A DNA stretch of 64,000 bases from positions 18,014,150 to 18,078,149 of the forward strand of contig NC_134026.1 in the NCBI RefSeq assembly GCF_964204645.1. The letters run 5' to 3'. A program made the translations under genes and the position numbers. This stretch comes from Tubulanus polymorphus. Its lineage: Eukaryota > Animalia > Nemertea. This document shows positions 1 through 64,000 of the stretch, one piece after another. The notes under the pieces were generated by a model. It searched no databases. It was not told the origin of the DNA and was given only the letters and a program-made list of their open reading frames with translations. Positions within the stretch are counted from its first letter, which is position 1. Each line of letters starts with the position of its first letter.

Positions 1-870
1 ATCTTGGCATCAAAGACGTTGCATCAGGATTCGAAGACTGATGAGACTTTGCTGGGCACTCTCTGTTTGATAGCCAGCGTCATTGCCTACCTGGTCAATT
101 CTCATTGTCGTGGTAATGTGGTATGTATTCCTTTGTGATTATGTCTACTGTTCCTGTTCTGCCTTCGTGCGTCACTCCTACGCTGAGAGGGTTGAGATTC
201 AGTCATCTTAAACGCTTTTGCTATGTGGACTTTTTTCTTACATTTTCTTGCGTCCTTGTTACTTTGAGCCATGTTAATGCATGAGATGCATAAGATGTAG
301 TGTTTGAATTTTTGTACAGCCTCAACGATTGCCACAGCCTCTTTTTCTGTGGTGTTTAATCGTTGTTCACAGGCCGTAAGAGCACTGCCCTCGTAACAAT
401 TTTTTGGGGAAGAACAATTCCGGTATTGCTTGCATCAGTTTCGATACTGAATTTGTGGTCGAATAGGGAATGCTAGTTCAGGTTCTTTTGCATGAACTTC
501 TTTCAATGCTTTGAATGCAGGTAGACACTCTTGATCAATGTCGAAAAACATATCTTTCGTTGTCAGTCAATGCAATGTGATGGCTATTTTTGCAAAATCT
601 GCAATGGAATGCATGAGATACATAAGATGTAGTGTTTAAATTTTTGTACAGCCTCAACGATTGCTACAGCCTCTTATTCTTTGGTGTTTTATTGTTGTTC
701 ACGGGCCGCAAGAGCTCTACCGTCGTAACAATTTTTTGGGAAAGAATCATTCCGGTATTGCTTGCATCAGTTTCGATACTGAATTTGTGGTCGAATAGGG
801 AATGCTAGTTCAGGTTCTTTTGCAAGAACTTCTTTCAATGCTTCGAATGCATGTAGACATTGCAAAGCCG
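1..870 (-). mobile_element. Degenerate Gypsy-type LTR retrotransposon pol fragment (RT-RNase H), internally duplicated
   Basis: Minus strand reads EKEAVAIVEAVQKFKHYIL, matching the Gypsy RNase H motif EKEALAIV..VKKFRHYL. The block ~280-530 recurs at ~610-860. Frames are broken. Confidence 0.75.
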
Positions 871-1542
871 GGCCCCTTGTTGGTTGTTATGATGAATGTT
901 TCAAATGACTCTCCGGGTTGTTGATTAATGTTAATGTTAATGTTAAATGAATGTTAATGTTAATACAATTAACGAGTTTTCCTGACTATATCTGATTGTC
1001 ATAGTTTGCTCTCTAAATAATTATGCTTAGTTTGTAACTTTGTAGTAACCCTATTTTGTACCGCTATTAATTAATCAATTAGCCCCATTCTTCTGATTCA
1101 TGCAAGACTATTATAAATATAGTCTAGACTTTTTTCTTAAGTACTGGTAATTTGGATCTTTGTTGCTGAAATTTTCTGAAAATAAAGTTTTATTATATCC
1201 TTCAAATTTTGCCAATTATAAAATCCTGTTATGTGTTTAAGAGTTTTGTTGAGGACATGAACCATTCCAATTAGTGATAAGGAAATTTATTTGTGAATCT
1301 ATATAAAGATTTGTTTACGATTTATTTCATTCTTACTCAATGAAATATCTCATTCTTACAAATGATTACATTTGGCCTATTGACATTAGGCCTAAGTTTC
1401 CTGGTGATTTGATTTACGAAGGATTTTGTTATGAAATGGTCTTTCGGGGCATTTCTGACTTACACCGCTAGTCCAACATATGGGTTAATTTTGAAATTAC
1501 CTTGTGGGGGATGGCCTGGTTGTACACGTTATTGATGAATAC

Positions 1543-2040
1543 ATAATGATAATAATAATAATGATAATAATAAAAATAATGATAATAATAATAATAATAA
1601 TTTATTGAGCCATATAAAATATGCTCATTGGCTTTACAATATAAAGACAATTTAAACATAAAGATAGAAAAAACAATTTACATCATTAGTTAAAAGCTTT
1701 AGTGAACAAATGGGTTTTAAGTTGCGATTTAAAAACATCAGTAGAAGGACTAGATTTAATTGCATCTGGTAAGGAGTTACAAAGTAGTTGGGCGGAGTAA
1801 GAAAAGGCCCTGTGACCCGCAGAGACTAGATTGACACGAGGGATGACTAGAAGTGATTGACTGTTTGATCTTAACACTCTAGAGGATGCCTTGTATTGCA
1901 CTAATGATTTCAAATATTGTGGGGCCTGACCATTCAAGGATTTATAAGTAAGGATCAAGATTTCAAATTGGATGCGGTATTTGATTGGAAGCCATTGCAG
2001 ATCGTGTAGAATCGGTGTTATGTGACAAAGTTTTGAGTTT
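1543..2040 (-). mobile_element. L2-clade LINE 3' end (ORF2 C-terminus, polyA signal, (TAT)n tail)
   Basis: HITPILHDLQWLPIKYRI..LTYKSLNGQAPQYL...GHRAFSYSA..CNSLP..IKSSPSTDVFKSQLKTHLF is a typical L2 ORF2 end. It is followed on the minus strand by AATAAA and TAT repeats. Confidence 0.85.
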
Positions 2041-3830
2041 CACATCCTACATTTTCATTAAACCCTTCTAGGGTGTATTCTAGATCATTGTGCGAAGTGC
2101 AACACGCAGCAATGATTGTTGGAATATTTTGCAAGTCAAAATTAAGCCTTTGCGACGAAATACGCCAACGGCCTTAGAGCCGCCAAAGGCATTTTCGACT
2201 ACAACTCTTGCCCGAATGAGCTTGTAATTAAAATGCCTCTGCTCACATGTTGTGTTTGCATTTACAGCCTGAGGTTTCATTAACCATTGCAAAAGCGGTG
2301 TTGTCATATCGCGGAAAGACGGAATCGCGGAATTTTCCAAAAACGCGGAATTTCTTCATTTTTACTTTAAATAGTAAACGGGTTTTCCCACGGGGATACC
2401 CACTGTCGGACAGGGCACCGGACCGATCGATGCAACGAGTTAGGTTCGAATCCCATTATTTGCAGGCAATTTTATATGGAATTATTATATTACGATACCG
2501 TTGACTGGCTGCCACCTGTAGAAGAAGTCAGAATCAAGTGGGGTGAAGGAGACCAGGCACCTAATGTCTATTTCTACTAGGCAAACTTCGGTTATCGAAG
2601 TTCATCGACTTTTTGAGAACTTCAGAAACGAATATTATCAGATAAATATTGAGCACGTTCGCGGTGTCGGACCGTAGTTGTAGATGGTTGCAAACATGAA
2701 ATCCTACGACCAAACAAGTTCCGGTTCAAATTCCTTTGAAATTATTATAATTTTACGGCCGTCCAGTACCGCTACCAATAAGATTCTTTTGATCCAAATA
2801 ATCAGCATAGGAACATATGTGTTATAGCAGTCACAAAGTAAACATTAAAAAAAACGAAACCATTTTATAATCTTTCATATCATTTAATTCTAAAAGATAA
2901 ACCACATTCGCTTTTAACAACAATGTAGACACACAACACGCATGAACAATCCTAAGCCAGAATGAAATATACATAATGTCTATTTATTTTCGTCTGACAT
3001 CGATCCAGTTCCACAGTTTAGTGAGTTAACTCTGAGTTACTTAAAATCAATTCATTTCCAATGTTTTAAATCCAGAGACCAGAGTCAAATCTTAACTCGG
3101 AACTGAGTCCTGGAGAATGACCCATGGTGTCATCACAAATCCTACGTTTACGTACCATCGATTTGTATTCCTTCAGTTAATGCAGCGATACTCTGTATCA
3201 CTGAATTCGCAAAGCACGTATTGCCTAGATTCTCCATTATTTGTAACAGTATCGTTAAGTTGTTGACTGGCGATATAATAAATTATCAAATACTAATTCC
3301 CGATTTTGAAAACCTGGGTCCGGTGCCCTGTCCGACAGTGGGTATCCCCGTGGGAAAACCCGTTTACTATTTATAGTAAAAATGAAGAAATTCCGCGTTT
3401 TTGGAAAATTCCGCGATTCCGTCTTTCCGCGATATGACAACACCGTGCAAAAGAGTGTTTGCCGGGTCCCCTAAAATCAGTAGGGGTATTTCGAGATCAC
3501 TTTTTACATCCTATAGATTATCCACAGGAATTCCCTCCTCTAAACTTGGTAAATAAGCTTGATGTTGCAAGAGTACTTGCAACATGCACACTACCAGGCC
3601 AACCAAAGAACAAGTCTATGAACATAACATCGGAGTCTACCACAGCCTGGGGTCAAACTGTGTCAACCTTTTCGATTTTTAATAATCGTCCGAATTTTTT
3701 GTGGCACCTGCATGGGTATGTGCGAACCATTGGTTCTGAATGCTCGAGGAAAACTTTTGTTCCTTGTAGGGGGACCTTTGAACTACTGGGATTGAAACAA
3801 CACTCATAAACGACACAAACAGGATTAATT
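2040..3830 (-). pseudogene. PIF/Harbinger transposase remnant split by a MITE
   Basis: FNYKLIRARVVVENAFG at 2080-2290 and GWPGSVH...LILGDPA at 3454-3620. The two parts rejoin across the 2296-3445 insertion. Confidence 0.8.
2296..3445. mobile_element. Non-autonomous DNA transposon (MITE), ~125-bp TIRs, 8-bp TSD (hAT- or P-like)
   Basis: TIR CGGTGTTGTCATATCGCGGAAAG... at 2296-~2422 and its reverse complement at ~3318-3445. TSD TGCAAAAG at 2288-2295 and 3446-3453. Confidence 0.9.
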
Positions 3831-4389
3831 ATGAAAATTTAATCGCTAAACAAAACTGTTTCCAAGGCAACAGCCAGTACAAAGAATAAACATCTTTTAT
3901 ATACAGGTAAGAAAGTTCACAATGAGTTAGTTCTGTTCAGCTACCTGCGACCTGCGACACACGGAAACACGAAGTCTATCACGAAATGTCCGTCCACGAT
4001 CACGATGGCCTAACCACGGGAAGAAGCCCTGTTCTAAATCTTATGAAATTAAACAAAATTCTCTAGCCTATGTGTACAAAATTAGGCGGATAAAAACTCA
4101 GTCTGGTTGGCTGGTTGCCAAAAAAGAAATCTGGTTTTATCCACTCATCTGTCACATCAAATTGTCTGGTAGGCTGTAGTTCAGCTCAAACTATTGTTCA
4201 TAATTTACTTCTTCATTTGAGCAATAAAATGTTGACTATTTATCGGCTTTTACCACCAAATTTGAGTCCACATCCTATCTGACTGAGCACGTGTTACAGA
4301 AGAGGGCAGCACTGCATAAGCTATATCTGCAGAGACTCACTTGCCAGGGGTTAAGAAAATGAAACTACTAATGGGACTATGGAACAATT

Positions 4390-6750
4390 GAAAATTAAAC
4401 GAGACTTACCTTGGTAAGGTGAAGTTTGATTGAGATTATATCGATCCACAAATTAAATTCTGTAAAGTATCGGCACTCTTCCAATTTGCACCTTTCATAA
4501 TCACATCAAGGGATACCTCTGCTGTATATATTTTTGAAGCCGCTGCGTCACGTGTACTATGCGCCGACCACACACTGATATCAACCCCAGCAGTAGACAG
4601 AAAGTTCTTAATCCACCTCGAAAGCGTGTCAGTAGAAACCGGCTTATAAGGCCGGACAAAACTAATCAGTAACTTAGAATCTGACCTGGTGAATATATCT
4701 CATGAGGTGCTTCACCACACATGAATTAGGATCGGAAAACCCGCGAAATGAAACAGGCGCAATGTGGTGACCTGGTTTTGAGGTTTTTAGCACATCTCGT
4801 AAGACAAACACACAGTGTTCATCGTTCATATCCAGACACGAAATATCCAACTTACTCGAAGTCTGTAACCTCTGACCAGATGCCAGCGCTAGCAACGTAA
4901 CAGTTTTATAAGTCAAATCCTTCGAGCTAAGTTCCGATAAAGCTAACGTACTCATGTACCTTAGAACAACAGACACATCCCACATTTTTGAATATCTAGG
5001 AAGTGCTGGTCGCGCTTCAAAAACACCCTTCATAAAGCGTTTAATTTACGGGTCATCACCCAGCGTGGGTCCCCCGATAACAGAACAAAAACTGGATACC
5101 GCTGAACGAGCGGTGTTTAAAGCACTTAATCCAACACCTCTCTGATACTCCATATCTAAGAAATACACATTAGAAAAAAGTCCACATTAAAAAAGTCCAC
5201 ATTGGACGGAAAAAAATGGGAGGATCGATACCCCTCGCATTACACATGGCTGTCCACTTTCGTATGGCCGGATCATATTGTTTCCTAGTAGACGGCCTCC
5301 ATGATCTGAGGATAAGATCCGAAGCCGAGCTCGAAATATTTCTGTCTCGCAACGATTGCCGGACAATGGCAAACCAGCAGGTGTAGTTTTGGCGCCAACT
5401 TGTGCCGCGCTTCCGAGAAGGCAACACTAGGAGATTCGCCCTTGGTGTCAAAATCAGCGGTAGTTCTACCAACATGTGCATCAGACTGGGATACCACGGC
5501 TAGTGTGTTCCAGTTTGGTACCACCACTATACCGGCTGACCCTTCTTCGTGGATCTTTTTGAGAACTGCTTGGATAACACTGAAAGAAGGGAAACAATAA
5601 AATCTTAAATTTCCCCATGACATGGAAAAAGCATTAATAGCCAGCGCATCGGGATCTGGCCTATAGGATACATACGGTTTCAATTGAAAATTTAGCCTAG
5701 ACGCAAAAAGGTCAATCAGTATATCATAATCCCAAACATTCTGGATCAATTTAAAGACAATCGGATTCAATTTCCATTCTGATTCCATTCGGAAGTGTCT
5801 ACTCAAGTTCCCCGGCTAAAGTATTGCATTTCATGCTGCGACTGCCCCCCCCCCCCCCCCCCATTTCATTTATGTAGGCTACAGCCGTTGTGTTGTCAAA
5901 TATAATACGAACATGTACATCTGAAACATTTGAACAGAAAGAGCGGAGCGTGAGAAAAGCTGCTTTAAGTTCCAGGTCATTTAAGCTGGCAGAATCCTGT
6001 TTCTCATCACTCTGGCATTCCCCGCCACATGTCTCACCCGTACTTGGTTTATGGCCACCCCATCCGCGAAGCGACGAGTCGCTTTCCAATACAATATCCG
6101 GTTGCCGCGTGATGATAGGCTTGGCCATATGGTGTATAATATTTTCCCACCATATCAGATCAGCAAAAGCTGTTCCAGAGAGTGTCATTTTCGCATCAAA
6201 ATTCCCCTTGTTGCATTTTAGAGCTGAAATCTTTTCGTTTTCAAGTTGTCTTAAGTACAAGGGCCCTAAGGCCACAGCTGGTGTACAGCTGACCACAAGG
6301 CCAATGACTTTCGCCACATCCCTGACAGAGGGCGATGATTTTATTCGTAACTCTCTGCACTCTCGTATGACTCGTTCACACTTCTCCCGAGAACTTTTCA
6401 AAGCATCCTGATTGAGTCCAATATAAACCCCAAATAAGGCATCTCCTGAACAGGCTCAAATATTGACTTAACGGGGTGAATAACCCACCCTAACCGAGTT
6501 AGTAGGGTAGCCGTATCAATGACATTATGGGCTGAACCTAATGATGTCACACCTTGCAGATAGTTGTCATCAATATAGTATGAGGATAAATACCTTTAGC
6601 CCTCAAGTAAGAGTACACTGGCTTCATAAGCTTAGTGAAAATTCTAGGCCCCGGTGCGAGGCCATTGCTGGGGAGGCAGACAAATTTGTACAATATACCA
6701 TTCCACTGAAATTTCAAGAACTTCTGATAATAGACAAAAACCCACAATGA
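4390..6750 (-). mobile_element. DIRS-type tyrosine-recombinase retrotransposon, degenerate (RT, RNase H, MT, YR)
   Basis: RT: FQWNGILYKFVCLP..PRIFTKLMKPV. RNase H: SDSSLRGWG..NDLELKAAF..DNTTAVAYIN. Methyltransferase-like: IDLFASRLN..NAFSMSW..YCFP. YR: LALASGQR and HSTR motifs. Overlapping frames, as in DIRS. Confidence 0.9.
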
Positions 6751-7725
6751 AAAGAAAAACTATCTGGTAGCTTAACGTTTCAACTCAATTCTATGAGCCA
6801 TTTTCAAAAACTGATTTATTGTACAGTTATAACAATACAAAATATAGCAACAAGGTAACTAATGTTGCCATCTTTAGGTCACGGTCTCCGGATGATGACG
6901 GATTACTGAACTCAAATATACGAGAGGAACAAAGACACCAACACAATAACGACTGTGTCCATTGAGAGAGAGAGAGAACAAAGAGAGTTTTTTTATTATA
7001 CCAATATAGCGCTAGGTGGCTGCACTTCTCATACTACCATCTTTACATATACAGTGTTGCACAAAACAATACATGTACAATAATACAGAAACATGAGTTT
7101 ATATTATAACAACTAAGTGATCCCTATAGCTGTTAGTATATAGTGACTAAGGAGTTCATTTTGGGGGGAGAAAGCCAGTCTATCTTTCGGCATCTGATTG
7201 GACGAGAACGCACGTGCTTGCACGAAATTTTCAAAAATCTTTTGGGAAAGGACCTTAGACCCCCTCTATTCCTAAAAACGAACTCCCAAAAAAATCCTGT
7301 CGACGTAGTCTATTAGCCTAACGCCTTTTCTATTAGTGAGATATTTTACACCTACATATCCTGGCTTTAACACTTGAGGTTTGTTCTAATTTGAAATGAC
7401 GGTCTATCAATGCGCATGGGACAAGTTTTTTGCGCGCAATGGTGACTGGAAGGTTGCCTCATTAAAAACCGGGACTGTCGCCTTACGGTCTTTCATTACG
7501 CATATAACTGTCAGTCAACCATCGGAGCGATTTTATCAGAACTGTAAATAAAATAAAACCCGATCAAGACTGTATATGTATCGTTTCGTAGTTAGTATAC
7601 ATTAAAACTCTGGTATGTCTCTGCATCTACGTGGTACCTGAAAATACTCACCGGACGAGCGTGTGCACTCGCTTGTACCAGGTTCGATCATCGTGGTAGC
7701 GTGATCCTCTTTTGTATCCTCAGAG

Positions 7726-7747
7726 TATATATATATATATATATATC

Positions 7748-7779
<32 letters not shown>

Positions 7780-7800
7780 CGTGTGTAAACGTGTACGTAT
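7726..7800. repeat. (TA)n(TG)n microsatellite
   Basis: Directly visible. Confidence 0.95.
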
Positions 7801-9479
7801 GTAATAACGTATTTAAAATGGCGTCGCTACTAAGGGTTCGCCTGCGTCGCGTAAACAACGGGAAAGATGTTTATGAAGGGGTATACGACCACCACAGGAA
7901 GATATGTTTGTGTGTAGAATAACAAATGGCTCTCAGGCTTAACTCGACCTAACACACGAGTAAGCATTTCCCGCAATTCCGGGTGTAGATTGCTGATAGA
8001 TCCAGGAACGTAACGACTGGGCCGACTCGAAAACTACCCTCCGAGAACTAAGGATCGGGCCCAACCCTATATTAGAACCTACAGATAGCGATGCGCACCC
8101 TTCTGTCCACCCAATAACTCACGATATCGTGGTTGTACATGGACCCGAGTCGACCGTAAAACACACCACGTCAAACCATGGACGCTTGGACCAAATCCAC
8201 GGTTTTACTACCCAATATACTCATACGAAATCGTTAATATAATTTCACGTACTGCGACAGCAACTTTAATTTAACCACAAGAAATCAACATACGTCATGC
8301 TCAAAGACAGGGCAGGTTCATACTCTGCAAATGCTTACATACTTACAAAAGGGAAAAGACTATGCGATTGACACTTGCTATTAAACTTTAACCTCACACA
8401 ACGAACACATATAGACCGCGGACATTACATAACCTTAAGGGTTGCCTATATGAATTTCATTTAAACTTTAGTACGCACACATAGAAACCGGCCTTAGAGA
8501 CCTATAATAAAAACGACAAATAGCTTATAATGATATCAAGAGCAAACGATTATTAGTCCCGTGTTAAATACTTAAGTCTGAACGGGGAGAGTAGATAAGA
8601 CTCAATATATAACGATACGAATCAATCCGTCTCTAATACATAAGTATTGACGGACTATAGTTCAAAGATCCTATAGCTGAAATAGAAACACAACCAAAAC
8701 CCGTCTGTAATACATAAGTATGGACGGGAGCTATAATGCTTAAAGCTTAGGCTTACGGCCATATATATACATACACAATAAACAGTTACTGAATTCGCCG
8801 TAATACATAAGTATTAGCGAATAATAACGCGTAGGCCAACAACGTATTTACAATTTACTAGAGGGATTCTGTGGGCTTAAGGCCCTTGATTTTTATCTCG
8901 GAAAGAAGGAACAGAGACGAACGGGTACAAGACCCGAAACGCCGCCAGGCGGCGCTGTCCCCGAACCGACTTACATCGTTCAAGGATCTCCGAGTAACTG
9001 ACTAAACTAAAAAAACGCGCGTGTTATATTCACGCATTGCCGACTCCGATGTGTTGCATTACTCCGCGTCGCTTCGCTGGTCGCTCAACAATGGCCGTCG
9101 AGGTAGATGTGCTTCATCGCATTCTTCAGAGTCGCTCCGCTGCCGAACTACGTCTTTTACTTGCTGATGCCGTATATCATTAAAAAGCATAGAACTTATG
9201 CTTTCTAATGGTGTGAAATGTGTGCAGGATCGTCCATTCGTAAAGATTAATAAGGTCTCGAAAGGCGGTCGTCATGCGTGACCGCGTTCAGGACCGTCGA
9301 TTCAATCGTCGAATTCTCGGTATTTTTAGGATATGAAGGTGCCGAAATCATCTACTGGATTTGTAATATTGAGGATTATATAAGGACGTTAACTTCGTGG
9401 CTAGAAATTAGGGTGATAACTTATAATGATAGCCGTAAGACGTCGGTGTAGAAACTTAAACTCTCCCGCTAGTCTAGCG

Positions 9480-10545
9480 GGACATGTGCTCGTACCGGAA
9501 AACTACTATATATCTGAAAACTGCTGTAGCACCGGTGGAGAGTGAAGGTACTCGTCTTAATGCTCACATACTATTATATTAGATGATGGATCACATCGTA
9601 CTTTCGTTACGTCGGCTTTAGTTCGCCAGCTAGGTGTTAAACATCATAGATTTGAATCCGTTGATTTGAGTGGGTTCGGTGCTGTCAGTACTGGGTCTTA
9701 GAGTAGTTGACGTCGTGTGGATCAGTATTGCGTGTACTGTTGATAAATCAGTTGTTTCTGTAGAAGCTATCGTTGTATCGGAGATAACCAGACCACTCAG
9801 AGTTTCTAACGGTTCAGTTAATTGCATACCTGAATTTAAAGGTTTGAATTTTGCCCATCCGCCGGGGTACAGTTCTAGTTCCTTTGATATCTCATTACTC
9901 ATTGGATCTGATAATTACTACCTTTTTGTTCTTGGTAATCAGTTCATTAAATCTGCATGTGGTCCGGTTGCTGTTCCGTCGAAATTGGGTCATTTAATTG
10001 CGGGTCGGTATAACGGTGATGACTTAACCAATTCTGTTCAATTGCTGAACCTGACACTTTCGATCTCACACGTTTCTGGTCTCTAGAAACGTTGGGTATA
10101 GAGTCACCTACTGACCGAGATACATATTTTCTGGATGAGTTCTGTAGTAAGTCTATCATGTTAGTAGACGGGAGATACAGGGTTAATTTGCCTTGGAAAG
10201 ATAATCACGGCATACTACGTAGTATGCCGTGATTATCTTTCCAAGGCAAATGGAAACATTATAATTTGTGGGTATACCCACAAATTATAATGTTTCCAAA
10301 GCCAGAACTCGCTCTACGGTTCGCCGCATCGCTAAAACCGAAGGTTTGTTGGAGAAATATAGTGCTATAATTGCTGATCAATTGTCACGTAGGTTTATTG
10401 AGCCTGTTGAAATTCCCTCCGTTTCTAGCACTCGTGAGCATTATATTCCTCATCACCCGGTTTTCAGGCAGTCATCTACTACTCCGATTCGTATTGTTTT
10501 CGATTGCAGCTGTCGACAGTCGAAGTCTTCCGTATCTCTTAATTG
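9480..10545 (+). mobile_element. BEL/Pao LTR retrotransposon pol fragment (protease to start of RT)
   Basis: LLDDGSHRTFVT, DISLLIGSDNYY, GPVAVPSKLG, GRYRVNLPWK and HYIPHHPVFRQSSTTPIRIVFDCS are BEL/Pao motifs. Stops and frameshifts present. Confidence 0.88.
10186..10298. repeat. Two abutting perfect spacerless palindromes (66 bp and 48 bp)
   Basis: 10186-10251 is centred on TACGTA and 10251-10298 on GTATAC. Each mirrors the adjacent BEL coding sequence. Confidence 0.95.
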
Positions 10546-10691
10546 TGATATGATTGTGTATATATACATCAATAAAAGTAGTTCCAAGTATGGTGGTCGT
10601 TCTTGTCATGTGTTTTTGTTATCTGACGCTCTGACAGTCGAATATATTTCAAGTTTTGATATCGGAGGACATCATAACATGGTGGCAGCGG
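10546..10691 (+). mobile_element. 3' part of an LTR plus tRNA-Leu primer-binding site
   Basis: AATAAA, then ...CATAACA immediately followed by TGGTGGCAGCGG (10680-10691), complementary to the tRNA-Leu 3' end. Confidence 0.6.
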
Positions 10692-11580
10692 AAACAATAG
10701 ATGCCAGAGATCATCCGGAACGCAGTAAGTCATCTTGCCGAGGCTTATGTACGCCATAATTGTCATAGAAGTAGTTGGTTAAACTGTTAACTTCGAATAT
10801 CGGATGTCATCGATTGCTGCTTGCTATTTCGCAATCGGATGTTTCGCAACCGTGCATTAACGGTGCTTCCCGTCGATTGATGGCGCAACGGAGGTTTGCT
10901 AGAAACGACTGTGATCGAAACGCTGTTCTGGTGAAGAGGGACATGTCTGCAGTGTGGTGATTTCTCGTCTACGGGCGACAATTCCCTTCAAAAAGACACT
11001 GTTTTGTACGTTAAAGACATTTTCGCGCCGCGAAGACATTTTCGCGCCACGAAGTCATTTTCGCGCCGCGAAGACATTTCTGCGCCGCGAAGTCATGCGC
11101 CGAAATGTCAGTAGATGGCGCCACGTACATCTAAATTACGTCATCCTGGGAAACCCGGAAATATTCATTCATTCATTCGTCGAAGATGAGGAAACGATCG
11201 TCTTCGAGACCAAGAGATAGCCGTCCAGTTAACCGCCAACAAAGACCCAACAGGAGCGCAAGTCGCAGAGGTCGACATAGATCACACAGAAACAACATCG
11301 AAACCAATGACTCAAATGAAAACACAGCAGAAAGAAAACCTACGAGAGTCGGCACAGTGTACCAGAACTGCGATACAGGATCCGGTTCCACAGTTCTTGA
11401 TTAAATCTGACTCAGAGTTAGTTTTTAACTCAGGGTCAGAAACTAACTCTGAGTTAGCTGACTCTGAGTTAGTTTTGCGTTCCACAGTTCTCATTTAACT
11501 CAGAGTTTACTAACTCAGAGTCAAAGTCATATCTCCATAGTAACCATCTTAATTCAGAGTTTGAATTGGTAATTCTCAAA

Positions 11581-12925
11581 ATGGCAACGTGCAGCAACGA
11601 AAAACAGCTTAAAAAAAGAAGTCCTAACTTTACTAAAGACGAGATGGCCGTTCTCACTGACGTTGTAATGAAAAATGGTGATGTGTTATTTTCAAAGTTG
11701 AATAACGATGTCACAAACAAGCTGAAAGCGAAGAAATGGGAAGAGGTGGCTAGTGCAGTAAACAGCCTAGGGCACTGTGTGAGAAAACCAGATGAACTTA
11801 AATTCAAATGGAAAAACATGAGCGCTAAAGCAAAGTGTATGAATTCGGAAAGAAGGAAACTAGCACACAAAACTGGAGGGGGCCACCACCGGAAAATTTG
11901 ATAAAGAACGTCGACGAGACTATGGAGAAAATTATAAGCGCTAACGAAAACAGAGAAGCTTGGGTCGGAATAGATGCAACACTTGACTTAGATCCTCCCA
12001 TTATCATGTCACTAAGTCCAGAAGGTAATATATATCTTTATTCACTGACAGGGTCAATCATTTTTGTTTTTAACTTTGCTTTCACCCAACAGCATATCGT
12101 CAAATGATAGCTTGATGACGTGCTACACTTTGACCTTTGGCACACATGCGCAATGGCGTCTAAATATCTTCCTGGAACCGAATCCAAGAAAATATAAGAT
12201 TATAAAACTTACATGTTACGGCTTGGCAGTTACATCACAGACCCAGCGTTGCAAATTACTAATGCACATATAAATCCCATCATTCTGATAATCCAGTTGG
12301 TCTCGTGCTGCGATTATTTTCCGCACATTTCGGCTTAAAAACGATAGTTTAGCAGACACCATGTGCAGAAAAAATGGCTCATGTCCGGCTAATTTATGCA
12401 CCGTCATAGACGTGGACTCGTTAGGTTCGAATCCCAATTTTGAACAACAGTCGGGAGCATTTTAAATTATGATGTATTGATTAATCAATCACTTTTTAAA
12501 CTTGTTAAATTTTAGTATCAAAGATTGAGACGTTACCGTCGAACCCGATTACTCTAATGGGGGATGACGGGACCGTATACGAAGTCACCGAATCATTTTT
12601 GCGATTACCGGCAACTGAAACCAACGTTTCTGAGATGCATGTTCAAGATATAAGCACTTCCGATAATATTGGAACAATTCCAAATACCGGTACGTATAAA
12701 TCTGGGTAACGAATTAAATGCCAAATAAAAAATAATCTATCATTCGATACGTCATATATAGAACATGAAAACATCTATATTTTAGAGAAAGCCAAGAAGA
12801 GGCGCTATACACAACAGGATCTTCTCAATGAGCAGGTGAACTACATGAAAGTAAAAGCAAAAAAAGTTGAAATGGAAATGCGACTCCTGGAACTGAAAAT
12901 TAAAAAACTAGAGAAGGAAGAGTAA
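11581..12925 (+). pseudogene. Harbinger-associated Myb/SANT-like DNA-binding protein gene (spliced, frameshifted)
   Basis: KRSPNFTKDEMAVL...KAKKWEEVASAVNS...RKPDELKFKWKNM. Coiled-coil last exon at ~12785-12925. Preceded by AACTCAGAGT subterminal repeats at 11400-11560. Confidence 0.8.
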
Positions 12926-12999
12926 AGAAGATTGTTTATGTCGTTGTATTATTTATAGATTGTTTCAATTTTAGATTTCAGATCTCGAAATTCAATTAA

Positions 13000-13275
13000 A
13001 AAAGGTGTTTGTTACGTATCGTCTCATGTGTGCTCCATGTAGATCTTCGGGTTCGTTTATTGGCTGCAGCGGTTCCTCCTCGTCATATACAATATCATTG
13101 TCATCAAAAAACTGGTTCTTTCATGAGAATTGCTAAGTTGTGCAGTATAGCACAGGCTGTTATGACTCGGCATGCCTTGCGAGGATCCAGGCGTAATTCT
13201 CCATGTAGACAGTGAAATCTGCGTTTCAGCCAACCAAATGATCTTTCTATGGCGACCCTCAAATACGTCTCTGAT
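13000..13275 (-). pseudogene. Harbinger transposase C-terminus, convergent with the Myb/SANT gene
   Basis: [18 protein letters not shown]...[16 protein letters not shown]. Truncated by a CAGGGGCGGATCCAGG-type MITE end at ~13282. Confidence 0.85.
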
Positions 13276-14799
13276 AAATAACAGGGGCGGATCCAGGATT
13301 CTAGGAAAGAGGGGGCGCCCATCTCGATAATATCCCGGCTTACCCGCCGAAGCGCGAAATTTTCGAAGTTTCTGCTTCTCAGACTCTTTCTGAGACAATC
13401 TAAAGACCCAAAATTCAAATAATGTGTCTGAAAAACTGACCGTTTTCTCTTTTACAAAGGTGATAAACTACGATGAACGAAAGTTCTGCGTGTGTTTATT
13501 TACAATAAAAAGGGCGCTTGTCCTACAATCAAAGATATTTTCTTATTTCACTACCGGCAACCAGTACAAGACGAGTCATAAAATTCACTTGCCAAAACCA
13601 TATTCATCAGTGTAGTCCGCGCACGTGGCATGACAAATGGCCGCGGCATGTCTGGTACCAGGTAGAACAAAATTTTAAAGGCCGAGAAGTATGGATGCTA
13701 GTTAACCGGGTGGCAAACACTTGAGATCGGTCGTCTTGTTTATAATGTTTAGAGTGAGCGAGGATGGCTCACAACATTAACTCCAGGTCACATACAGTTA
13801 AATTTGACATATTCATGAAAGTTTCATATCAAGTTCTAAACTAATTTCAACTTATCTAGTCATAGTGGGAATGAAAATCTGATGCTAGTGATAATTTTTT
13901 GTAGAGATAGGGCCAAGATTAAAGATTTTAGAGACATTTCAAATTTTTGGAAAATCTTTAATTTTTATCCGATTTCGATGAAATTTGGACATAACATTGA
14001 TGGAAGATAGCTAAACAAGTGTACGAAATTTCAGACTGATCCATTGACCATAAAGAAAGTTTTGATGTTGCCAAATTTTGGTACTATGAATGAGGCTATG
14101 TTTTGTTTAAAACCTAAGACCTATAAAGTTTATGTGTACTGATGACTATATGTATTGAGTTACTGTTACTGTGCTCTGTGAGCTGCACTTATTCACTGGA
14201 TAACTCCTCCCTCTATGTCATTCAAAGATTCAAATTTTGAAGGAAGTGCCAACTAAAAAGCTTTATTTCTCGAAGAGGAGGGCCTAAAACACATTTTTGA
14301 CTGCAGAAATGATTATATATCAACTCGGCAGTTCAACAGGCGCCGCGCTGGCCTGTAATCACCAATGTGATGCTGCTCTTGCCTATATACAATACTGACG
14401 GCGACGCGAAATAAGATAACCAAGTACGTTTAATTGCGATAAAAAAAAATTTCGAAAAAAGGGGGGTGCGCGCCGGCGCTGAATAAACCAAATTTAAATA
14501 GGCCGTCGATGGATGGTGGGTTAAACCACTTCGCATGAAACATTATCAATTTGAAAAAGAACTGAAATCATCAGGCATTATACTTTTTATCAGCACAATT
14601 TTTCCAAAAAAGACTGATCGACCATAATTCACTCATGTTCTGGATTCCATCCGAGATTTTTTTATTGGAAATGGATTGAAAACCCCAGACATACGATACT
14701 TTATAAGCGCACTTGGAGCAATTCCCCGCAACCTTTCAAAAGTGATCAATAGCGAGCATGAGAGGGTACCAGATTTCCGAGAAATGTTTTTAATGAAAC

Positions 14800-15885
14800 A
14801 TCTCAAATTGGTTTATTCATCAGAGACAAGATATTTGAGGTCTTATGTTTATGGGTCTTAGGTTTAGTATATTATATATAGGTGTCACTAAACCTAAGAC
14901 CCATAAACCTAAGACCCGACTCTAAATCATTATTTGTGTACTTTAGACTATTCAAAATGGTTCTAATATATAGATATTAGTTAGAATGATCCATCGATGG
15001 CCTATTTAAATTTGGTTTATTTATCAGAGACGTATTTGAGGGTCTTAGGTTTATAGGTCTTAGGTTTAGTATATTATATATAGGTGTCACTAAACCTAAG
15101 ACCCATAAACCTAAGACCCGACTCTAAATCATTATTTGTGTACTTTAGACTATTCAAAATGGTTCTAATATATAGATATTAGTTAAAATGATCCATCGAT
15201 GGCCTATTTAAATTTGGTTCATTTATCAGAGACGAGATATTTGGGGGTCTTAGGTTTATGGGTCTTAGGTTTAGTATATTATATATAGGTGTCACTAAAC
15301 CTAAGACCCATAAACCTAAGACCCGACTCTAAATCATTATTTGTGTACTTTAGACTATTCAAAATGGTTCTAATATATAGATATTAGTTAATGATCCATC
15401 GATGGCCTATTTAAATTTGGTTTATTTATCAGAGACGAGATATTTGGGGGTCTTAGGTTTATGGGTCTTAGGTTTAGTATATTATATATAGGTGTCACTA
15501 AACCTAAGACCCATAAACCTAAGACCCGACTCTAAATCATTATTTGTGTACTTTAGACTATTCGAAATGGTTCTAATATATAGATATTAGTTAAAATGAT
15601 CCATCGATTCATTTATCAGAGACGAGATATTTGGGTGGTCTTAGGTTTATGGGTCTTAGGTTTAGTATATTATATATAGGTGTCACTAAACCTAAGACCC
15701 ATAAACATAAGACCTGGCTCTAATTCGTTATTTGTGTACTTTGGACGAGATATTTGGGGGTCTTAGGTTTATGGGTCTTAAGTTTAGTATATCATATATA
15801 GGTGTCACTAAACCTAAGACCCCCTAAACATAAGAACGGGTCTTAGGTCTTAGGTTTAGGGGGTCTTAGGTTTAGTGACACCCCA
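14800..15885. repeat. ~203-bp tandem satellite (about 5 units), each with an internal inverted repeat
   Basis: GGGTCTTAGGTTTATGGGTCTTAGGTTTAG...CTAAACCTAAGACCCATAAACCTAAGACCC recurs at ~14838, 15040, 15243, 15447, 15636 and 15757. Confidence 0.92.
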
Positions 15886-17924
15886 GTTGAATGCATCACC
15901 GGCATATCCAAGATATTTTACACCAAGGTATTCGTGCAGCAGCACATACCTCTTCCTCCGACGGACGTCGTCGTCAGTTTGAGTCGAGGCGTCCCGTCTC
16001 ACGATACTTGGTGTTTAGATGATCGGTACTTTTGGAGGATACCGCGGGGGAATCACCGGAACCCGTTAACGTTTCATTACGGTGGCCACCTTCGGTGCCG
16101 GTTCACCCTCTGATCCCGCCTCCACGACTTGTGCGAGGATAGCTTCCAGCTTGCTTGGTGAAGGCGCGGTACTAGCTGGTGCCTCGATAGCCGTACCGTT
16201 ATGGTACCTCATCATGTGAGATTCGAGGATTGCTGCAGGGAAACCCCTTCACAGATTTTACACGTAGGCCTGTGAAGACAGAAAATAAAAAAGGATCAAG
16301 AGTTAAGTACACGAATATCGAGAAACTGATCCAAGATTCTGTGACATAGTGATGGTAATAAGATACAAACCCACAAACCCACTATGTACAAATTAAAATA
16401 ATTTTAAATCGAGAATTTATTTATTCAATCTAAAATATAAAATACACGACGTTTGGATCTCACCCTCGAGATCATAGTCGTGTATTTTATATACTAGATT
16501 GTTTGAATAAATAGATTCTCGATTTAAAATTATTTTAATTTGTACATAGTGGGTTTTTATCTTATTATCCGTTCTCCACGCTTGAGCGTGGTTAAAGTAC
16601 TTTACTGATGGTCTCTCAATGGTGATACCAGGCCCGTACTGAGCTTTCTTGAGGGGCGGTCCTTTTTCAAAAAACATAAAATGCATCCAAATTTCAAAAG
16701 GTCTCCACCAAAAAATTTTTTACACTGACTTCTTGAAGTGCACTTTGGAAATTTTGGCGGTTGTTTTGGTACCCCGAACCTTCCCTTCGGTATGGGCCTG
16801 GATACACTGTCACTTATGACAACTCAACAGAAACATCATCCGCTTGGCCAGAAATTCCAACTTTAACGGTAGCCTATAGGCTAAAAAATTGATAACATTG
16901 TTTCTCCGCAGCCGCTGGTCGCTGTTGTAAACAGCAATTAAACCCTGTAGTCAGTTAAATGCTATATCTGCCGGGTCTCTGTTATGGCTAGCGTGATCAT
17001 GATTTTAAAAACAAGTTATTCGTACAGGGTAGGTGGTCGGCCGGGTTTATACTCTTGACTTCACTAGAAGGAGACAAGGTCTCAATTTTTTTAGCCTTAG
17101 TTCAAAATAGAAGGGTAAGCAGATTTATACACAGACTATTACTAACTAAATCACAAATGACGCAAAAGAAAATTGTTTCTCACGCTTACCTTTCCTTTTA
17201 TTTTCCATCTATAAATGAGTCTCTTGACTGTGTATAACGTTTCCACCTTCTGCATCGTCATCAATTGCCTCCCCGTTGTGTAAATGAGCATAATTAATGG
17301 CCAATTTCGGCCTCAGCTTACGGCAAAAGGTAGAAAGTTTCTTTTGTCCAATGTCGTATAGCGCCGCGGCGGTCGAAAATCGAACTAATCTGTCAAGTCG
17401 ATAATTTTCTAAGTGAGAAGACGCCGCGTTCAGTTCGCGGTACACTGTACGTACAGTTTTTCGATACACTGCTGTTCAACAAATTTGTTTTCAAGTTGAA
17501 GTTCACAGCGCGCTATTCAGTTTTCAGAAGTAGAGGGGTAAAATAACATCATTCGTAAGATCTCAGATTGAATATTTTCATCTGATTCAGAGCTCAGTTC
17601 ATTGTATAAAATGTATTATTTCATGTATCAGACAGTTACTTCTATTACTCTGACAGGAGTTTTTATGTCATAATTTTTTTTACCTCATGTGTAACTCAAT
17701 TATAGCAGAGTTGATAGTTTAATTATCAATTATTAATTTATAAATAAATTAGTATTATTAATCTAATTATTGGATTGATTATTATTAAGAGATATGACAT
17801 AATAAACATATATATAATGCACAGATATGGATGTTATATATAATGCAAAGATATGGATGTTATAATGATAATGTGTTTCTACTCGCATAGAAATCATAAT
17901 GGTGCGGTTTCTGACATTTTCTCA

Positions 17925-18245
17925 ATTTCCGGAATCATTTAGAAATTTCCGGAAAAATCTAAGGAGGGGTCTTACAATTTAAACAAATAATTCCAGAATT
18001 TTCCGGAAAATTCTAGAAATCTCATTATCACAGGGGGGTCACTTGGAATTCCGGAAAATAAATTCCGGATTTTTCTGGAAATTTCCGGAAATCTCATTAC
18101 AACAATCGTGGTGTTACAATTTAAACAAATAATTCCAGAAATTTCCGGAAAATTCTAGAAATCTCATTATCGCAGGGGGGGGGGTCAAATGGAATTCCGG
18201 AAAATAAATTCCGGATTTTTCTGGAAATTTCCGGAAATCTCATTC
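17925..18245. repeat. TTCCGGAA-rich tandem duplication (~140-bp unit)
   Basis: Two near-identical units start at ~17970 and ~18113, with many TTCCGGAA/TTCCAGAA motifs, just upstream of the DUF3987-like gene. Confidence 0.8.
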
Positions 18246-18399
18246 CAAAAATCGTGTACAGTGAATAATGTTATAAGGATTTTGATCCGTTACCACGGAA
18301 ATGAACTAATTTATTTAGGGAACAGTCATTTGTTGCGTAGTAACACAACGACTTTTATCATCAAAACATAAAAAGCTGATCCCATTCAATCATTTCAAC

Positions 18400-21300
18400 A
18401 TGGAATCTAGATTAGCTTATTTAAATAAATGTTGGGAGAAAGAAATACGCTGGAATGTTTTCCCAACGAAGCTGGAAGAGGTAAGTAAACTTTAGCCAAC
18501 CATATCAAATACTTAAGGCCTGCATTTAGCAACAGAATTAATTCGTAATTCATGCACCTTTTCCATAACATATGCTATTTCCTTGCATCGTATGGATATA
18601 TAGCTCAATGGCTATGTATGCCGCACTATTGTCTACATTATGCAGTTGGAATAGGTCTATTTAATAAATATGTAGTGGAAGTCGTTAACCATTTCACCGT
18701 TTGAAATGACGTAAATGTGTCCCTGTAGAGGCCTCTTATTTGTCTGTTGATACCAACACAGAGTCCGCCTGTATTACCCGTCGCGTCAAAGAGATTACCA
18801 TTATTTCATACAAAATTGTTCTTCGGTTTTCTAGTTAGGCTAAGCCTATTTCATAACAACAATAATTTAAATCGCGGAAATAGTCATCATTAATATCGTC
18901 AACATGGTTGGCCTATAGATCTAAGGCTAGGTCTAGGCCTAATTATTGATTAGATTTTTTAGTCAGTAGACTTCCTAACAGCCCTGGTAACCTATAATTT
19001 TTCTCAAAACCATGCCCTGCATGACTCAAAAACACCCCGCTCCAGGAATTTGAAAATTTAACCCTTGTCATTGAATAGCTAGGATATCATTTACAAGAAA
19101 TTGAGCAATAAATTTCTAGGGTATAAATCATAAAAAAATACATTTCTTCATTCAAGTCAATGAATATTTAACCTTTTTCTCGTGAATTTAGGAATGCGGT
19201 TGAGCCCTAACCTCTGAACAAAGTATAACAGTATTAGAATAATATTTTATGAAGTTCATTTCATTATAGGCCTAGGCCTATAACAAAAAGTAATTCTAAA
19301 AAAATGATTCTATTTTATTTTGTTGCAGGGTTGTAAATTTCTTGCAGATAAGATGAACGTACCCGATTCGTCAGTACTTTTTGGGTTATTAGGCATATCA
19401 TCACATATATGTAGTAACGCGATCGTCAAAGTTTCAAACACCATGTGGGAAGAACCGGCTGCTTGCAACTGGCTTGCCGTTTGCACCCCGACTGGGTCAG
19501 GGAATAAAAGTTAAATCATACTTGTGTCCGGACCAGTCCAGATCGCGGCAACAAGTCAATAGTCGTCACCTCTCAGTGTCCAGGCCAGGGAAGCTGCCAC
19601 CTATTAAAGTCATTGAACATAATCAAAACACATGAGCCCACTAGTAACCATTTGTCTATTGATATACAAAATTTACTAACAACAAGAACATTGGCTACGC
19701 CAATTTTGTAGACACCCACCGGTTGTATTGTTAGAAATTCTCATTTTTAACATAAACATGCTCAACATAAAAGATAATAATGCCGGTATCTATTTTACAG
19801 TTGGTGAAAAAGCTAATTTTACAATGGAAACCACCGGCCTATCGATATTTGGGATGACACAGCCAAGTACGGCATATTCATTAATAACGGAGAAGCAAAA
19901 TATTGACAAAGGTCTCACATCAAGATTTCTTTGGTTATTTCCTGAGCCGAAATTCAACACATTCGAAGATTTAAAGTGTACTGACGATGATACCGGAGAT
20001 GTCTTCATTGAGCGTTTATGTAAGTAAATAGATAGTTGCCGGTTTTATGAAATGTTGCTATGTAGACGGGAAACGGGTCAGTTTAATGTTCTGATTCGTG
20101 ACTGATGTTGGTCACTTGTTCCTCATCGCACAAAACGTGTTTTGGAGCGGAATATCGTGAATTGCTAAATCGTTGTAATAGTTCAATTAGTTTTCATTAT
20201 ATTTTTTGAAAATTCTAAATTAACTCTTTACTTGGAAGTGTATTTTTACGTATTGAAAGTAAAAAATTTGTTTTTTATTAAGATCATTATATGTTTTTAT
20301 TCTAGTCCTAAAAAGTACCTCCTATATTTTTCAAATTTTTGATTTATAAATGTTTCACTAAATGTAGGCGAGGCATTCAGTAAACAAGTACTGCACAACG
20401 GTGACAATGATGTGACCTTGTACAGAATAGACACAGATACAAACGAAGTTTCGGACATTTATGATAAATTTCAACAAAAATTGAAATCGAATTGTTTGGC
20501 CAACAACCTGCTAAGTGGTGAGTTTAAATCTAATAAATTATATTATAGTTATATTTTAGTAGCGAGGAGTACTTTCAAGTCTTCAGGTATTTCCAGCTGT
20601 TGAAAACAAAGAAAATAACAAATTCACCTACTTGCAAATGATAATGTCATAGCAAATTAATCAGCAAGTGTTCTATACGATTTGAATATTGATCATACTT
20701 TACGGTTTAACATATTACCACAAAATCATTAAAGAAAAATTAATTTGATATTGCTTTCATATTAACAGCGCTTTACTCAAAAGGCAAGGGACAGGTACTT
20801 CGTCTTTGCCCAGCGATACAACTACTATTCAACATCTTCTATGACGGTGATGATGAACAGCTTGATCACGAGAGGAACACAATCAGATCGGAAGTGATCA
20901 GGGCTTCGGTAGAAATTGTTTCGCTATGCATTGACCATGTCGCGACTGTGGTGGGAATGGAAAATGATTCGCCGCCAGTCTTAATCCCGGATGGTAAGAT
21001 ACGTTACTTAGATAAACGCAATAACAGTTCCTCACAAGTCACCTTGGACTTTTCTGAGTGATGTAACATTATGTCGACGATGCACTCGGGACTACTCCAC
21101 ATGGACGGTCAAAAAATTTAAGACGTAGGCTACATCAAACCCTGGCTGTAGAAAAGGTACCTCGTCCTAATCGATAGAACTATTGACACTAACTTGCCTT
21201 ATTGAGAATATGCTTATCCCGGGCAATCGGTCAATCGGATCCTGTAACAGTGTCCTGAACTTAAATCACGTTTGGCGTATACTGGCCTTCATTCCGGAGT

Positions 21301-22913
21301 AGATTTTGTGTAATTGAAGAAGCGTAGTAGGTTGTACAAATTGAAGCTTCATTATTAAAAATGACTGTAAAACATACGATGGTAAATGATTATCAATTAT
21401 GAAAACGCACGTATTTGTTGTTTTTTTAAACTACTAGATTAATGGTAAAAGTGTAACTTTCACTAATAGATTATCAATCGGTAGAATAATGTAAAATATG
21501 TTATATTTGTACAGGTATATAGGTATACAGGCTAGCCTTATCGGCTTTTGAATAAAAGCAAAAATTAATTTCGACAGTCATCCTAATATAATGTCTTGAT
21601 AAAAATAATTATGTTAGAATAATTATGTTTACGCGGAATTCCACGGTACCGCAACATAAAATGGGAGCTATAGGCCTATATGATAACTAGAGGGATATAA
21701 AGATGTGCATTTCCCGAGAAAAACCACTATTTTTCATTTTTGGTCTCATAATAGAAAGATTATAAGATTTTTAGATTGAGTTTTCCGGGAAAATCCAGAT
21801 TTTGTTTTTTTGCTTTTCATTTGTACACGCATCGACTATTTCGTATACGTCAAACAATTATCTAAATATTGTTTTACTAAAGGTATCACCGAAACGAACC
21901 AACGACTCATGAAAATTGTCATATTAAATCAAGGGAGAGAGGTATTCATGAGTGCGATGCAAAAGAAGTCGGCATTCAAAGTAAATGGGGGGAAGAATAA
22001 GATTAAAGAAATATTCCAAATGCTTGAGAACCGAAATGCCGGCACCATAAACATTGCTACTGATAAGGTAGGCATTTTAAACAATTCTTAGTTCTAGGCA
22101 AAAAATATTCTTTCAGTTTGTCGCGTGATATACAAACACAATATATTTGTATACATGGGTCCATTAAAATATTTATGACCCTTTCATTCCTCTCTGTACA
22201 TATATATTGATATACAATTATGATTGATCTCTTTTCAGATAAGTTTTCTCAAAACTGAAAACATAGAAGATGAGATGTTAACTTCGTTGAAAGTGACAAG
22301 ATCAGAGTTTGTTAACAGCTTGTCAGCATCAAAAGTGCCTTTGGAACAACAGTAAGTGTATCTGTTTATATATTTGCCCATCCGAATATAATTACCGGTA
22401 CACATTAGAATTTAAACTGAAGTTACTTATCCACTTACCATTTCTTGAAAATATCTCAAAAGTATATCCTTATTTACATCGTAACATTACAATGGGAATA
22501 TATATATTTTCATTGGAGCTATGATTTAAGTTTATATTCACATCTATTTTCGTGTCAACTACATCTTTAATCCCAGAGAATACGTTTGAAATTGGTTTTA
22601 GCGGGATTAGCTTTGTAACCCCCCCCCCCCCTATTAGACAGTTTACAGTTCAATATTTCAGAAACTATAAGGATTCGGAAAAAGTAATGCCGGGTATTAA
22701 CTCCTTCATTAATGTTGGGCTGAAATGAGACAAACATCAGCTAAAATAACCTATAATGAGCAAATCTCATTGCTGTGATTACAAAATAACATAACATGTT
22801 ACTAGTTCTGTATAATACAACATTTTTCTATCAAATTTCAGGTCTCAAGCTTCAATAAAACGACCATTGGAATATGTAGCCAAAAGCTTAGAAAAATCTC
22901 CTCGTTTATACTA
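18400..22913 (+). pseudogene. Spliced DUF3987/YfjI-like P-loop ATPase gene, probably disrupted
   Basis: GT-AG exons at ~18400-18480, 19329-19500, 19801-20018, 20368-20516, 20769-20993, 21882-22066, 22239-22351 and 22842-22913. Motifs WEEP..WLAVCTPTGSG (Walker A, broken), LSIFGMTQP and KGLTSRFLW. No Walker B exon found. Confidence 0.7.
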
Positions 22914-22974
22914 ATATCTTTATCAGTTTAGAAAAGTAATAAACATACGGTGTGAAGCGCGTTTTACACATGTT

Positions 22975-24577
22975 TTATACAAGTTTTAATCTTTTTTCAA
23001 GTCTCTCGTTAAAGTCATAATTAATCAAGTTGAAAAATAATTTCCTTTTATTCCTGGTCATGTATCTAGTTGCCGCTTTGTATCGATTCAATCGAACGAA
23101 ACCCTGTTCGCAACTTTCTGTATTCGTGCCGGCGATATCTTGAAATGCATCTAAATTAGGATGGTATTTACATTGAGGCCCATCGAGAGGCATGCATGTA
23201 GGCTTCGTGTGTTTCACAACATGGAAAATATCCACCAAAAACTTGGTGTTCTCCAACAATTCGGATGCTTCAACAACACCGTCTTTGGCTAGTCGGCACA
23301 AAAATGGATGCAACTCACAGCAACGATCATAACCGACGTATCTCAAGTAATCTTTATATCCATTTCTCACATATGTTTCATGTAAGAAAAGGAAAGCCTG
23401 TGTTATACTTTCATGCGAAAACATCTCAACCATTCTGACGACGATTCCACAAGGTTTTATCGCAGCAAACATACCGGCAGTAGTAGAGTAAAACTTATTC
23501 AATTTCTGTACTCTATCTTTGCATCCTAATTCAGCGACGGATTCATCCACAAGTAACATATTTCGCGCACGTTTAACATCGTGTACATAATCTGTAAACA
23601 ATATCGATTTCGTTACTATATGAATCGCAACGAAAGAAATAAAACCCTGTTTACAGGGTCAGAATCATTGTTTAAAGTAAATCCCTGACATTGACCATAA
23701 CCATACTGGGGGTATAGTTAAACGTAGGGTCAGAGAGGGTCATAGGATCATAGGGTTGTTGTGTCAGGGAAGGTAATAGGGTTATATTGTCAATAGCGTT
23801 GGAGCATAAGAGAGGGTTCTTGTGTTCGAGAGTGTCACATGTTCAGTATCATTACATGGTCAGTGAAGTCATAGGATTAGTATTGTCATTAGAGGGTTAC
23901 TAGAGGGTTGAAATATTGAATATGTTCTTAGGTTGTATTGAATTAACCTTGAATTTATATTTATATACATGCAAACATTTAAATATATTCTTTAATAGTA
24001 ACAGATTGTAATTAAAAATATAAATCAAAAACATCTTGAATTGTCGCTGACCCTATGAGTATAAACCTAGCGTTAATTTTCATGTACCTTTGAGATATAA
24101 TGGAATCCGCGTCTGTCTTTCAGGTCGTTTTGTATGGTCGTCTTTATTGGGTTTGTCTGTCAGCTTTTTCTCTTCCATTGGTCTATGTTCGTTACAGAAC
24201 CTATTGATATTAAGTAACTTTAAATTAACAGGTATACGTTTTGCTGATGTTTTCAATGATAGGGCAACCTAAATGTACGAGCATGTTATAGCCTACGCCC
24301 GTAAATAAACTATCATCGAGAATTCATCGTAAGAGTTGAAGTGATCAGAGCTGACACCTACCTTGACGAGGGTTTGTGTTTCCCGCCATAAGAAGGGTCA
24401 TTCTGACATGTTATGATTGTTCTGATTGAGTTTGTATCGTCAAAATGTACTTGGCTATCCGCTGCACACATTGCCCGATGAAGCTTTTCATTGCCATCGA
24501 TAGTGACGTACCCCTCCCTACACCCCTTCGTTTCGCACACATGTTTAATCCACTTTCGTTCTTTTTCTTCAAATACC
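22975..24577 (-). mobile_element. KDZ (Kyakuja-Dileera-Zisupton) type transposase gene, three 3' exons, 5' part missing
   Basis: Exons ~24362-24577, ~24088-24200 and 22975-23591. Motifs VTIDGNEKLHRAMC, FCNEH, AAIKPCGIV..EMFSHES, YVGYDRCCEL, VDIFHVVKH..C, NTESCEQGF. Confidence 0.82.
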
Positions 24578-24709
24578 TTTAATATAACGAGTACCGGACT
24601 GCTAAGCTTATTTTAAAATTAGATCGCAAAGAATCGCGTTATTGTCTGCGATTCTATATAAACAAAGCAACGAACTATTTATTTCCCATTATATTAGAGG
24701 AGTGGTGTT

Positions 24710-25052
24710 TGGGGGTTAGGCTTTAGAGCGTTAGGTTTCATATGGTTAGGGTTTACGGGGTTAGGGTTTAGTTTTTAAAGGGTTAAATTTTATAGATTTA
24801 GGTTTTAAAGGGTTTGGGTTTAGAGTGTTCAGGGGTTTAGTGTTTAGGTTTTAGAGGGTTTAGGGGTTAAGGTTTAGGGGGTTAGGGTTTAGTGTTTAGA
24901 GGGTTAGGGTTAAGAGGGTTAGGGTTTAGGGGGTTTAGTGTTCAAAGGGTTAGAGAGAAATTAGAGGGTTCAGGGTTTAGAGAGTTAGAGGGTTAGGGTT
25001 TAGTGGTTTTTAGGGTTTACGGGGTTAGGGTTTAGGGGGCTAGGGTTTAGGG
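24710..25052 (+). repeat. Degenerate telomere-like (TTAGGG/TTTAGGG) array
   Basis: Many GGTTAGGG and GGTTTAGGG units, with variants, over ~340 bp. Confidence 0.9.
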
Positions 25053-25529
25053 TCCTATTTATTTGGCATTTTTGGTATTTTTCTTCATGGGCCTTTTCAC
25101 GTAAGATAACGACATTTGAATGCTTGTACTATGCTCTCGTGATGTTTTTCAGTGCGGAGAATCAGTTCTGTGTGCTTCGCATCGGTGTTCTTGAAAATAT
25201 TGAATTTTTAAAAATTTGATATTTGAACAACGTGATTTGGGACGTGAATTATTTGAATTTCGACTATGAACTGCAAGAAGCAACTATGATTTGAGAGATG
25301 ACCGTGGGGTTTGGCGGTACAGCAGTTGATATGATGAGCGATCAACTTTTCGCTAGCTTTGGTGATACAATTTAACTCTATATTTAACTCTATGAATGTG
25401 AATCATGCTTATACTTTGTAAGTCTTTAGGTCAATATAAATTTTCTAGTACACAGACGGAAATAATTTCAGTCAATTTGAGTATAAATCTATTCTTGTGA
25501 ACCACACTTATTTTATAAGTCTTAAGTTC

Positions 25530-25571
25530 AATAAATTCATTCATTCATTCATTCATTCATTCATTCATTCA
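25530..25571 (+). repeat. AATAAA plus (TTCA)n tail, likely a LINE 3' end
   Basis: caataaattcattcattc... directly visible. The LINE assignment is inferred. Confidence 0.6.
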
Positions 25572-26387
25572 ACTTACTTCCACGGAAGTGTCAAATTATT
25601 CTCACTAAATTGATATTTTTAAGATGTTTCTGTGGTGGGTGGACAAGGTCGAAAAACATAGTTTTTATAAAAACATGGTGAGGAAACTATTTGTACCCAG
25701 AAAATTTCCCTATCACAGGAGCAATGCACACCTGTCTAAATTCCCCAATGATAAATACATCAATATGGAGCCTAGTGAATCATGTGTGTTTCAAGAACGC
25801 GGGTGCACAGTTTCAATTTTCCGCTGTTTTTCCAGTCAAATCTAAAGTGATTTCATTCAAGGCTAAAAATATTGTCAGATTCTGATGCAACGATGCTCAT
25901 AGCCTCCAAAACATATTTGTGTCGGTCTTCAACTTTTTTGGTATGTGGATCGATGTGAAAAAAGTACGTTGATTGGCGCGATACCAGGGGCTCCATATAT
26001 CTTTCCAGGGTAGGCTTTTTTGGCTTGTCTACACATATTGGTGATTCAGTATGGGTAATTTGTCGTTAGCTTCAGATTCCATCTTTTGTGGTCATAAATC
26101 CGACTTGATATAATTTATCTTTGTCCCAGTCTAAACCAAAAATTCTCACCAAAACACACAAACAACTTTAACCACCTACCCTGCCTAATACACATTTATG
26201 CGACACCTATAAAATTTTCAAGACGTTTTTCAGTTTTATACAATTTTTATTGAAAAAGCAACCAACACCGGGATACATATTTTTACAATCATTTTTAACT
26301 CATTCAATTATTTTACATATGTACTTCTGCTCATTCGGTTATTGGAGGCGGTCCATTATATGTGGAATTCACAACACATATAATCTT

Positions 26388-29300
26388 CTAGAATAAGTCA
26401 TCTTCGCAGACCATGTCCTCCTCTGCCTCACTACCTGCCCGGTCCGCGGAGTCGTTTTCGTATTCGTCTGTGTCCACGTCCATATCCTTGTGGGTACTGG
26501 CTGTGTTGGACGCACTGCCAATTTCTCTTTTCAGCTGCATGAGTACTTGAGCTCTAAACAGTTCCTTGTCTATATTGTCGTCTCCGACCAGGTTTGGATA
26601 GTGCGCTTGCATGATGAATTCCATTTCATCCATGTTGTCCGTATCGGTGAATGTTAGAATGTTTTCGGTCAAGTACTTGGCAAGCTTAGCCCAGCTTACG
26701 TCTCCATCCTCAATAGTATTGAGTAATTGGTCGATATCGATACGTTTTAGGGTAGCCTCTATCCTCTCGTCCCATCCCCAGTCGCTGGCGCCTTTTCCTG
26801 CGTTGAAATCTTTTCGTTTGTATGCCGGGCACATCGGTCTTACAACCAACACGTTAACATCGCTCTTGGTCATCATGGCCGCGTTTGTGTCGACTGTGTT
26901 GTCTTTGAACCGTTTTAGACTTGGGTTTTGTAACAAGTTGTTGAGTACATAACCCTGGTGGTTATTTGGACAACTCCCGCTTTTGACAGAGATGTAGTAG
27001 TTTTTGCCGTCTTTGGAATCGTACGAAGAAAATTGATGGGTACCGTACACGATGGCAACTCCCGAGATATTGTTGAAGCACGCAGTGTCGGTGATAGCGG
27101 GTTGTATATTACATTCAGCCATGTAGGCCGTTTTCAGCTGCTTCATGGTGTTACCGATTCCCTCAACTTTGTTGGGTAGAACGAGTTGTGTCAGGCATAA
27201 ATCGGTAAGAGCGGCTTTCCTTTCGCAATCTCTTGAACCCACCATATTGACAGCTCTATGGCTTCCTTCGTCAAGGGTAATCTGACGGAATTTCTTTGTT
27301 GGTGTTTTGGCTCCATAGACCACACTGGCTGACAACAGGGCGTGTAGTTGTCCCACGAACGTATATCTAATCTGTTTACCTTCTTCCATCAGAGTTTGTT
27401 TGAGAAAGTCGTAGGTAAGGTCGGATATTCTCAGCGATTTCTTATCGAAAATGTCAGCCAAGTGTTGAGATACAAAACGCACTAAACTACCGTGTTTGCC
27501 GACACACTTTCTTGTACCATCTTCTAGTTTAGTTACGTTGCAAGATCTCATTTCAGTGTTCAAATCGTCAAATCTTCTGGCTAGGCCGCGCAGCAATCCT
27601 TTGAGATCGCGATCAACGTGCATGGCCAAGTCAGGTCCGTTGGTTTTTGTTTCTCAGAGAAATTCTACGATATGACCAATGCCCTTTGTTATTGTGTCTT
27701 CTCGGGTGAATCCATCGCCGGCGAAAAACTTTGTCAACATACCGGGCTGAGTTATTATGTTGCCGATGGTTTTTATGTCCGCTTTCAGAATTGGGTAGTT
27801 TGCATTGTATAACTCGTTCAGGTCGCCAGCTTCACCTTGGATATTGTAAGTTGACGAAGTTAGCGTATCTGCAGACGAGTGGCCGCCGACCAAAAGCATA
27901 GCTTCATCCTCTTGATTCTCCTTTCTCTCCTTTTCACGTTTGAGTGCCAGTTGAACGCTGGTCGCATCAGCAGTTGCGTTGTCTTGATGGGTATTGTTAG
28001 AACTGCCGTCAGTTGATGGTTTTGGGGAACAGTTGGTGGTATTTGTTAGATGAGGTTTCTTGGCATCCTCAAAATGGAACAAATCACCCTTGTACACGTA
28101 CTGGGTCGGGTAGGTCAAATTGTCTACCATGATGGTTTTGTTTTTCCTACGTTCTCCATCATCTTTGATGGCCTCTTTCGAGAAAAACAGATGAGGTAAA
28201 TTGACACTCTGCATCTTGTTTTTGGATGAAGCTACGGCTTTCATACGTGTCGCAATCCAAATTGATTGATTGGCTGGGTACTCTTCATCGTCGTCTTTTT
28301 CCGAGTCTTCGGATTCACTGGCACTACCGGATTCGTTGTCGACTCTTTCTTTTTTGATCGATTTCTTCTTCCCCTCTTCATCTTCGCCAATGTCCATGTT
28401 GTCTTCGTTTGCTTTGAAGAAATCGTTGATAAAATGGGTACGCATATCCACACTGGTCGAGTTAACTATTCCAGTGCAAGGTCCGCCTTTATTTTCTCGT
28501 TTCAACAGATCGGCACACGATACATGGTTTACAATGCCGACTTCACCTTTGTGAACTGCCTCGGTAACAACCATGTGTTTGCACAGACAAAACGCTTGTG
28601 TAAGTGCCATCGCTTTCATATGAGGACTAGAGACCAAGTCTGTTGGTGCGTAGCCGGTCATTTTTCTGTTGAGCTCCTTTTCGTTTGATTCTGTATGAAT
28701 TTTCACAAGTCCGCTTCCGACATCTCGTTGTAATTCGTCTATACCCATACCTAGAACTTCTGCTGTTCTGTGAAATACTTTGCTGGCGTATGAGACTACA
28801 TTTTGCACGTAAATCCTAAAGAGGACTGTTGCGGTTTTAGTTTTGAATTCTTCATCTTGTTGCATTACGATGCGTTTCATTGTCTCCTTACAACGAATCA
28901 CGATTTGATCGTCTGTAGTTGGGTAAAGTTCTTTATCCGTTTCCATGTACGTCTGACGCCACTTGGCCATCATCGCAATCAATTCGTCCATGAATCCGTC
29001 TTGTTGAATGGTAGTCAGAACGGTCTTTTGTAGAGATGGTTCAGCTGTAGCGGCATCAGTGCTATCGTCATTTTCCTTGGGTAATTGACTTAGGATAAAA
29101 GACAGTCTGGCCACTAACAACGAGTTTGCGATATGACGTTCCAGGGTAGCATATTGGTCTTCCTTGTTAACTACTTCTGAATCAACCGCTTCCTCTGTTG
29201 TCTGTGGTGAATTGGGTAATTCAGCATTTTTTGATTTCTTGCTGACCTTCTTGGATTTTTTCAAGGACTTGTGTTTTTTCCCATCTTTCCTCTTACGCTT

Positions 29301-32300
29301 TCTGCTGCTACTGGTCTCGTCGTCATCGTCCGATGAGGATGAAGCGTCGTCACTGCTGCTATCTGAACTCTCATTTGCCGCAGTAGTTTCCTCGTCTGTC
29401 TTTTTGTCGGAATTTTCCAACAAACTTTTGTAAACGTTCATTGTCATCGACTTGGACTTGACACAATCGACCAATATCTTCAACTCTGCTGCATTGGCGC
29501 CAACGACCTCGTAAATTGCATTACGAAGGGCGCTGTCTACAAGCATATCCTCGTGTAACATGTCTTCGGTGACAATCGTGTCTTTAGATTTGTTGTTGCC
29601 CTGGGTAGTCTGCTGCTTGCGTTTTTCAGTCTTGGCCCACTCTACTGCATTTTTGTTATCGAAAAACATTTCTATCCAGTCTGTTGGCTTTACTTTGACG
29701 TCGATCAGTTTCGATTGGTTGTTTTCACTTTGAATCTGATCAATCTTTTCGGAGACAGAGGCATCATCGTCTGTTTTTTTCAGACTTGTTATGTCCATGG
29801 CTTTTTGGAAAGATGGCATGAAGCGAACATTGTTGTTCACGACGTTGCTCAAAATTACCAAGGGTATGGCCTTTGAGAAGGTAGACACAGTTTTGTTGTA
29901 CTTTTTGTCTTTTTTCTTTTCCAAATCGGCACTCTTTTCTACGACTCCTGGGACAGCTGCTGACGTGGTCGCGGTATCAGCCGTATTAGATCCGGACGAA
30001 TCCGTGCCTTCTTTCTGGGTAGTGGCTGTTGGGTCTGTTGTTGTACCAGGGACACTGGTCTCTGCCGCCTTTGCGTCACTCTCTTCTTTGAATTTGTTCC
30101 TTTTCAAGTTCCTTGGTTGATACTTAAACTTGTCCTCCGTATGAACGATCGCCAGCCCACCGAATTTGTTTGCGTTTTCGATTCCAGACTTTTTGCACAC
30201 CAACATACCGTGAATATTTGCACTCCTATTAGAAGCCGCATTGGTGTCCAGGACGTTCTGGTTGTTTGAGTCGTTGGTAAGGAGATTATAAAAGTTTTTC
30301 CCATTGTCCATTACCAACATGGGCTTGAGTTCACCACCCACAATGAGTGTTATGATACAGTGGGTCAGATAACAGAAACAAAATTGTTTCTTTGTAGAGT
30401 CGTAGTAGGGTAATCCGCTGTAACAGTCGGGACACTCTTCGTTGGGCTTAATTTTTCCACCGCGTCGCGTAGATCTCACCGCCTTGTTTTCAAACACACT
30501 AATTTGATGCTTACCACTGGAGCCCTCTGGGAACAGAACATTTTCCAATTGGGTAATATCTCCTTTGCACACAATCAACAACCATTTGGTTATCATGTTG
30601 GTCAATCGCGCACACGAGTATTTGGCCAATTTGGCAAATAGGATGTCGAATATTGTACTCATTCGGTCGATGTGTGATCCAGAGCGACAGATTGTTCTAT
30701 AGAAACCGTGTCGTTTATCTTTTTTATCGTTGTGGAACATTTTATAGATGAGTTCGGGGCTAAGTTCTCCAAATTCGTCAAGACCCGTTTCGGTACAATA
30801 CATCTCGCTGCCTTTTGACTTGATGGCTTTTATTTTGTTTATACGAGCATTGTCTGTCTTGTACTTGTTTCCCCAACTGTCCTTGATGTGTACATCGGTG
30901 ACCACTCGGTCGGTAAAGGCACCACCGCTAATATCGAACATCATGCTTACTTCAAAACCGTATCCACTCGACACTATACCGTTGGCGTACATGTGTGTTA
31001 ATTTGAGCTTTTCTTCCTCTGTGAGTTCTGATACCTTTTTCGGTAGCTTTACCTTATTGCCAGTGGGTAACTTGGTCTCTGGATCTATTTCGTCCACTTC
31101 AAGCACAACGATGAGGTTTTCTTGTTTTGCCAAATCAGCAACCTTGTTGTCTTGGGGAGTCTTTTCGTTGTTGTACGATTCTACAAATTTATCCAACTTG
31201 TTCTTCAATTGTAGACGCATGTACTCTTGGTCGTTGGCTGGGTAATTCGCTCTCAGGTTGTCACCTATTATTCGTTCTCTGGTGTCGCTGCGTTCCAACT
31301 CTTTACGTTTTTCTTCCGTGAGATTTGCGCGTTCTTTGTTTTTGTCCGATTTCATCTTAGTCAACATTTCTTCCGTGTAGCGGACCTTGCCGTTATGGGT
31401 AACATATGTTTCTTCGCCATACATGTTTACATTTCCGCGACCGTTTCGCATTCGACTTAGAGGAATCGCATCGCTGATAATGTTGGCGAGCATGCTGGTC
31501 TTCTGATCGACCGTTGAGACGCGCTGTTGGCTATCTTTAGAGATGGTACCGTGTACCAAATCCAAATGGAACATGTAATTTACCATGGCCATTTTTTGTG
31601 AATATACTTGGTCTCTGAACACTTTGTTGTTCTTAAATTTCTTCAACTCTTCAATGGTGGGCTTCATTTGAATCGTGTTGGGTGTATTGGACCTGACAAC
31701 AACGTCTACCAGAGAGTAAAGTTTATCACAGATGCCTTTATGAAGTGGGTGAGTATCTTCTACGTAGTGCAAGTGACAGTCGAGTATAGTGTCGGCTAGA
31801 GTCGATCCAAGTTTAGCCCTGGCCTCTGGACCATCGATGTAGGCAGCCAAATCACGACGTCTTAGATTGAATTCATTTGGGCCGTACACAGGCACCATGA
31901 AACAATAATTGTCTAACAGGTCATCTCGAGCTTGGTTTTTCTCACTTACAGGTGATTCTTCGCCGCCGTCGGTTGTGGTTGTGGTGGTGGTGGTGGTGGA
32001 GTCAGGACCTTGGATTACCGGTTTAATGAACCGATGTCTGACCTGACCATTCAAGTAACCATTGTTGATATGCATTTTGAATGTGACAGGACTGACTCGG
32101 AGACACGAATCAGATTGTCGTTTTGACGAGGACGCGGTGGTGGACTTGCCGTTGTCTTTTTTAGACTTTGATTTTTTCTTTTTGGTCGTGGACGATGCAT
32201 TGTCGTCTCTCATAGCCTTGTTGTATTTTTTGTCGGCTATATCGCGACAGTACGTCAATGCAGTGGTCTTGTCTAAAAACAGCGCCAACACAAAATCGCA

Positions 32301-33005
32301 TCGTTGCTCTTCGGGTATATTGGGAAAGTGTCTTGTCCAAATTCCTTCTAGCAATTCTTGATCCATCTCGGTAAAGCCCGTGTAAATGGTATCCGAGTTG
32401 TATCCCTCGGATGATGCCAAAAACGCGGCGCTGTTATCGGTGTCGGTGGTTATCAATTCCTTCATTCCTTTAGCCATTTTGTTAACCGTTTCGGTTTCGA
32501 TTAGGGGTATTTTTCCAGGTTCACCCTTGTGGAACTTTTCGTACTCAGGTGAAACGATGTGCTGACCACCGCTAAGAATTATGGCAGTTGTACATGCCGG
32601 AGCGCCATTGTTTTTAAAACTAATAGTCAACTTGTCACCGCTGCCGTCATAGGTTACACTTCGCGATACTTGAATAGTGGTCGGCATAGAAGGAAAACCC
32701 GGATTCGGCAGCTTGCTATCAACTGTTCCCGTTTGACCGTAAATTTCAACTCCTACCATGTCTATAGGGTCTATACCGGCGAACTTGCTTTTATGTATGG
32801 CCACAATGCTGTTTATAACAGCTGTAACCGACGATTCGCCTGCGTAAATATCGTTCATATCTTGTTTATTTTGGGCAATTGCTTCTTCGTATCTGTTTAC
32901 GAATACTTTCTCTCCGGCATCATCACCACTATTATCAGAACCACCTGTCTTGGTCGCGCTGCTGCCAGTGGTGTTGGGTTTTTGTTGAGAAAAGTATTGA
33001 TCCAT
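26388..33005 (-). CDS. ~2200-codon viral ORF interrupted by one in-frame TGA (1783 aa + 8 codons + 413 aa); candidate ICP8-like ssDNA-binding protein
   Basis: TTT CTC TGA GAA ACA AAA ACC AAC GGA CCT GAC TTG GCC ATG: both track ORFs share one frame. CPDC...CFCYLTHC Zn-like cluster and acidic tail ending EDDLF. The function is weak inference; the coding status is strong. Confidence 0.6.
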
Positions 33006-33636
33006 TTTTGTATTTTTACTATCTATTTAGCTATGGGTAATTGGGTAACAAAGTAATTTTTTAGAAAATGTTGGACGCTGAGTAAGCTTAAGCTTGGTTG
33101 GCCAACTTGTTGCCTAGACGTGTGTTCTAGTCAATATGAAAATATCTGTACTGTAACCGCTTTTATGTGTACAGTGGGAGGTGAGGAAAAAAATCGAACT
33201 TGGTAACAAAAATTTTTCGGACTTTGATATTTTCGGACTTTTCAATTTTTCGGACTTGGAGCATATCGTAACATACCTAACCCGAAAAAATTTGTATCTC
33301 GCGCGCTATCAAAACTGGTAACCCGTAAATCGTTTGGTCCATATCTGTGTTAGAACTCGTCCATGATGGATACATATTATTATCAACCTGCCTCACAGGT
33401 AACGTTTTACGGTTACAATAATACAGTGAGGTGGGATAATAATGCTCTAAAAGACGACAAGATCTACTTCGGCTGTTGTGTTTCCATCGGCAAATTTTGG
33501 TGACATGTTACCCGAGATCAAGAAGGACCATGAACGGTAGTCTCTGGACTACGCTATGGAAGACCAGTTACGCAAAGACATGAACAATTATTGAATTTGT
33601 GAAAAAATTGTTGAATTGTTTATGCAATAAAAAATA

Positions 33637-34066
33637 CGAAGTGGTTATTTACAGAGCACATGCTCTGAGAATAATCTAAACTTCCTGTCTTGCATCCAGA
33701 GCAGATATTACATTAACATAATTCATTCCTCAGTACATCATGGCGGATTTTTCCGAAAGGCCGCGCTGATCCGCATTAGGGCTGTTTTAAACGATCTTTT
33801 CTCCTTCGATAGAGCAAGACTGGAGTATCAAACAAAAAAAGAGTTGACCTTTCTGTGAAACATTTGTGCACATTAGAACAGGCTGCCAAAAAGACAGTAA
33901 CATCATCCCTAAGGCAAAACTTGCACAGCAGAGTCTGAATAAATTATGATAAATTTGCTGTGAAAATAAGAAATTAAGAAAACTGAATATCATTGGATCC
34001 AGAGTGCTCTGGATGCAAGGTCAATTTTAGATATTATTTTCAGAGTATGCTCTGTAAATAACTTCG
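33637..34066. mobile_element. MITE-like element with ~70-bp imperfect inverted ends inside the viral block
   Basis: GTTATTTACAGAGCA...CTTGCATCCAGAGCA on the left is mirrored by TGCTCTGGATGCAAG...TGCTCTGTAAATAAC on the right. TSD not resolved. Confidence 0.65.
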
Positions 34067-34136
34067 GCCTAAAAAATATCTAAAAACTATTTTTATTTTC
34101 TGTCTGTAAACAAATTTCACAATAACACCATGTGTG

Positions 34137-36185
34137 CTAATAATTTACAACAAATGTTGTTTGTGCTTTGTTGGTAGATCTATCATAGGTGTAGCACCCG
34201 TCTAAGTTGAGATCGGCAGATCTGTCCTTGAGTTTGTATTTTTCAATCATAGCTCTGGTAGGCTTCATGGGTATGGTGGGAGGACCGTCGCCAGTACTGC
34301 ATTTATAAGCCAAGTACCAACTCATGCAAACGCACACGCTAATATCGTCCAACTTGCCAGATCCTTTACCGGTCACTTTGTTATTTTCGTATCTCACATT
34401 ACCCAACTGTTGGCTAATTTCAAAGGGTACGCTACAATTTGGTCCCGTGTACATGCTGACCGTGATCACAGGACTTGCACACTTTATTTGACCCACGTTC
34501 AGATAATCATGGAAGAACGACATGTACACGTTCACCTTTTCACCTTGCAACAAATAACCAACGTTGTACGTTCTCCTTGCAAAATCTTCGTTTTCAGCTG
34601 TTTTAGCCGTAACCGAATAACAGTCTGCTTCTAACATTGAAGACAAGTCCCGGTTGATGGCTGTATTCGTGGCATTATCCAAGTGAGTGCCTAATTTCGT
34701 CTTGTATTTACCGGCAATGTTTTTCAGCCTAGACTTCCACCGGGTGTTCAACTGACGCTGAGCTGAGAGTCGTGCACTTCTCATCGACTGTCTGATGGCC
34801 ACTTCATTGTCATCGGACGAATACTCATCTTCGCTGCTACTGCTGCATTCTGAATTGCCCGGAGACCACTCGTCCGTACTATCATCAACTGCCAAAGAAA
34901 ACTTGGCTCGTTTCGTTAATTTGCGCGAGTATTTATCCGAATTGATGTTGGATCGTTTCGTCCTGTTCTGACGCTGCAATCGTTCGTATGCCTTATTGGC
35001 CGAGGTGAGTTCTCGTTTCATCTGCTGCAAAGAAACGTCTTTAAAGTTGCCACCCTCATCTCCGTGATACTTGGCGTATTGGGCTGCCGACAACGAGTGG
35101 ACCACATAATCCACCGATACATGTTGAAGCAGATAACTATTTTGGTAAAAGTTATTGTCAAATTCAGTTTTGAAATGATTCAACTGAAAGCTGTTGGCTT
35201 CAACTGCAAGTACATATTTGTCAAAATAGTTGTAGTATCGGGTAATCATAACGAACAGGGTAATCAATCGTTTGGCAATGGCTATGGACGGAGAGGCACT
35301 ATGAGTATCTACTTCTGAAGCATCGAACGTATCTGCTGCCACTACGACGTAGTATTCTGGTTGCGATTTTACTTTGCTCATAATACATACGGCATTTTTA
35401 CTGATATCTTTGGGTGCCGTGTCGGTATACACGTAAAGTCGTTTATCGATAACCATCGGATTTTCAACCACACCGTCTATGTGCTGTTTGAGTAAAAACG
35501 GATCTCCGGCCAAAATGCTAAGTCCCCGATCGTTGGCCATTTTACCGAATCTCATCGCCTGTTCCACTAACGCATTGACACTTTGACCTTTTTGCATGTC
35601 TGGTGGCAGTAGACCCATTTCGGCCAAGGGTACACATTTATTTTTCGTGGCCATGACTTCGGTGAGATTTCTATGTCCCAAGCTCAGAGACAAATGGTAA
35701 GGTTGGCCCATGTTGCAGAGACACCGTGTAACCAGCACTCCTTTTTGTAGAACTGCGGGTAAGTGAGCTTTACAGACGAATACCACACTGAGAAATCTGA
35801 TCTGCGGATGTCGTTTTGATTCCAAGTCCATCCATTCTGCACCAGCATTTTTCCCATTATTGAGTTTTATACCCAACTTGGCGGCTACCACAGCAGCTTG
35901 GTTTTTCTTCTGCTGTTTAGTAATCAACTGACGCTCCTCCATGGTGAGTTTCGACAGCGCCTTTTGAATCGTACGTTCGTTCATGTCTGCAAAGTCACCA
36001 CCACTGCTACTGCTCAGAGATTCATTTTCAAGCTGTTCGTTGGTAAGTCGATGTGAACAGAAAATCTCCAGCCGACTGTCTTTGATTTGTATAAATCCAA
36101 GTATGACGGCAGTGTGTTCGTCAGTGTTTGATATGAAGGCTGCTTCGTCCCACATAAACTTCGTTGCCGAGTCTCCGCGACCAGC
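34137..36185 (-). CDS. TRM3: DNA packaging terminase ATPase/nuclease subunit, exon 2
   Basis: Acceptor tttttttcttgtctactttcag, then AGRGDSATKFMWDEAAFI (Walker B; cf. GIRGQDFNLLFVDEANFI). Also VVFVCKAH..RCLC and RNase H-like LYVYTD, LAVEANS, GKGSGKLDDISVCVCM. Confidence 0.93.
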   Translation of the reverse strand, partial: AGRGDSATKFMWDEAAFISNTDEHTAVILGFIQIKDSRLEIFCSHRLTNEQLENESLSSSSGGDFADMNERTIQKALSKLTMEERQLITKQQKKNQAAVVAAKLGIKLNNGKNAGAEWMDLESKRHPQIRFLSVVFVCKAHLPAVLQKGVLVTRCLCNMGQPYHLSLSLGHRNLTEVMATKNKCVPLAEMGLLPPDMQKGQSVNALVEQAMRFGKMANDRGLSILAGDPFLLKQHIDGVVENPMVIDKRLYVYTDTAPKDISKNAVCIMSKVKSQPEYYVVVAADTFDASEVDTHSASPSIAIAKRLITLFVMITRYYNYFDKYVLAVEANSFQLNHFKTEFDNNFYQNSYLLQHVSVDYVVHSLSAAQYAKYHGDEGGNFKDVSLQQMKRELTSANKAYERLQRQNRTKRSNINSDKYSRKLTKRAKFSLAVDDSTDEWSPGNSECSSSSEDEYSSDDNEVAIRQSMRSARLSAQRQLNTRWKSRLKNIAGKYKTKLGTHLDNATNTAINRDLSSMLEADCYSVTAKTAENEDFARRTYNVGYLLQGEKVNVYMSFFHDYLNVGQIKCASPVITVSMYTGPNCSVPFEISQQLGNVRYENNKVTGKGSGKLDDISVCVCMSWYLAYKCSTGDGPPTIPMKPTRAMIEKYKLKDRSADLNLDGCYTYDRSTNKAQTTFVVNY

Positions 36186-36221
36186 CTGAAAGTAGACAAG
36201 AAAAAAACACCATTATAACAT

Positions 36222-36810
36222 TTAGGGAAGCGGAGGAAATGCGACACGGCGGTATTGTGTCCTGCGGCTGTCGGACAAGAACCGAGACGAGATACACGAT
36301 AGCAGCTGCAAGCCGTGTCAGGATGATGGTGAAATGTGTTGGAGAATCGGTGAAGTGTTGGACAATGTGAAAAATTGTGAAAGTTGGAAATTTCAAAAAA
36401 GTCCCCCAGAAAATCAAAAACAGTGACACTATACTATAGCTGGGGTACCGGGGTTCTGGGGTATTTGGGGTACTTGGGGTACCAAAAAAATAGTACTAAT
36501 TCAAGTTCCAAAAATTCTGTTAAAATGGAACAGTCACCTGTTTTTTTTCTGGTACCCCAAGTACCCCAAATACCCCGGAACCCCGGTACCCCAGCTATAG
36601 TATAGTGTCACTATTTTCGATTTTCTGGGGGACTGACTTTGGTTCACATCCATCACAAACTTTTTTTAATTTTTCCAATTTTTGTAAGTTCTTCATTTTG
36701 TCGACTTGGTCGTTTTTGGTTAACAGACTTGAAACGGCTACAGCATGCTTCGTCTCGGTTCTTGTCCGACAGCCGCGAGACACATTACCGCCGTGTCGCA
36801 TTTCCGCTTC
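36222..36810. repeat. Nested palindromic element, copy 1 (candidate origin or recombination site)
   Basis: Inner ~85-bp inverted arms (AGTCCCCCAGAAAATC...GGGGTACC) around a ~60-bp loop. Outer inverted ~55-bp motif GCGACACGGCGGTA.TGTGTC..GCGGCTGTCGGACAAGAACCGAGACG. Confidence 0.9.
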
Positions 36811-36971
36811 TCTAATCAAGTATGGGTGGACTGAATGGAGGGTTTGATAAAATATTATTGAGCAAGGTAGCATGTTTGATATACACTCACAATTGGTCAC
36901 AGAGTTACGTATGAGAATAAAAACATATAAGGACTACCCTACTACCCATAATTTGTTATCAATACGCTAAG

Positions 36972-37904
36972 TTGCTTCTCGCAAACGCTTATCGGTTTAA
37001 TATGACCATGTCTAAGTTAACAACACGATCGTCAAAATGCAACAAGTTGTCGTTCGTGGTGGCGACAATGTTTGTCTTTATTGCGATCTCTATAGCCAGT
37101 GCAGACTCTCTTGTCGCCGATGGATACAATGCCAGAATTGACAAGCATGGATACAAATTGGTCGACATGACATACAAACAGACTAGTCAAAATAAAGAAA
37201 CATCGCTGATTGCCTCAGACAAGCATACCAGCAGAGAAGATATGCCTTCCGAATTCTTGGTGAAAATCGAAATACCCAAATTACAAACTCAGAACGCCGG
37301 CAATCAAGCTACCGAGACAAAGTTTTTCATGTACTTTATGCGAAACAGTCACGACATTTTCACCCGCTATCAATTCCTTCATGTTATTGGAGCTAGTGCC
37401 ACCGACATTGCGACGAAAAAATGGGGAAGCGTTTCCGCCAACAAACTTTTGTCTGCCGAGAAGACATACTTGAACAAGAACGACCAACAAGAATTTACCA
37501 AGTTATATGGCGAGGTTGCTAAGATTAACTGGGGACACATTGCCGGTGTGTCGAAAATACAAGAAGGATCAGATGACCATTCCATGTTATTGGGAACCGA
37601 CGCGACTGCTAGTCAAACCAATGTGGCAATCGATTTGTACAAAGAACACGGCACCAACAAGATTTTTTCAATTAATTTCCATATGTTCAATACGCTTGAA
37701 ATGAGTACCCGAGCAAAAGAACTCGTCGAGCTTCAACGACTGGAAATGAGAGGTCGTGAAGAAATTGACAGAGATACCACCCACAGGGGTCAGATTGTAA
37801 AGGGTCAACTTGGTTTTGGCGCAATTATTGGAATTGTGTTGGCAGCGGTAACTGTTTTGATTTTGTTAATTTGCCTGATCACTTGGTGTGTGAAACGTCG
37901 TTAA
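36972..37904 (+). CDS. Type I membrane protein in the terminase intron
   Basis: N-terminal hydrophobic signal (FVVATMFVFIAISIASA), C-terminal TM and KRR tail. The true start is probably a downstream ATG (~37002-37008). Confidence 0.8.
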   Translation: MLLANAYRFNMTMSKLTTRSSKCNKLSFVVATMFVFIAISIASADSLVADGYNARIDKHGYKLVDMTYKQTSQNKETSLIASDKHTSREDMPSEFLVKIEIPKLQTQNAGNQATETKFFMYFMRNSHDIFTRYQFLHVIGASATDIATKKWGSVSANKLLSAEKTYLNKNDQQEFTKLYGEVAKINWGHIAGVSKIQEGSDDHSMLLGTDATASQTNVAIDLYKEHGTNKIFSINFHMFNTLEMSTRAKELVELQRLEMRGREEIDRDTTHRGQIVKGQLGFGAIIGIVLAAVTVLILLICLITWCVKRR

Positions 37905-38028
37905 GGACAAAGAGGACTGGTGAGAAAAAAATGTATCTACGATTTTTGTAACCCACAATGTTCATATTTTATATTTCTAAATAATTGTACATTTTGCCAT
38001 TTATATCCTACCCACTACAAAGAACAAC

Positions 38029-39291
38029 ATGTTCTCTCCCGGACATTGTCATCCGTTTGTTGGGTGTATTTACGAATCTCTGGCGTTTGATAGTTTCATA
38101 TCGCAACACCAACTGTTATGTGGACTCATTCACACAATAGACACAGTTCATCGATCAAGCGTATTTATGTGTTATACCCATGGTAGACTTCACACGTGTA
38201 CGATGACGCGAGAAAATTGTCAGCTTACCCAATCAGAGTACGACCGTAACAAATTTATATGCGCCTTTTCAAAACAGACGTGTGGTGCAGAAAATCCAGA
38301 GATTATAAGTATACTAAACGAACAAAGTTTAGAAGACCGAGTATCACCCGATCGAGAAATGAATTGGATGCAAGAGTCTATTTTACACAAAGCTAAACAA
38401 TCGGCCATTGCGGGTAATGGTGGCAACACTAGATCGAAAGATATGATGTGGTTAAACGAATATATGGGTGATAGTTGTGGCGGCGAGGAGACGTGTGGTG
38501 GTGGAATGGCTAGTGGTTCCGATGGCGAGCAAGGTTGTGGTGGCACGTCCAACGGAATGAGTTACTCAAAACGACACTTGCTCGGTTTTGCGACCACTAG
38601 CGATGAACGTAGCGCAATGAAAATGACAGAAGACCGACACACAAAAGTTAGAGTCCGTACTGAAATTGTAAAGTTGGGTACTCCTGTAACATGGCATAAC
38701 AATGTCAGCGATGGAATTTGTCACCTAAATAGTGAGATGTACGCGTATATAGTTCGCAACGTTACCCTTAATACTTATTTGAATGATAATTGTTCTAATT
38801 TACTCGAAATATACAAAGAACATAGTAGAAATCTGGTGTTGTCTCATCACATCAACGGTGTCGATATCTGGGAATTGTCCAAGTATTTTTTCCACATAGC
38901 GGTCGATTACATTTTCTATAATTGTGCATGTCTGTGTCTTGAAGTTGACAAATTGATGCAAAAGTACCCTGAGCTGACCGAAACGATTCACGGTAGAGAC
39001 ATGTTAACTCTGAAAACCAATAGTGGTGGTCCAAGTGATTATTGGAAAGATGTAATTGATCAAGGCAAAAAACGTATTGACTTGATTTTAAAAAAGGGCA
39101 AGAAAAAGTCCGACAATCACAAACACCACGGTAAAATCGAAAAATATCGTCACGCCGTCAGCCATAAGTCTACTGCGTTTTACGGTAATTTTATGGCAAA
39201 GTTGAAGACAGATCTGGCAGCCGGATCATCAAACCCAATATCATCATGTCTTGGCATTTCAAAGATAGCCGACACAGCGGTTACCCATTAA
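38029..39291 (+). CDS. Cys/His Zn-binding protein, UL92/ORF31/VLTF2-like late transcription factor candidate
   Basis: VFMCYTHGRLHTC..RENC...FICAFSK resembles the C-x2/3-x-H-x-C...C...VC pattern of HCMV UL92 and NCLDV VLTF2. Motif-level only. Confidence 0.6.
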   Translation: MFSPGHCHPFVGCIYESLAFDSFISQHQLLCGLIHTIDTVHRSSVFMCYTHGRLHTCTMTRENCQLTQSEYDRNKFICAFSKQTCGAENPEIISILNEQSLEDRVSPDREMNWMQESILHKAKQSAIAGNGGNTRSKDMMWLNEYMGDSCGGEETCGGGMASGSDGEQGCGGTSNGMSYSKRHLLGFATTSDERSAMKMTEDRHTKVRVRTEIVKLGTPVTWHNNVSDGICHLNSEMYAYIVRNVTLNTYLNDNCSNLLEIYKEHSRNLVLSHHINGVDIWELSKYFFHIAVDYIFYNCACLCLEVDKLMQKYPELTETIHGRDMLTLKTNSGGPSDYWKDVIDQGKKRIDLILKKGKKKSDNHKHHGKIEKYRHAVSHKSTAFYGNFMAKLKTDLAAGSSNPISSCLGISKIADTAVTH

Positions 39292-40076
39292 TTACAACTT
39301 CAGATGTAAAATACAATGATTTTAGACGAGCTCTGCGCATGACCCCCTTGGACGGTCTTGGGAAGGACACAAATCCGAAATGGTACAATTCTATGAACGG
39401 TAGAGATCGATCTTTGGTGTTGTCGGTCCACTTAAATTTAAAGAAACGTAGAGAAGCATTTGGTGATAGGAATTCTACGACATCGAGTTACAATCGTGAA
39501 ATGGATCACTTGGCGGCATACGCACACCATGTGGGACCTTTGCCAAAAATGGATGGTGAACCGTTTCCTGATTTACCCAAACTAAAGTACAGAGTCGGCT
39601 ACTACAGAGAGTGGAACAACAATACAGAAGTGATCAACTATGAAGTGAGTACAAGTGATTTTATGCCGATTCTAGACTACATGACTTTTGAAACCGACGT
39701 ACCAGACAACGATGAACAGGAGAAAAATAAATCGCGACGCAAAAAGAGAAATAAAGACGATATGAACTCTGTCAATGTAAATTTTAAGTATAAAAAACAA
39801 TTGTTCACCGTTTTGGACTTGTATCCTAGCTTGGATCTTGTACCGACCCCTAGATCATCTTTACCCAATGCCCGACTACCACCACCCCAGTCTGATACAA
39901 CCGGTCGCAAGGTATCCTTTATAGAAATAGTCGATACGGATACAACCAGTCAACACGTTATAAATCTACGAGTGACCAAGTACTCGAATCCGTTCGATGC
40001 AAGTGAAAAACACTTTGTAAAGTTACTACCTACTGAAAAACTTTACAAGAAACGGCTTCGACAGACATGGAATTAG
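39246..40076 (+). CDS. Hypothetical viral protein (276 aa)
   Basis: Long ORF overlapping both neighbours; no recognised motif. Confidence 0.7.
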   Translation: MSWHFKDSRHSGYPLITTSDVKYNDFRRALRMTPLDGLGKDTNPKWYNSMNGRDRSLVLSVHLNLKKRREAFGDRNSTTSSYNREMDHLAAYAHHVGPLPKMDGEPFPDLPKLKYRVGYYREWNNNTEVINYEVSTSDFMPILDYMTFETDVPDNDEQEKNKSRRKKRNKDDMNSVNVNFKYKKQLFTVLDLYPSLDLVPTPRSSLPNARLPPPQSDTTGRKVSFIEIVDTDTTSQHVINLRVTKYSNPFDASEKHFVKLLPTEKLYKKRLRQTWN

Positions 40077-41920
40077 AAGAGGTGTTGGCAAATAAATTAA
40101 GTGAAAAAATGGATAAAATGTCTACTCCGATAACTGGATCCATTCAGACTAGACTGAGAAAGAGGAAAAAACAAGCAAAACACCGCGGTACTGAAAGTAG
40201 CAGCGAGGAAGAAGGCGAAGACGATGAAGTGATTAAGCCGGCCGAGGATTTTGTGATGGATTTACTCAATCAAATCGGTACAGGGAACAATGCAGACAAT
40301 CAAATATCGGTAGAAGAAGAAATGCGAAGTAGTAGACGTCCCAAGCGATCACAAAGAAAAAAACAAAAAGTTGTTCGTTTTGAATTGGACCAGGTCACTC
40401 CGTTGTCATCAGAACCCATGGAAGTTGATGAAGAGGAGTCTGCGGACGTTGTTATACCCAACCCAACAAACGATGCATGTCCCTTACCCATTTACACACC
40501 ACCTAATAAGACTGGAGCAATTGTTGAAGACATCGACGTACGTTTCTCTCTGTTGTGGGTGGACGAACCACATTTTAAGGCGGTCTACAACAGTTTTGGT
40601 AGTTGTACACATAGAACAGCGTGGCCTATAGACAATATAGCAACAGCAATACAACTCATGAAGGATATGGCTATAACGGAATTTATAAGTGTTGTGAGTG
40701 AAGCTCGACCTTACTGTCAAACAGAAAAACACGTGGAGAAGGTTCTAAATAATTTGAAACGTTTTGATAAACAGTCAGCAAACTCTACTGGTAATTGTAA
40801 CACAGCAGATGAATTACACACGTTTGCCAGTAGCGGAAGTGTGTGTCTACCCATATACTCATTGGACGATGCTGCGATGACCACTGATAGTCACATTACG
40901 ATAATCGACAAAGATTTGAGCAAAGTTAAACTTGTCAGAGGCATCCTATTGGAAAAACTCTTACAAAGTCCGTTGACATCACCCACAGATGTGCTGGACG
41001 AAACAAGTAGGTTGGATGAGAGCGGTCAATTTCAATACACAATGAGAAAACAGTTGTTCTCCGTATGCAATTCGACAACCGTGAGTGGGGGTGCGGATAT
41101 TACAATCGGTGCTGTGTTGTCACCTTCTGAAAATCCATTTCTGAACATTAACCTAGCGCCTTGTATCCAAGAAAACGAAAGAGCAACGAAATTGATCAGC
41201 GACATTCGAAATATTCTTACTTGGGACAAATTGCCACGAAATTGGTTTCAATATAGAATGTTCAAAAAGAAATCGGCTACACTCATCTACACCACTAATA
41301 AGTGGGGTGATCAAAGCAGTAAAGTCATAGGTGATTCTACAACTTCGGATAAATACCAACATTATTCAATGTATCAACTTCAACAAAGTGGTTGTGGCGT
41401 GGATCGTTTCGATTCGGTTACAGAATACATGCCTAGCAACCTCAAAGGTAGGAAGATATCTGTTGGTACCGACGAACAACAAGTTCTATCAACCGTAGAC
41501 ATTACCCGTGCAGGAGTGCAGAGTAGACTTGCAAGTTTAAACACTGGTCATTACTTGTCTAATTTCAACACGTTTGGAATCTTTAATCTATCAGTGGATA
41601 CACACAAGACCATGTATCAAAGGCTAAAGTCCTACGTAAAACCTTTGACTATAACCGAACATTGTTGTATGGCATACGATTCAAGTTCAGATACTTATGT
41701 TATAACTTCCCCTCTATTACCCACCACTATAACCAATCATGATAAAACTTGTGTGTTGTATATGGAAGGACGCAAGTCCCGTTTAGCCACAGTCGGCACT
41801 CATGGATCAGTAGTCAGTAGCTCTATGGTCGAGGACAACAACTCGTTGAATATATTATGTGAAAACTATACGTGTTACCATGAACTTGGTCAAATGTCAA
41901 AGAACTCTGTGATTTTGTAA
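40067..41920 (+). CDS. Hypothetical viral protein (617 aa) with basic/acidic NLS-like N-terminus
   Basis: Long ORF; last of a 3'-coterminal cluster ending at AATAAA sites ~41973-41988. Confidence 0.78.
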   Translation: MELEEVLANKLSEKMDKMSTPITGSIQTRLRKRKKQAKHRGTESSSEEEGEDDEVIKPAEDFVMDLLNQIGTGNNADNQISVEEEMRSSRRPKRSQRKKQKVVRFELDQVTPLSSEPMEVDEEESADVVIPNPTNDACPLPIYTPPNKTGAIVEDIDVRFSLLWVDEPHFKAVYNSFGSCTHRTAWPIDNIATAIQLMKDMAITEFISVVSEARPYCQTEKHVEKVLNNLKRFDKQSANSTGNCNTADELHTFASSGSVCLPIYSLDDAAMTTDSHITIIDKDLSKVKLVRGILLEKLLQSPLTSPTDVLDETSRLDESGQFQYTMRKQLFSVCNSTTVSGGADITIGAVLSPSENPFLNINLAPCIQENERATKLISDIRNILTWDKLPRNWFQYRMFKKKSATLIYTTNKWGDQSSKVIGDSTTSDKYQHYSMYQLQQSGCGVDRFDSVTEYMPSNLKGRKISVGTDEQQVLSTVDITRAGVQSRLASLNTGHYLSNFNTFGIFNLSVDTHKTMYQRLKSYVKPLTITEHCCMAYDSSSDTYVITSPLLPTTITNHDKTCVLYMEGRKSRLATVGTHGSVVSSSMVEDNNSLNILCENYTCYHELGQMSKNSVIL

Positions 41921-42019
41921 ATGTAAATATGCTGCTTTAGAATTTGATTTGTGGATCTATGGTAATGGTATCAATAAATAAAAATAAAGTGACTTTTAGT
42001 AAAAAAATATTGCACTTAC

Positions 42020-43432
42020 TTCTTTTTCTCGGATGATCAGTGTTCTGAAGGAATTTGATGAGAAGGGTTGCTTATCCAAACAGCGACCATCCAGGGTATA
42101 ACGTTTGTAACGAACGTAGAGTATCGAGTATTGTGAATCTTTTTGAATGTATCCTTGCAGATAGTAGTCTTTTTCGTCTATATCCGACTCATCTTTACTG
42201 TGTCGAATTTTGACGGTGGTACACGTGTGGTTATTGGGATTGGGAATGTTACCACCAGCAGTATTACCGATCACAATTTCACGCATTTTATTTTTTTGAA
42301 CCTGTTTCTTGGTCTCCATGAAGTTTTTCTTTTCCTTTTCGTTGAATTCCTTCAACATTTCGGGTACGACGTCTTGCATGGTTTTGAACGCATTTGTAGT
42401 CAATCGACCACTAGCCGTTCCGTAAATGTTCTTGTGACCGGCATAAGGAAACCAAACAATTTCCATACAACTGTTGGCTATGTGCGACACAGTTTTACCC
42501 AAACGTCTTTGCACTTCTAAAATCATGACAGTGTATTGTTTAAGTATCATGTACACTTTCAAACATTCATCATACGTCAAATAGTCCATGTTGAGTTTGC
42601 GTTTCAGCAAAAGGAACAAAAGTTGGGCATATTGCTCCATGTGACTACGTTTTAGATTGTGAGCAAGAGTTTCGAATTTGTTAAGACATTGAAAACGGGC
42701 CAAGTCAAAACAGTGCATTTTTGCATAGTCAGTGCCTGGTGCTGTTTTCTTGTCTTGATGAATGGTAACTGTGATATTAGTGTTGGGCTTTGTTGAATTG
42801 ACATTATCATCGCCACCACCAACATTATCTACTAAATTCCACCACATGAATTTAGAATCATAGTTGTCTTTGGGTAATTTTTTGTTTGTACCTTCATCGT
42901 AGTCGTCCTCCTCACAGTCATCTTCGTCATCAGAGTCCAATGGACCATTACAACCATTTTCACTGTTTGATAAAATCAAAGTTTTCATCCACTTATAAGA
43001 GAGAAACTCTTCGCTCCAGCGAAGGGTGTTAAATACTCTATGTTGGTCGGTAGCGTTTAAGTTCATTCTCGAGGCTATGCATATTGTTTTGACAGTGTCT
43101 GGTTGAATTGTGTTGTCTCGAGCAATTTTTTTCAACACGAACGCTAAACTATTGTTCAACGTTTCAAATGCACTGTTGTTACGATAGTTTTGCAGATCGT
43201 GTGAAGAGGTTGTTGCGGCTTTTAAAACAGTTTCTGGGTAAATGAGTCTTCTTTTAGGAGACTGTAATAAATCGGCCGTTTCGTTAACATACTGCAATGT
43301 TTTGCCGCAATCGAAATGTGAGAGTTTAGTGTCTCTAACTATTCCTATGCCTGGGTAAGTTACGTATTTGGGGAAACAAAGTTGTTCACCGTTTCTCGTT
43401 CTTTTGAACGCTATTATACCCTCCCGAGTCAT
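42020..43432 (-). CDS. TRM3: Terminase ATPase subunit, exon 1
   Basis: Walker A VMILEVQRRLGKT (cf. VFLVPRRHGKT). Donor GAA|GTAAGT after 471 codons, phase 0, joins in frame to 36185. Confidence 0.92.
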
Positions 43433-43533
43433 GGTGACTCTGTGGAAAATCTACCGAAGCTAAAGTAAAAAGTCAAGACATAATATATATTTTTCAAAAG
43501 CTTACATTTTTATTTTAGATCAAATTATTCTAG

Positions 43534-44382
43534 TTAATAATACAATATGCTACTATTACATGTGATATCATCATTCCACGATAAATGTTTACTACGTGCT
43601 ACAGGTATATAAGTTTCAAAGTCCGTTTGTCTACAAATGTTTTCTATATATTCCATATTTTCAGCATACATTGGTTCTACACAAGGCGACTCCTCGGTAT
43701 CCAAACAAGCGATATTCTCAAAGTCCAATTTCTTTGGAGACACCATCTTCACGTTTTTGCCTAACACTACATTAATGTTTTTAGTTGGCGAAATATTCAC
43801 AATGGGAAAGTCTTTTTTGTCTTCTATTTTAGCAGTCTTGGGCGGTGTAACGTCGGGTATCAAAAAAAGATAAACTTGTTTTTCTGGTGTTGAATTCGTG
43901 TTGATCTGGGTAACAGTAGTGGAGATTTGCTGATTTGAAAATTGGATTTCAGGCGCAATGGTACACGTTGGTGTCTTTGCTGGAGATGGAGTTTTACACA
44001 TTATTGGCTTCAACAGAGACAAAGTTTTGCTAATTTTGTTAGGTGAAGGAGATTTACATTTCCTAGGCGGTGATTTTTCCACGCTCACTTCTTTTACTTT
44101 TTTCGTTGAAGTATACTTGTAATCAGGATACTTTAACTTGTGTTTTGCTTTCTCGATGTCAGTTGCTTCGATATAAAATTCCTTTTCTTCTGCGGGTAAC
44201 AAATTCCAAATTTCAGCAATTAGTGCACTGGCTTTTGTCTGGTGTTGATTTTTGTAGTAATCTGCCATATATGATCGAAAAATCATAAACGGGTTTCTTG
44301 GCCTTGGAATGTGATTTACCTTGATTAGAAGTGTTCTGTAATGTCCGCAGAGAAAATGTGACTGGAATTGTACCAAACGCAT
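43534..44382 (-). CDS. SOX/TCF/MATA-type HMG-box protein
   Basis: HIPRPRNPFMIFR...SALIAEIWNLLPAEEKEFYIEA...KHKLKYPDYKY, followed by an SP/TP-rich tail. Confidence 0.9.
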   Translation of the reverse strand: MRLVQFQSHFLCGHYRTLLIKVNHIPRPRNPFMIFRSYMADYYKNQHQTKASALIAEIWNLLPAEEKEFYIEATDIEKAKHKLKYPDYKYTSTKKVKEVSVEKSPPRKCKSPSPNKISKTLSLLKPIMCKTPSPAKTPTCTIAPEIQFSNQQISTTVTQINTNSTPEKQVYLFLIPDVTPPKTAKIEDKKDFPIVNISPTKNINVVLGKNVKMVSPKKLDFENIACLDTEESPCVEPMYAENMEYIENICRQTDFETYIPVARSKHLSWNDDITCNSSILYY

Positions 44383-44472
44383 TGTACCCTTACAACATGT
44401 CCGATTTTATTTTTTTCGTAACTTTATACATTTCCTATCTTGTTCCATTTTGGCTCATTTTTCTCACCTTCT

Positions 44473-47400
44473 CTATTCTGCGCTGTTGGTTGGTTTAGTT
44501 AGGTATAACATTTGTAACTTTGTATCCATCTCTGCATTCTCCTTAATATTTTTGTTCAACTCTTTAATAGCATAGTTGCCAATCACACCGTTCTTAGCGT
44601 AGTCCAAATTATGATCGAGACGGGTATTGCCGTGTTGACCAACAGTTCTTTTAATTGTTTCCTTTTCCATCGTTAATAATTTAACTACAACGTAGATGAG
44701 CAACGGTGTGAATATGCAGTTCAAAATAACACTGGTTAAATTGATAACAGCACCATATTTCTCACCGAAGGTTTCCACGTGTAGTGCTACAGTATGTTTT
44801 ACATAGTCCATGTAGCTCATATGTCGTATGTTGAATGGTAATTTCTTTTGATCGTTGACAGTATCGCCCGGACCACCACCAATGTACACAGACTGACCAA
44901 AGTCTCCTCCGCCACTACCCACAGACCGTCTGTTTCTACGAGGTGCAACTGTTGTTGTTTTGCCGTTTTTACCTTTCTTTCCTTCGTTAGCAGTTCTGAA
45001 TCTATTGTATATCGGTGCGTGTAGATTTCCATCTAAAAGAAGCTCTTCGGCTGTGTTAGGCAAAGAGGAGGGTAGGTTGGTCGTAGAATATGGCCAAAAG
45101 TGATGAGGAACAGAATCGCGTTCCTGACGTTTCAATCGCTGCTCGTTAAGCCTATTGATGGCAGTGGCATCCAACGTGGATAAAAATTTACTCGGTGATT
45201 TCGGACTCATGGCTTCTGCAAAAGACACCTCAATAAGGTGATGGCGGATTCCTTCATCCAGACCAGAGTGATAGCCGGTGTTGTGGCTGGTTTCATCGGG
45301 TTTCGGAACATAGTCCATATCTGTGCTAAGGAAATTGTTGTTGATTCCACCTCCTCCACCACCGATCATGTTGGTAATATGAGTACCGCCGGTATTTGTG
45401 GTTTTATCCAAAGGGTCGCGCTTTCCTTTATGGAAAACATTGTACTCGGACGACATGGGAGTTGTCTTGCGTTCCTCTACATGATGAAGCTTGCCTGTAA
45501 CGCCCGAAAACGTTACCTTTTGATTACCTACGTTAAAGTGTAATCTACCAGGCATTCTATTACAAGGCGTGATTTCGTTCAATTCGGGACTTAGCCGTTT
45601 TCCGTTATCGAGAACTTGCATATAGCTAACTCCGAGTTCTTTGGACATAACTTTGACAATTGGACTCACATAACACAAGTCAGACAAATGTGGTACTTCA
45701 TCTCTTAGTCGTGATTGTAGATTTCTATAAATCGTTGGAATCGGCATGCCTGGGTAGTCTAATTTCAACGAGGGTACGACTCTCATATCTTTCCACAATA
45801 CGGTCTGGCATCTATGAATGGCCCAGTCGTCGCCAGACTTTGTTATATGAATGTGTTGATCTGGGTATAGAGTTTCGGCCATGGCTGTTGGATCGAGGCC
45901 ATAAATTCGTTCGCTTAAACGTTCAAGTGCCAGTTTCGTTCTTGACATTTGATTGTGCATTTGACCCATACGGTTGTTAACCAAATTGAAGTTGTCTGCT
46001 TCATCTCCGCCAATGTTTAACGGTAACCAAGTAGCAGATTGGATGTTGGTGAATTTTGTGGTTGTTGGTGCCGTTGGGTTAGCGGGTCTAGCCGTATTGG
46101 CTACATTAGCTCCAGTCGTACCGATTCTCGTCAACGTAACAACACCCTTAATACATTTCCAATCGTGGTCATAGGCATCCGTGTATTTTGTGCTCACACC
46201 CGAACACACAGCTTCATCCAAATCGGTAGGAGTACCGGTCACCTCTGGGTTAAAGCCGTGTCGATGAACATACCGCCTGGAGTTGGTTAACGATTCTTCA
46301 TTAGTGTATTCTTGTGCTGGTTTGATGCTGTACTTTAATTTGTTTCGATTCCACCGTTCTACATACCTTTCGGGTTTACCTATTTGACTTTTGTCTACAA
46401 ATTGCAATATGACCGATCCATCTACCATATACGTTTGGTAAACGCCGCTCGGTTGATCCATACACTTGGTCGCGCCGTCTTCACCTAAAGGGTTGATATC
46501 CAGCCTATTGAAGTGTGCTGCATCTATCTTCTGTGTATCGTAAACTTTGAAAACGTGTGGTGAATTCAACAGATCTTTGGTATTTTCCACAAAAGTGGTA
46601 ATTTGATTCACGGTGTTGCTTGCAGAAGACCCAAGTGCCATGTCGGTGTGCTGAAGACCGCTAACGATTTTAGCCGTGACAGGAATTTCCATTAATGGTG
46701 TAAACGGACACAAGGGCACAGAAGTGTCCAAGTCGTGAATGTTGTTGTCAATTACAGACCACATTAAAGTAGCGGCTGGGTGATCGGAATTTCTAACGTG
46801 AGTGTAGCCGAAGTTACCATCTTTTGTAATTCCATATTCTGGCTCTGAAGATAGAGGGTCGATTTGGGCAGAGTTTATTCGTTTTCCAATCTTGGACATT
46901 TGTGCCGATCCGAAAGGTGTCGATACTCGTTTACCACCTTTAGTCGCTTGATAAGGGAACGAATACGTTACGGGTACATTTGTGTCTAAGATACAATTTC
47001 TAACATACAAGTGACCGGCACCTCTGTTTAGACAGACCGACATCAGTTGCGATCGAACGTAGTCGTTGAAAATCCCCTTTACGGTATTGTCGGTTACGTT
47101 TGATCGAAATTGATTGGCCGACACTTGAGCCATGGGTAGTGTTTCGGTAATGTTAATGGCCGGTAGCGAACTTGTATCGAAGATTTCACATTTCTTCTGT
47201 TCATGCCATTTTTGACATTCATCGGCCGTAACACCGTGCTCTAAAGTGGGTAGCCAGGTTAGCGTGGGTTCCCATGCATTTTCATTGCATCTGAAGGAAA
47301 CGTGATGAAACATGGCACGACACGCAAAAATATTGTCCATTTTATAGACACGGTGATTCGGTGTAAACACCTTTAGGGTACCTGTGGTTATGCTGGTGGA

Positions 47401-48150
47401 AGTGGTAGCCGGGGTTGCTTTCGGTCCACGTAGTTGTTCTGCTGCATCGGCCAGAGTGTCCACGTGAATATATCGATGTTTTTGCTTCTCGCATACCTTT
47501 GCGTTTCTAGCGTCGCTTACTTCCCTGAGTTTGTTTGCATTTTTGAATAAAATGGTGAACAGCGGAAACGGTCTTGTTCTAGCCTTATCATCGGCGTCGT
47601 AGTGAGCGGTGTGTTTTACCTTGGCGCATATAGACATTTTTTTATACGCCGCTCTTTCTCGCCAAGTTGGTAACTTTGGGAAAATTGTGTTTTGTACATC
47701 TTCATGTGTAACCGAGATGGTGTAGACAAAATGACTTGCTCCACCCACAGATGGCTCGCGACCATCAACACCTGCTGTACCGCCAATGCTTAAATCGGTG
47801 AAATCTGTAGCCTTGTCTGGGTACGCATCACAAAGTTTTAGACCCGCCGATTCATCGTAGAACGATTGAGCTGCAATAAAATTCGAATCCTCTACTTTGA
47901 TTTGCAGCGGTGCTTGAATTATTTCTGGATCAACCACATATTCGTCCCCTGTTATCAATCTAAATAAGTTGTCGCCAACTTTTGCATTCGTGCTATTTGC
48001 AGCAGCTAATTTTAATTCCAAAACATCGGTAAGTTTTCTGAGATTATACTGGGTAGTGTAGGTACCGTCGCCGGCCAATGAATATCTACAACAACAACAA
48101 CATAGTAGCATAGCTATGATTAAAAGTTTGTTTATTTGAAGTCGCGGCAT
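44473..48150 (-). CDS. gB: Glycoprotein B-like class III fusion protein
   Basis: Signal peptide and C-terminal TM. GLDPTAMAETLY...KSGDDWAIHRCQTV...CYVSPIV...EITPC...HFNVG parallels gB KLNPNAIAS...LGDVMAVSTCVPV...CYSRPLV...IEPC...YFTFG. Confidence 0.8.
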   Translation of the reverse strand: MPRLQINKLLIIAMLLCCCCCRYSLAGDGTYTTQYNLRKLTDVLELKLAAANSTNAKVGDNLFRLITGDEYVVDPEIIQAPLQIKVEDSNFIAAQSFYDESAGLKLCDAYPDKATDFTDLSIGGTAGVDGREPSVGGASHFVYTISVTHEDVQNTIFPKLPTWRERAAYKKMSICAKVKHTAHYDADDKARTRPFPLFTILFKNANKLREVSDARNAKVCEKQKHRYIHVDTLADAAEQLRGPKATPATTSTSITTGTLKVFTPNHRVYKMDNIFACRAMFHHVSFRCNENAWEPTLTWLPTLEHGVTADECQKWHEQKKCEIFDTSSLPAINITETLPMAQVSANQFRSNVTDNTVKGIFNDYVRSQLMSVCLNRGAGHLYVRNCILDTNVPVTYSFPYQATKGGKRVSTPFGSAQMSKIGKRINSAQIDPLSSEPEYGITKDGNFGYTHVRNSDHPAATLMWSVIDNNIHDLDTSVPLCPFTPLMEIPVTAKIVSGLQHTDMALGSSASNTVNQITTFVENTKDLLNSPHVFKVYDTQKIDAAHFNRLDINPLGEDGATKCMDQPSGVYQTYMVDGSVILQFVDKSQIGKPERYVERWNRNKLKYSIKPAQEYTNEESLTNSRRYVHRHGFNPEVTGTPTDLDEAVCSGVSTKYTDAYDHDWKCIKGVVTLTRIGTTGANVANTARPANPTAPTTTKFTNIQSATWLPLNIGGDEADNFNLVNNRMGQMHNQMSRTKLALERLSERIYGLDPTAMAETLYPDQHIHITKSGDDWAIHRCQTVLWKDMRVVPSLKLDYPGMPIPTIYRNLQSRLRDEVPHLSDLCYVSPIVKVMSKELGVSYMQVLDNGKRLSPELNEITPCNRMPGRLHFNVGNQKVTFSGVTGKLHHVEERKTTPMSSEYNVFHKGKRDPLDKTTNTGGTHITNMIGGGGGGINNNFLSTDMDYVPKPDETSHNTGYHSGLDEGIRHHLIEVSFAEAMSPKSPSKFLSTLDATAINRLNEQRLKRQERDSVPHHFWPYSTTNLPSSLPNTAEELLLDGNLHAPIYNRFRTANEGKKGKNGKTTTVAPRRNRRSVGSGGGDFGQSVYIGGGPGDTVNDQKKLPFNIRHMSYMDYVKHTVALHVETFGEKYGAVINLTSVILNCIFTPLLIYVVVKLLTMEKETIKRTVGQHGNTRLDHNLDYAKNGVIGNYAIKELNKNIKENAEMDTKLQMLYLTKPTNSAE

Positions 48151-48284
48151 CGTGGTTGTGAGTTATAAGTCACTAATATTTCGCTTGAAAATAATTCACG
48201 ACTCGGTGTAGGTAATTTCTAATAGTAGATATAAGCAGTTATCAAATATAAAAAAATACACTGGTAAAGTCATTCGCGTGTCAA

Positions 48285-49901
48285 TCACTCACTCTTTTTA
48301 TCTCCACCGGTCTTGTAGAATGCAATTCTAACCATTTTCGAAATTCGCTTGGGTAGGTCGGAATTACGAACGTTCCTCAATCGGTCCATGTATATGTGTT
48401 GGATGTAATTAGAAGTGCTTGTATTGACGTTGATTAGCAGACAGATAAAAGTGACCAGGATGTTGAGTCCGGCAGCTAGTGTAATGTACACACTGTTAAT
48501 GTGTCTCGGCTCAAATTGCACCACTACTCCGACAGAGATTGCCAAGACAATAAAGTAGATTACTCTCAGTGACTGGCTGCCAAACCACATTTTATCGCCC
48601 AGCGTAAACAGAATGATGAAAATGCTAAGTCCCAACAAATAGCCAACAACTACACCATCTCCAAAGATCACCGTGTTCATCAACAGCGACGAGTTTACAA
48701 ACACCAAATTGGCGATCAGTACACACACAGCGTTGGTCGTTTGCAAAAACATCAGCATACCGAAGCCATAGAAAGCTGGTTCACCACAAGCAAACAAAAC
48801 CTTGGCATAAGTCGGTGAGAGGCGGGTAAAATTTTCTCCAAAGGTGTTCACCATTTCGTATTGTCGCGATGCATCTACTTCGGCATCTGACTTTGGTTGT
48901 TTACGCTTTCTAACTCCGGTGGTGTCACTTTCAGTTGTCTTTGTTCTAAATTCACGTTCGTATTGTATTTCCACGTCGTCGTCATAATCATCATCTGATA
49001 CTTTCTTATAACCCTTGCTCTTGTTCATTTGCTTTTCAAACCAAGAGATTATCCGGTCACCGGCACTTGGCTTTTCTTCTTCTTCCTTGTCATTTTTTTC
49101 TTGCTCGATAGGAAACAATCTAGCTTCCTTGAACAATCTGATGATCTGTCGTCTGTGTAAGGGTAAACAGAGGATGACATATATCAGCGTCCCCGATCCA
49201 TAGAGGATAGCCAGAGCAGTGTAAGTAGCAATAAAGATTGCATTCTCGCCGGAGGCCACAAATTCTTGTCTGGTCGCTTTGTGATGCATTTGCAAATCGT
49301 CGAGAAATTCTACGTGGTCGCCAGGGTTTACGGCACCGGTAAGTCCAGCTTGCCCCTCCATAATGAAAGTGTTTGGTGCAACCATCGATCCAATCTCGTA
49401 AGCAGTGTTCGATGCATGATACGGGTACTTGTAGAAAACCTTTTCAACGATGGGTAGGAGATGTGAAATGATGTAGTTGGTCTTGACGATTGAACATGTC
49501 ATGTAAATTAACAGACACAATATGTCGCAGATCACTGACAATGGCCTGGCTTCCATCATTGATTGAATATACCAGCGGACACCGTTGTTGGTGTTGTATT
49601 GTTTCTGGTCGATATTGAATCGTTTCACCGTATCCATTAACTCGTCTTTCTTGTACCGATTACCGTATATTAAATAGAACAGCTTACCAACGAAAAGCAC
49701 CATCATTAGTATCAACACGTAGAGTTCAATTATATTGAATATTTTGTTATCAATCACCGAGCCGAGTGGGATGTAGGAATCATTTCCTATTTTCGGTTGA
49801 AAAGTTTTATAGTTGTTTAAGTAAAAGTTGATGTCCCTGCCGCTAATTTCATCGTAAGTCCTATGATTGACCCCCAGACCACCTTGATAATTGGGTATCA
49901 T
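48285..49901 (-). CDS. Multi-pass membrane protein (about 7-8 TM; gM-like topology possible)
   Basis: Several long hydrophobic segments separated by a charged loop. Homology not established. Confidence 0.75.
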   Translation of the reverse strand: MIPNYQGGLGVNHRTYDEISGRDINFYLNNYKTFQPKIGNDSYIPLGSVIDNKIFNIIELYVLILMMVLFVGKLFYLIYGNRYKKDELMDTVKRFNIDQKQYNTNNGVRWYIQSMMEARPLSVICDILCLLIYMTCSIVKTNYIISHLLPIVEKVFYKYPYHASNTAYEIGSMVAPNTFIMEGQAGLTGAVNPGDHVEFLDDLQMHHKATRQEFVASGENAIFIATYTALAILYGSGTLIYVILCLPLHRRQIIRLFKEARLFPIEQEKNDKEEEEKPSAGDRIISWFEKQMNKSKGYKKVSDDDYDDDVEIQYEREFRTKTTESDTTGVRKRKQPKSDAEVDASRQYEMVNTFGENFTRLSPTYAKVLFACGEPAFYGFGMLMFLQTTNAVCVLIANLVFVNSSLLMNTVIFGDGVVVGYLLGLSIFIILFTLGDKMWFGSQSLRVIYFIVLAISVGVVVQFEPRHINSVYITLAAGLNILVTFICLLINVNTSTSNYIQHIYMDRLRNVRNSDLPKRISKMVRIAFYKTGGDKKSE

Positions 49902-49920
49902 CTTGACGGCTTTCTGTGGG

Positions 49921-52900
49921 TTAACGAATAATTAAGTTTCTCTGTCTGAGTACGTCAGCAAATAAATTATTTAACTCGTGTGCTGTATCTCGTTCGAAAT
50001 ACGAACAAGTGTTCAAGTTGAACGAATGTCTCTGAGCGTCAGGTGTGTCTCGTAATACTATAAAAGACTCGTCTCTACACACGGTTGGTGTGTGAATGAT
50101 ACTATCTTCACTCTTTGCCGAAGTTAAGCTTTTTCCAATTGTACTCCCGTAGCCCAAATGTCCAGCAGCTTTACTTCTGCCTGTATTATTCATTGCCTGT
50201 CCCAACACAACCAAGTCAATTTTTTTGCTAGTTGATCCAGTTTTTTTCGCAGTTGTAGGGACGGTAGCACCAGTTGATGTTGTCAACATTCCTCGTGAAC
50301 TACATCTAATCGGTGTATCTAGTATCTGTTGTACAAAACAAGCAAGCTTGCGCTGCATAGTTTCTGATCCTCCTGAAGAGTCTGAAAGTACCGATGCTAA
50401 ACAGTCCATAAAAGACACTCTATCTACTTTGTCGGGGTATTGTTCTTGGCCGAGTGCAGTTGACGGTGTGGATATTTTTGCAATTAGTGATAAAATTGCC
50501 GTGGCTGTGTCATCGTCCATCCATTGACATTCAATTAGTAACATTGTTGTCAATTGAATATACTTGGTAATTTTATCAGCGATGTCGAGTCCACCCACAG
50601 CATCCAACATAATCAATTCCTTTACAATCGTAGACAATTTCGATGAAGCGTCTAGCCTGCTAAAGTCAAAAATTGAATTAGGGTAGAGTTGAGTATTTCC
50701 CGATTCAGAATCTACGCCGAACGTGTAAAAACATATCACGGCTCTGGTATTAACTAGGGTTAGAAAACTCATAGCAAACAAGTAGTCCCAAAATTGCCAT
50801 GCTGATAAATGTTCGTTCTTTCTTGTATCGTTTTCCACTACAATTAAATCCAACACAGCCCTCGATCCACCTTTCTTTTCATCTTGAATGTTTTCAAACA
50901 CCATGTGCAAATTTCTGTTCAATAATCCGCACTTGTGCAAGGCAAACATGTGTTCTTTGTTGCTTATACCAATCTTTTGCACCAGATCGATATTAACGTA
51001 TGAGTTGGCCACCACCATAAGATTGATGAGTTGATTTTCAGTGATTAGGAATTGGGTCGTTGCCTGTGGCGCGTCCAAGTCTGTTTGCTGCTGCTGTCTG
51101 GTGGCTATACTGGCTCGATCCACGCCTAGCGATTTAGTTACTTGATCTCTGGATCGTCGCTGCAATAAATACCCCAAGCAGTTGACTATCAAATTAATTC
51201 CTCTCGAATTCATTGGTACAATATCCAAGGGATTAGTCGTGTTGCTACTAGCTCTTAGCACAATTGGAATTTCATTGGGTATATACGTGTCAGTGTTGTC
51301 GTTTAGACAAATGTTTTTCATAATAACTTCTACCAAAAGCCACACGTTATCAATAGCCTGTGATGCAAACTCTTTCATCTTGTCATTTTCCATTGTCGCT
51401 TTTGCAATTGCATCTATTATTGCCTTTACTCTTTTAAATTCGTTCTGATGGGTAGTGGTGGCAAGGGTAGTAAGCATGTCCGGTCCGGTATACTCGGGTA
51501 TGTATTTATTCAGTGTGCAGTCGCTGAGTTTAAGAAAGTACGACAATTCGGGGTTTCTGTCTTGGGCTATCTGAGATTCTACAATTCCTGTGCTAGACGA
51601 TTCACAATAACACAACAGCTCCTCTAGCCACGCAGAGTATAAATCTTTTGCGAACTTTGTATATTTACCCTCTTCTTCAACTTGTATGTTTGTCCAAGTG
51701 GTAGCTTTACTGTCCCAGAATAATTTGCACAACTTCTGAAACAAATTCGTCTCATCTTTCGAAAAAGACAAATTTTTATTCACACATCCTATCAAAGTCC
51801 ACTTTCCGCTGTTTTTCTTGTCTCGTAGTACGTAGCCCTCTTCTTTGTAACGACAGACGTTGCTTTCCTTGTGCTCATTCGAGAATACTGTTGTCCACAA
51901 TATGTCTACCAAAGTTATACCATGACCCGATGAAGGACAGCTCCTGTTGTCATTTTGACTTGCCATGGCGTTTGCCATATACCTAAACAACTCGATTCTC
52001 CTTACCAATTGATTTCTGCTACCACCCGTTTTTCTGAGTTCTGCGTAAGTTTCACACATAATGTCAATGATGTCTTGTATACTTTGAAAGTATTCGACGT
52101 TTTTATTGCTAGAAGCTACTACCTTGATCTGTTTTCGTATGATCTCCGCGTTGTACTGACCACTGGTACCAAATACGTCTGTCAACCCAATACCCCACGA
52201 AAACACTTTGTGAAATTGCATTTTTGTATAGCGTTTGTCTATGTTGTTTAGCCAATGCATGATATCCTTTATCACAGTGGCCGTTTTGACATTATTTAAA
52301 AATGCCTCATGTAACGAGTGTGGTATTTGTCCAGATCTAGCGTCGCCGCGCCAAAGTTCGGTGTTGACCACTTCGTATTTGTAACTCTTTTCACCACCAT
52401 TTTCGCCAACATCGACACTTTCATCCTTTTTTATTAACCAAAACACTGGTCGGATATCGTATGAAAAATCCAACGCTCTCGGTAATAGTCTACATTCGGC
52501 TGTGAGTTCTGTGCTATGTTGCACTACAGGAAACAGCCAATTTGCTTCATCTGAACAGTCGTACAACACTCTGGTAGCAATTGTGGTTGCATAACTTAGC
52601 AATTCTGACATATCAATCGTTGCTGTATTTGCGGACACCGTTACTAAATCGGCTGACAGGACTTTTTGCAAAAACCACATCATTTCATCGACAGTCCAAC
52701 CTGCAGTGTTGGGTTTCATATCAACCGCGGTGGCCAAACTATCGTAAATCGACTGTATGTATGTGCCGTGATTTGCCGCTATTAATTTTGAACGAGTGTT
52801 GTAGTTTTCAACCTTTGTCATTTGCGCTTGCCATGTTTTCATTAGTGCAGCCAAGGTTCTTTCCCACGTGAACTTGTGTCTGATCATTGAATCGAACAGG

Positions 52901-54570
52901 AGTACCAGAAACGCGTCTCTATCGATTCGTTTTGTTTCTGTGTTAAAAATGGCACTCATGAGATTTGTGTTTGTAAGCAAGGGCATTTCACCAGTATTGG
53001 GTAGCATCGACTTTGGTAAAATGTAGTGATAAAGTGCAATGGCTTGGTCTTGGTTTATCATGGCAGCTTCACCTTGTAGTTGAAAGTGATGAGCTTGTAT
53101 CAACAAATTTACAATCGATTGATACTTGTTACCTCCTATGCTATCTCTTAGCGTTAATCCAATCCAGTATATTTGTTTATGGGTAAGGGTAGTGGTGCTT
53201 GTTGCACTTTCTTTTTGAATTTTATCATCTACGATTACGAACAAATCCTTGGGTATGTAGCCCAAACTAGAATGAGCACTATCTACCGTTATGTAGTCAC
53301 CTAGTTCTACTACGTCGCTATTTTCTATGGGATTTACGACTGTTCCATTTGTCCGTTCCAGAGCAAATAGCGATTGGGTAGGTACGTCTCCGAGTATGTC
53401 ACGTACACATTGTAAATAAACGTGTTCATACACGTCTCTTGCGCGAACAAAAACTTTTCCCCCAGCACCTATCTTCGAGTATATATCTAACAATGCCGTA
53501 CACAGAGGAACAACAAAGTTTCGAGAATCCATTACAGTAGCTAGAAACTCCAAACTTTTGAGTAGATTTCCTCTGAATTTATCTGGTATCGTGTCGGCTC
53601 CTTGACCCATGTTAGTGTTTCGTATTTTCTTGTTGATCTTGTCTAGCAAATATTGTAGACCCATCATATAGATACCTTGGTTTGCATATTCTTGTTGAAC
53701 AGACGGCGCTGCGGTTGATTCTTTTATGTTCCAGTATGGACTTTTTACAAGTCTCAAATTGAAATCTACTTTAGTGTCTAGATAAACTTTCAAGTCGTAT
53801 TTTAATTTTCCTAGCGGTAGCAAACTGAATGTGTAGTCCATAGCTGCATCCATGTTGTACAAGAAATTTGACAAGTCCGTTGCTGATTTTGTCTCTTGAA
53901 TTGCTCTGTTCATCATCAACTCCATGGTTCCGACTCTACCCATCTCTGACTCTGTTTCCATGAGCGGACCATTCAGAGAGACCAGAGCCGGACATTCTTT
54001 ACCTTCTTGGGTGTTCATGGCTTGCAAAGTCAAGCACATGACTAATTTGTCTTTTTGAATGGATTTTACGATACAGTCCTTGAGTCTATTGTCGGGTATT
54101 ATGTTTGCGTATTGATAAGTCAAAAGTGCGTCTCTATACGCCTGATCCGCTACGGGTATTGTGTCTGTCAACGCTTCTACCAAAGTTTGTGTAACTTTGA
54201 ATATAGAAGACTTGAAAAATAACATACAGGTTGTATTATCTATGACGTTGGCATTTTGAAAAATCTTCACCCACGATTCTGGTACAGATTGGACCTCCAT
54301 CAACCGACTCAACATTGTTAATGTGAGTGTGATACTCTGAGAATGTAGCCTTGCCGCATTTATATCGACGACATTAGGATTGGGTAGAGTAACGTGTACA
54401 AATCGACACAAACTACCATCTGTTGAAGTTGCCGCTGGATTCACTTGTAAGAAGTCATTTTCTGAATACTTAAACCACAATGAAGTCTCCACATCATCTA
54501 CTGACTCAAAGACGAAATCTTTAAAGAACTCTGTTATCAAATGATCCATTTTGTATTTATTTACATTCAC
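49921..54570 (-). CDS. Large hypothetical viral protein (1549 aa)
   Basis: Intact intronless ORF overlapping the upstream ORF by 14 nt. No catalytic motif recognised; size fits a capsid or tegument protein. Confidence 0.75.
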   Translation of the reverse strand: MNVNKYKMDHLITEFFKDFVFESVDDVETSLWFKYSENDFLQVNPAATSTDGSLCRFVHVTLPNPNVVDINAARLHSQSITLTLTMLSRLMEVQSVPESWVKIFQNANVIDNTTCMLFFKSSIFKVTQTLVEALTDTIPVADQAYRDALLTYQYANIIPDNRLKDCIVKSIQKDKLVMCLTLQAMNTQEGKECPALVSLNGPLMETESEMGRVGTMELMMNRAIQETKSATDLSNFLYNMDAAMDYTFSLLPLGKLKYDLKVYLDTKVDFNLRLVKSPYWNIKESTAAPSVQQEYANQGIYMMGLQYLLDKINKKIRNTNMGQGADTIPDKFRGNLLKSLEFLATVMDSRNFVVPLCTALLDIYSKIGAGGKVFVRARDVYEHVYLQCVRDILGDVPTQSLFALERTNGTVVNPIENSDVVELGDYITVDSAHSSLGYIPKDLFVIVDDKIQKESATSTTTLTHKQIYWIGLTLRDSIGGNKYQSIVNLLIQAHHFQLQGEAAMINQDQAIALYHYILPKSMLPNTGEMPLLTNTNLMSAIFNTETKRIDRDAFLVLLFDSMIRHKFTWERTLAALMKTWQAQMTKVENYNTRSKLIAANHGTYIQSIYDSLATAVDMKPNTAGWTVDEMMWFLQKVLSADLVTVSANTATIDMSELLSYATTIATRVLYDCSDEANWLFPVVQHSTELTAECRLLPRALDFSYDIRPVFWLIKKDESVDVGENGGEKSYKYEVVNTELWRGDARSGQIPHSLHEAFLNNVKTATVIKDIMHWLNNIDKRYTKMQFHKVFSWGIGLTDVFGTSGQYNAEIIRKQIKVVASSNKNVEYFQSIQDIIDIMCETYAELRKTGGSRNQLVRRIELFRYMANAMASQNDNRSCPSSGHGITLVDILWTTVFSNEHKESNVCRYKEEGYVLRDKKNSGKWTLIGCVNKNLSFSKDETNLFQKLCKLFWDSKATTWTNIQVEEEGKYTKFAKDLYSAWLEELLCYCESSSTGIVESQIAQDRNPELSYFLKLSDCTLNKYIPEYTGPDMLTTLATTTHQNEFKRVKAIIDAIAKATMENDKMKEFASQAIDNVWLLVEVIMKNICLNDNTDTYIPNEIPIVLRASSNTTNPLDIVPMNSRGINLIVNCLGYLLQRRSRDQVTKSLGVDRASIATRQQQQTDLDAPQATTQFLITENQLINLMVVANSYVNIDLVQKIGISNKEHMFALHKCGLLNRNLHMVFENIQDEKKGGSRAVLDLIVVENDTRKNEHLSAWQFWDYLFAMSFLTLVNTRAVICFYTFGVDSESGNTQLYPNSIFDFSRLDASSKLSTIVKELIMLDAVGGLDIADKITKYIQLTTMLLIECQWMDDDTATAILSLIAKISTPSTALGQEQYPDKVDRVSFMDCLASVLSDSSGGSETMQRKLACFVQQILDTPIRCSSRGMLTTSTGATVPTTAKKTGSTSKKIDLVVLGQAMNNTGRSKAAGHLGYGSTIGKSLTSAKSEDSIIHTPTVCRDESFIVLRDTPDAQRHSFNLNTCSYFERDTAHELNNLFADVLRQRNLIIR

Positions 54571-55987
54571 TGGGGACGATACAAGTCCCGTTGTATAACA
54601 AAATTATATCTAGAGCTACCAACAACCACATTACAAAACAGACTATACTAAATACGATAAATAGTCTCATGAAATATTCACAAAATAGTGAACAACAACC
54701 ACCTCGCTTTTGGGTACAAAACGTGAAAATTGTTTCTTTTTGTGAGTTCTTCGTTCCCTCCATTATGTCCATTGTTTCCAGTAGGCGAACAGTGTTTTCC
54801 TGATCCAAGTAGCCACGTACCTTTTTCAAAACCTTTTCCCTGCGTTTTGTGTACTTGAGATAATTAAAATTGAATGCTTTTATAATTTCTACACAAAACA
54901 CAAAAGATGTGCACAGTGTCATCAACATGGCAGTAAAAATTATTCGGCATTCTCTTAAAGGGGTAAGGGTATTAGCTGCTATTTTATCCGCTGCAGTATT
55001 GTCACCAGAAGGGTTTGATATAAATCGTACCAACTGTAATGTTCCGTCTAGTCCAACATTATCTACATGTTCGACGCCTGTTATCATGGACAAGAGAAAC
55101 GAAAATGTTACCATAATGTGTGTTAAACTCCCTAACATCAACACAAACATACATGGGTACAGCATTAACAGGACCAAACGCTGTTTTCTTTTATAAATGT
55201 TGCCACTGGTTTCTGTATTCATTTGATTTTGTCTAATTGATGTATTGTACATTTCCATGTTGTTAGTTCTACTGCCACCACTTCGTTTTCTTAGTGTATT
55301 TTGTTGTGGGTACCCGTCATCTCCTTCTTCCATTGTCGATAACAAACCAGTATCCTCGTTATATTCACCCTCCCATCCAGTTATGTTATTTTTATACCTT
55401 TTTCTAGAAGCATAATAGCTCTTCAGTCGGTAGACCCGTTCTCGAACAGCTATTACACATGTAACAGCGTATAGAACAATCAAGGCTATAAAAGTTGTGG
55501 AAATCCACACAAGTGGAGAGTGATGTACATCTTCCAACTTGTAGGGTAATGCTTTTCTCTCGTGTAGTTTTATTTTAGCGTTAATACTGTCGCCGTCGCT
55601 TGGATTCATCACTTTTTCCCATTGTGATGCAAGTGCAAGCATTTTGCAATCTCTACAACAACGGACAGAGCCACTGCATACCGTGTAAAATTCCTTTGTA
55701 CAAATTTTAAAGAGGGTAACGTTAGAATCCGGAGTGTGGGGTATAAATTTGCATCCCGATAAAGGTGTGCAGAGTCTTCCTCTGCGCTTCATCAGTCCAT
55801 GTTGTCTAAATTGTTCTCTCGAGGCTACATTGGCGTCCAAGTCGGAATAGAATACAGTGTCCCAAAAGAAGAACACAAATCCAAAAAATGTAACAAACGC
55901 CAATATGTTCAATAAGAGTAACAATTTATCCAAAACGATGTTAGATGTTGCCATATTGGAAATAGTGAAATATTCTAACTCTAACAA
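54557..55987 (-). CDS. Multi-pass membrane protein (about 5 TM) with Cys-rich first loop
   Basis: Hydrophobic segments plus LCTPLSGC...CSGSVRCCRDC loop. Confidence 0.75.
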   Translation of the reverse strand: MLELEYFTISNMATSNIVLDKLLLLLNILAFVTFFGFVFFFWDTVFYSDLDANVASREQFRQHGLMKRRGRLCTPLSGCKFIPHTPDSNVTLFKICTKEFYTVCSGSVRCCRDCKMLALASQWEKVMNPSDGDSINAKIKLHERKALPYKLEDVHHSPLVWISTTFIALIVLYAVTCVIAVRERVYRLKSYYASRKRYKNNITGWEGEYNEDTGLLSTMEEGDDGYPQQNTLRKRSGGSRTNNMEMYNTSIRQNQMNTETSGNIYKRKQRLVLLMLYPCMFVLMLGSLTHIMVTFSFLLSMITGVEHVDNVGLDGTLQLVRFISNPSGDNTAADKIAANTLTPLRECRIIFTAMLMTLCTSFVFCVEIIKAFNFNYLKYTKRREKVLKKVRGYLDQENTVRLLETMDIMEGTKNSQKETIFTFCTQKRGGCCSLFCEYFMRLFIVFSIVCFVMWLLVALDIILLYNGTCIVPSECK

Positions 55988-56241
55988 TAGCCCCTAATAC
56001 AAAATTAAAAGCAAAACCGAACTGCAGCCAAAGTGGTGACCCTATTGGATATGAAGCATTGACCGTATGTATGTTCCCTTCCCAGGTTTCCATTTCAGTG
56101 CATGGGACCTACGCTATTCCATTTCAGTGCATGGGACCTACGCTAGATGGCGTGGGGGTATGCAGCCCTAGCCCCCTATTTTCCACTCAGCCAGCAGCAG
56201 CAATAGTCTAACATCGCTTTGAGTCAAAAGTAATATCAATC

Positions 56242-56331
56242 GCCAGGATGGCCGAGCGGTTAAGGCGTTGGAATTAAGATCCAATGGACAACACGATTAT
56301 ATCCGCGTTGGTTCGATCCCCACTCCTGGTA
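56242..56331 (+). tRNA. trnL-TAA: tRNA-Leu(TAA)-like gene, non-canonical
   Basis: GCCAGGATGGCCGAGCGGTTAAGGCG TTGGA ATTAAGA TCCAA...GGTTCGATCCCCACTCCTGGTA. A and B boxes intact, T-run downstream. A at position 32, enlarged variable arm, one T-stem mismatch. Confidence 0.85.
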
Positions 56332-56357
56332 TTGGCCTTTTGCCTTCCTAACCCTAC

Positions 56358-57085
56358 TGTACAATTCTTCATCATTAAAACCAGGAAGTACAAGATTTGT
56401 TATCTCAACATTAGAACCAGGAAGTAACGATTTCCCATATGTTTTAGGAGTGATATACTAGCCTCTAACCATAAGGGTTTGCACTTTCCTAATGCATTAG
56501 TATAGGGATTAGTCATGAAATCCGCCATTTTACCTGATGGTAGCGGAACGATTTCAGGCAAAACGTTCCGCTACCATCAGGTCCACTATTTCACTGTTTA
56601 AAGTGGATTTAGAGGTTAGTTGAACATTACGTTCTTGGTGTAGGACGATATTTGCGTAAAATATAACCATCAATGTACTGTTTGAAGGTTGTAATTATGT
56701 GTTTTATTTGGAAAAAAATGAACAATATTTTAGTCAGGGAAGAAAACATTGTCCACTGCCCTGACTTGTAAAAGTTTTATCCAAGACAGAACGCATTTTG
56801 GTCAGAAAACCGAACCATTGTCTACTATCCGGACTTGTACAATTCTTCATCATTAAAACCAGGAAGTACAAGATTTGTTATCTCAACATTAGAACCAGGA
56901 AGTAACGATTTCCCATATGTTTTAGGAGTGATATACTAGCCTCTAACCATAAGGGTTTGCACTTTCCTAATGCATTAGTATAGGGATTAGTCATGAAATC
57001 CGCCATTTTACCTGATGGTAGCGGAACGATTTCAGGCAAAACGTTCCGCTACCATCAGGTCCACTATTTCACTGTTTAAAGTGGA
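56358..57085. promoter_or_regulatory. Two 250-bp direct repeats, each with ETS-like and YY1-like motifs and a perfect 19-bp hairpin
   Basis: 56358-56607 equals 56836-57085. Each has CCAGGAAGTA twice, CCGCCATTTT, and a hairpin (56532-56582; 57010-57060). TATAAATA at ~57148. Confidence 0.75.
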
Positions 57086-57224
57086 CTCAACTAGTTTGTG
57101 GTTAGAGTTAGGAAAAATCGTATCTGGTGAGAAAAGTTCAGACACACATATAAATAATACGGCGGACTTGTCCGGTGAAATGTCATATTAGTACAAGCCA
57201 CAGTACTGCTGAACGCATGGTTGT

Positions 57225-60197
57225 GTGAAAATTGTATTTAGTACAACAGCACCTATTCCCGATGTTACACACCCTCTGCATGGTCTCATGATGAAAATTT
57301 TTGATTCGAAAAACGAGTCTTGTAAACTCAATGAAGCTGTTGAAAAAAACATTCAAAAAATCATTGCTATTGATGTTACATATTCCAATGGCAATGGAAA
57401 AAAGTCTACCAGTAAAAGATTTAGTTCTTCCATATTCGAAAGGCCTGAATCCAATTCACAAATGAGAGACAAAATACTGGTACAAGCTCTCATGAGTTCA
57501 GATGAACACGTTTATGAAGTAATAGATGACACGAAGCCAAAGCGTCTTTATTTAGACATCGAGTGGACAACAGATCGAAGCGTCAATGACGACTCGCGCT
57601 CACGAGAACAAAATGCTCGAGATTTACTATCAAACATGGTGAATGAATTTGAAAAGTACTTAATCAAATTCAAAACCGACGACACCATGTCCGCAGCAGA
57701 ATTTACCCAGCGTCTCGTACTAACCAGTAGTCGTGTGAGGAAAACGAAATACAAGCATTCGTTTCATGTTATATACCCAAATATTATATTTAACGAAATA
57801 ACCGATATGAAACGATGTGTTCTAGAATTCAAAAATTCTAACACAAAATATGGTTTTATGATAGACAAGGACGTCTACAACAAAAACCAACAATTCCGTG
57901 CTGTTAACCAAAGTAAAATCTGCAGCTCTACAGTTCTATCCATTTTGCCCGAGTTATCTAGTCCTGAAGCACAACCTAGTCGGTCATTAATCCAACCATA
58001 CTCCGAATTGAAGTCAACGACAAACAGCATGACTTTACCAAAACATTCTACTACAAAGAGAAAAAGAAAATCTTCGTCAGCATCATTAGCAGCAAATGAA
58101 CCAAGCACGACTTGTATCAAACGCTCCAAAAAATGCCAACACTCAGCGGACGAAAATCAACACCCAAAAGACGCAGTTCCCGACAGGCCTTTAAAACTAC
58201 CCAATTCATCTGTCGTTGTCCGTACAGACAAAGATGTCATTGATTTGATTGATGGAAAAGATTTACGAGCAAGTGATTTCACCAAACACTATTTACCCAT
58301 CCTTACATCAATTGTCTGTAGGAATCTTACAGGTAACACCAACATTACACCAAACGACATCATGACATGGTGTAACTACACAGACGACAATCTATCAAAA
58401 GCCCAAAAAGACATAGATTATGTCACCAAAAACGCCGAGAAACAACTGGATGATGATTTCAAGTATCTAATACAACACATCAAAGACCTAAAAGACATCA
58501 CTGTATACGATTTGAGAACAAAACATATCCAGCCTAAGATAAAACATGTGAAATTTGAAGAAGTGAATTTATCGAAACGCATCCACACCAAAACACTGTG
58601 TCTACAAGTGACCACCGATGATGGAACCGAGGCCCAAAAACAATGCGTTGATAATATTGTCAAGTTCGTTCACGACTACAAAATAGAAAACACTTGTTTG
58701 TTAAACAACAATGTTTTACTATTATCAAACGAAAAGAAAAAGATGGATTTTAAAAACTTAGCGAAAACACTCACCAAGTACAACATATCGGTGTCAGGTC
58801 GAAATTTCGATACCCCCTTTCCAAAAAGTATACTCGAACAAAGTATCGACCTAAGCGCTAACATTGACAGTCAACTACTGTTAAATGTAGGCGAAATGTA
58901 CGAGATTGACCAAATAAAGTCGATTATAGAGTATACCGCGAAATGTGACAAACAAAAGCACAAAAACAAAGAATTGCTAACAAAAAGCATACATCAATTG
59001 GTCAACGAGGGCACAATCAAACTTACCGAAATATCCTATGTTCAAAGTGCCAGATCTCAATACAACAAACTAGTTTCTGAATCCGAGCAAAAACCTGATC
59101 TATAGGAAACTTACGTCATGAAATTCCGACGAGGTAAACAAGACGAAGACGGTATATACACACCCCTAGAACCATGGAAAGAATCAATAGAAATACCCAT
59201 AATACCATACCGAATTGGTGTAAAACGACGCAGCTTGTACATTTGGTCGTATGGGCCCAATTGGGGAAAAACCTTTAATGCCGATACATTTTGTAAACTA
59301 TACAACGCGCAGTGCGTCAACGATACCAATAATTGGACCAATATTCGCCGTAACGTTCAATTCCTGTTCTTTGACGAGTTTAGTGAAAAGCGAAAATTGG
59401 AGTTCAGCAGTCTCGCTGCTCTAGCTGGTGGAAACCCCGAACACTTTTCTGGAAATTGTAAAAGTTATGGCGACTCGTTTCAAACAAACAATGAAAAACT
59501 CCAAGTAATAATTTTCTCAAACGTTTCGCCGTTTAAGCTGTACGGTGATTGGGACAAGAAACTTCAGAAGCGATTGATTAGTACCGACAACGCCAACATC
59601 CTGAAAGAAAGATTTGCCATGTACTGTTTGGACGGCGATGTTTGGCTAGATGAAATTCAAAATACTAAACGAGACAAACTTACTCTTTCACAGTTGTATT
59701 TCTGTACAATTACAGACTTACGAGGAATGTTACTAAAACTACTACCAGGTGTGGTTTGTAATACTCTTAGAGACAAATTATTTATGATGACACAATATCT
59801 TGTAAACGTATTAAGTTGTTGGGATTTTTCATACGCCTGTGCAGATCAAATACAGTCTGTGATCAAACGTTTTACAAAGTATCTCTTGCATCCTGAAATC
59901 GCAAGAGTAATGTCAGCAATTATCGATTCCGATTATTTCAACTCCGCACGACGCAGCATCAAAGTTCCTGGCAAAGATGTTTCTTCAACTTTTATACCTC
60001 TTGTTGAAGTTTCCGAAGTGTTGGAATATGCAAGGTGTAGGATTGAAATATGTAATGAAATATTACAAGAAGGATACGATCCTCTTATGGACACCGACAA
60101 TAATTCAGACATTGAAAGCGACGTTGAGTGTGAGGACGATTTGTTCCCAAGTTGTTACCAAAGTTGCAAATGTAGCCTTATTAACGTTCAAATGTAA
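57225..60197 (+). CDS. AEP (PrimPol-like) primase fused to SF3 helicase, interrupted by one in-frame TAG
   Basis: AEP motifs YEVI..RLYLDIE, SFHVI, IDKDVYNKNQQFR. SF3 motifs GPNWGKT (A), LFFDEF (B), VIIFSN (C). CTA TAG GAA ACT TAC GTC ATG links the two track ORFs in frame. Confidence 0.85.
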
Positions 60198-60329
60198 CAT
60201 ATCCGGTTAGAGTTTGTTTCGTGTTATTGATATGAGAAGTTAGATAGAAAATATTGTTAGAAAATATTCTAACCATCAATAGTAATAAGACAAAAAAGTT
60301 AGTTTTGGCGCCCACATGCATGTTAAAAG

Positions 60330-60739
60330 ATGAAAATCAACATAGTGTTATTTGGTTGTTTTTTATTGTCCAATATTGCTAATGCTGAGTTCAATTATGA
60401 TTCGAATGACGATGATGCCGTTGGTGATTACATCTGCTCACTTGATGATGAAGTCTATATAAATGGAAAATGTTACGATAAAACTACAGTCTATGTTGGT
60501 GGTTTTTTGGTCTCTTAGCTGTATTAGCAGTAATTAGTGATTGTTTTTGTGGATTTTGTTGCTGTTGCTGTGCGCCATGTAAGAATAATAGAAATCTAGG
60601 AATTATCCATACTCCTACAACTGTTATAACCATGCCAAACACAGTGCCTGGTGGTTCTGTAGCTCCTCCACCCTATCCTGCGAATGGTGGTGGATTTGAA
60701 AACATGATGTTTGGGGTGAAGCAACCTTCTGATGTGTGA
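60330..60739 (+). CDS. Shisa/WBP1-like small membrane protein with PPxY motif, 1-nt frameshift in a T run
   Basis: Signal peptide and short Cys ectodomain. After a shift at GGTTTTTTGG (60501-60510) it reads GLLAVLAVISDCFCGFCCCCCAPC...VAPPPYP...DV-stop. Confidence 0.7.
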
Positions 60740-61261
60740 AATGTAAAGAAGCACAACCCTACTCAGACCATACTCCATTCGTCAATACAACTCCGCCACA
60801 ACAAAACAACTTTACCCATGTGTACATCATCATCCGCCGTTTACCCAGACTCAATCGTCTTATTGCAGGAGGTGCCAGAAGGAAGTATAAAACATTCCAA
60901 GTCATTTGGTGCTTCAAGAATTTGCGTGTATGTTTCCATCGACGCCGCTACCAGACTCTATAAGTAATACGATGACGGGCACATGCGTGTGAGCGATTGT
61001 ATGTGGGATCTTGCGAGCTAAAGCGCTGTTGTGAAACGCTAGTGTACCGGCCTTGTATAAAGAACAATAAAAACACATGTCCCCGATGCTCTACGAAAGT
61101 AGATGAGATAAAGTTACAAGAGGAGAAATAAGGTTACGAATGGAGAAATAGCGGGTTACGAGAGGAGAAATAAGCCAAGTTCGAACTTTTTCCAAGAGGT
61201 TAGAGAACACATACTTATCTCACTCAATCACTCAGTCCAAAAAGAGTTCGTTCCGTAATCG

Positions 61262-62230
61262 AACAACCAACCAACCAACCACTCTACCCTGTATAGGGGA
61301 AGCGGATGATGGGCGACACGGCGGTATTGTGTCCCGCGGTTGTCGGACAAGAACCGAGACTCGACATACGATGCAGCTGCAAGCACACGCAGGCACATCT
61401 CTGAGCTGAACACAAGTCGAGTGTGTGTATCGATCGTAAGCCACCAATTTATAATTAATGTCTAAAATGCACAAGTCCAACCAACCAACCAACCAACCAA
61501 CCAACCAACCAACCAACCAACCAACCAACCCCAAACCCTGTATAGGGAAGCGGGCGATGGGCGACACGGCGGTAATGTGTCCCGCGGCTGTCGAACAAGA
61601 ACCGAGACGAAGCATGCTGTGGCCGCTGCAAGCACATGCAGTAGCAAGAGATTTGTGCCAAGACATGGAGCTAAGGCAATGATGCAGCAGCAGCACAGTG
61701 AGCCGTATGAGTCTGACATGGCATAAAGTCAAGAATAAACATCATATATTATGGTGAATGGAAAATGAAAAATTTTCGAACTTGGCCAAATTTTCAAAAT
61801 TTTCAACATTTTCCAAAAAGTCCCCCAGAAAATCAAAAACAGTGACACTATACTATAGCTGGGGTACCGGGGTTCTGGGGTATCTGGGGTACTTGGGGTA
61901 CCAGAAATTAGTACTAATTTAAGTTCCAAAAATTCTGTTAAAATGGAACAGTCACCTGTTTTTTCTGGTACCCCAAGTACCCCAGATACCCCAGAACCCC
62001 GGTACCCCAGCTATAGTATAGTGTCACTGTTTTTGATTTTCTGGGGGACTTTTTTGAAATTTCCAACTTCACAATTTTTCACTTTGTCCAACACTTCACC
62101 GATTCTCCGACACATTTCACCATCATCCTGACACGGCTTGCAGCTGCTATCGTGTATCTCGTCTCGGTTCTTGTCCGACAGCCGCAGGACACAATACCGC
62201 CGTGTCGCTATCTCCGCGCTTCCCTATAAC
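61262..62230. repeat. Nested palindromic element, copy 2, with an extra motif copy and (AACC)n
   Basis: Same inner palindrome at ~61815-62055. The 55-bp motif occurs at ~61312, ~61561 and inverted at ~62160-62208. (AACC)n at 61479-61530. Confidence 0.9.
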
Positions 62231-62379
62231 ATGGTTAAGGGTGGTCTAGATACACAGGCACACGCAGTGGTTCTCTATGTTCGGCGGAATGACTTGGCTT
62301 ATTTCTCCTCTCGTAATACAGTGGAAATTCAATCGGATATATAACTGCTACTACATGTTATGAACGCTTATAAATATAA

Positions 62380-63116
62380 TACTGTTTCGTTCACTCGCAC
62401 CTTACGTATGCGACCCTAATTTGGGGAAATGGATCCAATGTTTATATTGACCCTCTATTTCGTTTACAAAAGAAAGCCATTCGTATTATAACCCATTCTC
62501 ATTGGTTAGCTCATACATCCCCTATTTTTAGAAAACTAGAAATCCTAAAATTACGTGACATTTATAAATCTCAATTAAGTACTTTTGTATTCTCACAGAT
62601 CAATAACAATCTACCTTCTATCTTTGATAATTTTTATAACCTTAGAAACTTCAAACGACCGTCTCGGCACCTTTTAAGTCTAACCGTTGATTTCGCTCGA
62701 ACAAATTTCAGAATTAAATCTCCAAAAATCCAGGGTGCTAGAATTTGGAATAGCTTATCCAATAAACAAAAATCTTCAAAATCATCTGTTCACTTCAAAA
62801 GCTCTCTAGTTAAAAATTTGATTTCGACCTATTAAATTCTTTATTTCGTGGACGCCATTATTGTACATATATTATATCTTTTTTTTCCATCAATTTTGTG
62901 TGTGTCTTGTAACGAATGTAAGTGAGGGTGAATGGCGTGTGCATGCGAGTGTGTTTGTTACTGAGGGGTAAGGACTCGCATAAGTCTACTTTGACTTTTC
63001 CTTACTCCTCGCATAATATATTGTTACTTTTAATAACTTACTATTATGTATATATATATTTCTTGTTACAATTTATTTGCAAAATAAATCTAATCTAATC
63101 TAATCTAATCTAATCT
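62380..63116 (+). mobile_element. 5'-truncated CR1/L2-group (Crack/Daphne-like) LINE inside the viral block
   Basis: HLTYATLIWG..LFRLQKKAIRIITHSHWLAHTSPIFRKLEILKL...GARIWNSL..FKSSL, then 3' UTR, AATAAA and (TCTAA)n tail. Confidence 0.85.
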
Positions 63117-63267
63117 TATTGTGAACAATCAAAAACTAAAAATGAACTCGGTATAAGGTACTATATATATGATTGTGTGTTTATTAGAATGAATAAAAAT
63201 TGATTTACAATTAATTATACAAAATTTACAAGTTTCTTTCATTTTCATTTGGGTATGTGTGTTGTTC

Positions 63268-64000
63268 TTAGAGTAGTTCATCGTCTTCGTCGTAAAAATC
63301 ACTATCCTCGTCTTCGCTGTCACTATAACTGTTGTGGTCTTTTTTGCGGCGTTTTTGGAGTTTTGTTTTTTCATCAGCATTGTCAGCGTCGTCTTCATTG
63401 CTTTCGGATGAGCTTTTGTCGGCGTCTTCAGAATTTGATGATTTATTCTTACGACTATGCCGTTTTTTCAAAGATTTAAATATCAACGTATTTAAACCAC
63501 AAAACTGATAAACGGCTAAAAACATCAAACTCTGAATACAAAATGCAATAAGCGACAAAAACCCGCCGCTAGTAAGACAAGTGATCACCTCCCCTATACC
63601 GCCTGGCAGTGCGTTTAAAATGTCGTGGAAACCTTTCAGTGGCCCTTTGTTAGCGAATGATTTGTCTAAATCCCTAAAGTCCAGAGATCTATTGAGTCCC
63701 TTTTCCATTTCCTTGGCAAACACTTTTACCCTTGCATTGGTTAAGGCGGCTGCCTTTTTCATGTCTATTCCATATTTCTTGATACTGGCTACCACATCTT
63801 GCAACGGCATTGACCATTTGAGTTTGTGAATTTGAATAGGGGTAAGATCGTCGTGAAAAGACGGCCATAGAGCGTTGTTTCCTTGAAGAGTGTTGCCTCC
63901 GATTTCGCTTGGAAGATATTCATAGTCTTTGTTGTCCAAAAAGTTCTGAATTAAAAACGAGTTGATGGGTAAACGAAACGTTATTTCCTTTAACGTATCT
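63268..64000 (-). CDS. C-terminus of a membrane glycoprotein, 5' end outside the window
   Basis: Frame is open to the window edge. Gly-rich amphipathic segment, TM, then basic and acidic tail. Confidence 0.7.
   Translation of the reverse strand, partial: DTLKEITFRLPINSFLIQNFLDNKDYEYLPSEIGGNTLQGNNALWPSFHDDLTPIQIHKLKWSMPLQDVVASIKKYGIDMKKAAALTNARVKVFAKEMEKGLNRSLDFRDLDKSFANKGPLKGFHDILNALPGGIGEVITCLTSGGFLSLIAFCIQSLMFLAVYQFCGLNTLIFKSLKKRHSRKNKSSNSEDADKSSSESNEDDADNADEKTKLQKRRKKDHNSYSDSEDEDSDFYDEDDELL

Follow-up and report, generated by a model that had tools for sequence, protein, structure and literature searches.

A divergent invertebrate-type herpesvirus segment with a predicted split terminase, likely fixed in an animal chromosome

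The window analysed here is a stretch of 64,000 nucleotides from Tubulanus polymorphus (contig NC_134026.1). A preliminary description had placed a herpesvirus-like genome at 26,240 to 64,000. We found that viral open reading frames (ORFs) do continue up to the right edge of the window, where the element remains open, and that they start at 26,388 rather than at 26,240, covering about 38 kb; the coding share is 88.5% across 26,388-60,197. The features of the locus are the following.

22975..26160, minus strand: left flank, decayed KDZ/Zisupton transposase gene (PF18758, 2.5e-11)
26388..27623, minus strand: 411-aa viral ORF without family match, final gene before the left flank
27654..33005, minus strand: 1,783-aa viral ORF, directly downstream of terminase exon 2
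34137..36185, minus strand: terminase exon 2 (Walker B, C-motif, nuclease), acceptor before 36,185
36186..42019, minus strand: predicted GT-AG intron of 5,834 nt, splicing inferred from sequence
36222..36815, no strand: TA-flanked, MITE-like foldback element (z -28), 37 nt from the terminase acceptor
37002..37904, plus strand: intron-nested 300-aa type I membrane protein with N- and C-terminal hydrophobic segments
38029..39291, plus strand: intron-nested 420-aa protein, likely a zinc-binding late-transcription factor of the UL92/ORF31 family
39246..40076, plus strand: intron-nested 276-aa ORF without assigned family
40067..41920, plus strand: intron-nested 617-aa ORF without assigned family
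42020..43432, minus strand: terminase exon 1 (Q motif, Walker A), GT donor after 42,020
43534..44382, minus strand: 282-aa HMG-box protein (PF00505, 1.1e-8)
44473..48150, minus strand: 1,225-aa type I membrane glycoprotein
48285..49901, minus strand: 538-aa multi-pass membrane protein, 7 segments
49921..54549, minus strand: 1,542-aa viral ORF without assigned family
54557..55954, minus strand: 465-aa multi-pass membrane protein, 5 segments
56242..56331, plus strand: tRNA-Leu(TAA) gene
57288..59105, plus strand: AEP/PrimPol-like ORF
59118..60197, plus strand: P-loop (SF3-type) helicase ORF
60330..60739, plus strand: gene for a small Cys-rich membrane protein with a PPxY motif (six-frame view)
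61156..62316, no strand: second, longer foldback copy, 89% identical over 421 nt, with a (CCAA)n tract
62380..63116, plus strand: 3' fragment of a retrotransposon, presumably LINE-type, with an (AATCT)6 tail
63268..63999, minus strand: viral-type ORF with one hydrophobic segment, truncated by the window edge

As had been proposed, the viral genes are largely intact; two breaks are visible, and two or three inserts are of transposon type. The primase ORF terminates at a single stop, in frame with the helicase ORF, and the Cys-rich PPxY gene lies in two reading frames with a break near 60,500; neither this gene nor the LINE-type fragment gave a match in Pfam. A perfect 250-nt duplication (at 56,358 and 56,836) follows the tRNA gene. 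Of seven components named in the preliminary description, six were recovered, namely the terminase, a UL92-like factor, membrane proteins (four ORFs with 2, 2, 7 and 5 hydrophobic segments), a primase-helicase, the HMG box and the tRNA; the seventh, a gB-like fusogen, was not. The helicase resembles an abalone herpesvirus ORF (32% over 141 aa, E 5e-16), and the match of the primase ORF to AEP_C962R (E 0.0014) falls short of the cut-off.

The two halves of the terminase were compared with a profile of 12 full-length herpes terminases. The exon-1 ORF (41,996-43,432) matched with an E-value of 4.5e-24 and the exon-2 ORF (34,137-36,155) with 4.9e-40; exon 2 also matched PF02499 (2.9e-8). Walker A, Walker B and the three acidic motifs of the nuclease align with the profile and, through it, with HSV-1 pUL15, so that the attribution of all ATPase and nuclease motifs to a herpes-type terminase is confirmed. 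The acceptor is a polypyrimidine-CAG site in phase 0, placed 6 nt before the Walker-B arginine. All orthoherpes-type loci of two sets (50/50 and 31/31, one record being common to both) had the same acceptor, as did all three alloherpes-type loci (taken to be alloherpesviral from a motif and their tree position). For this reason, the split terminase does not qualify as the orthoherpesvirus-like trait that it had been held to be. Both closest terminase homologs start at the same point, and 44 of the 58 relatives found start at or after Walker B. Since many unnamed relatives thus appear to carry the same intron, it is likely ancestral, with a loss in the classic malacoherpesviruses; the terminase of OsHV-1 is indeed unspliced (PMC2994540), as the preliminary description had said.

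The predicted intron encloses the first foldback element and four genes on the opposite strand. The 420-aa ORF among them scored 11.8 bits against a UL92/ORF31 profile confirmed to be PF03048 (E 1.3e-4 among 17 window ORFs) and stays under Pfam's own threshold for this family; the score was reached by 0 of 3000 shuffles and by 0 of 1,621 unrelated viral ORFs, and the match is therefore weak but specific. In the UL92/ORF31 family an invariant Cys/His cluster is followed by Thr-Gly; in the nested ORF, five of the six cluster residues are identical, one Cys is replaced by His, and Thr-Gly by Ser-Lys. Its distance from the acceptor is 1,250 nt once the foldback insert is discounted, and in beta- and gammaherpesviruses UL92/ORF31 lies on the opposite strand of the intron, 154-1,381 nt from the acceptor, in 47/47 cases. 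We consider that this ORF likely encodes a UL92/ORF31-type protein, in the same place and orientation as in the orthoherpesvirus intron. No homologs of it were found among 1,847 candidates. The profiles of orthoherpesvirus intron genes did not match the 617-aa ORF or the other two nested genes.

The 1,225-aa protein has a type I membrane topology and, by eye, three colinear gB-like motifs. Profiles of 20 beta/gamma gB proteins gave about 0 bits with this protein and hhalign a probability of 2%; its gB block-chain score was below the shuffle mean, with 291 of 400 shuffles as high. A recognisable gB, as had been claimed, is plausible but finds no statistical support in these three comparisons, and the protein would probably be a class III fusogen. 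Single-sequence AlphaFold models, this glycoprotein being among the proteins folded, were unusable (pLDDT 30.5 and 37.4), and a search of the Atlas gave no usable match for it or for the UL92-like ORF. A gamma membrane-protein profile matched the ORF at 48,285-49,901 (E 9e-5) with 11.9 bits and 0/2000 shuffles, a score no lower than that of the UL92 match; we discount it as a probable transmembrane artefact.

In the window, beyond whose right edge the element continues, we identified no gene for a polymerase, capsid protein or portal; a family B DNA polymerase may lie further to the right. By size and position only, the 1,783-aa ORF is a capsid-protein candidate; orthoherpes-type MCP/capsid and triplex profiles matched no ORF of the window, this one included. 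Profiles for the ssDNA-binding protein, terminase subunit and polymerase (clusters named by size and position) had no match in the window. Sequence searches of the PDB with the window proteins returned nothing significant, the phage search no match, and PHROGs and NCBIfam one chance-level match each. A TATT-type late-promoter motif precedes 1 of 14 ORFs, about the chance level.

Two sequencing runs bear on the status of the element: X1, which may be the window's own source and hence is not independent, and X2, from another study and under another organism label. The X2 copy differs from the window at 38 of 7,925 nt and at 43 of about 8,280 nt (about 0.3-0.5%), and shares its left flank; one X2 contig begins in the flank at 25,676 and reaches 27,945, within the 1,783-aa ORF. 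In both runs, contigs start at 25,676 by a multicopy node and continue into the viral ORFs. The host nature of 25,676-26,160 was assigned by eye. Changes in two ORFs, among 40 of 116 rows listed, comprised 4 synonymous and 14 non-synonymous ones, one of which falls in a stop codon. Under neutrality, 24.6% would be synonymous, as compared to 4/18 among these listed changes; an omega of 0.2 would yield this proportion with a P of 0.0007, and an omega of 0.5 is compatible with it (P 0.10). On these 18 listed changes, the ORFs of the two copies differ neutrally, which corresponds to a loss of purifying selection. The depth of the viral core is flat (15.5-16.2 in X1, 36-49 in X2), and the flank has a depth of 11.7 vs. 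15.5 for the core in X1 and 64.8 vs. 36-49 in X2. A foldback element and the LINE-type fragment lie inside the viral block; the first foldback element is high-copy in X1 (depth 186-664 vs. 15.5 for the viral core) and only about 2-3 times the viral depth in X2.

Taken together, the common left flank, the neutral changes, the flat depth and the transposon-type inserts make germline integration, as first proposed, likely. We read the locus as a genome segment of a divergent herpesvirus of invertebrate type, as yet unnamed, likely fixed recently in an animal chromosome and likely inherited passively, and give this reading a probability of about 0.78.

That it is instead a free or episomal herpesvirus of the sequenced animal, co-assembled onto host DNA through a repeat, is unlikely. 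Nearly all its ORFs are intact, and such co-assembly is documented for mollusc genomes (PMC11092209). Among the contigs listed, none bridges the viral ORFs to the certain KDZ exon, and they break at repeats near 25,520-25,680, just left of the viral part. Non-coding stretches also diverge faster than ORFs. A free virus does not fit with a neutral ratio of changes between copies, with two studies having the same left flank, nor with the flat depth and the inserts inside the block. In the flank at 25,676-26,387, X2 and the window differ at 11 of 712 nt, about five times the ORF rate (18/6,618, among rows listed), a faster divergence that simple neutrality does not explain.

The KDZ gene, on the same strand and directly downstream of the last viral ORF, raises the further alternative of a virus fused to this KDZ/Zisupton transposon and mobile as a composite, for which Teratorn is a precedent (PMC5601938), and mobility genes are reported to be enriched in embedded deep-branching Herpesvirales (bioRxiv 2025.04.19.649669). 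We regard it as very unlikely. Only the last KDZ exon is certain; the presumed upstream pieces (24,083-24,612 and 25,650-26,160, assigned by eye, with no relevant match in Pfam) carry stops and frame breaks, whereas the viral ORFs are intact. Along the viral part the depth is even, and loose ends indicate repeats in the flank and in the foldback element alone. A terminal inverted repeat was not seen, the right end of the element lying beyond the window; within the window, we found no intact linked transposase, terminal repeats or many copies.

Phylogenetic analysis of the terminase, which had been proposed as a check, placed the window element on the invertebrate side, in an unnamed five-member clade (support 100/100) that is sister to the Malaco herpesvirus 4 ORF71 cluster (98/95 and 98/94 under two models). 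The intronless terminases of OsHV-1, abalone and amphioxus viruses form a separate clade (97/99), with the element outside, and the orthoherpesvirus branch stands apart (100/100). A clade with OsHV-1 and the abalone virus was rejected (p-AU 0.0007), and one with the orthoherpesviruses weakly so (p-AU 0.039). Identity is 26% to Malaco herpesvirus 4 (351 trimmed columns), 22% to Malacoherpesviridae proper with the amphioxus-associated herpesvirus, and 20% to orthoherpesviruses. The catalytic motifs of the ATPase and nuclease and the nesting among herpesvirus sequences place the element in the Herpesvirales, within a wider invertebrate radiation of this tree. It lies outside Malacoherpesviridae proper, having a terminase that is predicted to be split and no clade with OsHV-1 and the abalone virus, and outside Alloherpesviridae, in the absence of a terminase in more than two pieces and of a grouping with fish and frog viruses. 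The terminase assigns the element to a herpesvirus lineage of invertebrate type, unnamed and deeply divergent; by descent it is not orthoherpes-like.

The tree includes no mirusvirus or phage rows, and most neighbours are unnamed. Mirusvirus terminases are often split near Walker B, and some of their split sites coincide with alloherpesvirus ones (PMC12768974). That the element is an endogenous mirusvirus, or some other duplodnavirus outside the herpesviruses whose terminase is split, is nonetheless highly improbable, since the nearest named protein, with strong support, is ORF71 of Malaco herpesvirus 4, the helicase has a homolog in abalone herpesvirus, four membrane proteins suit an enveloped virus, and the host flank is animal-type. 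The two-exon terminase with opposite-strand nested genes, a UL92-like one included, might suggest an invertebrate sister of Orthoherpesviridae, but this is scarcely credible given the p-AU value, the branch apart, the lower identity, the much wider distribution of the intron, and the failure to find monophyly or detectable core genes.

The preliminary description had spoken of an undescribed Herpesvirales group. The lineage is unnamed, but embedded deep-branching invertebrate herpesviruses have already been reported (bioRxiv 10.1101/2025.04.19.649669), and the group may thus not be wholly undescribed. Locus searches for relatives in IMG/VR and JGI metagenomes gave nothing, and in the literature searched, subscription papers and preprint supplements aside, we met no account of a spliced terminase around a UL92-like gene in an invertebrate herpesvirus.

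We propose that, like other Herpesvirales, the virus would have replicated in the nucleus, supplying the primase and helicase itself. The host spliceosome would join the two terminase exons over the 5.8-kb intron, giving the ATPase-nuclease packaging motor; the likely UL92/ORF31-type zinc protein within this intron would serve late transcription, and the large type I glycoprotein would probably drive entry. Since the viral part of the window shows no integrase, capture was most likely accidental, through host break repair in a germ-line nucleus, beside or inside the decayed KDZ transposon. HHV-6 and Marek's disease virus integrate through telomeric repeats, and a degenerate TTAGGG-like array does lie among the KDZ gene pieces at 24,713-25,053 (13 hexamers in 360 nt vs. 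9 in the remaining plus strand, G-rich strand toward the virus), but this route is hardly believable here, since no two perfect repeats are in tandem, some 1.3 kb separates the array from the first viral ORF, and similar degenerate repeats occur in the KDZ intron (23,660-24,080).

The three herpesvirus families have little in common beyond the terminase, and for this reason the ancestral gene set and gene order are not yet settled. The same split base as in human and frog-type herpesviruses and the likely same enclosed late-transcription gene would mean that this layout predates the split between vertebrate and invertebrate herpesviruses. At somewhat less than even odds, the element keeps an ancestral packaging cassette of the Herpesvirales, a terminase intron with a nested UL92/ORF31 gene; the beta/gamma pre-initiation system would then predate that split, and within a large unnamed radiation with the intron, one that enters invertebrate germ lines and, if so, merits family rank, the classic malacoherpesviruses would be a derived twig that lacks it. 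A near-intact segment from a deep invertebrate lineage, which retains the intron at the identical position and likely one of the nested genes, is a rare order-wide synteny link. With it one can test whether the late-transcription complex of beta- and gammaherpesviruses is an ancestral feature, and whether the classic malacoherpesviruses are defined by loss of the intron. Likely a recent copy in the germ line, present in data of at least three studies, it provides host-anchored evidence, unlike metagenomic contigs, and a natural example of a herpesvirus that would have become endogenous with no integrase in sight.

Among known systems, Alloherpesviridae have the same acceptor position as the window; in the two complete loci the alloherpes-type exon stops after about 200 codons, whereas exon 2 of the window spans the nuclease. 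Teratorn is an intact germ-line herpesvirus; in the window there is no intact fused transposase, and multicopy spread was not seen. Beta- and gammaherpesviruses (UL89/UL92, ORF29/ORF31) share with the window the two-exon terminase with the same acceptor and phase, and UL92/ORF31 on the opposite strand of the intron has a likely counterpart in it. Their terminase branches separately, none of the remaining three genes nested here matches the profiles of their intron genes, and their gB, capsid, ssDNA-binding and polymerase profiles have no match in the window.

OsHV-1, abalone herpesvirus and the amphioxus-associated herpesvirus, the last described as probably integrated (PMC2994540), are on the same side of the terminase tree as the window, and the abalone virus has the same P-loop helicase family. 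In contrast with the window, Malacoherpesviridae proper and the amphioxus virus have an intronless terminase, and up to 10 kb on each side of these three terminases no further ORF is common with the window. Malaco herpesvirus 4 (ORF71, DBA11685), a contig-level virus of Rosani et al. 2023 as cited in PMC11092209, is closer in the tree; its ORF71 also starts at Walker B and is therefore probably split at the same place. Its terminase is only 26% identical, and PMC11092209 does not report integration for it in the part that concerns us. Finally, the embedded deep-branching Herpesvirales of bioRxiv 10.1101/2025.04.19.649669 are defined by their polymerase, and we found no analysis of introns or nested genes in the text of the preprint; like the element, they are embedded in invertebrate hosts and fall between Ortho- and Malacoherpesviridae (unrooted), and the window could be among the regions described there.

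From 26,388 on, the window was packed with long ORFs (coding share of 88.5% up to 60,197), with a strong AT skew and a final ORF truncated at the window edge, and this element is a real, likely endogenous herpesvirus segment. A profile of 12 full-length terminases, which recovers HSV-1 pUL15 at 5.6e-41, matched two of its ORFs, and the Walker A, Walker B and nuclease acidic motifs of the herpes-type terminase in the preliminary description were found there.

34,137-36,155: terminase ORF, Walker B and nuclease acidic motifs (E 4.9e-40)
41,996-43,432: terminase ORF, Q motif and Walker A (E 4.5e-24)
GT donor after 42,020, polypyrimidine-CAG acceptor before 36,185: predicted terminase intron, 5,834 nt, phase 0
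36,222-36,815: foldback copy in the intron
61,156-62,316: second foldback copy, near 61-63 kb

Judging from the sequence, the terminase would be spliced across this intron. In 50 of 50 and 31 of 31 orthoherpes-type loci (one record being common to both sets) and in 3 of 3 alloherpes-type loci, all picked by a Walker-B pattern outside which the acceptor lies, an AG precedes the conserved arginine codon by exactly 6 nt; the offset in the window is the same 6 nt. The available text of a review, PMC13595911, gives an orthoherpes terminase intron of about 3.5 kb and multiple exons for allo- and mirusvirus terminases. The terminases of OsHV-1, abalone and amphioxus viruses are described as intronless in the accessible part of PMC2994540, which bears out the unspliced OsHV-1 terminase mentioned in the preliminary description. 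Straight after the terminase stop, a 420-nt stretch with 40-nt inverted ends (33,644-34,062), where indels of sequencing run X2 are concentrated, is possibly another small insert.

The profile search for terminase relatives gave 58 representatives, the named ones being Malaco herpesvirus 4 ORF71, abalone herpesvirus and amphioxus proteins. A canonical Walker A was present in 12, one more was full length and one was unaligned. The remaining 44 of the 58 start at or after Walker B, 12 of them with the Gln-x-x-Arg-Gly expected from the acceptor, and contig truncation could be behind some of these starts. The two nearest proteins (47% and 45% identity) are unnamed and both begin at the same acceptor. 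Dozens of other unnamed herpes-type terminase fragments (P0006-P0055), some on contigs of 165-208 kb, apparently do so too, and may represent a large undescribed radiation or partly mirusviruses.

The phylogeny proposed in the preliminary description was carried out on exon 2 (364 columns; 81, 53 and 41 rows), with the OsHV-1 terminase added from a separate search; the smaller trees omit close or short rows, and the 41-row tree also the alloherpes rows. In these unrooted trees, built on one gene only and without mirusviruses, the window and four unnamed proteins formed a clade (100/100), sister to the Malaco herpesvirus 4 cluster (98/95; 98/94 with a mixture model). The element belongs to an unnamed invertebrate herpesvirus clade. 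Grouping the window with OsHV-1 and the abalone virus was firmly rejected (p-AU 0.0007), and grouping it with orthoherpesviruses weakly so (p-AU 0.039). Trimmed identity to the window was 58-40% within its own clade, 26% for Malaco herpesvirus 4, 22% for OsHV-1 and 20% for orthoherpesviruses. The intronless terminases grouped among themselves (97/99; 94/97), and a further full-length sequence fell outside this group; the simplest reading would be that the intron is ancestral and was lost in classic malacoherpesviruses. The terminase P0056, full length and sister to an exon-2-type sequence, is placed outside the intronless clade and possibly reflects a second intron loss.

The intron contains four opposite-strand ORFs. 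Nineteen profiles were made from ORFs lying upstream of the acceptor in orthoherpesviruses, and that of the UL92 cluster alone gave a match with E <0.01, to the ORF at 38,029-39,291. A profile of 47 beta- and gammaherpesvirus sequences (two members checked, both PF03048) scored 11.8 bits on this ORF, a value equalled by none of 3,000 shuffles and by no ORF among 1,621 unrelated viral ones, the best of which scored 6.8. Counting against the match, a probable false profile match elsewhere in the window scored as high. Of the six Cys/His in the cluster, five are identical and the sixth, a Cys, is replaced by His; the Thr-Gly pair is also changed. In the reference set, each of the 47 genes is on the opposite strand at 154-1,381 nt from the acceptor; the distance in the window is 1,844 nt, or 1,250 nt once the foldback insert is removed. 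The homolog search found no homolog of this ORF to deepen the profile. On this evidence, it probably belongs to the UL92/ORF31 family, which the available text of PMC12197705 presents as one of six beta/gamma late-transcription factors and a predicted zinc binder.

The TA-flanked foldback element was inside the intron in both X1, the run that is possibly the source of the window, and X2. Its depth was 12-43x viral in X1 and only about 2-3x in X2, and it was high-copy only in X1 and a third run, X3. The element may have multiplied recently in one host lineage, or else have been carried by the virus. The tail beside the second copy is presumably LINE-type.

As for the other viral genes, one encodes a 1,225-aa protein in which a signal peptide, a C-terminal anchor and three gB-like motifs in the correct order appear; gB homology was not significant in any test run, and the "recognisable" fusogen of the preliminary description was not confirmed. 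Near its terminase, the abalone virus has a homolog of the helicase ORF, which argues that this ORF is viral. A 742-aa abalone herpesvirus ORF (L106:16,190-18,415), which Pfam did not match, has a P-loop helicase domain homologous to that of the window. One in-frame stop (59,103-59,105) separates the primase-like and helicase ORFs. The HMG box and the tRNA were confirmed, and the searches run gave no identification for the 1,542-aa and 1,783-aa ORFs. The interval separating the tRNA from the primase-like ORF (56,358-57,085) contains a perfect 250-nt duplication with a 51-nt palindrome in each copy, a candidate replication origin.

The left 25 kb is animal-type, repeat-rich DNA in which a tyrosine recombinase, a DDE transposase and its Myb/SANT partner, a DUF3987 exon and a KDZ transposase were recognised as fragments. 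The recombinase fragments and the Myb/SANT-DDE pair (4,400-6,800 and 11,470-13,470) are, we assume, from a retroelement and Harbinger-like, respectively. A spliced DUF3987 gene (+) converges with a spliced KDZ gene (-) at 18,400-26,160, possibly as one large transposon whose introns carry degenerate telomere-like repeats; in the TTAGGG-like array of this flank no perfect repeat is directly followed by another, and a minisatellite within the transposon is the better reading. Tandem arrays with internal palindromes occur at 14,808-15,746 (203 nt, 4.7 copies) and 17,968-18,256 (146 nt).

Parts of 25,100-35,000 were found in six runs from four studies, and four runs were compared over 25,100-45,000. 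X1 matched the window exactly at a flat depth of 15.5-16.2; X2, of a different study and label, differed by about 0.3-0.5% at a depth of 36-49. In both, a contig beginning at 25,676, adjoining a multicopy node, extends into viral ORFs. Visual inspection suggests that the decayed KDZ gene goes on through 25,650-26,160, so the host-virus junction would fall at 26,160-26,390; this piece had no confirmation from Pfam, and, as a point against integration, no contig in the runs compared joined the virus to the securely identified KDZ exon. The 18 X2 changes in the two left ORFs (4 synonymous, 14 not) fit the neutral expectation; an omega of 0.2 was excluded (P 0.0007) and one of 0.5 was not (P 0.10). 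Two further results speak against integration: divergence in the flank is five times that in the ORFs, and high copy number of the foldback element is confined to X1 and X3. At an assumed 2e-9 to 1e-8 per site per year, a divergence of 0.27% would place the split of the copies roughly 0.1-0.7 million years ago. In a further run, X5, two joints over 34,467-43,858 each skip about 5.5 kb, as expected of a mate-pair library, and were not read as deletions.

Among invertebrates, amphioxus is known to carry integrated herpesviruses (PMC2994540, in the text available), and Teratorn is described in the accessible part of PMC5601938 as an alloherpesvirus fused to a transposon. The window may be one of the embedded invertebrate herpesviruses already reported (bioRxiv 2025.04.19.649669); the literature search found no account of a terminase intron with a nested gene in an invertebrate herpesvirus. 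With respect to Orthoherpesviridae, the "orthoherpesvirus-like architecture" of the preliminary description holds for the terminase layout, which works alike, but not for membership, the element lying outside that family.

Follow-up and report, generated by a model that had tools for sequence, protein, structure and literature searches.

A terminase intron with genes nested inside it is treated as a hallmark of the orthoherpesviruses, and the described malacoherpesviruses are regarded as intronless. The nested gene UL92/ORF31 acts in the viral preinitiation complex with its partners UL79, UL87, UL91, UL95 and UL49. Among 75 orthoherpesvirus layouts, 45 hold four nested genes with UL92 as the second one. 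According to one domain-evolution study, UL92 was gained in the common ancestor of the beta- and gammaherpesviruses (bioRxiv 10.1101/423525), and the terminases of the abalone and amphioxus viruses are reported as intronless (PMC2994540). Alloherpesviruses possess three-exon and mirusviruses trans-spliced terminases, which are split near Walker B and carry genes within a long intron (PMC12768974, PMC12567609).

In the 64,000-nucleotide stretch of Tubulanus polymorphus DNA analysed here (the window) a terminase of the TRM3/UL15 type is encoded on the minus strand in two parts. Exon 1 (42020..43432, 471 codons) has the C-terminal end IIREKE and contains the Walker A motif VQRRLGKT at residues 307-314 (about 42491-42514). 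Exon 2 (34137..36185, 682 codons) contains Walker B as FMWDE (about 36144-36158) and encodes an RNase H-like nuclease. Both exons matched profile A2 of intronless terminases in hhalign (Prob 97.2 for exon 1, with an alignment reaching the column before the junction, and Prob 99.9 for exon 2). Furthermore, exon 2 scored above the cut-off of Pfam DNA_pack_C (E 2.9e-8), and profile A2 matched the HSV-1 UL15 structure chains with an E of 3e-42, while phmmer searches of the single exons and of three large window ORFs against the PDB gave nothing useful. The predicted protein has the make-up of a Herpesvirales TRM3 (UL15-type), with a Walker A and B ATPase, a C-terminal RNase H-like nuclease and homology to UL15. 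The locus represents a terminase gene from a herpes-like virus, one that is likely endogenous in the animal genome. The window contains only a part of the viral genome. A primase/helicase-type ORF of the window matches a protein of the abalone herpesvirus L002 (E 3.8e-14). The left flank (18.5-24.5 kb) is without cover in run X2, which is not counted as evidence of absence. Runs X5 and X6, with their small shares, were left out of the comparison.

The exons are separated by 5,834 nt (36186..42019, minus strand), predicted to be a U2-type GT-AG intron in phase 0 on account of the splice signals and of a register common to orthoherpesvirus and malaco-like loci. The phase-0 donor GTAAGT (42014..42019, minus strand) provides the sole in-frame GT within codons 440-478. 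At the other end a pyrimidine tract with a CAG acceptor (36186..36210, minus strand) has 15 pyrimidines at -20..-4, compared to 6 and 10 for the two other AGs in 36150-36260, and a TATAAT just upstream of the tract may represent a branch-point-like element. Exon 2 begins at 36185 with AGRGDSATKFMWDEAAF, directly after TTTTTTTCTTGTCTACTTTCAG. At the DNA level the donor and the pyrimidine-rich acceptor bear out the preliminary description, which had placed a phase-0 GT-AG intron at these positions after IIREKE; the split by a spliceosomal-type intron is real at this level, and splicing is predicted.

The intron is located two codons ahead of the xxRG...DE Walker B motif, and the end of exon 1 and the start of exon 2 fall in adjacent columns of intronless terminases. 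A motif scan of orthoherpesviruses covered 79 loci; in 78 of them RG is preceded by an AG at a distance of exactly two codons, the same register as in the window, and only L079 departs from this, with a phage-like terminase that is continuous. A GT donor followed an N-x-x exon end in 74 of the 79 loci. Alignment of the intron positions also confirmed that the site is that of the UL15/UL89/ORF29 intron, as had been proposed, with identical codon and phase. By its sequence the predicted intron is thus of the orthoherpesvirus type, with GT-AG borders, phase 0 and a position two codons ahead of RG in xxRG...DEA.

The same site was detected in relatives of the window virus. Fourteen of 59 homologue proteins begin just before RG..DE and have Q (13) or K (1) at RG-3, residues whose codons can end in AG, and 13 continuous homologues have N, D or S at this position; the remaining 32 start later and are uninformative. 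The homologues P0001 and P0002 open at an acceptor matching that of the window exon 2, and P0062 ends with V-S (codons GT.AG.) at the residue where exon 1 stops. ORF callers annotate exon 2 alone in such viruses (Walker A is missing from 46 of the 59 hits), which is a warning for work on malaco-like genomes. Ten of 13 metagenome loci reach upstream, and all ten show the acceptor together with an antisense pair of genes, here termed A and B, in this order. A phase-0 GT is present in all seven metagenome loci with exon 1 (GTAAGT in five, GTGAGT in one, GTATGT in one), and the introns span 1,982-5,001 nt. Loci L082-L086 are close kin, and the malaco-like sample amounts to about six independent lineages. 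Scans with profile A1 (metagenome and viral contigs) and profile A3 (viral contigs) yielded no matches.

Four ORFs of 300, 420, 276 and 617 aa lie inside the window intron on the plus strand. The second, ORF2 (38029..39291, 420 aa), belongs to the gene A family (gene-A HMM E 1.2e-6, 0/1000 shuffles) and contains a Cys/His cluster at residues 48-81 (about 38170-38271). Profile comparisons make it likely that gene A, including ORF2, is a homologue of UL92/ORF31. When a UL92 HMM was run against 132 ORFs of related loci, the top nine were nine of the ten gene-A ORFs (best E 3.5e-6), and the gene-A HMM in turn ranked UL92 members in all top nine places among 1,254 ORFs, 45 of which are UL92. In the gene-A/UL92 HMM comparison six of nine members outscored all of 300 shuffles, and L091 was not recovered; the reciprocal E-values were at least 0.05 and the match lay chiefly in the Cys/His region, the best alignment covering about 110 columns and extending into the helical part. 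The pattern C-x2-[CH]...H-x-C...C...C-x2-[TS], a regular expression fitted post hoc with both families already seen, occurs in 45/45 UL92 members, in ORF2 as the only one of 13 window ORFs, and in 0/2000 shuffles. The ATG of gene A is 16-133 nt away from the acceptor (7 loci), and that of UL92 at a median of 234 nt (45 beta/gamma loci). A homologue search for ORF2 found none among 1,847 candidates, the Atlas returned only unnamed clusters below 0.9 for ORF2 and no match for gene B, and single-sequence AlphaFold models of ORF2 and ORF4 had a pLDDT of 33 with unusable folds. The earlier view that the second nested ORF is UL92/ORF31-like holds as likely, mainly via the homologues and by a reciprocal HMM match below the Pfam threshold.

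Gene A could instead be an unrelated Cys/His zinc-binding protein, with the intron homologous and the likeness of the nested genes convergent. The gathering score of Pfam PF03048 (UL92) was not reached (no match for ORF2, one of ten gene-A members at E 0.87), hhalign gave a Prob of 1.3% for gene A against UL92, a method of low power here for remote pairs, and ORF2 itself scored only 5.4 bits against the UL92 HMM (5/2000 shuffles). In addition, gene B matches no nested family of orthoherpesviruses, though the ORF32 HMM joins UL17 and UL93. Nevertheless, convergence appears unlikely in view of the reciprocal top ranks in both ORF sets and the length of the alignment, and strand and placement near the acceptor agree with UL92.

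In the terminase tree the window sequence was grouped with P0001-P0004 (support 99.9/100). The intronless malacoherpesvirus terminases formed one nested clade (99.8/99) with the split lineages outside; the continuous terminase P0056 was also placed outside this clade, where split genes are the majority. The tree is effectively unrooted, since it contains no alloherpesvirus or mirusvirus outgroup, and its deep nodes have UFBoot values of 74-76. The terminase does not group within or next to the alpha-, beta- or gammaherpesviruses, and a special closeness to orthoherpesviruses was rejected, as it falls among malaco-like sequences. Searching 27 orthoherpesvirus families of the terminase neighbourhood against 13 window ORFs gave no match beyond UL92 (5.2 bits). 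By terminase sequence the virus is not a near-orthoherpesvirus and groups with Malaco herpesvirus 4; lying outside the intronless clade, it represents a lineage related to, but separate from, the classified Malacoherpesviridae. According to this, the arrangement does extend beyond vertebrate orthoherpesviruses, as had been supposed, to viruses far outside Orthoherpesviridae.

Independent gains at a site before Walker B that is a hotspot of repeated terminase splitting, with cis- or trans-spliced products, would also account for a shared position. Mirusviruses and alloherpesviruses do split their terminases near Walker B, at sites that vary by clade (PMC12768974); a search for alloherpesvirus loci returned matches of orthoherpesvirus type and chance matches. 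But the codon- and phase-exact match comes with the same antisense UL92-like neighbour and split genes prevail outside a single intronless clade, which makes repeated gain very improbable.

The other nested ORFs, all on the plus strand, were compared with ORF30-33/UL91-94. ORF1 (37002..37904, 300 aa) has a hydrophobic N-terminus and a C-terminal TM segment and is predicted to be a lineage-specific type I membrane protein with a signal peptide. It had no match at E<=0.5 among the 132 ORFs of related loci and only sub-threshold TM hits in Pfam; its assignment to ORF30/UL91, a protein of roughly 80 aa, was rejected. Two pieces represent gene B, the N-terminal one being ORF3 (39246..40076, 276 aa) and the C-terminal one ORF4 (40067..41920, 617 aa); they match the gene-B HMM at positions 78-114 (E 1.1e-6) and 198-273 (E 0.003), respectively, with 0/1000 shuffles each. 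Gene B is a single ORF in relatives, each piece bears one gene-B motif, and ORF4 keeps the invariant W-x4-H. A frame break is located between them near 40060, where the sequence of run X2 has a different length. An assignment as ORF32 plus ORF33 was rejected for two pieces of one family. Thus, of the four opposite-strand genes described before, the four antisense ORFs stand, while the genes number three, two of them conserved. Outside the orthoherpesviruses the conserved nested core is, at the sequence level, a pair of predicted genes, the UL92-like A followed by B.

Gene B fits CVSC1 (UL17/UL93/ORF32) in position and size. However, it scored -0.4 bits or less against CVSC1 with three HMMs, whereas the ORF32 HMM links UL17 and UL93 at a median of 24-28 bits, and gene B has no match in the PDB or Pfam. 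One-to-one orthology of the nested block with ORF30-31-32-33 (UL91-94) is suggested by four antisense ORFs with a UL92-like second one, the layout of 45 of the 75 orthoherpesvirus loci. No nested ORF matched UL91/ORF30, UL93/ORF32/UL17 or UL94/ORF33/UL16 by profile, ORF3 and ORF4 each represent half of a single family, the ORF1 membrane protein is missing from related introns, and these hold two genes with A first. UL91/ORF30, UL92/ORF31, UL93/ORF32 and UL94/ORF33 are therefore not present in order. Family, order and profile results largely refute this orthology, which we regard as hardly tenable; the mirror of KSHV ORF29b-30-31-32-33-29a claimed previously reduces to the UL92-like gene.

A multicopy inverted-repeat, MITE-like insertion (about 36223..36805; repeats D7, D13, I1, I5, I18) lies inside the intron and spares the acceptor. 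Copies are also found at 61.3-62.2 kb of the window, contig depth reaches 600 compared to about 16 in X1, and the element is probably host-derived. Unspliced halves in this copy, as a decaying insertion or as two separate proteins, could be read from the host-type insertion and the frame break in gene B but are exceedingly improbable given exons open over 471 and 682 codons, consensus splice sites, a split that separates Walker A from B, and synonymous changes in six of ten listed exon 2 differences to run X2 (20 of 77 differences classified). This alternative bears on the activity of the window copy and not on the ancestry of the layout.

We therefore favour, as probable, an intron at the orthoherpesvirus codon that is predicted to be spliced and nests two conserved antisense genes, one of them likely homologous to UL92/ORF31. 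That the intron, with a likely nested UL92, is ancient and common to orthoherpesviruses and malaco-like viruses seems to us just as credible. The host spliceosome would remove the 5,834 nt from the minus-strand pre-mRNA, giving an ATPase-nuclease of 1,153 aa. With the Walker motifs on different exons (A on exon 1, B on exon 2), each half alone would be inactive as a motor, and packaging would be gated by splicing. The antisense genes would be transcribed from the plus strand and end at two predicted AATAAA polyadenylation signals beside the donor (41973..41988, plus strand), and gene A would be a zinc-binding component of the UL92-type late-transcription apparatus. Virus-essential genes inside the intron would make it irremovable unless they relocate, which would explain its persistence. 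The common ancestor would already have had the intron with UL92 inside, followed by loss of the intron in classified malacoherpesviruses and of UL92 in alphaherpesviruses.

This layout of the terminase gene likely goes back much further than the vertebrate herpesvirus family, of which it has been considered typical. Shared by about six divergent malaco-like lineages, an intron at exactly this codon with a UL92-like gene in the corresponding place is a rare genomic character that links two families with almost no recognisable common genes. The intronless state of the oyster and abalone viruses would become derived and UL92 would be dated earlier, and the nested position offers a handle for naming orphan genes such as gene B. 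Tentatively, and with somewhat less than even confidence, the intron with an antisense UL92-then-CVSC1 pair may be an ancestral Herpesvirales module. UL92 and the late-transcription system would then exist in invertebrate herpesviruses, gene B would be the UL93/UL17 ancestor, alphaherpesviruses would have lost UL92, and orthoherpesviruses may descend from within an intron-bearing invertebrate radiation.

Compared with known systems, the window differs from the alloherpesvirus and mirusvirus terminases, which are three-exon or trans-spliced and have other nested genes (Allo64, primase). The closest terminases are those of Malacoherpesviridae, namely of the abalone herpesvirus (P0040/L002), the amphioxus element and Malaco herpesvirus 4 (ORF71, P0004). 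The L001 and L002 terminases are continuous, unlike that of the window; P0004 is an exon-2-only ORF, and the Malaco herpesvirus 4 terminase is therefore probably split too. The alphaherpesvirus UL15 intron (UL17-UL16; 30 of the 75 layouts) shares the site and the presence of two antisense genes, but alpha loci are without UL92, and genes A and B gave no score against UL17 or UL16. The beta/gammaherpesvirus UL89/ORF29 intron (UL91-94/ORF30-33) belongs to terminases far from that of the window; in the window virus group only two nested genes are conserved, UL91/ORF30 and UL94/ORF33 were not detected, and gene B gave no profile match to UL93/ORF32. Both introns nevertheless occupy the same codon in phase 0 and hold antisense nested genes, of which one close to the acceptor end is UL92/ORF31-like and the next encodes roughly 500 aa.

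The terminase gene on the minus strand is predicted to consist of two exons. Exon 1 (43432-42020) comprises 471 codons and ends with IIREKE followed by GTAAGT, the sole in-frame GT across codons 440-478. Exon 2 starts at 36185 with AGRGDSATKFMWDEAAF, is preceded by a T-rich tract and CAG, and contains the Pfam DNA_pack_C domain. Its acceptor has 15 pyrimidines in positions -20 to -4, compared to 6 and 10 for the other two AGs within 36150-36260. The alignment of exon 1 to a set of 13 full-length terminases (Prob 97.2) reaches exon-1 residue 466, equivalent to residue 315 of the homologue P0021. Five further exon-1 residues extend to P0021 320, and the invariant R323-G324 places A-G at 321-322; thus, no gap separates the predicted exons. 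Walker A is located on exon 1 and Walker B on exon 2. Walker A is of a variant form, QRRLGKT in the window and xRRMGK(S/T) in exon 1 of loci L082-L088, instead of PRRxGK. The host U2 spliceosome would join the exons to encode a 1,153-aa motor-nuclease, with the terminase message predicted to end near 34095 and the antisense unit at AATAAA signals (41973-41988).

A Walker B pattern scan yielded 79 viral loci. An AG exactly two codons before RG was present in 78 of them, the odd one being a continuous (intronless) phage-like gene; GT followed an N-x-x exon end in 74 loci and GC in one, and in four the pattern found no donor. The window intron is in the same register as the 78 loci, which confirms its placement at the UL15/UL89/ORF29 position in the preliminary description. 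For duck enteritis virus an RT-PCR-mapped junction is described, with exon 2 starting AGTTTGCGAG (PMC3079670), as in locus L061. The donor side printed in a passage of that paper disagrees with L061 and was left out of the comparison.

The same position is conserved outside the orthoherpesviruses. The homologues P0001 (47% identity) and P0002 (45%) open at L-Q and S-F-Q, respectively, just ahead of the same residues, and the exon-1 homologue P0062 runs on as V-S where exon 1 ends. Among 59 homologue proteins, 14 begin shortly ahead of RG..DE and invariably carry Q or K at RG-3, 13 are continuous with N, D or S at RG-3, and 32 begin further downstream. A scan with 17 split-type proteins (intron before Walker B) returned 13 metagenome loci, three of them without upstream DNA. 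All ten others have a pyrimidine-rich AG at the same codon (RS replaces RG in L087), and all seven including exon 1 have a phase-0 GT, located at profile columns 321-323 in six and placed less exactly in L093. Malaco herpesvirus 4 ORF71 (P0004/P0063) is a deposited terminase entry with no Walker A and is therefore probably an unannotated exon 2.

Four nested genes mirroring KSHV ORF30-33 had been proposed. The 75 orthoherpesvirus layouts carry what we take, by size and order, to be ORF30-31-32-33 (32 layouts), UL91-92-93-94 (13) and UL17-UL16 (30). Each of 10 related loci contains two antisense genes, gene A (~215-310 aa) adjoining the acceptor, then gene B (~440-590 aa). Of the plus-strand ORFs in the window intron, ORF2 belongs to family A (E 1.2e-6; 0/1000 shuffles), and ORF3 and ORF4 match gene B positions 78-114 (E 1.1e-6) and 198-273 (E 0.003), both with invariant residues kept. 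Gene B is thus in two pieces here; its frame is interrupted near 40060, a point at which sequencing run X2 differs in length from the window. TATAAA occurs 108 nt upstream of ORF4 and AATAAA after the ORF3 stop, and the two ORFs could be expressed separately. ORF1, a predicted membrane protein, had no match among ORFs of the related loci. The count of four genes is thus to be revised, and the KSHV likeness extends to the second ORF, likely UL92-like, but neither to ORF3/ORF4 as pieces of one gene nor to ORF1.

Among window ORFs only ORF2 scored directly, with 5.4 bits on the UL92 profile (reached by 5/2000 shuffles); this was the highest score in 27 x 13 comparisons and is not significant once corrected. 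With the UL92 profile, nine of ten gene A ORFs ranked above every other ORF of 132 (best E 3.5e-6), and UL92 members took the first nine ranks among 1,254 ORFs with the gene A profile. Of nine A members tested against 300 shuffles, six beat all, two were reached by 2 and L091 by 24. Cys/His spacing is alike in both families. Nevertheless, Pfam for UL92 matched one of ten family A members (E 0.87), hhalign gave Prob 1.3%, and Atlas, PDB and fold prediction gave no support for gene A as UL92. Gene A is quite probably orthologous to UL92. According to two sources, UL92/ORF31 belongs to the beta/gamma late-transcription complex (bioRxiv 2026.06.29.734287; PMC6005644), and gene A may by analogy act likewise in late transcription. 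Gene B fits UL93/UL17 in position and size, scored ≤-0.4 bits in profile comparisons that do connect ORF32 with UL17 and UL93 (24-28 bits), and had no match in Pfam, PDB and Atlas searches. The predicted terminase intron of orthoherpesvirus type occurs across malaco-like (Malacoherpesviridae-related) viruses, where it has a core of two antisense genes, one of them likely UL92.

A tree of 45 sequences was calculated from 401 columns downstream of the junction; short proteins, near-duplicates and most late-start proteins were omitted. The window terminase groups with P0001-P0003 and P0004 (support 99.9/100), the last of which its source calls Malaco herpesvirus 4 ORF71. One clade (99.8/99) unites eleven continuous terminases, L001 and L002 among them, with one late-start protein; L002 and P0040, named abalone herpesvirus, have the same junction. 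Split lineages fall outside this clade with moderate support (UFBoot 74-76), the continuous protein P0056 is placed apart from it, and a 65-sequence tree gave the same picture. In this effectively unrooted tree, a root on the orthoherpesvirus branch would make the intron ancestral, with two or more losses, and a root on the intronless clade would imply one gain uniting orthoherpesviruses and split lineages. Since both rootings require it, the layout would be older than the alpha/beta/gamma radiation, in agreement with the suggestion that it predates vertebrate orthoherpesviruses. Intron persistence may follow from needed genes placed within; a 2026 review (PMC13595911) suggests post-transcriptional control as something made possible by the conserved split.

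The window is repeat-rich with few genes to ~25 kb, and from 26.4 to 60 kb long single-exon ORFs are densely packed. Six sequencing runs, none recorded as RNA, contain the window or part of it; X1 may come from the sample that yielded the window. X2 (other study, other organism label) differs at <1% of positions in two long contigs; synonymous differences account for 6/10 of those listed in exon 2, 0/6 in ORF1 and 1/4 in ORF2 (20/77 differences classified). The window copy bears the broken gene B and a host-type insertion, a multicopy MITE-like element. The element lies at 36223-36805, inside the intron and close to the splice signals without reaching them, and also at 61295-62245 (repeat analysis). 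Contigs of runs X1 and X2, with two organism labels, both break at the intron element, which suggests a shared insertion. A degenerate TTAGGG-like tract (24660-25060) lies where the viral block begins on the left; across it X1 contig depth, which is not copy number, falls from ~111 to 12-16 with no contig bridging, and before 25047 X2 carries a loose end made up of perfect GGGTTA repeats. A Kyakuja-Dileera-Zisupton transposase fragment (22975-23559, minus strand; PF18758, E 2.5e-11) lies ~1 kb to the left. The repeats and this transposase remnant suggest an animal host, and the relatives of the virus suggest an invertebrate one. HHV-6 and Marek's disease virus undergo telomere-associated integration, which the tract layout recalls, possibly in an invertebrate host. 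Integration of this type is also named in a passage of bioRxiv 2025.04.19.649669.

Directly upstream of exon 1, inside the viral block, lies an HMG-box gene (43534-44382, minus strand; PF00505, E 1.1e-8), followed by a 1,225-aa protein (44473-48150, minus strand) that contains numerous cysteines and has a signal peptide, a basic RRNRRS site and a TM at its C-terminus. By eye it resembles an envelope fusion protein; PDB and Pfam searches gave no match. Five long minus-strand ORFs (411, 1783, 538, 1542 and 465 aa; 26388-33005 and 48285-55954) had no match in family searches and are probably core viral genes. Two plus-strand ORFs (57288-60197) match one protein of primase/helicase type in the related loci L087, L084 and L002; in L087 a member of this family is placed inside the terminase intron.

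Earlier work had described the intron of orthoherpesviruses together with nested genes that differ by subfamily (PMC3079670), and passages elsewhere report terminases divided near Walker B, with three exons in alloherpesviruses and trans-splicing in mirusviruses (PMC12768974, PMC12567609), intronless abalone and amphioxus terminases (PMC2994540) and deep-branching herpesviruses integrated in lancelet, starfish and ribbon worm (bioRxiv 2025.04.19.649669). Our literature search, covering selected passages of papers, found no report of this intron or of a UL92 homologue in malaco-like viruses.

Follow-up and report, generated by a model that had tools for sequence, protein, structure and literature searches.

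OsHV-1 carries a stem-loop that is suspected of being a replication origin (PMC9836095, PMC3623871), and in OsHV-1/AVNV this palindrome lies between ORF49 and ORF50 and is described in the cited passages as hard to assemble (PMC3623871, PMC9836095). In HSV-1, oriL is a hairpin as well as a hot spot for rearrangement (PMC10734421), and the oriLyt of KSHV is present in two copies, with AT palindromes and G-quadruplexes (PMC10714766). The hrs of baculoviruses are dispersed palindromic repeats that are tied to replication and located at inversion ends (PMC4901303), and template switching between inverted repeats has been described to homogenise the arms and invert the spacer between them (PMC8604942).

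Here we describe two nested palindromes, elements A and B, in a 64,000-nt stretch of DNA (the window). At roughly even confidence, our analysis reads them as copies of a multi-copy nested palindrome that are likely replication origins and also act as recombination junctions. The OsHV-1/AVNV palindrome, from the closest virus family, resembles A and B in being long, internal to a herpes-type genome and hard to assemble, a likeness set by description and not by sequence. One stem-loop is described for OsHV-1 in the cited passages, whereas this virus carries a minimum of two copies, with three or more being probable. A and B differ further in being nested with outer arms over 600–700 bp, in that their spacers are exchangeable and their asymmetric loop occurs in both orientations, and in that one copy (A) lies inside a terminase intron. 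The duplicated origins of KSHV (oriLyt-L/R) and EBV are likewise described as two near-identical copies with an AT-rich palindromic core and G-quadruplex-forming repeats, but they are given as 1.7 kb long with bound proteins and proven function, whereas A and B are candidate origins only, and in A and B the whole unit is a hairpin with G tracts in both arms. Flip-flop hairpins with an asymmetric loop in two orientations between identical arms occur at the replicon ends of parvoviruses, poxviruses and telomere-resolvase systems; those are covalently closed genome ends, whereas A and B are internal with viral genes on both sides, and long contigs of public runs X1 and X2 run up to both copies from both sides. 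Baculovirus hrs share the several dispersed palindromic copies (two in the window, with more flanks in runs X1, X2, X3 and X5), but are made up of short, imperfect palindromes in arrays (38 of them across 7 hrs in the cited passages; PMC4901303), whereas A and B form one large nested hairpin each without a short-palindrome array, in a different virus class with a herpes-type terminase. The template-switch precedent, as cited, concerns 2–5 bp spacers in yeast genes (PMC8604942), compared with a 54–57-nt loop and 90–100-bp arms here.

Viral context and a predicted spliced terminase

Judged from the sequence, A and B are parts of a malacoherpesvirus-related virus genome. Pfam, named relatives and a tree identify a herpes-type terminase ATPase subunit in the window, encoded by two predicted exons (Table 1). 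The predicted splice joins a GTAAGT donor to a TTTCAG acceptor in phase 0, and within the predicted intron lie element A and four ORFs of the opposite (+) strand (37002–41920), a herpesvirus arrangement also seen in HSV UL15, a spliced terminase gene with opposite-strand genes in its intron. In exon 1, the sequence VQRRLGKT, which we take to be Walker-A-like, has a matching motif at the same place near the protein start in two terminase relatives (P0001 and P0002); exon 1 had no database match and a PDB sequence search gave no significant match, and the best PDB match of exon 2 was HSV UL15, at a weak E of 0.033. The exon 2 profile gave 58 relatives at E<=0.001; among the 20 of these looked up, those with a viral or host-assembly name were Malaco herpesvirus 4 ORF71 (E 2e-45), an abalone herpesvirus terminase and a Branchiostoma locus. 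There are relatives at ~47% terminase identity. In a quick-method tree of 29 of 60 proteins, with long ones trimmed to their last 560 residues, the window groups with Malaco herpesvirus 4 (SH-aLRT 96). Related-locus searches with the terminase gave 33 and 76 pattern matches, with no locus confirmed. Among the other viral ORFs, a 1542-aa major capsid candidate (49921–54549) had no Pfam match or homologue, an ORF at 44.5–48.1 kb had no significant match in a PDB sequence search and an uninformative single-sequence fold (pLDDT 31), and a Pfam scan of 18 ORFs recognised no origin-binding protein or DNA polymerase. Positions 1–25.6 kb of the window are host-like.

Nested palindromes with loops that read the same way

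Element A consists, in order, of an outer arm, a spacer, a core arm, the loop, a core arm, a spacer and an outer arm. The original prediction held that the outer arms are inverted between the two copies, and alignment bears this out: the left half of A (36241–36488) matches the reverse complement of 61962–62208 at 243/248 columns, and 36728–36799 matches that of 61561–61632 at 93% over 72 nt. The claim that the loop nevertheless reads the same way in both copies also holds in the window assembly, from which alone loop orientation is read, with 52/57 columns matching directly vs 34/63 reversed (36489–36545, 61908–61961), and five GGGG tracts were counted, as predicted, in each of the four core arms (both of A and both of B). 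Loop A matches its own reverse complement at 36/64 positions and is therefore asymmetric, and the loops are 72% A+T vs 59% across 26.4–56 kb. From this geometry it follows, again as proposed, that one loop has been inverted between its arms. In the window, A and B do not form full inverted repeats, because the 93-nt right spacer of A is unlike the 176-nt left spacer of B. All three spacers show a weak core-proximal likeness in the same orientation (p 0.016–0.02, uncorrected, 20 tests), too weak to claim their common descent. At one site that distinguishes A from B, the letter is T in either arm of A and C in either arm of B.

Table 1. Positions of the elements, the sequences around B and the predicted terminase gene in the window
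Feature	Coordinates	Strand	Remarks
Element A	36223..36814	.	nested palindrome; inside terminase intron; 37 nt from 3' splice site
A left outer arm, 'R' type	36223..36313	+	88/92 to B right outer arm
A left spacer, 'R' type	36314..36390	+	83/86 vs reverse-complemented B right spacer, counted up to 36399
A left core arm	36391..36488	+	five GGGG tracts, ~9-bp period
A loop	36489..36545	+	asymmetric, 72% A+T, oriented as loop B
A right core arm	36546..36634	-	85/89 to A left core arm
A right spacer	36635..36727	.	93 nt; single occurrence in window
A right outer arm, 'L' type	36728..36814	-	79/93 to B left outer arm
Element B	61543..62226	.	nested palindrome, inverted vs A apart from loop
B left outer arm, 'L' type	61543..61633	+	
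B left spacer, 'L' type	61634..61809	+	176 nt
B left core arm	61810..61907	+	89/89 to B right core arm
B loop	61908..61961	+	54 nt, 72% A+T
B right core arm	61962..62059	-	
B right spacer and outer arm, 'R' type	62060..62226	-	
20-bp tandem repeat	61108..61180	+	branch point to other flanks in runs X1, X2, X3, X5
Perfect 25-bp inverted repeat enclosing B	61156-61180 / 62292-62316	+ / -	outermost repeat of B
Fifth outer-arm copy	61295..61385	+	248 bp upstream of B left arm
(CCAA)13.5 microsatellite	61477..61530	+	between the two left outer arms
Accessory 5-kb insert adjoining B	56068..61135	+	skipped by bridging contig in run X1
tRNA-Leu in 5-kb insert	56242-56331		
250-bp direct repeats in 5-kb insert	56358-56607 and 56836-57085		
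AEP-like primase ORF in 5-kb insert	57288-59105		
Helicase-like ORF in 5-kb insert	59118-60197		
Terminase exon 1, predicted	42020..43432	-	471 codons; ends at GTAAGT donor; inside A-B segment
Terminase intron, predicted	36186..42019	-	5834 nt, GT..AG, phase 0
Terminase exon 2	34137..36185	-	Pfam DNA_pack_C, E 2.9e-8, above cut-off; outside A-B segment

Whole-element folds of A and B gave z = -28.3 (0/100 shuffles) and -25.7 (0/20 shuffles), respectively. The B core is a perfect 93-bp palindrome around its 54-nt loop, the longest in 25–64 kb (the runner-up being 27 bp), and a 26-nt outer-arm probe had 5 matches in the window vs 0 in 100 shuffles. An Rfam search placed the tRNA alone above threshold, with miRNA-family matches on the B hairpin far below cut-offs; a bacterial promoter scan, a type ill-suited to this virus, gave chance-level results, and cumulative skew tracks gene strand with no clear switch at A or B. 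The 5-kb primase insert beside B is missing from one strain, as seen in the X1 contig. Its helicase-like ORF had no significant match in a PDB sequence search, and a related-locus search gave 4 pattern matches, none of them confirmed.

Exchange of parts and further copies in other samples

The virus is present in other samples, as contigs of public runs; 11 runs were listed, all as contigs, and the comparison covers five of them (X1–X3, X5 and X6). These short-read contigs break in the element arms, so they cannot phase loops or isomers. In 3/4 runs (X1, X2 and X6, from three studies), the right flank of A is joined to a B-left-type spacer, in X6 by a contig with a depth of only 2.3, and in X5 the B-left spacer is joined to a B-type flank. 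The flanking letters of X2 differ from the window at 0/2771, 0/4110 and 3/2773 positions, and a different right half of A on such near-identical flanks indicates that A and B elements exchange parts. It could instead be that the elements are real and that the loop flip and the odd right half of A are errors of the window assembly within the hairpin, which we consider very doubtful. Hairpins are described as disturbing sequencing (PMC9836095), and contigs of X1, X2, X5 and X6 cover neither the 93-nt spacer nor the A-type loop letters, with X2 otherwise near-identical to the window. Missing contig cover proves nothing, however, and the 93-nt spacer is no garbled copy of the expected spacer (76/187 columns) and sits between a core arm and an outer arm that are both clean, in an element whose two arms share a letter differing from B.

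Further flanks point to what is probably at least a third copy of the element. In X1, the R side continues in three ways, two long contigs run into the left side, and the depth of the R-side piece is 2.9x that of the four long contigs; the X1 loop piece is at 1.8x and the listed core pieces at ~2x unique depth, where three copies predict more. Several distinct element flanks were found in X1, X2, X3 and X5. In X5 the element is covered and viral genes are almost uncovered, and in X3 cover is patchy; absent cover was not taken as evidence. The small shares in a coral and a sediment metagenome were not taken to point to a host or habitat. Exact element probes had 0 matches among viral contigs, and the sole element-probe match, in metagenome contig L001, was put down to chance: it spans 22 nt of a GC-rich bacterial gene.

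A multiplicity of flanks would also suit a small non-autonomous MITE- or foldback-like mobile element living in the virus, and perhaps in the host, that has 90-bp terminal inverted repeats and an asymmetric interior and has inserted in opposite orientations at harmless sites such as an intron. We consider this unlikely. A is bounded exactly by its outer arms and flanked by TA at either end, B is likewise flanked by TA or TATA, the 90-bp outer arms have the form of terminal inverted repeats around an interior with no coding capacity, and in X5 highly identical B-type pieces continue into flanks that differ from those in the window. The TA, however, belongs to the self-complementary ends and so constitutes no independent duplication, and no longer duplication was found. 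Furthermore, A occupies the same site in X1, X2 and the window, the likeness of B-type copies extends past the arms for ~430 nt on the left and 67 nt on the right, and the depth in X1 amounts to about three copies, in 11 contigs, which is not a large family. The original prediction had posed the alternative of a virus-restricted element or a host MITE with target-site duplications; the elements do lie in the virus, 14-mer searches gave 0 matches in host-like 1–25600 or elsewhere in the window, and the only candidate duplications are TA/TATA, so that a multicopy host MITE is not supported by the sequence.

Contig depth in X2 peaks on the element, with 332 on the loop and 664 on the core vs 16 in the terminase region and 65–79 beside B; the loop is thus ~21-fold deeper than the terminase region, with no such excess in X1, although contig depth is no measure of copy number and the X2 library type is not on record. 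One account of this, which we regard as quite unlikely, is that the elements mark boundaries of cleavage, packaging or modules, with sub-genomic circles or defective genomes carrying one element each at unequal levels. The X2 stretches beside the elements differ stepwise in depth (16, 16, 79, 65) and X2 has several alternative joins, and the G runs beside T runs in the elements may resemble the pac motifs of herpesviruses. The four long X1 contigs are, however, even in depth (32.8–39.6), a cut at A would sever the terminase gene, and contigs cannot reveal ends. Since defective genomes need both signals, this account also overlaps with the origin reading.

A distinctly unlikely alternative takes A and B as the ends of a functional invertible segment, in which a flip of 36.5–61.9 kb would part the terminase exons and turn packaging off, such as when the virus is latent or integrated. 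Inverted repeats do lie at both ends, with exon 1 inside and exon 2 outside the segment, X1 and X2 have longer bounding inverted homology than the window owing to the B-left-type spacer at the right of A, and herpesviruses isomerise through inverted repeats (PMC12096621, PMC11878034). The isomers described in the cited passages, however, invert whole unique regions (PMC12096621, PMC11878034), an A–B inversion would leave the same-way loops unexplained, and an inverted form could be a mere dead-end by-product. Pfam recognised no recombinase in the 18 ORFs, a weak point given that most ORFs had no match. As a packaging on/off switch, inversion of 36.5–61.9 kb is in our estimate very unlikely. 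Among the three candidates in the original prediction, the best fit is a replication origin. The internal position of A, within the terminase intron, makes a packaging or terminal signal a poorer fit, and a neutral invertible segment is likewise poorer because its inversion would separate the two terminase exons.

Discussion

Read as replication origins, A and B agree with those of herpesviruses in being long palindromes with an A+T-rich centre outside coding exons. In the mechanism we propose, an initiator protein would bind both inverted 9-bp arrays, the loop would melt or the core would extrude as a cruciform, and forks would start there. Stalling and breakage at the hairpin could then drive template switching or crossover between the arms of one copy, an event that would homogenise the arms and invert the loop, and exchange between copies would swap spacers. 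The homogenised arms (89/89 in B, and the T/C site) fit template switching or arm-to-arm crossover. Crossover between A and B would not be enough, as it would invert 25 kb yet leave the loops facing each other; same-way loops require that one copy underwent an arm-to-arm event, or that excision was followed by re-entry via the opposite arm.

The depth peak in X2 is what origin-bearing defective genomes would give (PMC10734421), which we take as a hint only. Several observations count against the origin reading: loop and core depth in X1 is below the three-copy prediction, no origin-binding protein or DNA polymerase was recognised in the 18 ORFs, cumulative skew has no clear switch at A or B, and the ends of A, outer arms flanked by TA, appear small-transposon-like.

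Inversion between copies would have a direct effect on packaging, since one copy lies between the terminase exons. It is a long shot, but the hairpin could be a shared origin and crossover site that splits a herpes-type genome into modules, with the A–B inversion as a recombinational switch. If so, one A–B orientation would align both terminase exons and permit packaging, the other would split the terminase and give a non-packaging, chromosome-resident or latent virus, and the primase insert of 5 kb would dock beside the origin as a satellite.

For the family, the start of replication in invertebrate herpesviruses has stood at a suspicion, that of the OsHV-1 origin. This virus may offer a multi-copy structured origin candidate, with inverted 9-bp G-rich arrays around an A+T-rich loop, whose natural variants can be compared. 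Scattered hairpins whose parts are swapped among near-identical genomes would be a plan not described in the passages cited from malacoherpesvirus papers.

Architecture of the paired palindromes

Elements A and B are nested palindromes. Each half comprises a ~90-bp outer arm, then a spacer and a core arm of 89–98 bp, mirrored across a central loop of 54–57 nt, and both elements fold far more stably than shuffled sequence (z = −28.3 for A, −25.7 for B). The original prediction that the arms of the two copies are mutually inverted was borne out, as B's right half, once reverse-complemented, agrees with the left half of A in 243/248 columns, and the loops do read the same way on the plus strand (52/57 columns in the same orientation vs 34/63 reversed). 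The right outer arm of A resembles B's left outer arm (79/93) more than its right one (75/95) and has the marker letters of the former. Five GGGG tracts occur in each core arm, as predicted, and the core, which in B is a perfect palindrome of 93 bp, has a 9-bp unit arrayed in opposite orientations on either side of an A+T-rich centre (72% vs 59%). Absent from that prediction were a fifth outer arm, a 25-bp inverted repeat that encloses B, and the 93-nt right spacer of A, which is not the mirror image of the 176-nt left spacer of B. The paired palindromes are real, viral and recombinogenic. Separately, the 129-bp inverted repeats of the host-like part share 99% identity and lie 892 nt from each other; they probably form an ordinary MITE that is not related to A and B.

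Features of the window (window positions)
Feature	Position	Remarks
129-bp inverted repeats	2296-3445	host-like part
203-bp satellite	14780-15864	~five copies
KDZ (Kyakuja-Dileera-Zisupton) transposase piece	22975-23559	E 2.5e-11
Telomere-like array	24692-25056	
Terminase-family ORF	34137-36155	DNA_pack_C (Pfam)
Element A	36223-36814	in predicted terminase intron
ORF with GTAAGT donor	41996-43432	
HMG-box ORF	43534-44382	Pfam E 1.1e-8
Accessory insert	56068-61135	29-bp tandem pair, tRNA-Leu(TAA), two identical 250-bp direct repeats, AEP-like primase and helicase-like ORFs
Fifth outer arm	61295-61385	
Element B	61543-62226	
AT-rich stretch	62381-63125	

If B is written L-core-loop-core-R, with L and R its left- and right-type halves, an inverted copy would carry a reversed loop. 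A crossover between two inverted copies would flip the intervening segment and leave the loops facing each other; from the geometry, same-way loops would require an arm-to-arm crossover or template switch within one copy or, alternatively, excision via like arms and re-entry via the opposite arm. We would place the event within one copy because B's core arms are identical (89/89) and one site reads T in both A arms and C in both B arms. Arm homogenisation with spacer inversion is described in a passage of PMC8604942 as a known signature of template switching. That the flip instead reflects an assembly error in the hairpin is improbable.

Viral context and the terminase gene

The first 25 kb resembles animal host DNA, with satellites, a KDZ transposase and a telomere-like array, and long ORFs are densely packed from ~26 kb onward. 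One ORF matches the herpes terminase family above the cut-off, and a profile of this ORF and two relatives retrieved 58 proteins at E ≤ 0.001. Of 20 examined, four clusters were named (Malaco herpesvirus 4 ORF71, an abalone herpesvirus terminase, a Branchiostoma floridae protein and one hypothetical protein), and in a 29-row tree built by a quick method only, the window terminase groups with Malaco herpesvirus 4 and three unnamed proteins (SH-aLRT 96). Judged by these matches, the virus appears malacoherpesvirus-related, a term we use without family assignment because neither a capsid protein nor a polymerase was identified in the window.

A second ORF, which has no database match and carries what we take to be a Walker-A-like motif, terminates at a GTAAGT donor that, with a TTTCAG acceptor at 36186, predicts a phase-0 terminase intron of 5834 nt. 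This intron holds four opposite-strand ORFs and element A, which lies 37 nt from the acceptor. Predicted exon 1 falls within the A–B segment (36.5–61.9 kb) and exon 2 beyond it, so inversion of the segment would break the terminase gene; it would then act as a switch, if it were not simply a dead end. Regulated inversion agrees with the geometry and has a precedent in herpes isomerisation as described in PMC12096621 and PMC11878034, but no isomer was observed among the contigs, and this reading is quite improbable.

The HMG-box ORF could encode a DNA-bending protein, a putative cruciform binder. At 44473-55954 and 27654-33005 there are large ORFs without a Pfam match; their products are a likely envelope glycoprotein of 1225 aa, a capsid candidate of 1542 aa, a further protein of 1783 aa and two proteins with multiple membrane segments. 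On the host-like side, several short frames at 19.4–22.1 kb resemble exons of a partner gene near the KDZ piece (19400-23660), and each satellite copy contains an internal palindrome of 15-bp telomere-like units. The telomere-like array, degenerate and TTAGGG-like with a 15-bp period, lies where host-like DNA meets viral genes with its G-rich strand pointing toward the virus. It may be a trace of telomere-type integration, or else the KDZ element next to it may simply terminate there. The left contig of public sequencing run X2, if colinear, would stop near 25.7 kb.

Variation among sequencing runs

Part of element A is present in 11 runs from 8 studies, five of which (X1, X2, X3, X5 and X6) were compared with the window, all as contigs. 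Coverage in X1 and X2 extends over viral genes on both sides of the elements, and X2 differs from the window at 0/2771 positions left of A, 3/2773 from 36728 and 0/4110 at 52–56 kb. In both runs a long contig from A's right flank opens with B's left spacer in reverse complement (5 differences in 302 letters in X1, 2 in 211 in X2), and a single X6 contig has the same join at depth 2.3; in X5 the B left spacer is attached to a B-type flank, like the window. The other right half of A thus occurs in three (X1, X2 and X6) of the four runs X1, X2, X5 and X6, showing that side pieces vary on near-identical flanks. Depth sums in X1, X2 and X5 leave no share for the window's 93-nt spacer, although a gap in contigs is not proof of absence. 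Contigs end in the core arms, so loop and segment orientation cannot be phased in any run.

In X1 the R side continues in three different ways, the left side is entered by long contigs of 19.8 and 7.1 kb, and depth on the R-side piece is 2.9 times that on the run's four long contigs; additional flanks also appear in X2, X3 and X5. We read this as three or more element copies per virus, against which the X1 loop piece reaches only 1.8 times unique depth. Depth on the X2 core piece is 2.0 times that on the loop, which in turn is ~21-fold above the terminase region, and contig depth beside B is 79 on one side and 65 on the other, a pattern we treat as a hint only, as contig depth does not equal copy number.

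X3 shows a join between 62069, where B's right core arm has its edge, and 58690, as well as a 143-nt skip within B's left spacer, each in a single contig; these may be rearranged molecules. An X1 contig passes over the stretch beside B with 96 other letters in place, which marks its tRNA, direct repeats, primase and helicase-like ORF as an accessory insert. The AEP-like primase has an Atlas score of 0.93; the helicase-like ORF, whose helicase motifs are presumed, had no Pfam or PDB match and one unnamed homologue. Each direct repeat contains a 19-bp perfect hairpin, possibly the insert's own putative origin, and X2 depth is 79 on the insert vs 16 on the adjoining segment; the 5-kb insert may represent a viral satellite or mobile replicon. 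A bridging X1 contig omits the AT-rich stretch, pieces of which join other flanks in X1, possibly a host-derived repeat within the virus.

A candidate replication origin

Among the functions originally proposed (origin, packaging signal, ends of an invertible segment), a replication origin is the most likely, at about even odds, while the other two fared poorly. Two inverted short-unit arrays around an A+T-rich centre are the layout of known viral origins; skew analysis of the window lends the origin reading no support. Passages in the cited papers describe a stem-loop suspected as origin in the nearest family (PMC9836095, PMC3623871), two KSHV origin copies with G-quadruplexes (PMC10714766), dispersed baculovirus hr palindromes that combine replication with rearrangement (PMC4901303), and HSV defective genomes built round origins, with oriL a junction hot spot (PMC10734421). 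The elements would resemble a herpes palindromic origin in the way they work; they share hr-like dispersal but are not hrs.

Packaging or module boundaries could account for the uneven depth in X2, but depth is even in X1 and the site lies within the terminase gene, making this distinctly unlikely. A virus-resident MITE-like element, suggested by sharp ends and TA flanks, is also unlikely, as no independent duplication was found at the element ends and no copy in the 25 kb of host-like DNA in the window; to that extent a multicopy host MITE, one side of the choice posed originally, is not supported.

A search of the openly accessible literature listed no invertebrate herpesvirus described as having multi-copy nested hairpins, loop inversion or a palindrome within an intron. 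Inverted repeats come up in a single passage of PMC11092209 and palindromes in none, and the terms looked for do not occur in PMC11565193. The 58 herpes-type terminase relatives (search set P0001–P0060) are mostly unnamed, many are exon-2 long and some lie on contigs of 165–208 kb, suggesting that much of the diversity among invertebrate-type herpesviruses has yet to be described.

What the first reader, a model, noticed from the sequence alone, without database searches (positions are those of the whole stretch)
57225..60197. PrimPol-SF3 helicase fusion in a herpes-like genome
Orthoherpesviruses use a separate AEP primase (UL52) and an SF1 helicase (UL5). AEP-SF3 fusions typify NCLDV D5 proteins, polinton-like viruses and plasmids. 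The compact helicase here (LYIWS.GPNWGKT, FDEF, IFSN) looks like the small-virus Rep type. Either this lineage has a different replication module or a second element or satellite has inserted into it.
Basis: partly seen in the sequence, partly recalled or inferred. Interest (0 to 1): 0.72.

Follow-up and report, generated by a model that had tools for sequence, protein, structure and literature searches.

The report
Chimeric primase-Rep helicase beside herpes-like provirus
Next to a herpes-like virus embedded in an animal genome lies a repeated gene that joins a primase to a helicase from an unnamed family of small-element replication proteins; it likely copies its own stretch of DNA without a nicking step, and this window's copy is broken by a stop codon that the other sequenced copies lack.

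Summary
In the window, 57288-60197 is not one ORF: an in-frame TAG at 59103-59105 splits it into 605 and 359 codons. None of five sequencing runs shows that stop (75 of 75 raw reads in X5), and stand-alone homologues align across it, so the fusion is real and this copy is broken.

The protein is a chimaera. Residues ~55-410 are an AEP primase plus helical domain whose nearest relatives are separate proteins, two carrying an SF2 helicase. Residues ~426-800 are a whole member of a large unnamed Rep-like family (145 of 150 listed hits) with a CRESS-type SF3 helicase and no HUH nuclease motifs. No listed relative has both halves.

The gene starts a unit sequenced 2.8 times (raw reads) to 4.9 times (contigs) deeper than the adjoining herpes-like core, with a sharp left edge near 56090, a tRNA-Leu and duplicated 19-bp hairpins. 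It is most likely an accessory replicase in a long repeat of the virus (0.5), or a satellite-like element beside it (0.3). Replacement of UL5/UL52 could not be tested: the polymerase region is outside the window and no genome is held.

The parts
57288..60197 (+). Chimeric primase-helicase gene, 969 codons, broken in this copy by an in-frame stop
57480..58010 (+). AEP primase catalytic domain (motifs I and II; motif III-like DKDVY)
   Evidence: Pfam AEP_C962R E 4.2e-4, 21 bits, under its cut-off of 23; motifs; 5 relatives
58227..58487 (+). Helical domain after the AEP, likely PriCT-like
   Evidence: Atlas leads PriCT-2, NrS-1 HBD, PriCT-1 at 0.78-0.79, lead only; shared with 6 of the 7 AEP-bearing relatives held
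58575..58862 (+). Ferredoxin/RRM-like domain at the start of the Rep-like half; predicted origin-binding, no HUH pair
   Evidence: AF2 pLDDT 54; fold searches; family alignment
59103..59105 (+). In-frame TAG, seen only in the window
59220..59657 (+). SF3 helicase: Walker A variant S-x5-GKT, Walker B FDE, B' Lys, motif C Asn, conserved Arg
59658..60197 (+). C-terminal, mostly helical region; matched to res 914 by P0002
56080..56145 (.). Left edge of the deeper-sequenced unit (depth step; other flanks at 56080 in X1 and 56094 in X5); 29-nt tandem pair
56242..56331 (+). tRNA-Leu(UAA) gene
   Evidence: ARAGORN; Rfam tRNA 48.4 bits
56358..57085 (.). Two identical 250-nt direct repeats, each with a 19-bp-stem hairpin (56532-56582, 57010-57060); candidate origin
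   Evidence: origin role is inference
60327..60736 (+). Small Cys-rich membrane-protein-like gene spread over two frames
   Evidence: six-frame listing; no significant Pfam hit
60733..61128 (+). Cys/His-rich, zinc-finger-like reading in broken frames
   Evidence: no Pfam hit
61156..62316 (.). Nested palindromic repeat with 25-nt terminal inverted repeats; inner part 82-89% like 36223-36810
62380..63116 (+). LINE-like 3' fragment with (AATCT)n tail, present in only some copies
   Evidence: LINE identity is recalled from sequence appearance, no Pfam hit
63268..64000 (-). C-terminal end of a membrane-protein ORF, inside the deeper unit, running out of the window
26388..55954 (.). Herpes-like core segment, lower depth where tested (44400-56079): split terminase (43432-~42019 and ~36186-34137, minus strand), 1225-aa glycoprotein-like ORF, HMG-box ORF, others

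Best explanation
The gene encodes a chimeric primase-helicase, an AEP primase joined in frame to a whole nuclease-less Rep-like SF3 helicase, that likely acts as an accessory replicase in a long repeated segment of an endogenous herpes-like virus. Shown: the two halves have separate relatives, the other copies are one open frame, the unit is sequenced deeper than the core, and this copy has a stop inside the Rep half. Inferred origin: a small Rep element recombined into a primase/helicase gene and replaced its SF2 helicase. Inferred mechanism: the ferredoxin-like domain would bind the hairpin repeats just upstream, as the inactive HUH domains of LT and E1 bind their origins; the SF3 ring would unwind DNA; the AEP with its helical domain would prime, so replication starts without a nick and with little help from the core primase. 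Inferred copy number: the extra copies would be repeat segments left by recombination or re-integration, like the solo direct repeats of integrated HHV-6. The window's copy would give a primase with no helicase.
For: Fusion: no stop in 5 of 5 runs laid; homologues span the stop.

Chimaera: of 150 listed hits, 145 match only res ~427-914 and 5 only res ~55-412; of 169 proteins held, 160 have the SF3 domain, 7 the AEP, none both; the middle domain starts within 60 residues of the N-terminus in 70 of 71 that have it. Two of the five AEP relatives carry DEAD/ResIII SF2 domains (P0058, P0127). The window groups with P0002 inside the family (SH-aLRT 94, quick tree of 98 rows).

Helicase motifs are conserved in the 45-row alignment: Walker A Lys 45/45, Walker B Glu 42/45, motif C Asn 43/45, Arg 43/45. 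No conserved His or Tyr pattern in the middle domain.

Belonging to the virus: the core-to-unit junction is on a 19.5-kb X1 contig with no other letters over 44400-56109; the deeper unit runs on for 13 kb and includes a membrane-protein ORF; a related palindrome lies in both segments. Precedents: captured parvovirus rep in HHV-6 (PMC4063692 passages), solo repeats (PMC7444522 passages), primase/helicase ORF7/ORF49 (PMC2994540 passages).
Against: In X5 only about 1 of 7 reads laid at 56077 matches the window's junction, and 32-34 reads enter the unit at 56094 from another flank, so adjacency to the core is not shown in that individual. No second repeat copy, viral terminus or solo scar was seen. 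The 13 kb to the right could not be read. The HUH ancestry of the middle domain is weak: CRESS Rep nuclease domains score Z 6.0 and 5.8, below unrelated ferredoxin folds at Z 7.6, on a model of pLDDT 54. The AEP relatives are unnamed, so a herpes-like source for that half is untested. P0002 lacks the family's first strand and may itself be a cut-off fusion. 42 of 192 hits were not listed. Codon usage does not discriminate: the host KDZ ORF scores like the viral ones. Contig depth is not a copy number (tool note). No activity was tested.
Confidence: 0.5

Rival explanations
1. The unit from ~56090 rightwards (19 kb or more in X1) is a separate element, a satellite or another dsDNA virus with its own primase-helicase replicase, that sits beside the herpes-like provirus here and elsewhere on its own.
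For: Sharp depth step and different left flanks; junction poorly supported in X5; X2 contigs cover the unit but not the core (X3 from the same sample covers both); the Rep-like family often lies on short contigs, 10 of 15 listed members of one cluster at 2.06-2.27 kb; copies multiplied after a LINE fragment landed.
Against: No empty-site joint within 55000-64000; no integrase, transposase or capsid gene in the 8 kb that can be read; a related palindrome is shared with the terminase intron.
Confidence: 0.3
2. This lineage of herpes-like viruses uses the AEP-SF3 protein as its main primase-helicase in place of UL52 and UL5.
For: All catalytic motifs are kept in the other copies; no other AEP or clear helicase motif set among the 14 other ORFs scanned; AEPs usually pair with SF3 helicases in dsDNA viruses (PMC4889955 passages).
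Against: The window holds only about 30 kb of core with no polymerase or capsid gene recognised, so absence means little; the gene sits in a deeper unit with accessory-looking genes; UL5-type SF1 helicase is reported in all three herpesvirus families (PMC4889955).
Confidence: 0.12
3. The extra depth comes from passive host segmental duplication of a decaying viral remnant, and the gene does nothing now.
For: Broken neighbouring small genes, a LINE fragment and palindromic repeats inside the unit; frame-shifting deletions in minority X5 reads in the core.
Against: The 2.9-kb frame is open in the majority form of all five runs, with only in-frame indels listed inside it; near-identical copies are, however, also what recent duplication gives.
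Confidence: 0.05
4. ORF-A and ORF-B are two genes, or one gene read by programmed stop read-through.
For: An ATG lies 12 nt after the stop.
Against: No run carries the stop; the stop falls right after a conserved family motif, inside the Rep unit; no AATAAA between the two on the + strand.
Confidence: 0.03

Closest known systems
D5-like primase-helicases (poxvirus D5, ASFV C962R, polinton-like viruses, pRN1 ORF904)
   Same: N-terminal AEP, helical domain, C-terminal SF3 helicase in one chain; best Pfam match of the AEP is AEP_C962R.
   Different: The helicase half is a whole member of a separate Rep-like family, nearest to CRESS Reps by features, with S-x5-GK[ST] Walker A; no D5 Pfam hit in the window's protein.
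Polyomavirus LT and papillomavirus E1
   Same: SF3 helicase behind a domain without HUH motifs; in LT/E1 that domain is an inactivated HUH used to bind the origin (PMC6668415 passage).
   Different: LT/E1 have no primase and recruit the host's (recalled); no sequence hit to them; HUH ancestry here is unproven.
HHV-6 U94 / captured parvovirus rep in betaherpesviruses
   Same: A small-virus Rep held as an extra gene by a herpesvirus that integrates (PMC4063692 passages).
   Different: U94 is parvoviral and not fused to a primase; here the Rep is from an unnamed family and is fused.
Malacoherpesvirus ORF7/ORF49 primase/helicase family and Prim-S2H of polinton-like (meld) viruses
   Same: A primase fused to a helicase in invertebrate herpesviruses (PMC2994540) and in Meld19810 (PMC11071296 legend); the AEP half's nearest relatives include AEP-SF2 fusions.
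   Different: Helicase class is SF3 here; no direct comparison with ORF7/ORF49 was run; mollusc and amphioxus terminases lack introns while this one appears spliced.
Replitrons and Helitrons
   Same: Eukaryotic multi-copy elements built on Rep proteins; Replitron Reps are weakly linked to CRESS Reps (PMC10288648 abstract).
   Different: Both need an active HUH nuclease; Replitrons have no helicase; neither has a primase.

Membership tests
AEP primase superfamily (NCLDV-herpesvirus clade) | Motif I hhhDhD/E and motif II sxH | tested here: met
   YLDIE at 88-92 and SFHV at 158-161
AEP primase superfamily (NCLDV-herpesvirus clade) | Profile match above a curated cut-off | tested here: inconclusive
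   AEP_C962R E 4.2e-4, 21 bits against cut-off 23
Superfamily 3 helicase | Walker A, Walker B, B', motif C and arginine finger in about 130 residues | tested here: met
   Conserved K661, D696-E697, K725, N745, R775 across 45 rows; Walker A is the variant S-x5-GK[ST], found in 107 of 151 proteins; motif names are recalled
CRESS-DNA virus Rep | SF3 domain of the CRESS type | tested here: met
   Atlas nearest clusters CRESS Rep / PF00910, 0.92-0.95, 202-214 of 256 features; no alignment-based hit to a named Rep
CRESS-DNA virus Rep | Active HUH nuclease: HUH pair and catalytic YxxK | tested here: not met
   No HUH in the window's protein; one YxxK at 549-552 is not conserved; 3 of 44 relatives have any H-hydrophobic-H/Q in the first 130 residues and no His column is conserved there
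LT/E1-like replicase | Origin-binding domain with the HUH fold | tested here: inconclusive
   Ferredoxin-like model, pLDDT 54; smacovirus Rep 8fr5 Z 6.0 (rmsd 3.9, 81 aligned) and circovirus Rep 7kii Z 5.8 (rmsd 3.0, 81 aligned), below HMA domains at Z 7.6
D5-like primase-helicase | D5-type helicase module | tested here: inconclusive
   No D5 Pfam hit for the window; DUF5906 below cut-off in 2 of 24 relatives
Herpesvirales (flanking segment) | Herpes-type terminase ATPase | tested here: met
   DNA_pack_C E 2.9e-8 above cut-off; two-exon layout with nested genes
Herpesvirales (flanking segment) | Major capsid protein, DNA polymerase, UL5/UL52 counterparts | not testable with these tools
   Not recognised in the window; no genome held
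Herpesvirus direct terminal repeat (class A) | Two copies around a unique region, packaging signals at the ends | not testable with these tools
   Only one edge lies in the window; depth ratios 2.8-4.9
Replitron / Helitron | Active HUH transposase | tested here: not met

The most novel reading that the evidence does not exclude
A widespread, undescribed family of small animal or aquatic replicons uses a nuclease-less Rep-type SF3 helicase, a third route to LT/E1-like initiators. One of them fused with a viral primase to make a one-protein replisome that lets a segment of an invertebrate herpes-like virus, or a satellite of it, replicate and spread in the germline independently of the herpes core machinery.
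Probability: 0.3. Interest if true: 0.85.

Novelty: new variant of a known kind. Interest (0 to 1): 0.64.

Why it matters
AEP-SF3 fusions are common, but their helicase is normally D5-like. Here a primase has been joined to a whole Rep-type helicase from a family of at least 145 clusters at 50% identity; 17 of the 19 members scanned had no Pfam hit, and none of 16 Rep-family clusters looked up carried a name. That family is itself worth describing: SF3 initiators without nicking motifs are otherwise known mainly from polyoma-, papilloma- and adomaviruses. The fusion is a plain case of replication-module exchange between small Rep elements and large herpes-like viruses, and it offers a testable way for part of an endogenous herpes-like virus to gain copies. 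My paper searches listed no description of this architecture, but the library lacks most subscription journals.

Tried and rejected
Word-indexed homologue searches: ORF-A none, ORF-B one hit, P0001, two-row alignment none; the unindexed search overturned this apparent rarity. No relatives in viral contigs, metagenome contigs, plasmids or phages, so no genomic context for the family was obtained; the prokaryote genome collection was not scanned. L001 is a chance 8-residue match in a tyrosine-recombinase-like ORF and was dropped. PDB sequence searches gave nothing significant. The full-length single-sequence fold failed (pLDDT 31) and was not searched. Foldseek on the middle domain gave no E under 0.001; top viral rows were chaphamaparvovirus non-structural proteins at E 0.013-0.054, with no paper found on them. 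Pairwise similarity of ORF-A's end to P0001's start was weak. Codon usage was uninformative. The sigma-70 scan does not apply to a eukaryotic locus. No RNA holder listed. The 243-aa and 1225-aa membrane ORFs show no similarity. No tandem 'goes back' joint across the unit and no empty-site joint were listed (rows at repeats are dropped). The careful tree did not finish; only the quick tree is cited (97 of P0001-P0100 kept). Earlier-findings look-ups returned nothing on this locus. Supplements of the papers were not read and may bear on the novelty claim, especially those of PMC11071296 and 10.1101/2025.04.19.649669.

Full report
Observation. Neither ORF has a Pfam or PHROG hit as a whole. Cut to its domain, the front part matches AEP_C962R at E 4.2e-4, just under the cut-off. 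The first 200 residues of ORF-B are nearest to CRESS Rep helicases in the Atlas, 0.92-0.95.

Is the fusion real? Five public runs were laid on the region (at most three samples, two studies; X1 may be the source sample). None shows the stop: not the contigs of X1-X4, nor 75 of 75 raw reads of X5. X1's contig over 57056-61183 differs from the window at five places, while its contig over 44400-56109 differs at none. This fits a collapsed multi-copy majority against one deviant copy, but an assembly error is not excluded because contigs drop rare variants. A search with X at the break found 192 proteins at E up to 0.001, 150 listed. The best aligns in one stretch over res 452-914, and 44 of 44 aligned relatives have a residue in the stop column. 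The gene is one frame of 969 codons in the other copies.

Anatomy. Of the 150 listed hits, 145 match only the back half and five only the front half. In profile searches over the 169 proteins then held, 160 had the SF3 domain, seven the AEP and none both; where the middle domain was detected together with the helicase, it began within 60 residues of the N-terminus in 70 of 71. The family's start Met aligns with window residue ~426. So the back half is a full-length member of a stand-alone family, mostly 450-700 aa. It has an invariant Ser in an S-x5-GK[ST] Walker A, Walker B, B' Lys, motif C Asn and a conserved Arg, and no conserved HUH or Tyr motif. Seventeen of 19 members scanned have no Pfam hit and two a sub-threshold DUF5906. 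The 16 Rep-family clusters looked up are unnamed and come from Logan, ENA and JGI contigs of 1.7 to 422 kb. The front half's relatives are P0058 and P0127, which carry DEAD/ResIII SF2 domains, and P0145, P0128 and P0144. The helical stretch after the AEP has weak PriCT-type leads. The middle domain folds as a ferredoxin-like unit at pLDDT 54; CRESS Rep nuclease domains are among its matches (Z 6.0, 5.8) but below unrelated folds (Z 7.6). In a quick tree of 98 SF3 domains the window pairs with P0002 (SH-aLRT 94) among stand-alone members (midpoint root, weak backbone). P0002 starts later than its relatives and may be a cut-off fusion.

Context. Positions 1-26 kb look like host DNA with transposon remnants. 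Positions 26388-55954 hold long ORFs, including a terminase in two apparent exons with four nested opposite-strand genes, a herpesvirus layout (recalled). Depth steps up at ~56090: X5 raw reads 19.2 (sd 4.5, 20 bins) against 53.5 (sd 8.7, 8 bins), ratio 2.8; X1 contigs 16.2 against 79.2, ratio 4.9. The deeper unit does not end after the gene: an X1 contig of 13,130 nt at depth 65 starts at 62256, and X5 depth at 63428-64000 is about 40. The LINE-like fragment is at depth 65 in X1, about 16 in X5 and absent from X2 and X4 contigs, so copies multiplied after it landed. The window's left junction is on an X1 contig, but in X5 about 1 of 7 reads laid at 56077 matches it and 32-34 reads come from another flank. 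Inside the edge lie a tRNA-Leu, two identical 250-nt repeats each with a 19-bp-stem hairpin, and after the gene two small broken Cys-rich readings.

Mechanism. Shown: the domain order, the separate ancestry of the halves, intact motifs, the depth step and the private stop. Inferred: the middle domain would bind the hairpin repeats as the inactive HUH domains of LT and E1 bind origins (PMC6668415 passage); the SF3 domain would unwind; the AEP and helical domain would prime, giving nick-free initiation from one protein, as in D5-like and pRN1 replicases (PMC4889955 and PMC5862659 passages). Inferred: the gene arose when a small Rep element replaced the SF2 helicase of a primase/helicase gene. 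I put 0.5 on the unit being a long repeat of the herpes-like virus with surplus solo copies, 0.3 on a separate satellite-like element, 0.12 on replacement of the core primase-helicase, 0.05 on passive duplication and 0.03 on two genes.

Comparison. It works like a D5-type primase-helicase but is not shown to be one; it has a CRESS-type helicase but fails the CRESS Rep test for a nuclease. Herpesvirus precedents are the captured parvovirus rep of HHV-6 (PMC4063692 passages), solo direct repeats (PMC7444522 passages) and the primase/helicase ORF7/ORF49 family of mollusc and amphioxus viruses (PMC2994540 passages). Divergent herpes-like insertions are reported in starfish and ribbon worm genomes (10.1101/2025.04.19.649669 passages) and in lancelet and annelid scaffolds (PMC5552708 passages). 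Adomaviruses carry Rep classes and a Prim gene category is listed among these viruses (PMC11071296 passages). Also seen: PMC10175614 and PMC11296320 (passages) and PMC10288648 (abstract and outline). No paper was read whole. Searches listed nothing describing an AEP fused to a nuclease-less Rep-type SF3 helicase.

Verdict. A real and unusual chimaera, broken in this copy, in a multi-copy unit adjoining a herpes-like provirus. New variant of a known kind; interest 0.64. What the unit is, and what the stand-alone family does, remain open.

Noticed in passing
proteins P0002-P0151: A large unnamed family of stand-alone SF3 proteins with S-x5-GK[ST] Walker A and no HUH motifs; one cluster sits repeatedly on ~2.1-kb contigs, which suggests a small discrete replicon.
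   Followed up: partly
window 34137-43432 (-): Terminase apparently in two exons with a ~5.8-kb intron holding four opposite-strand ORFs, unlike the intron-less mollusc and amphioxus terminases.
   Followed up: partly
window 36223-36810 and 61545-62224: Two related long palindromes, each flanked by TA, one in the terminase intron; MITE-like or origin-like. X1's contig has a left arm matching 61561-61771 inverted over 211 nt, where the window matches only over about 72 nt.
   Followed up: partly
window 56242-56331: A eukaryote-type tRNA-Leu(UAA) 150 nt inside the unit's left edge.
   Followed up: partly
window 43534-44382 (-): HMG-box gene (Pfam E 1.1e-8) among the herpes-like ORFs.
   Followed up: no
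window 24713-25053: Degenerate TTAGGG-like repeat about 1.3 kb left of the first herpes-like ORF; may or may not relate to integration.
   Followed up: no
window 44473-48150 (-) and 63268-64000 (-): Two membrane-glycoprotein-like ORFs with no detected similarity to each other; fusion-protein identity is a recalled resemblance only.
   Followed up: partly
window 44400-55600, run X5: Several variants and small deletions in 20-40% of reads suggest that X5 holds more than one copy of the herpes-like core.
   Followed up: no
window 27654-33005 and 49921-54549 (-): Intact ORFs of 1783 and 1542 aa with no family hit.
   Followed up: no
window 4674-6455 and 22975-23658: Host transposon remnants: DIRS-like pieces (recalled resemblance) and a KDZ transposase fragment.
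   Followed up: no
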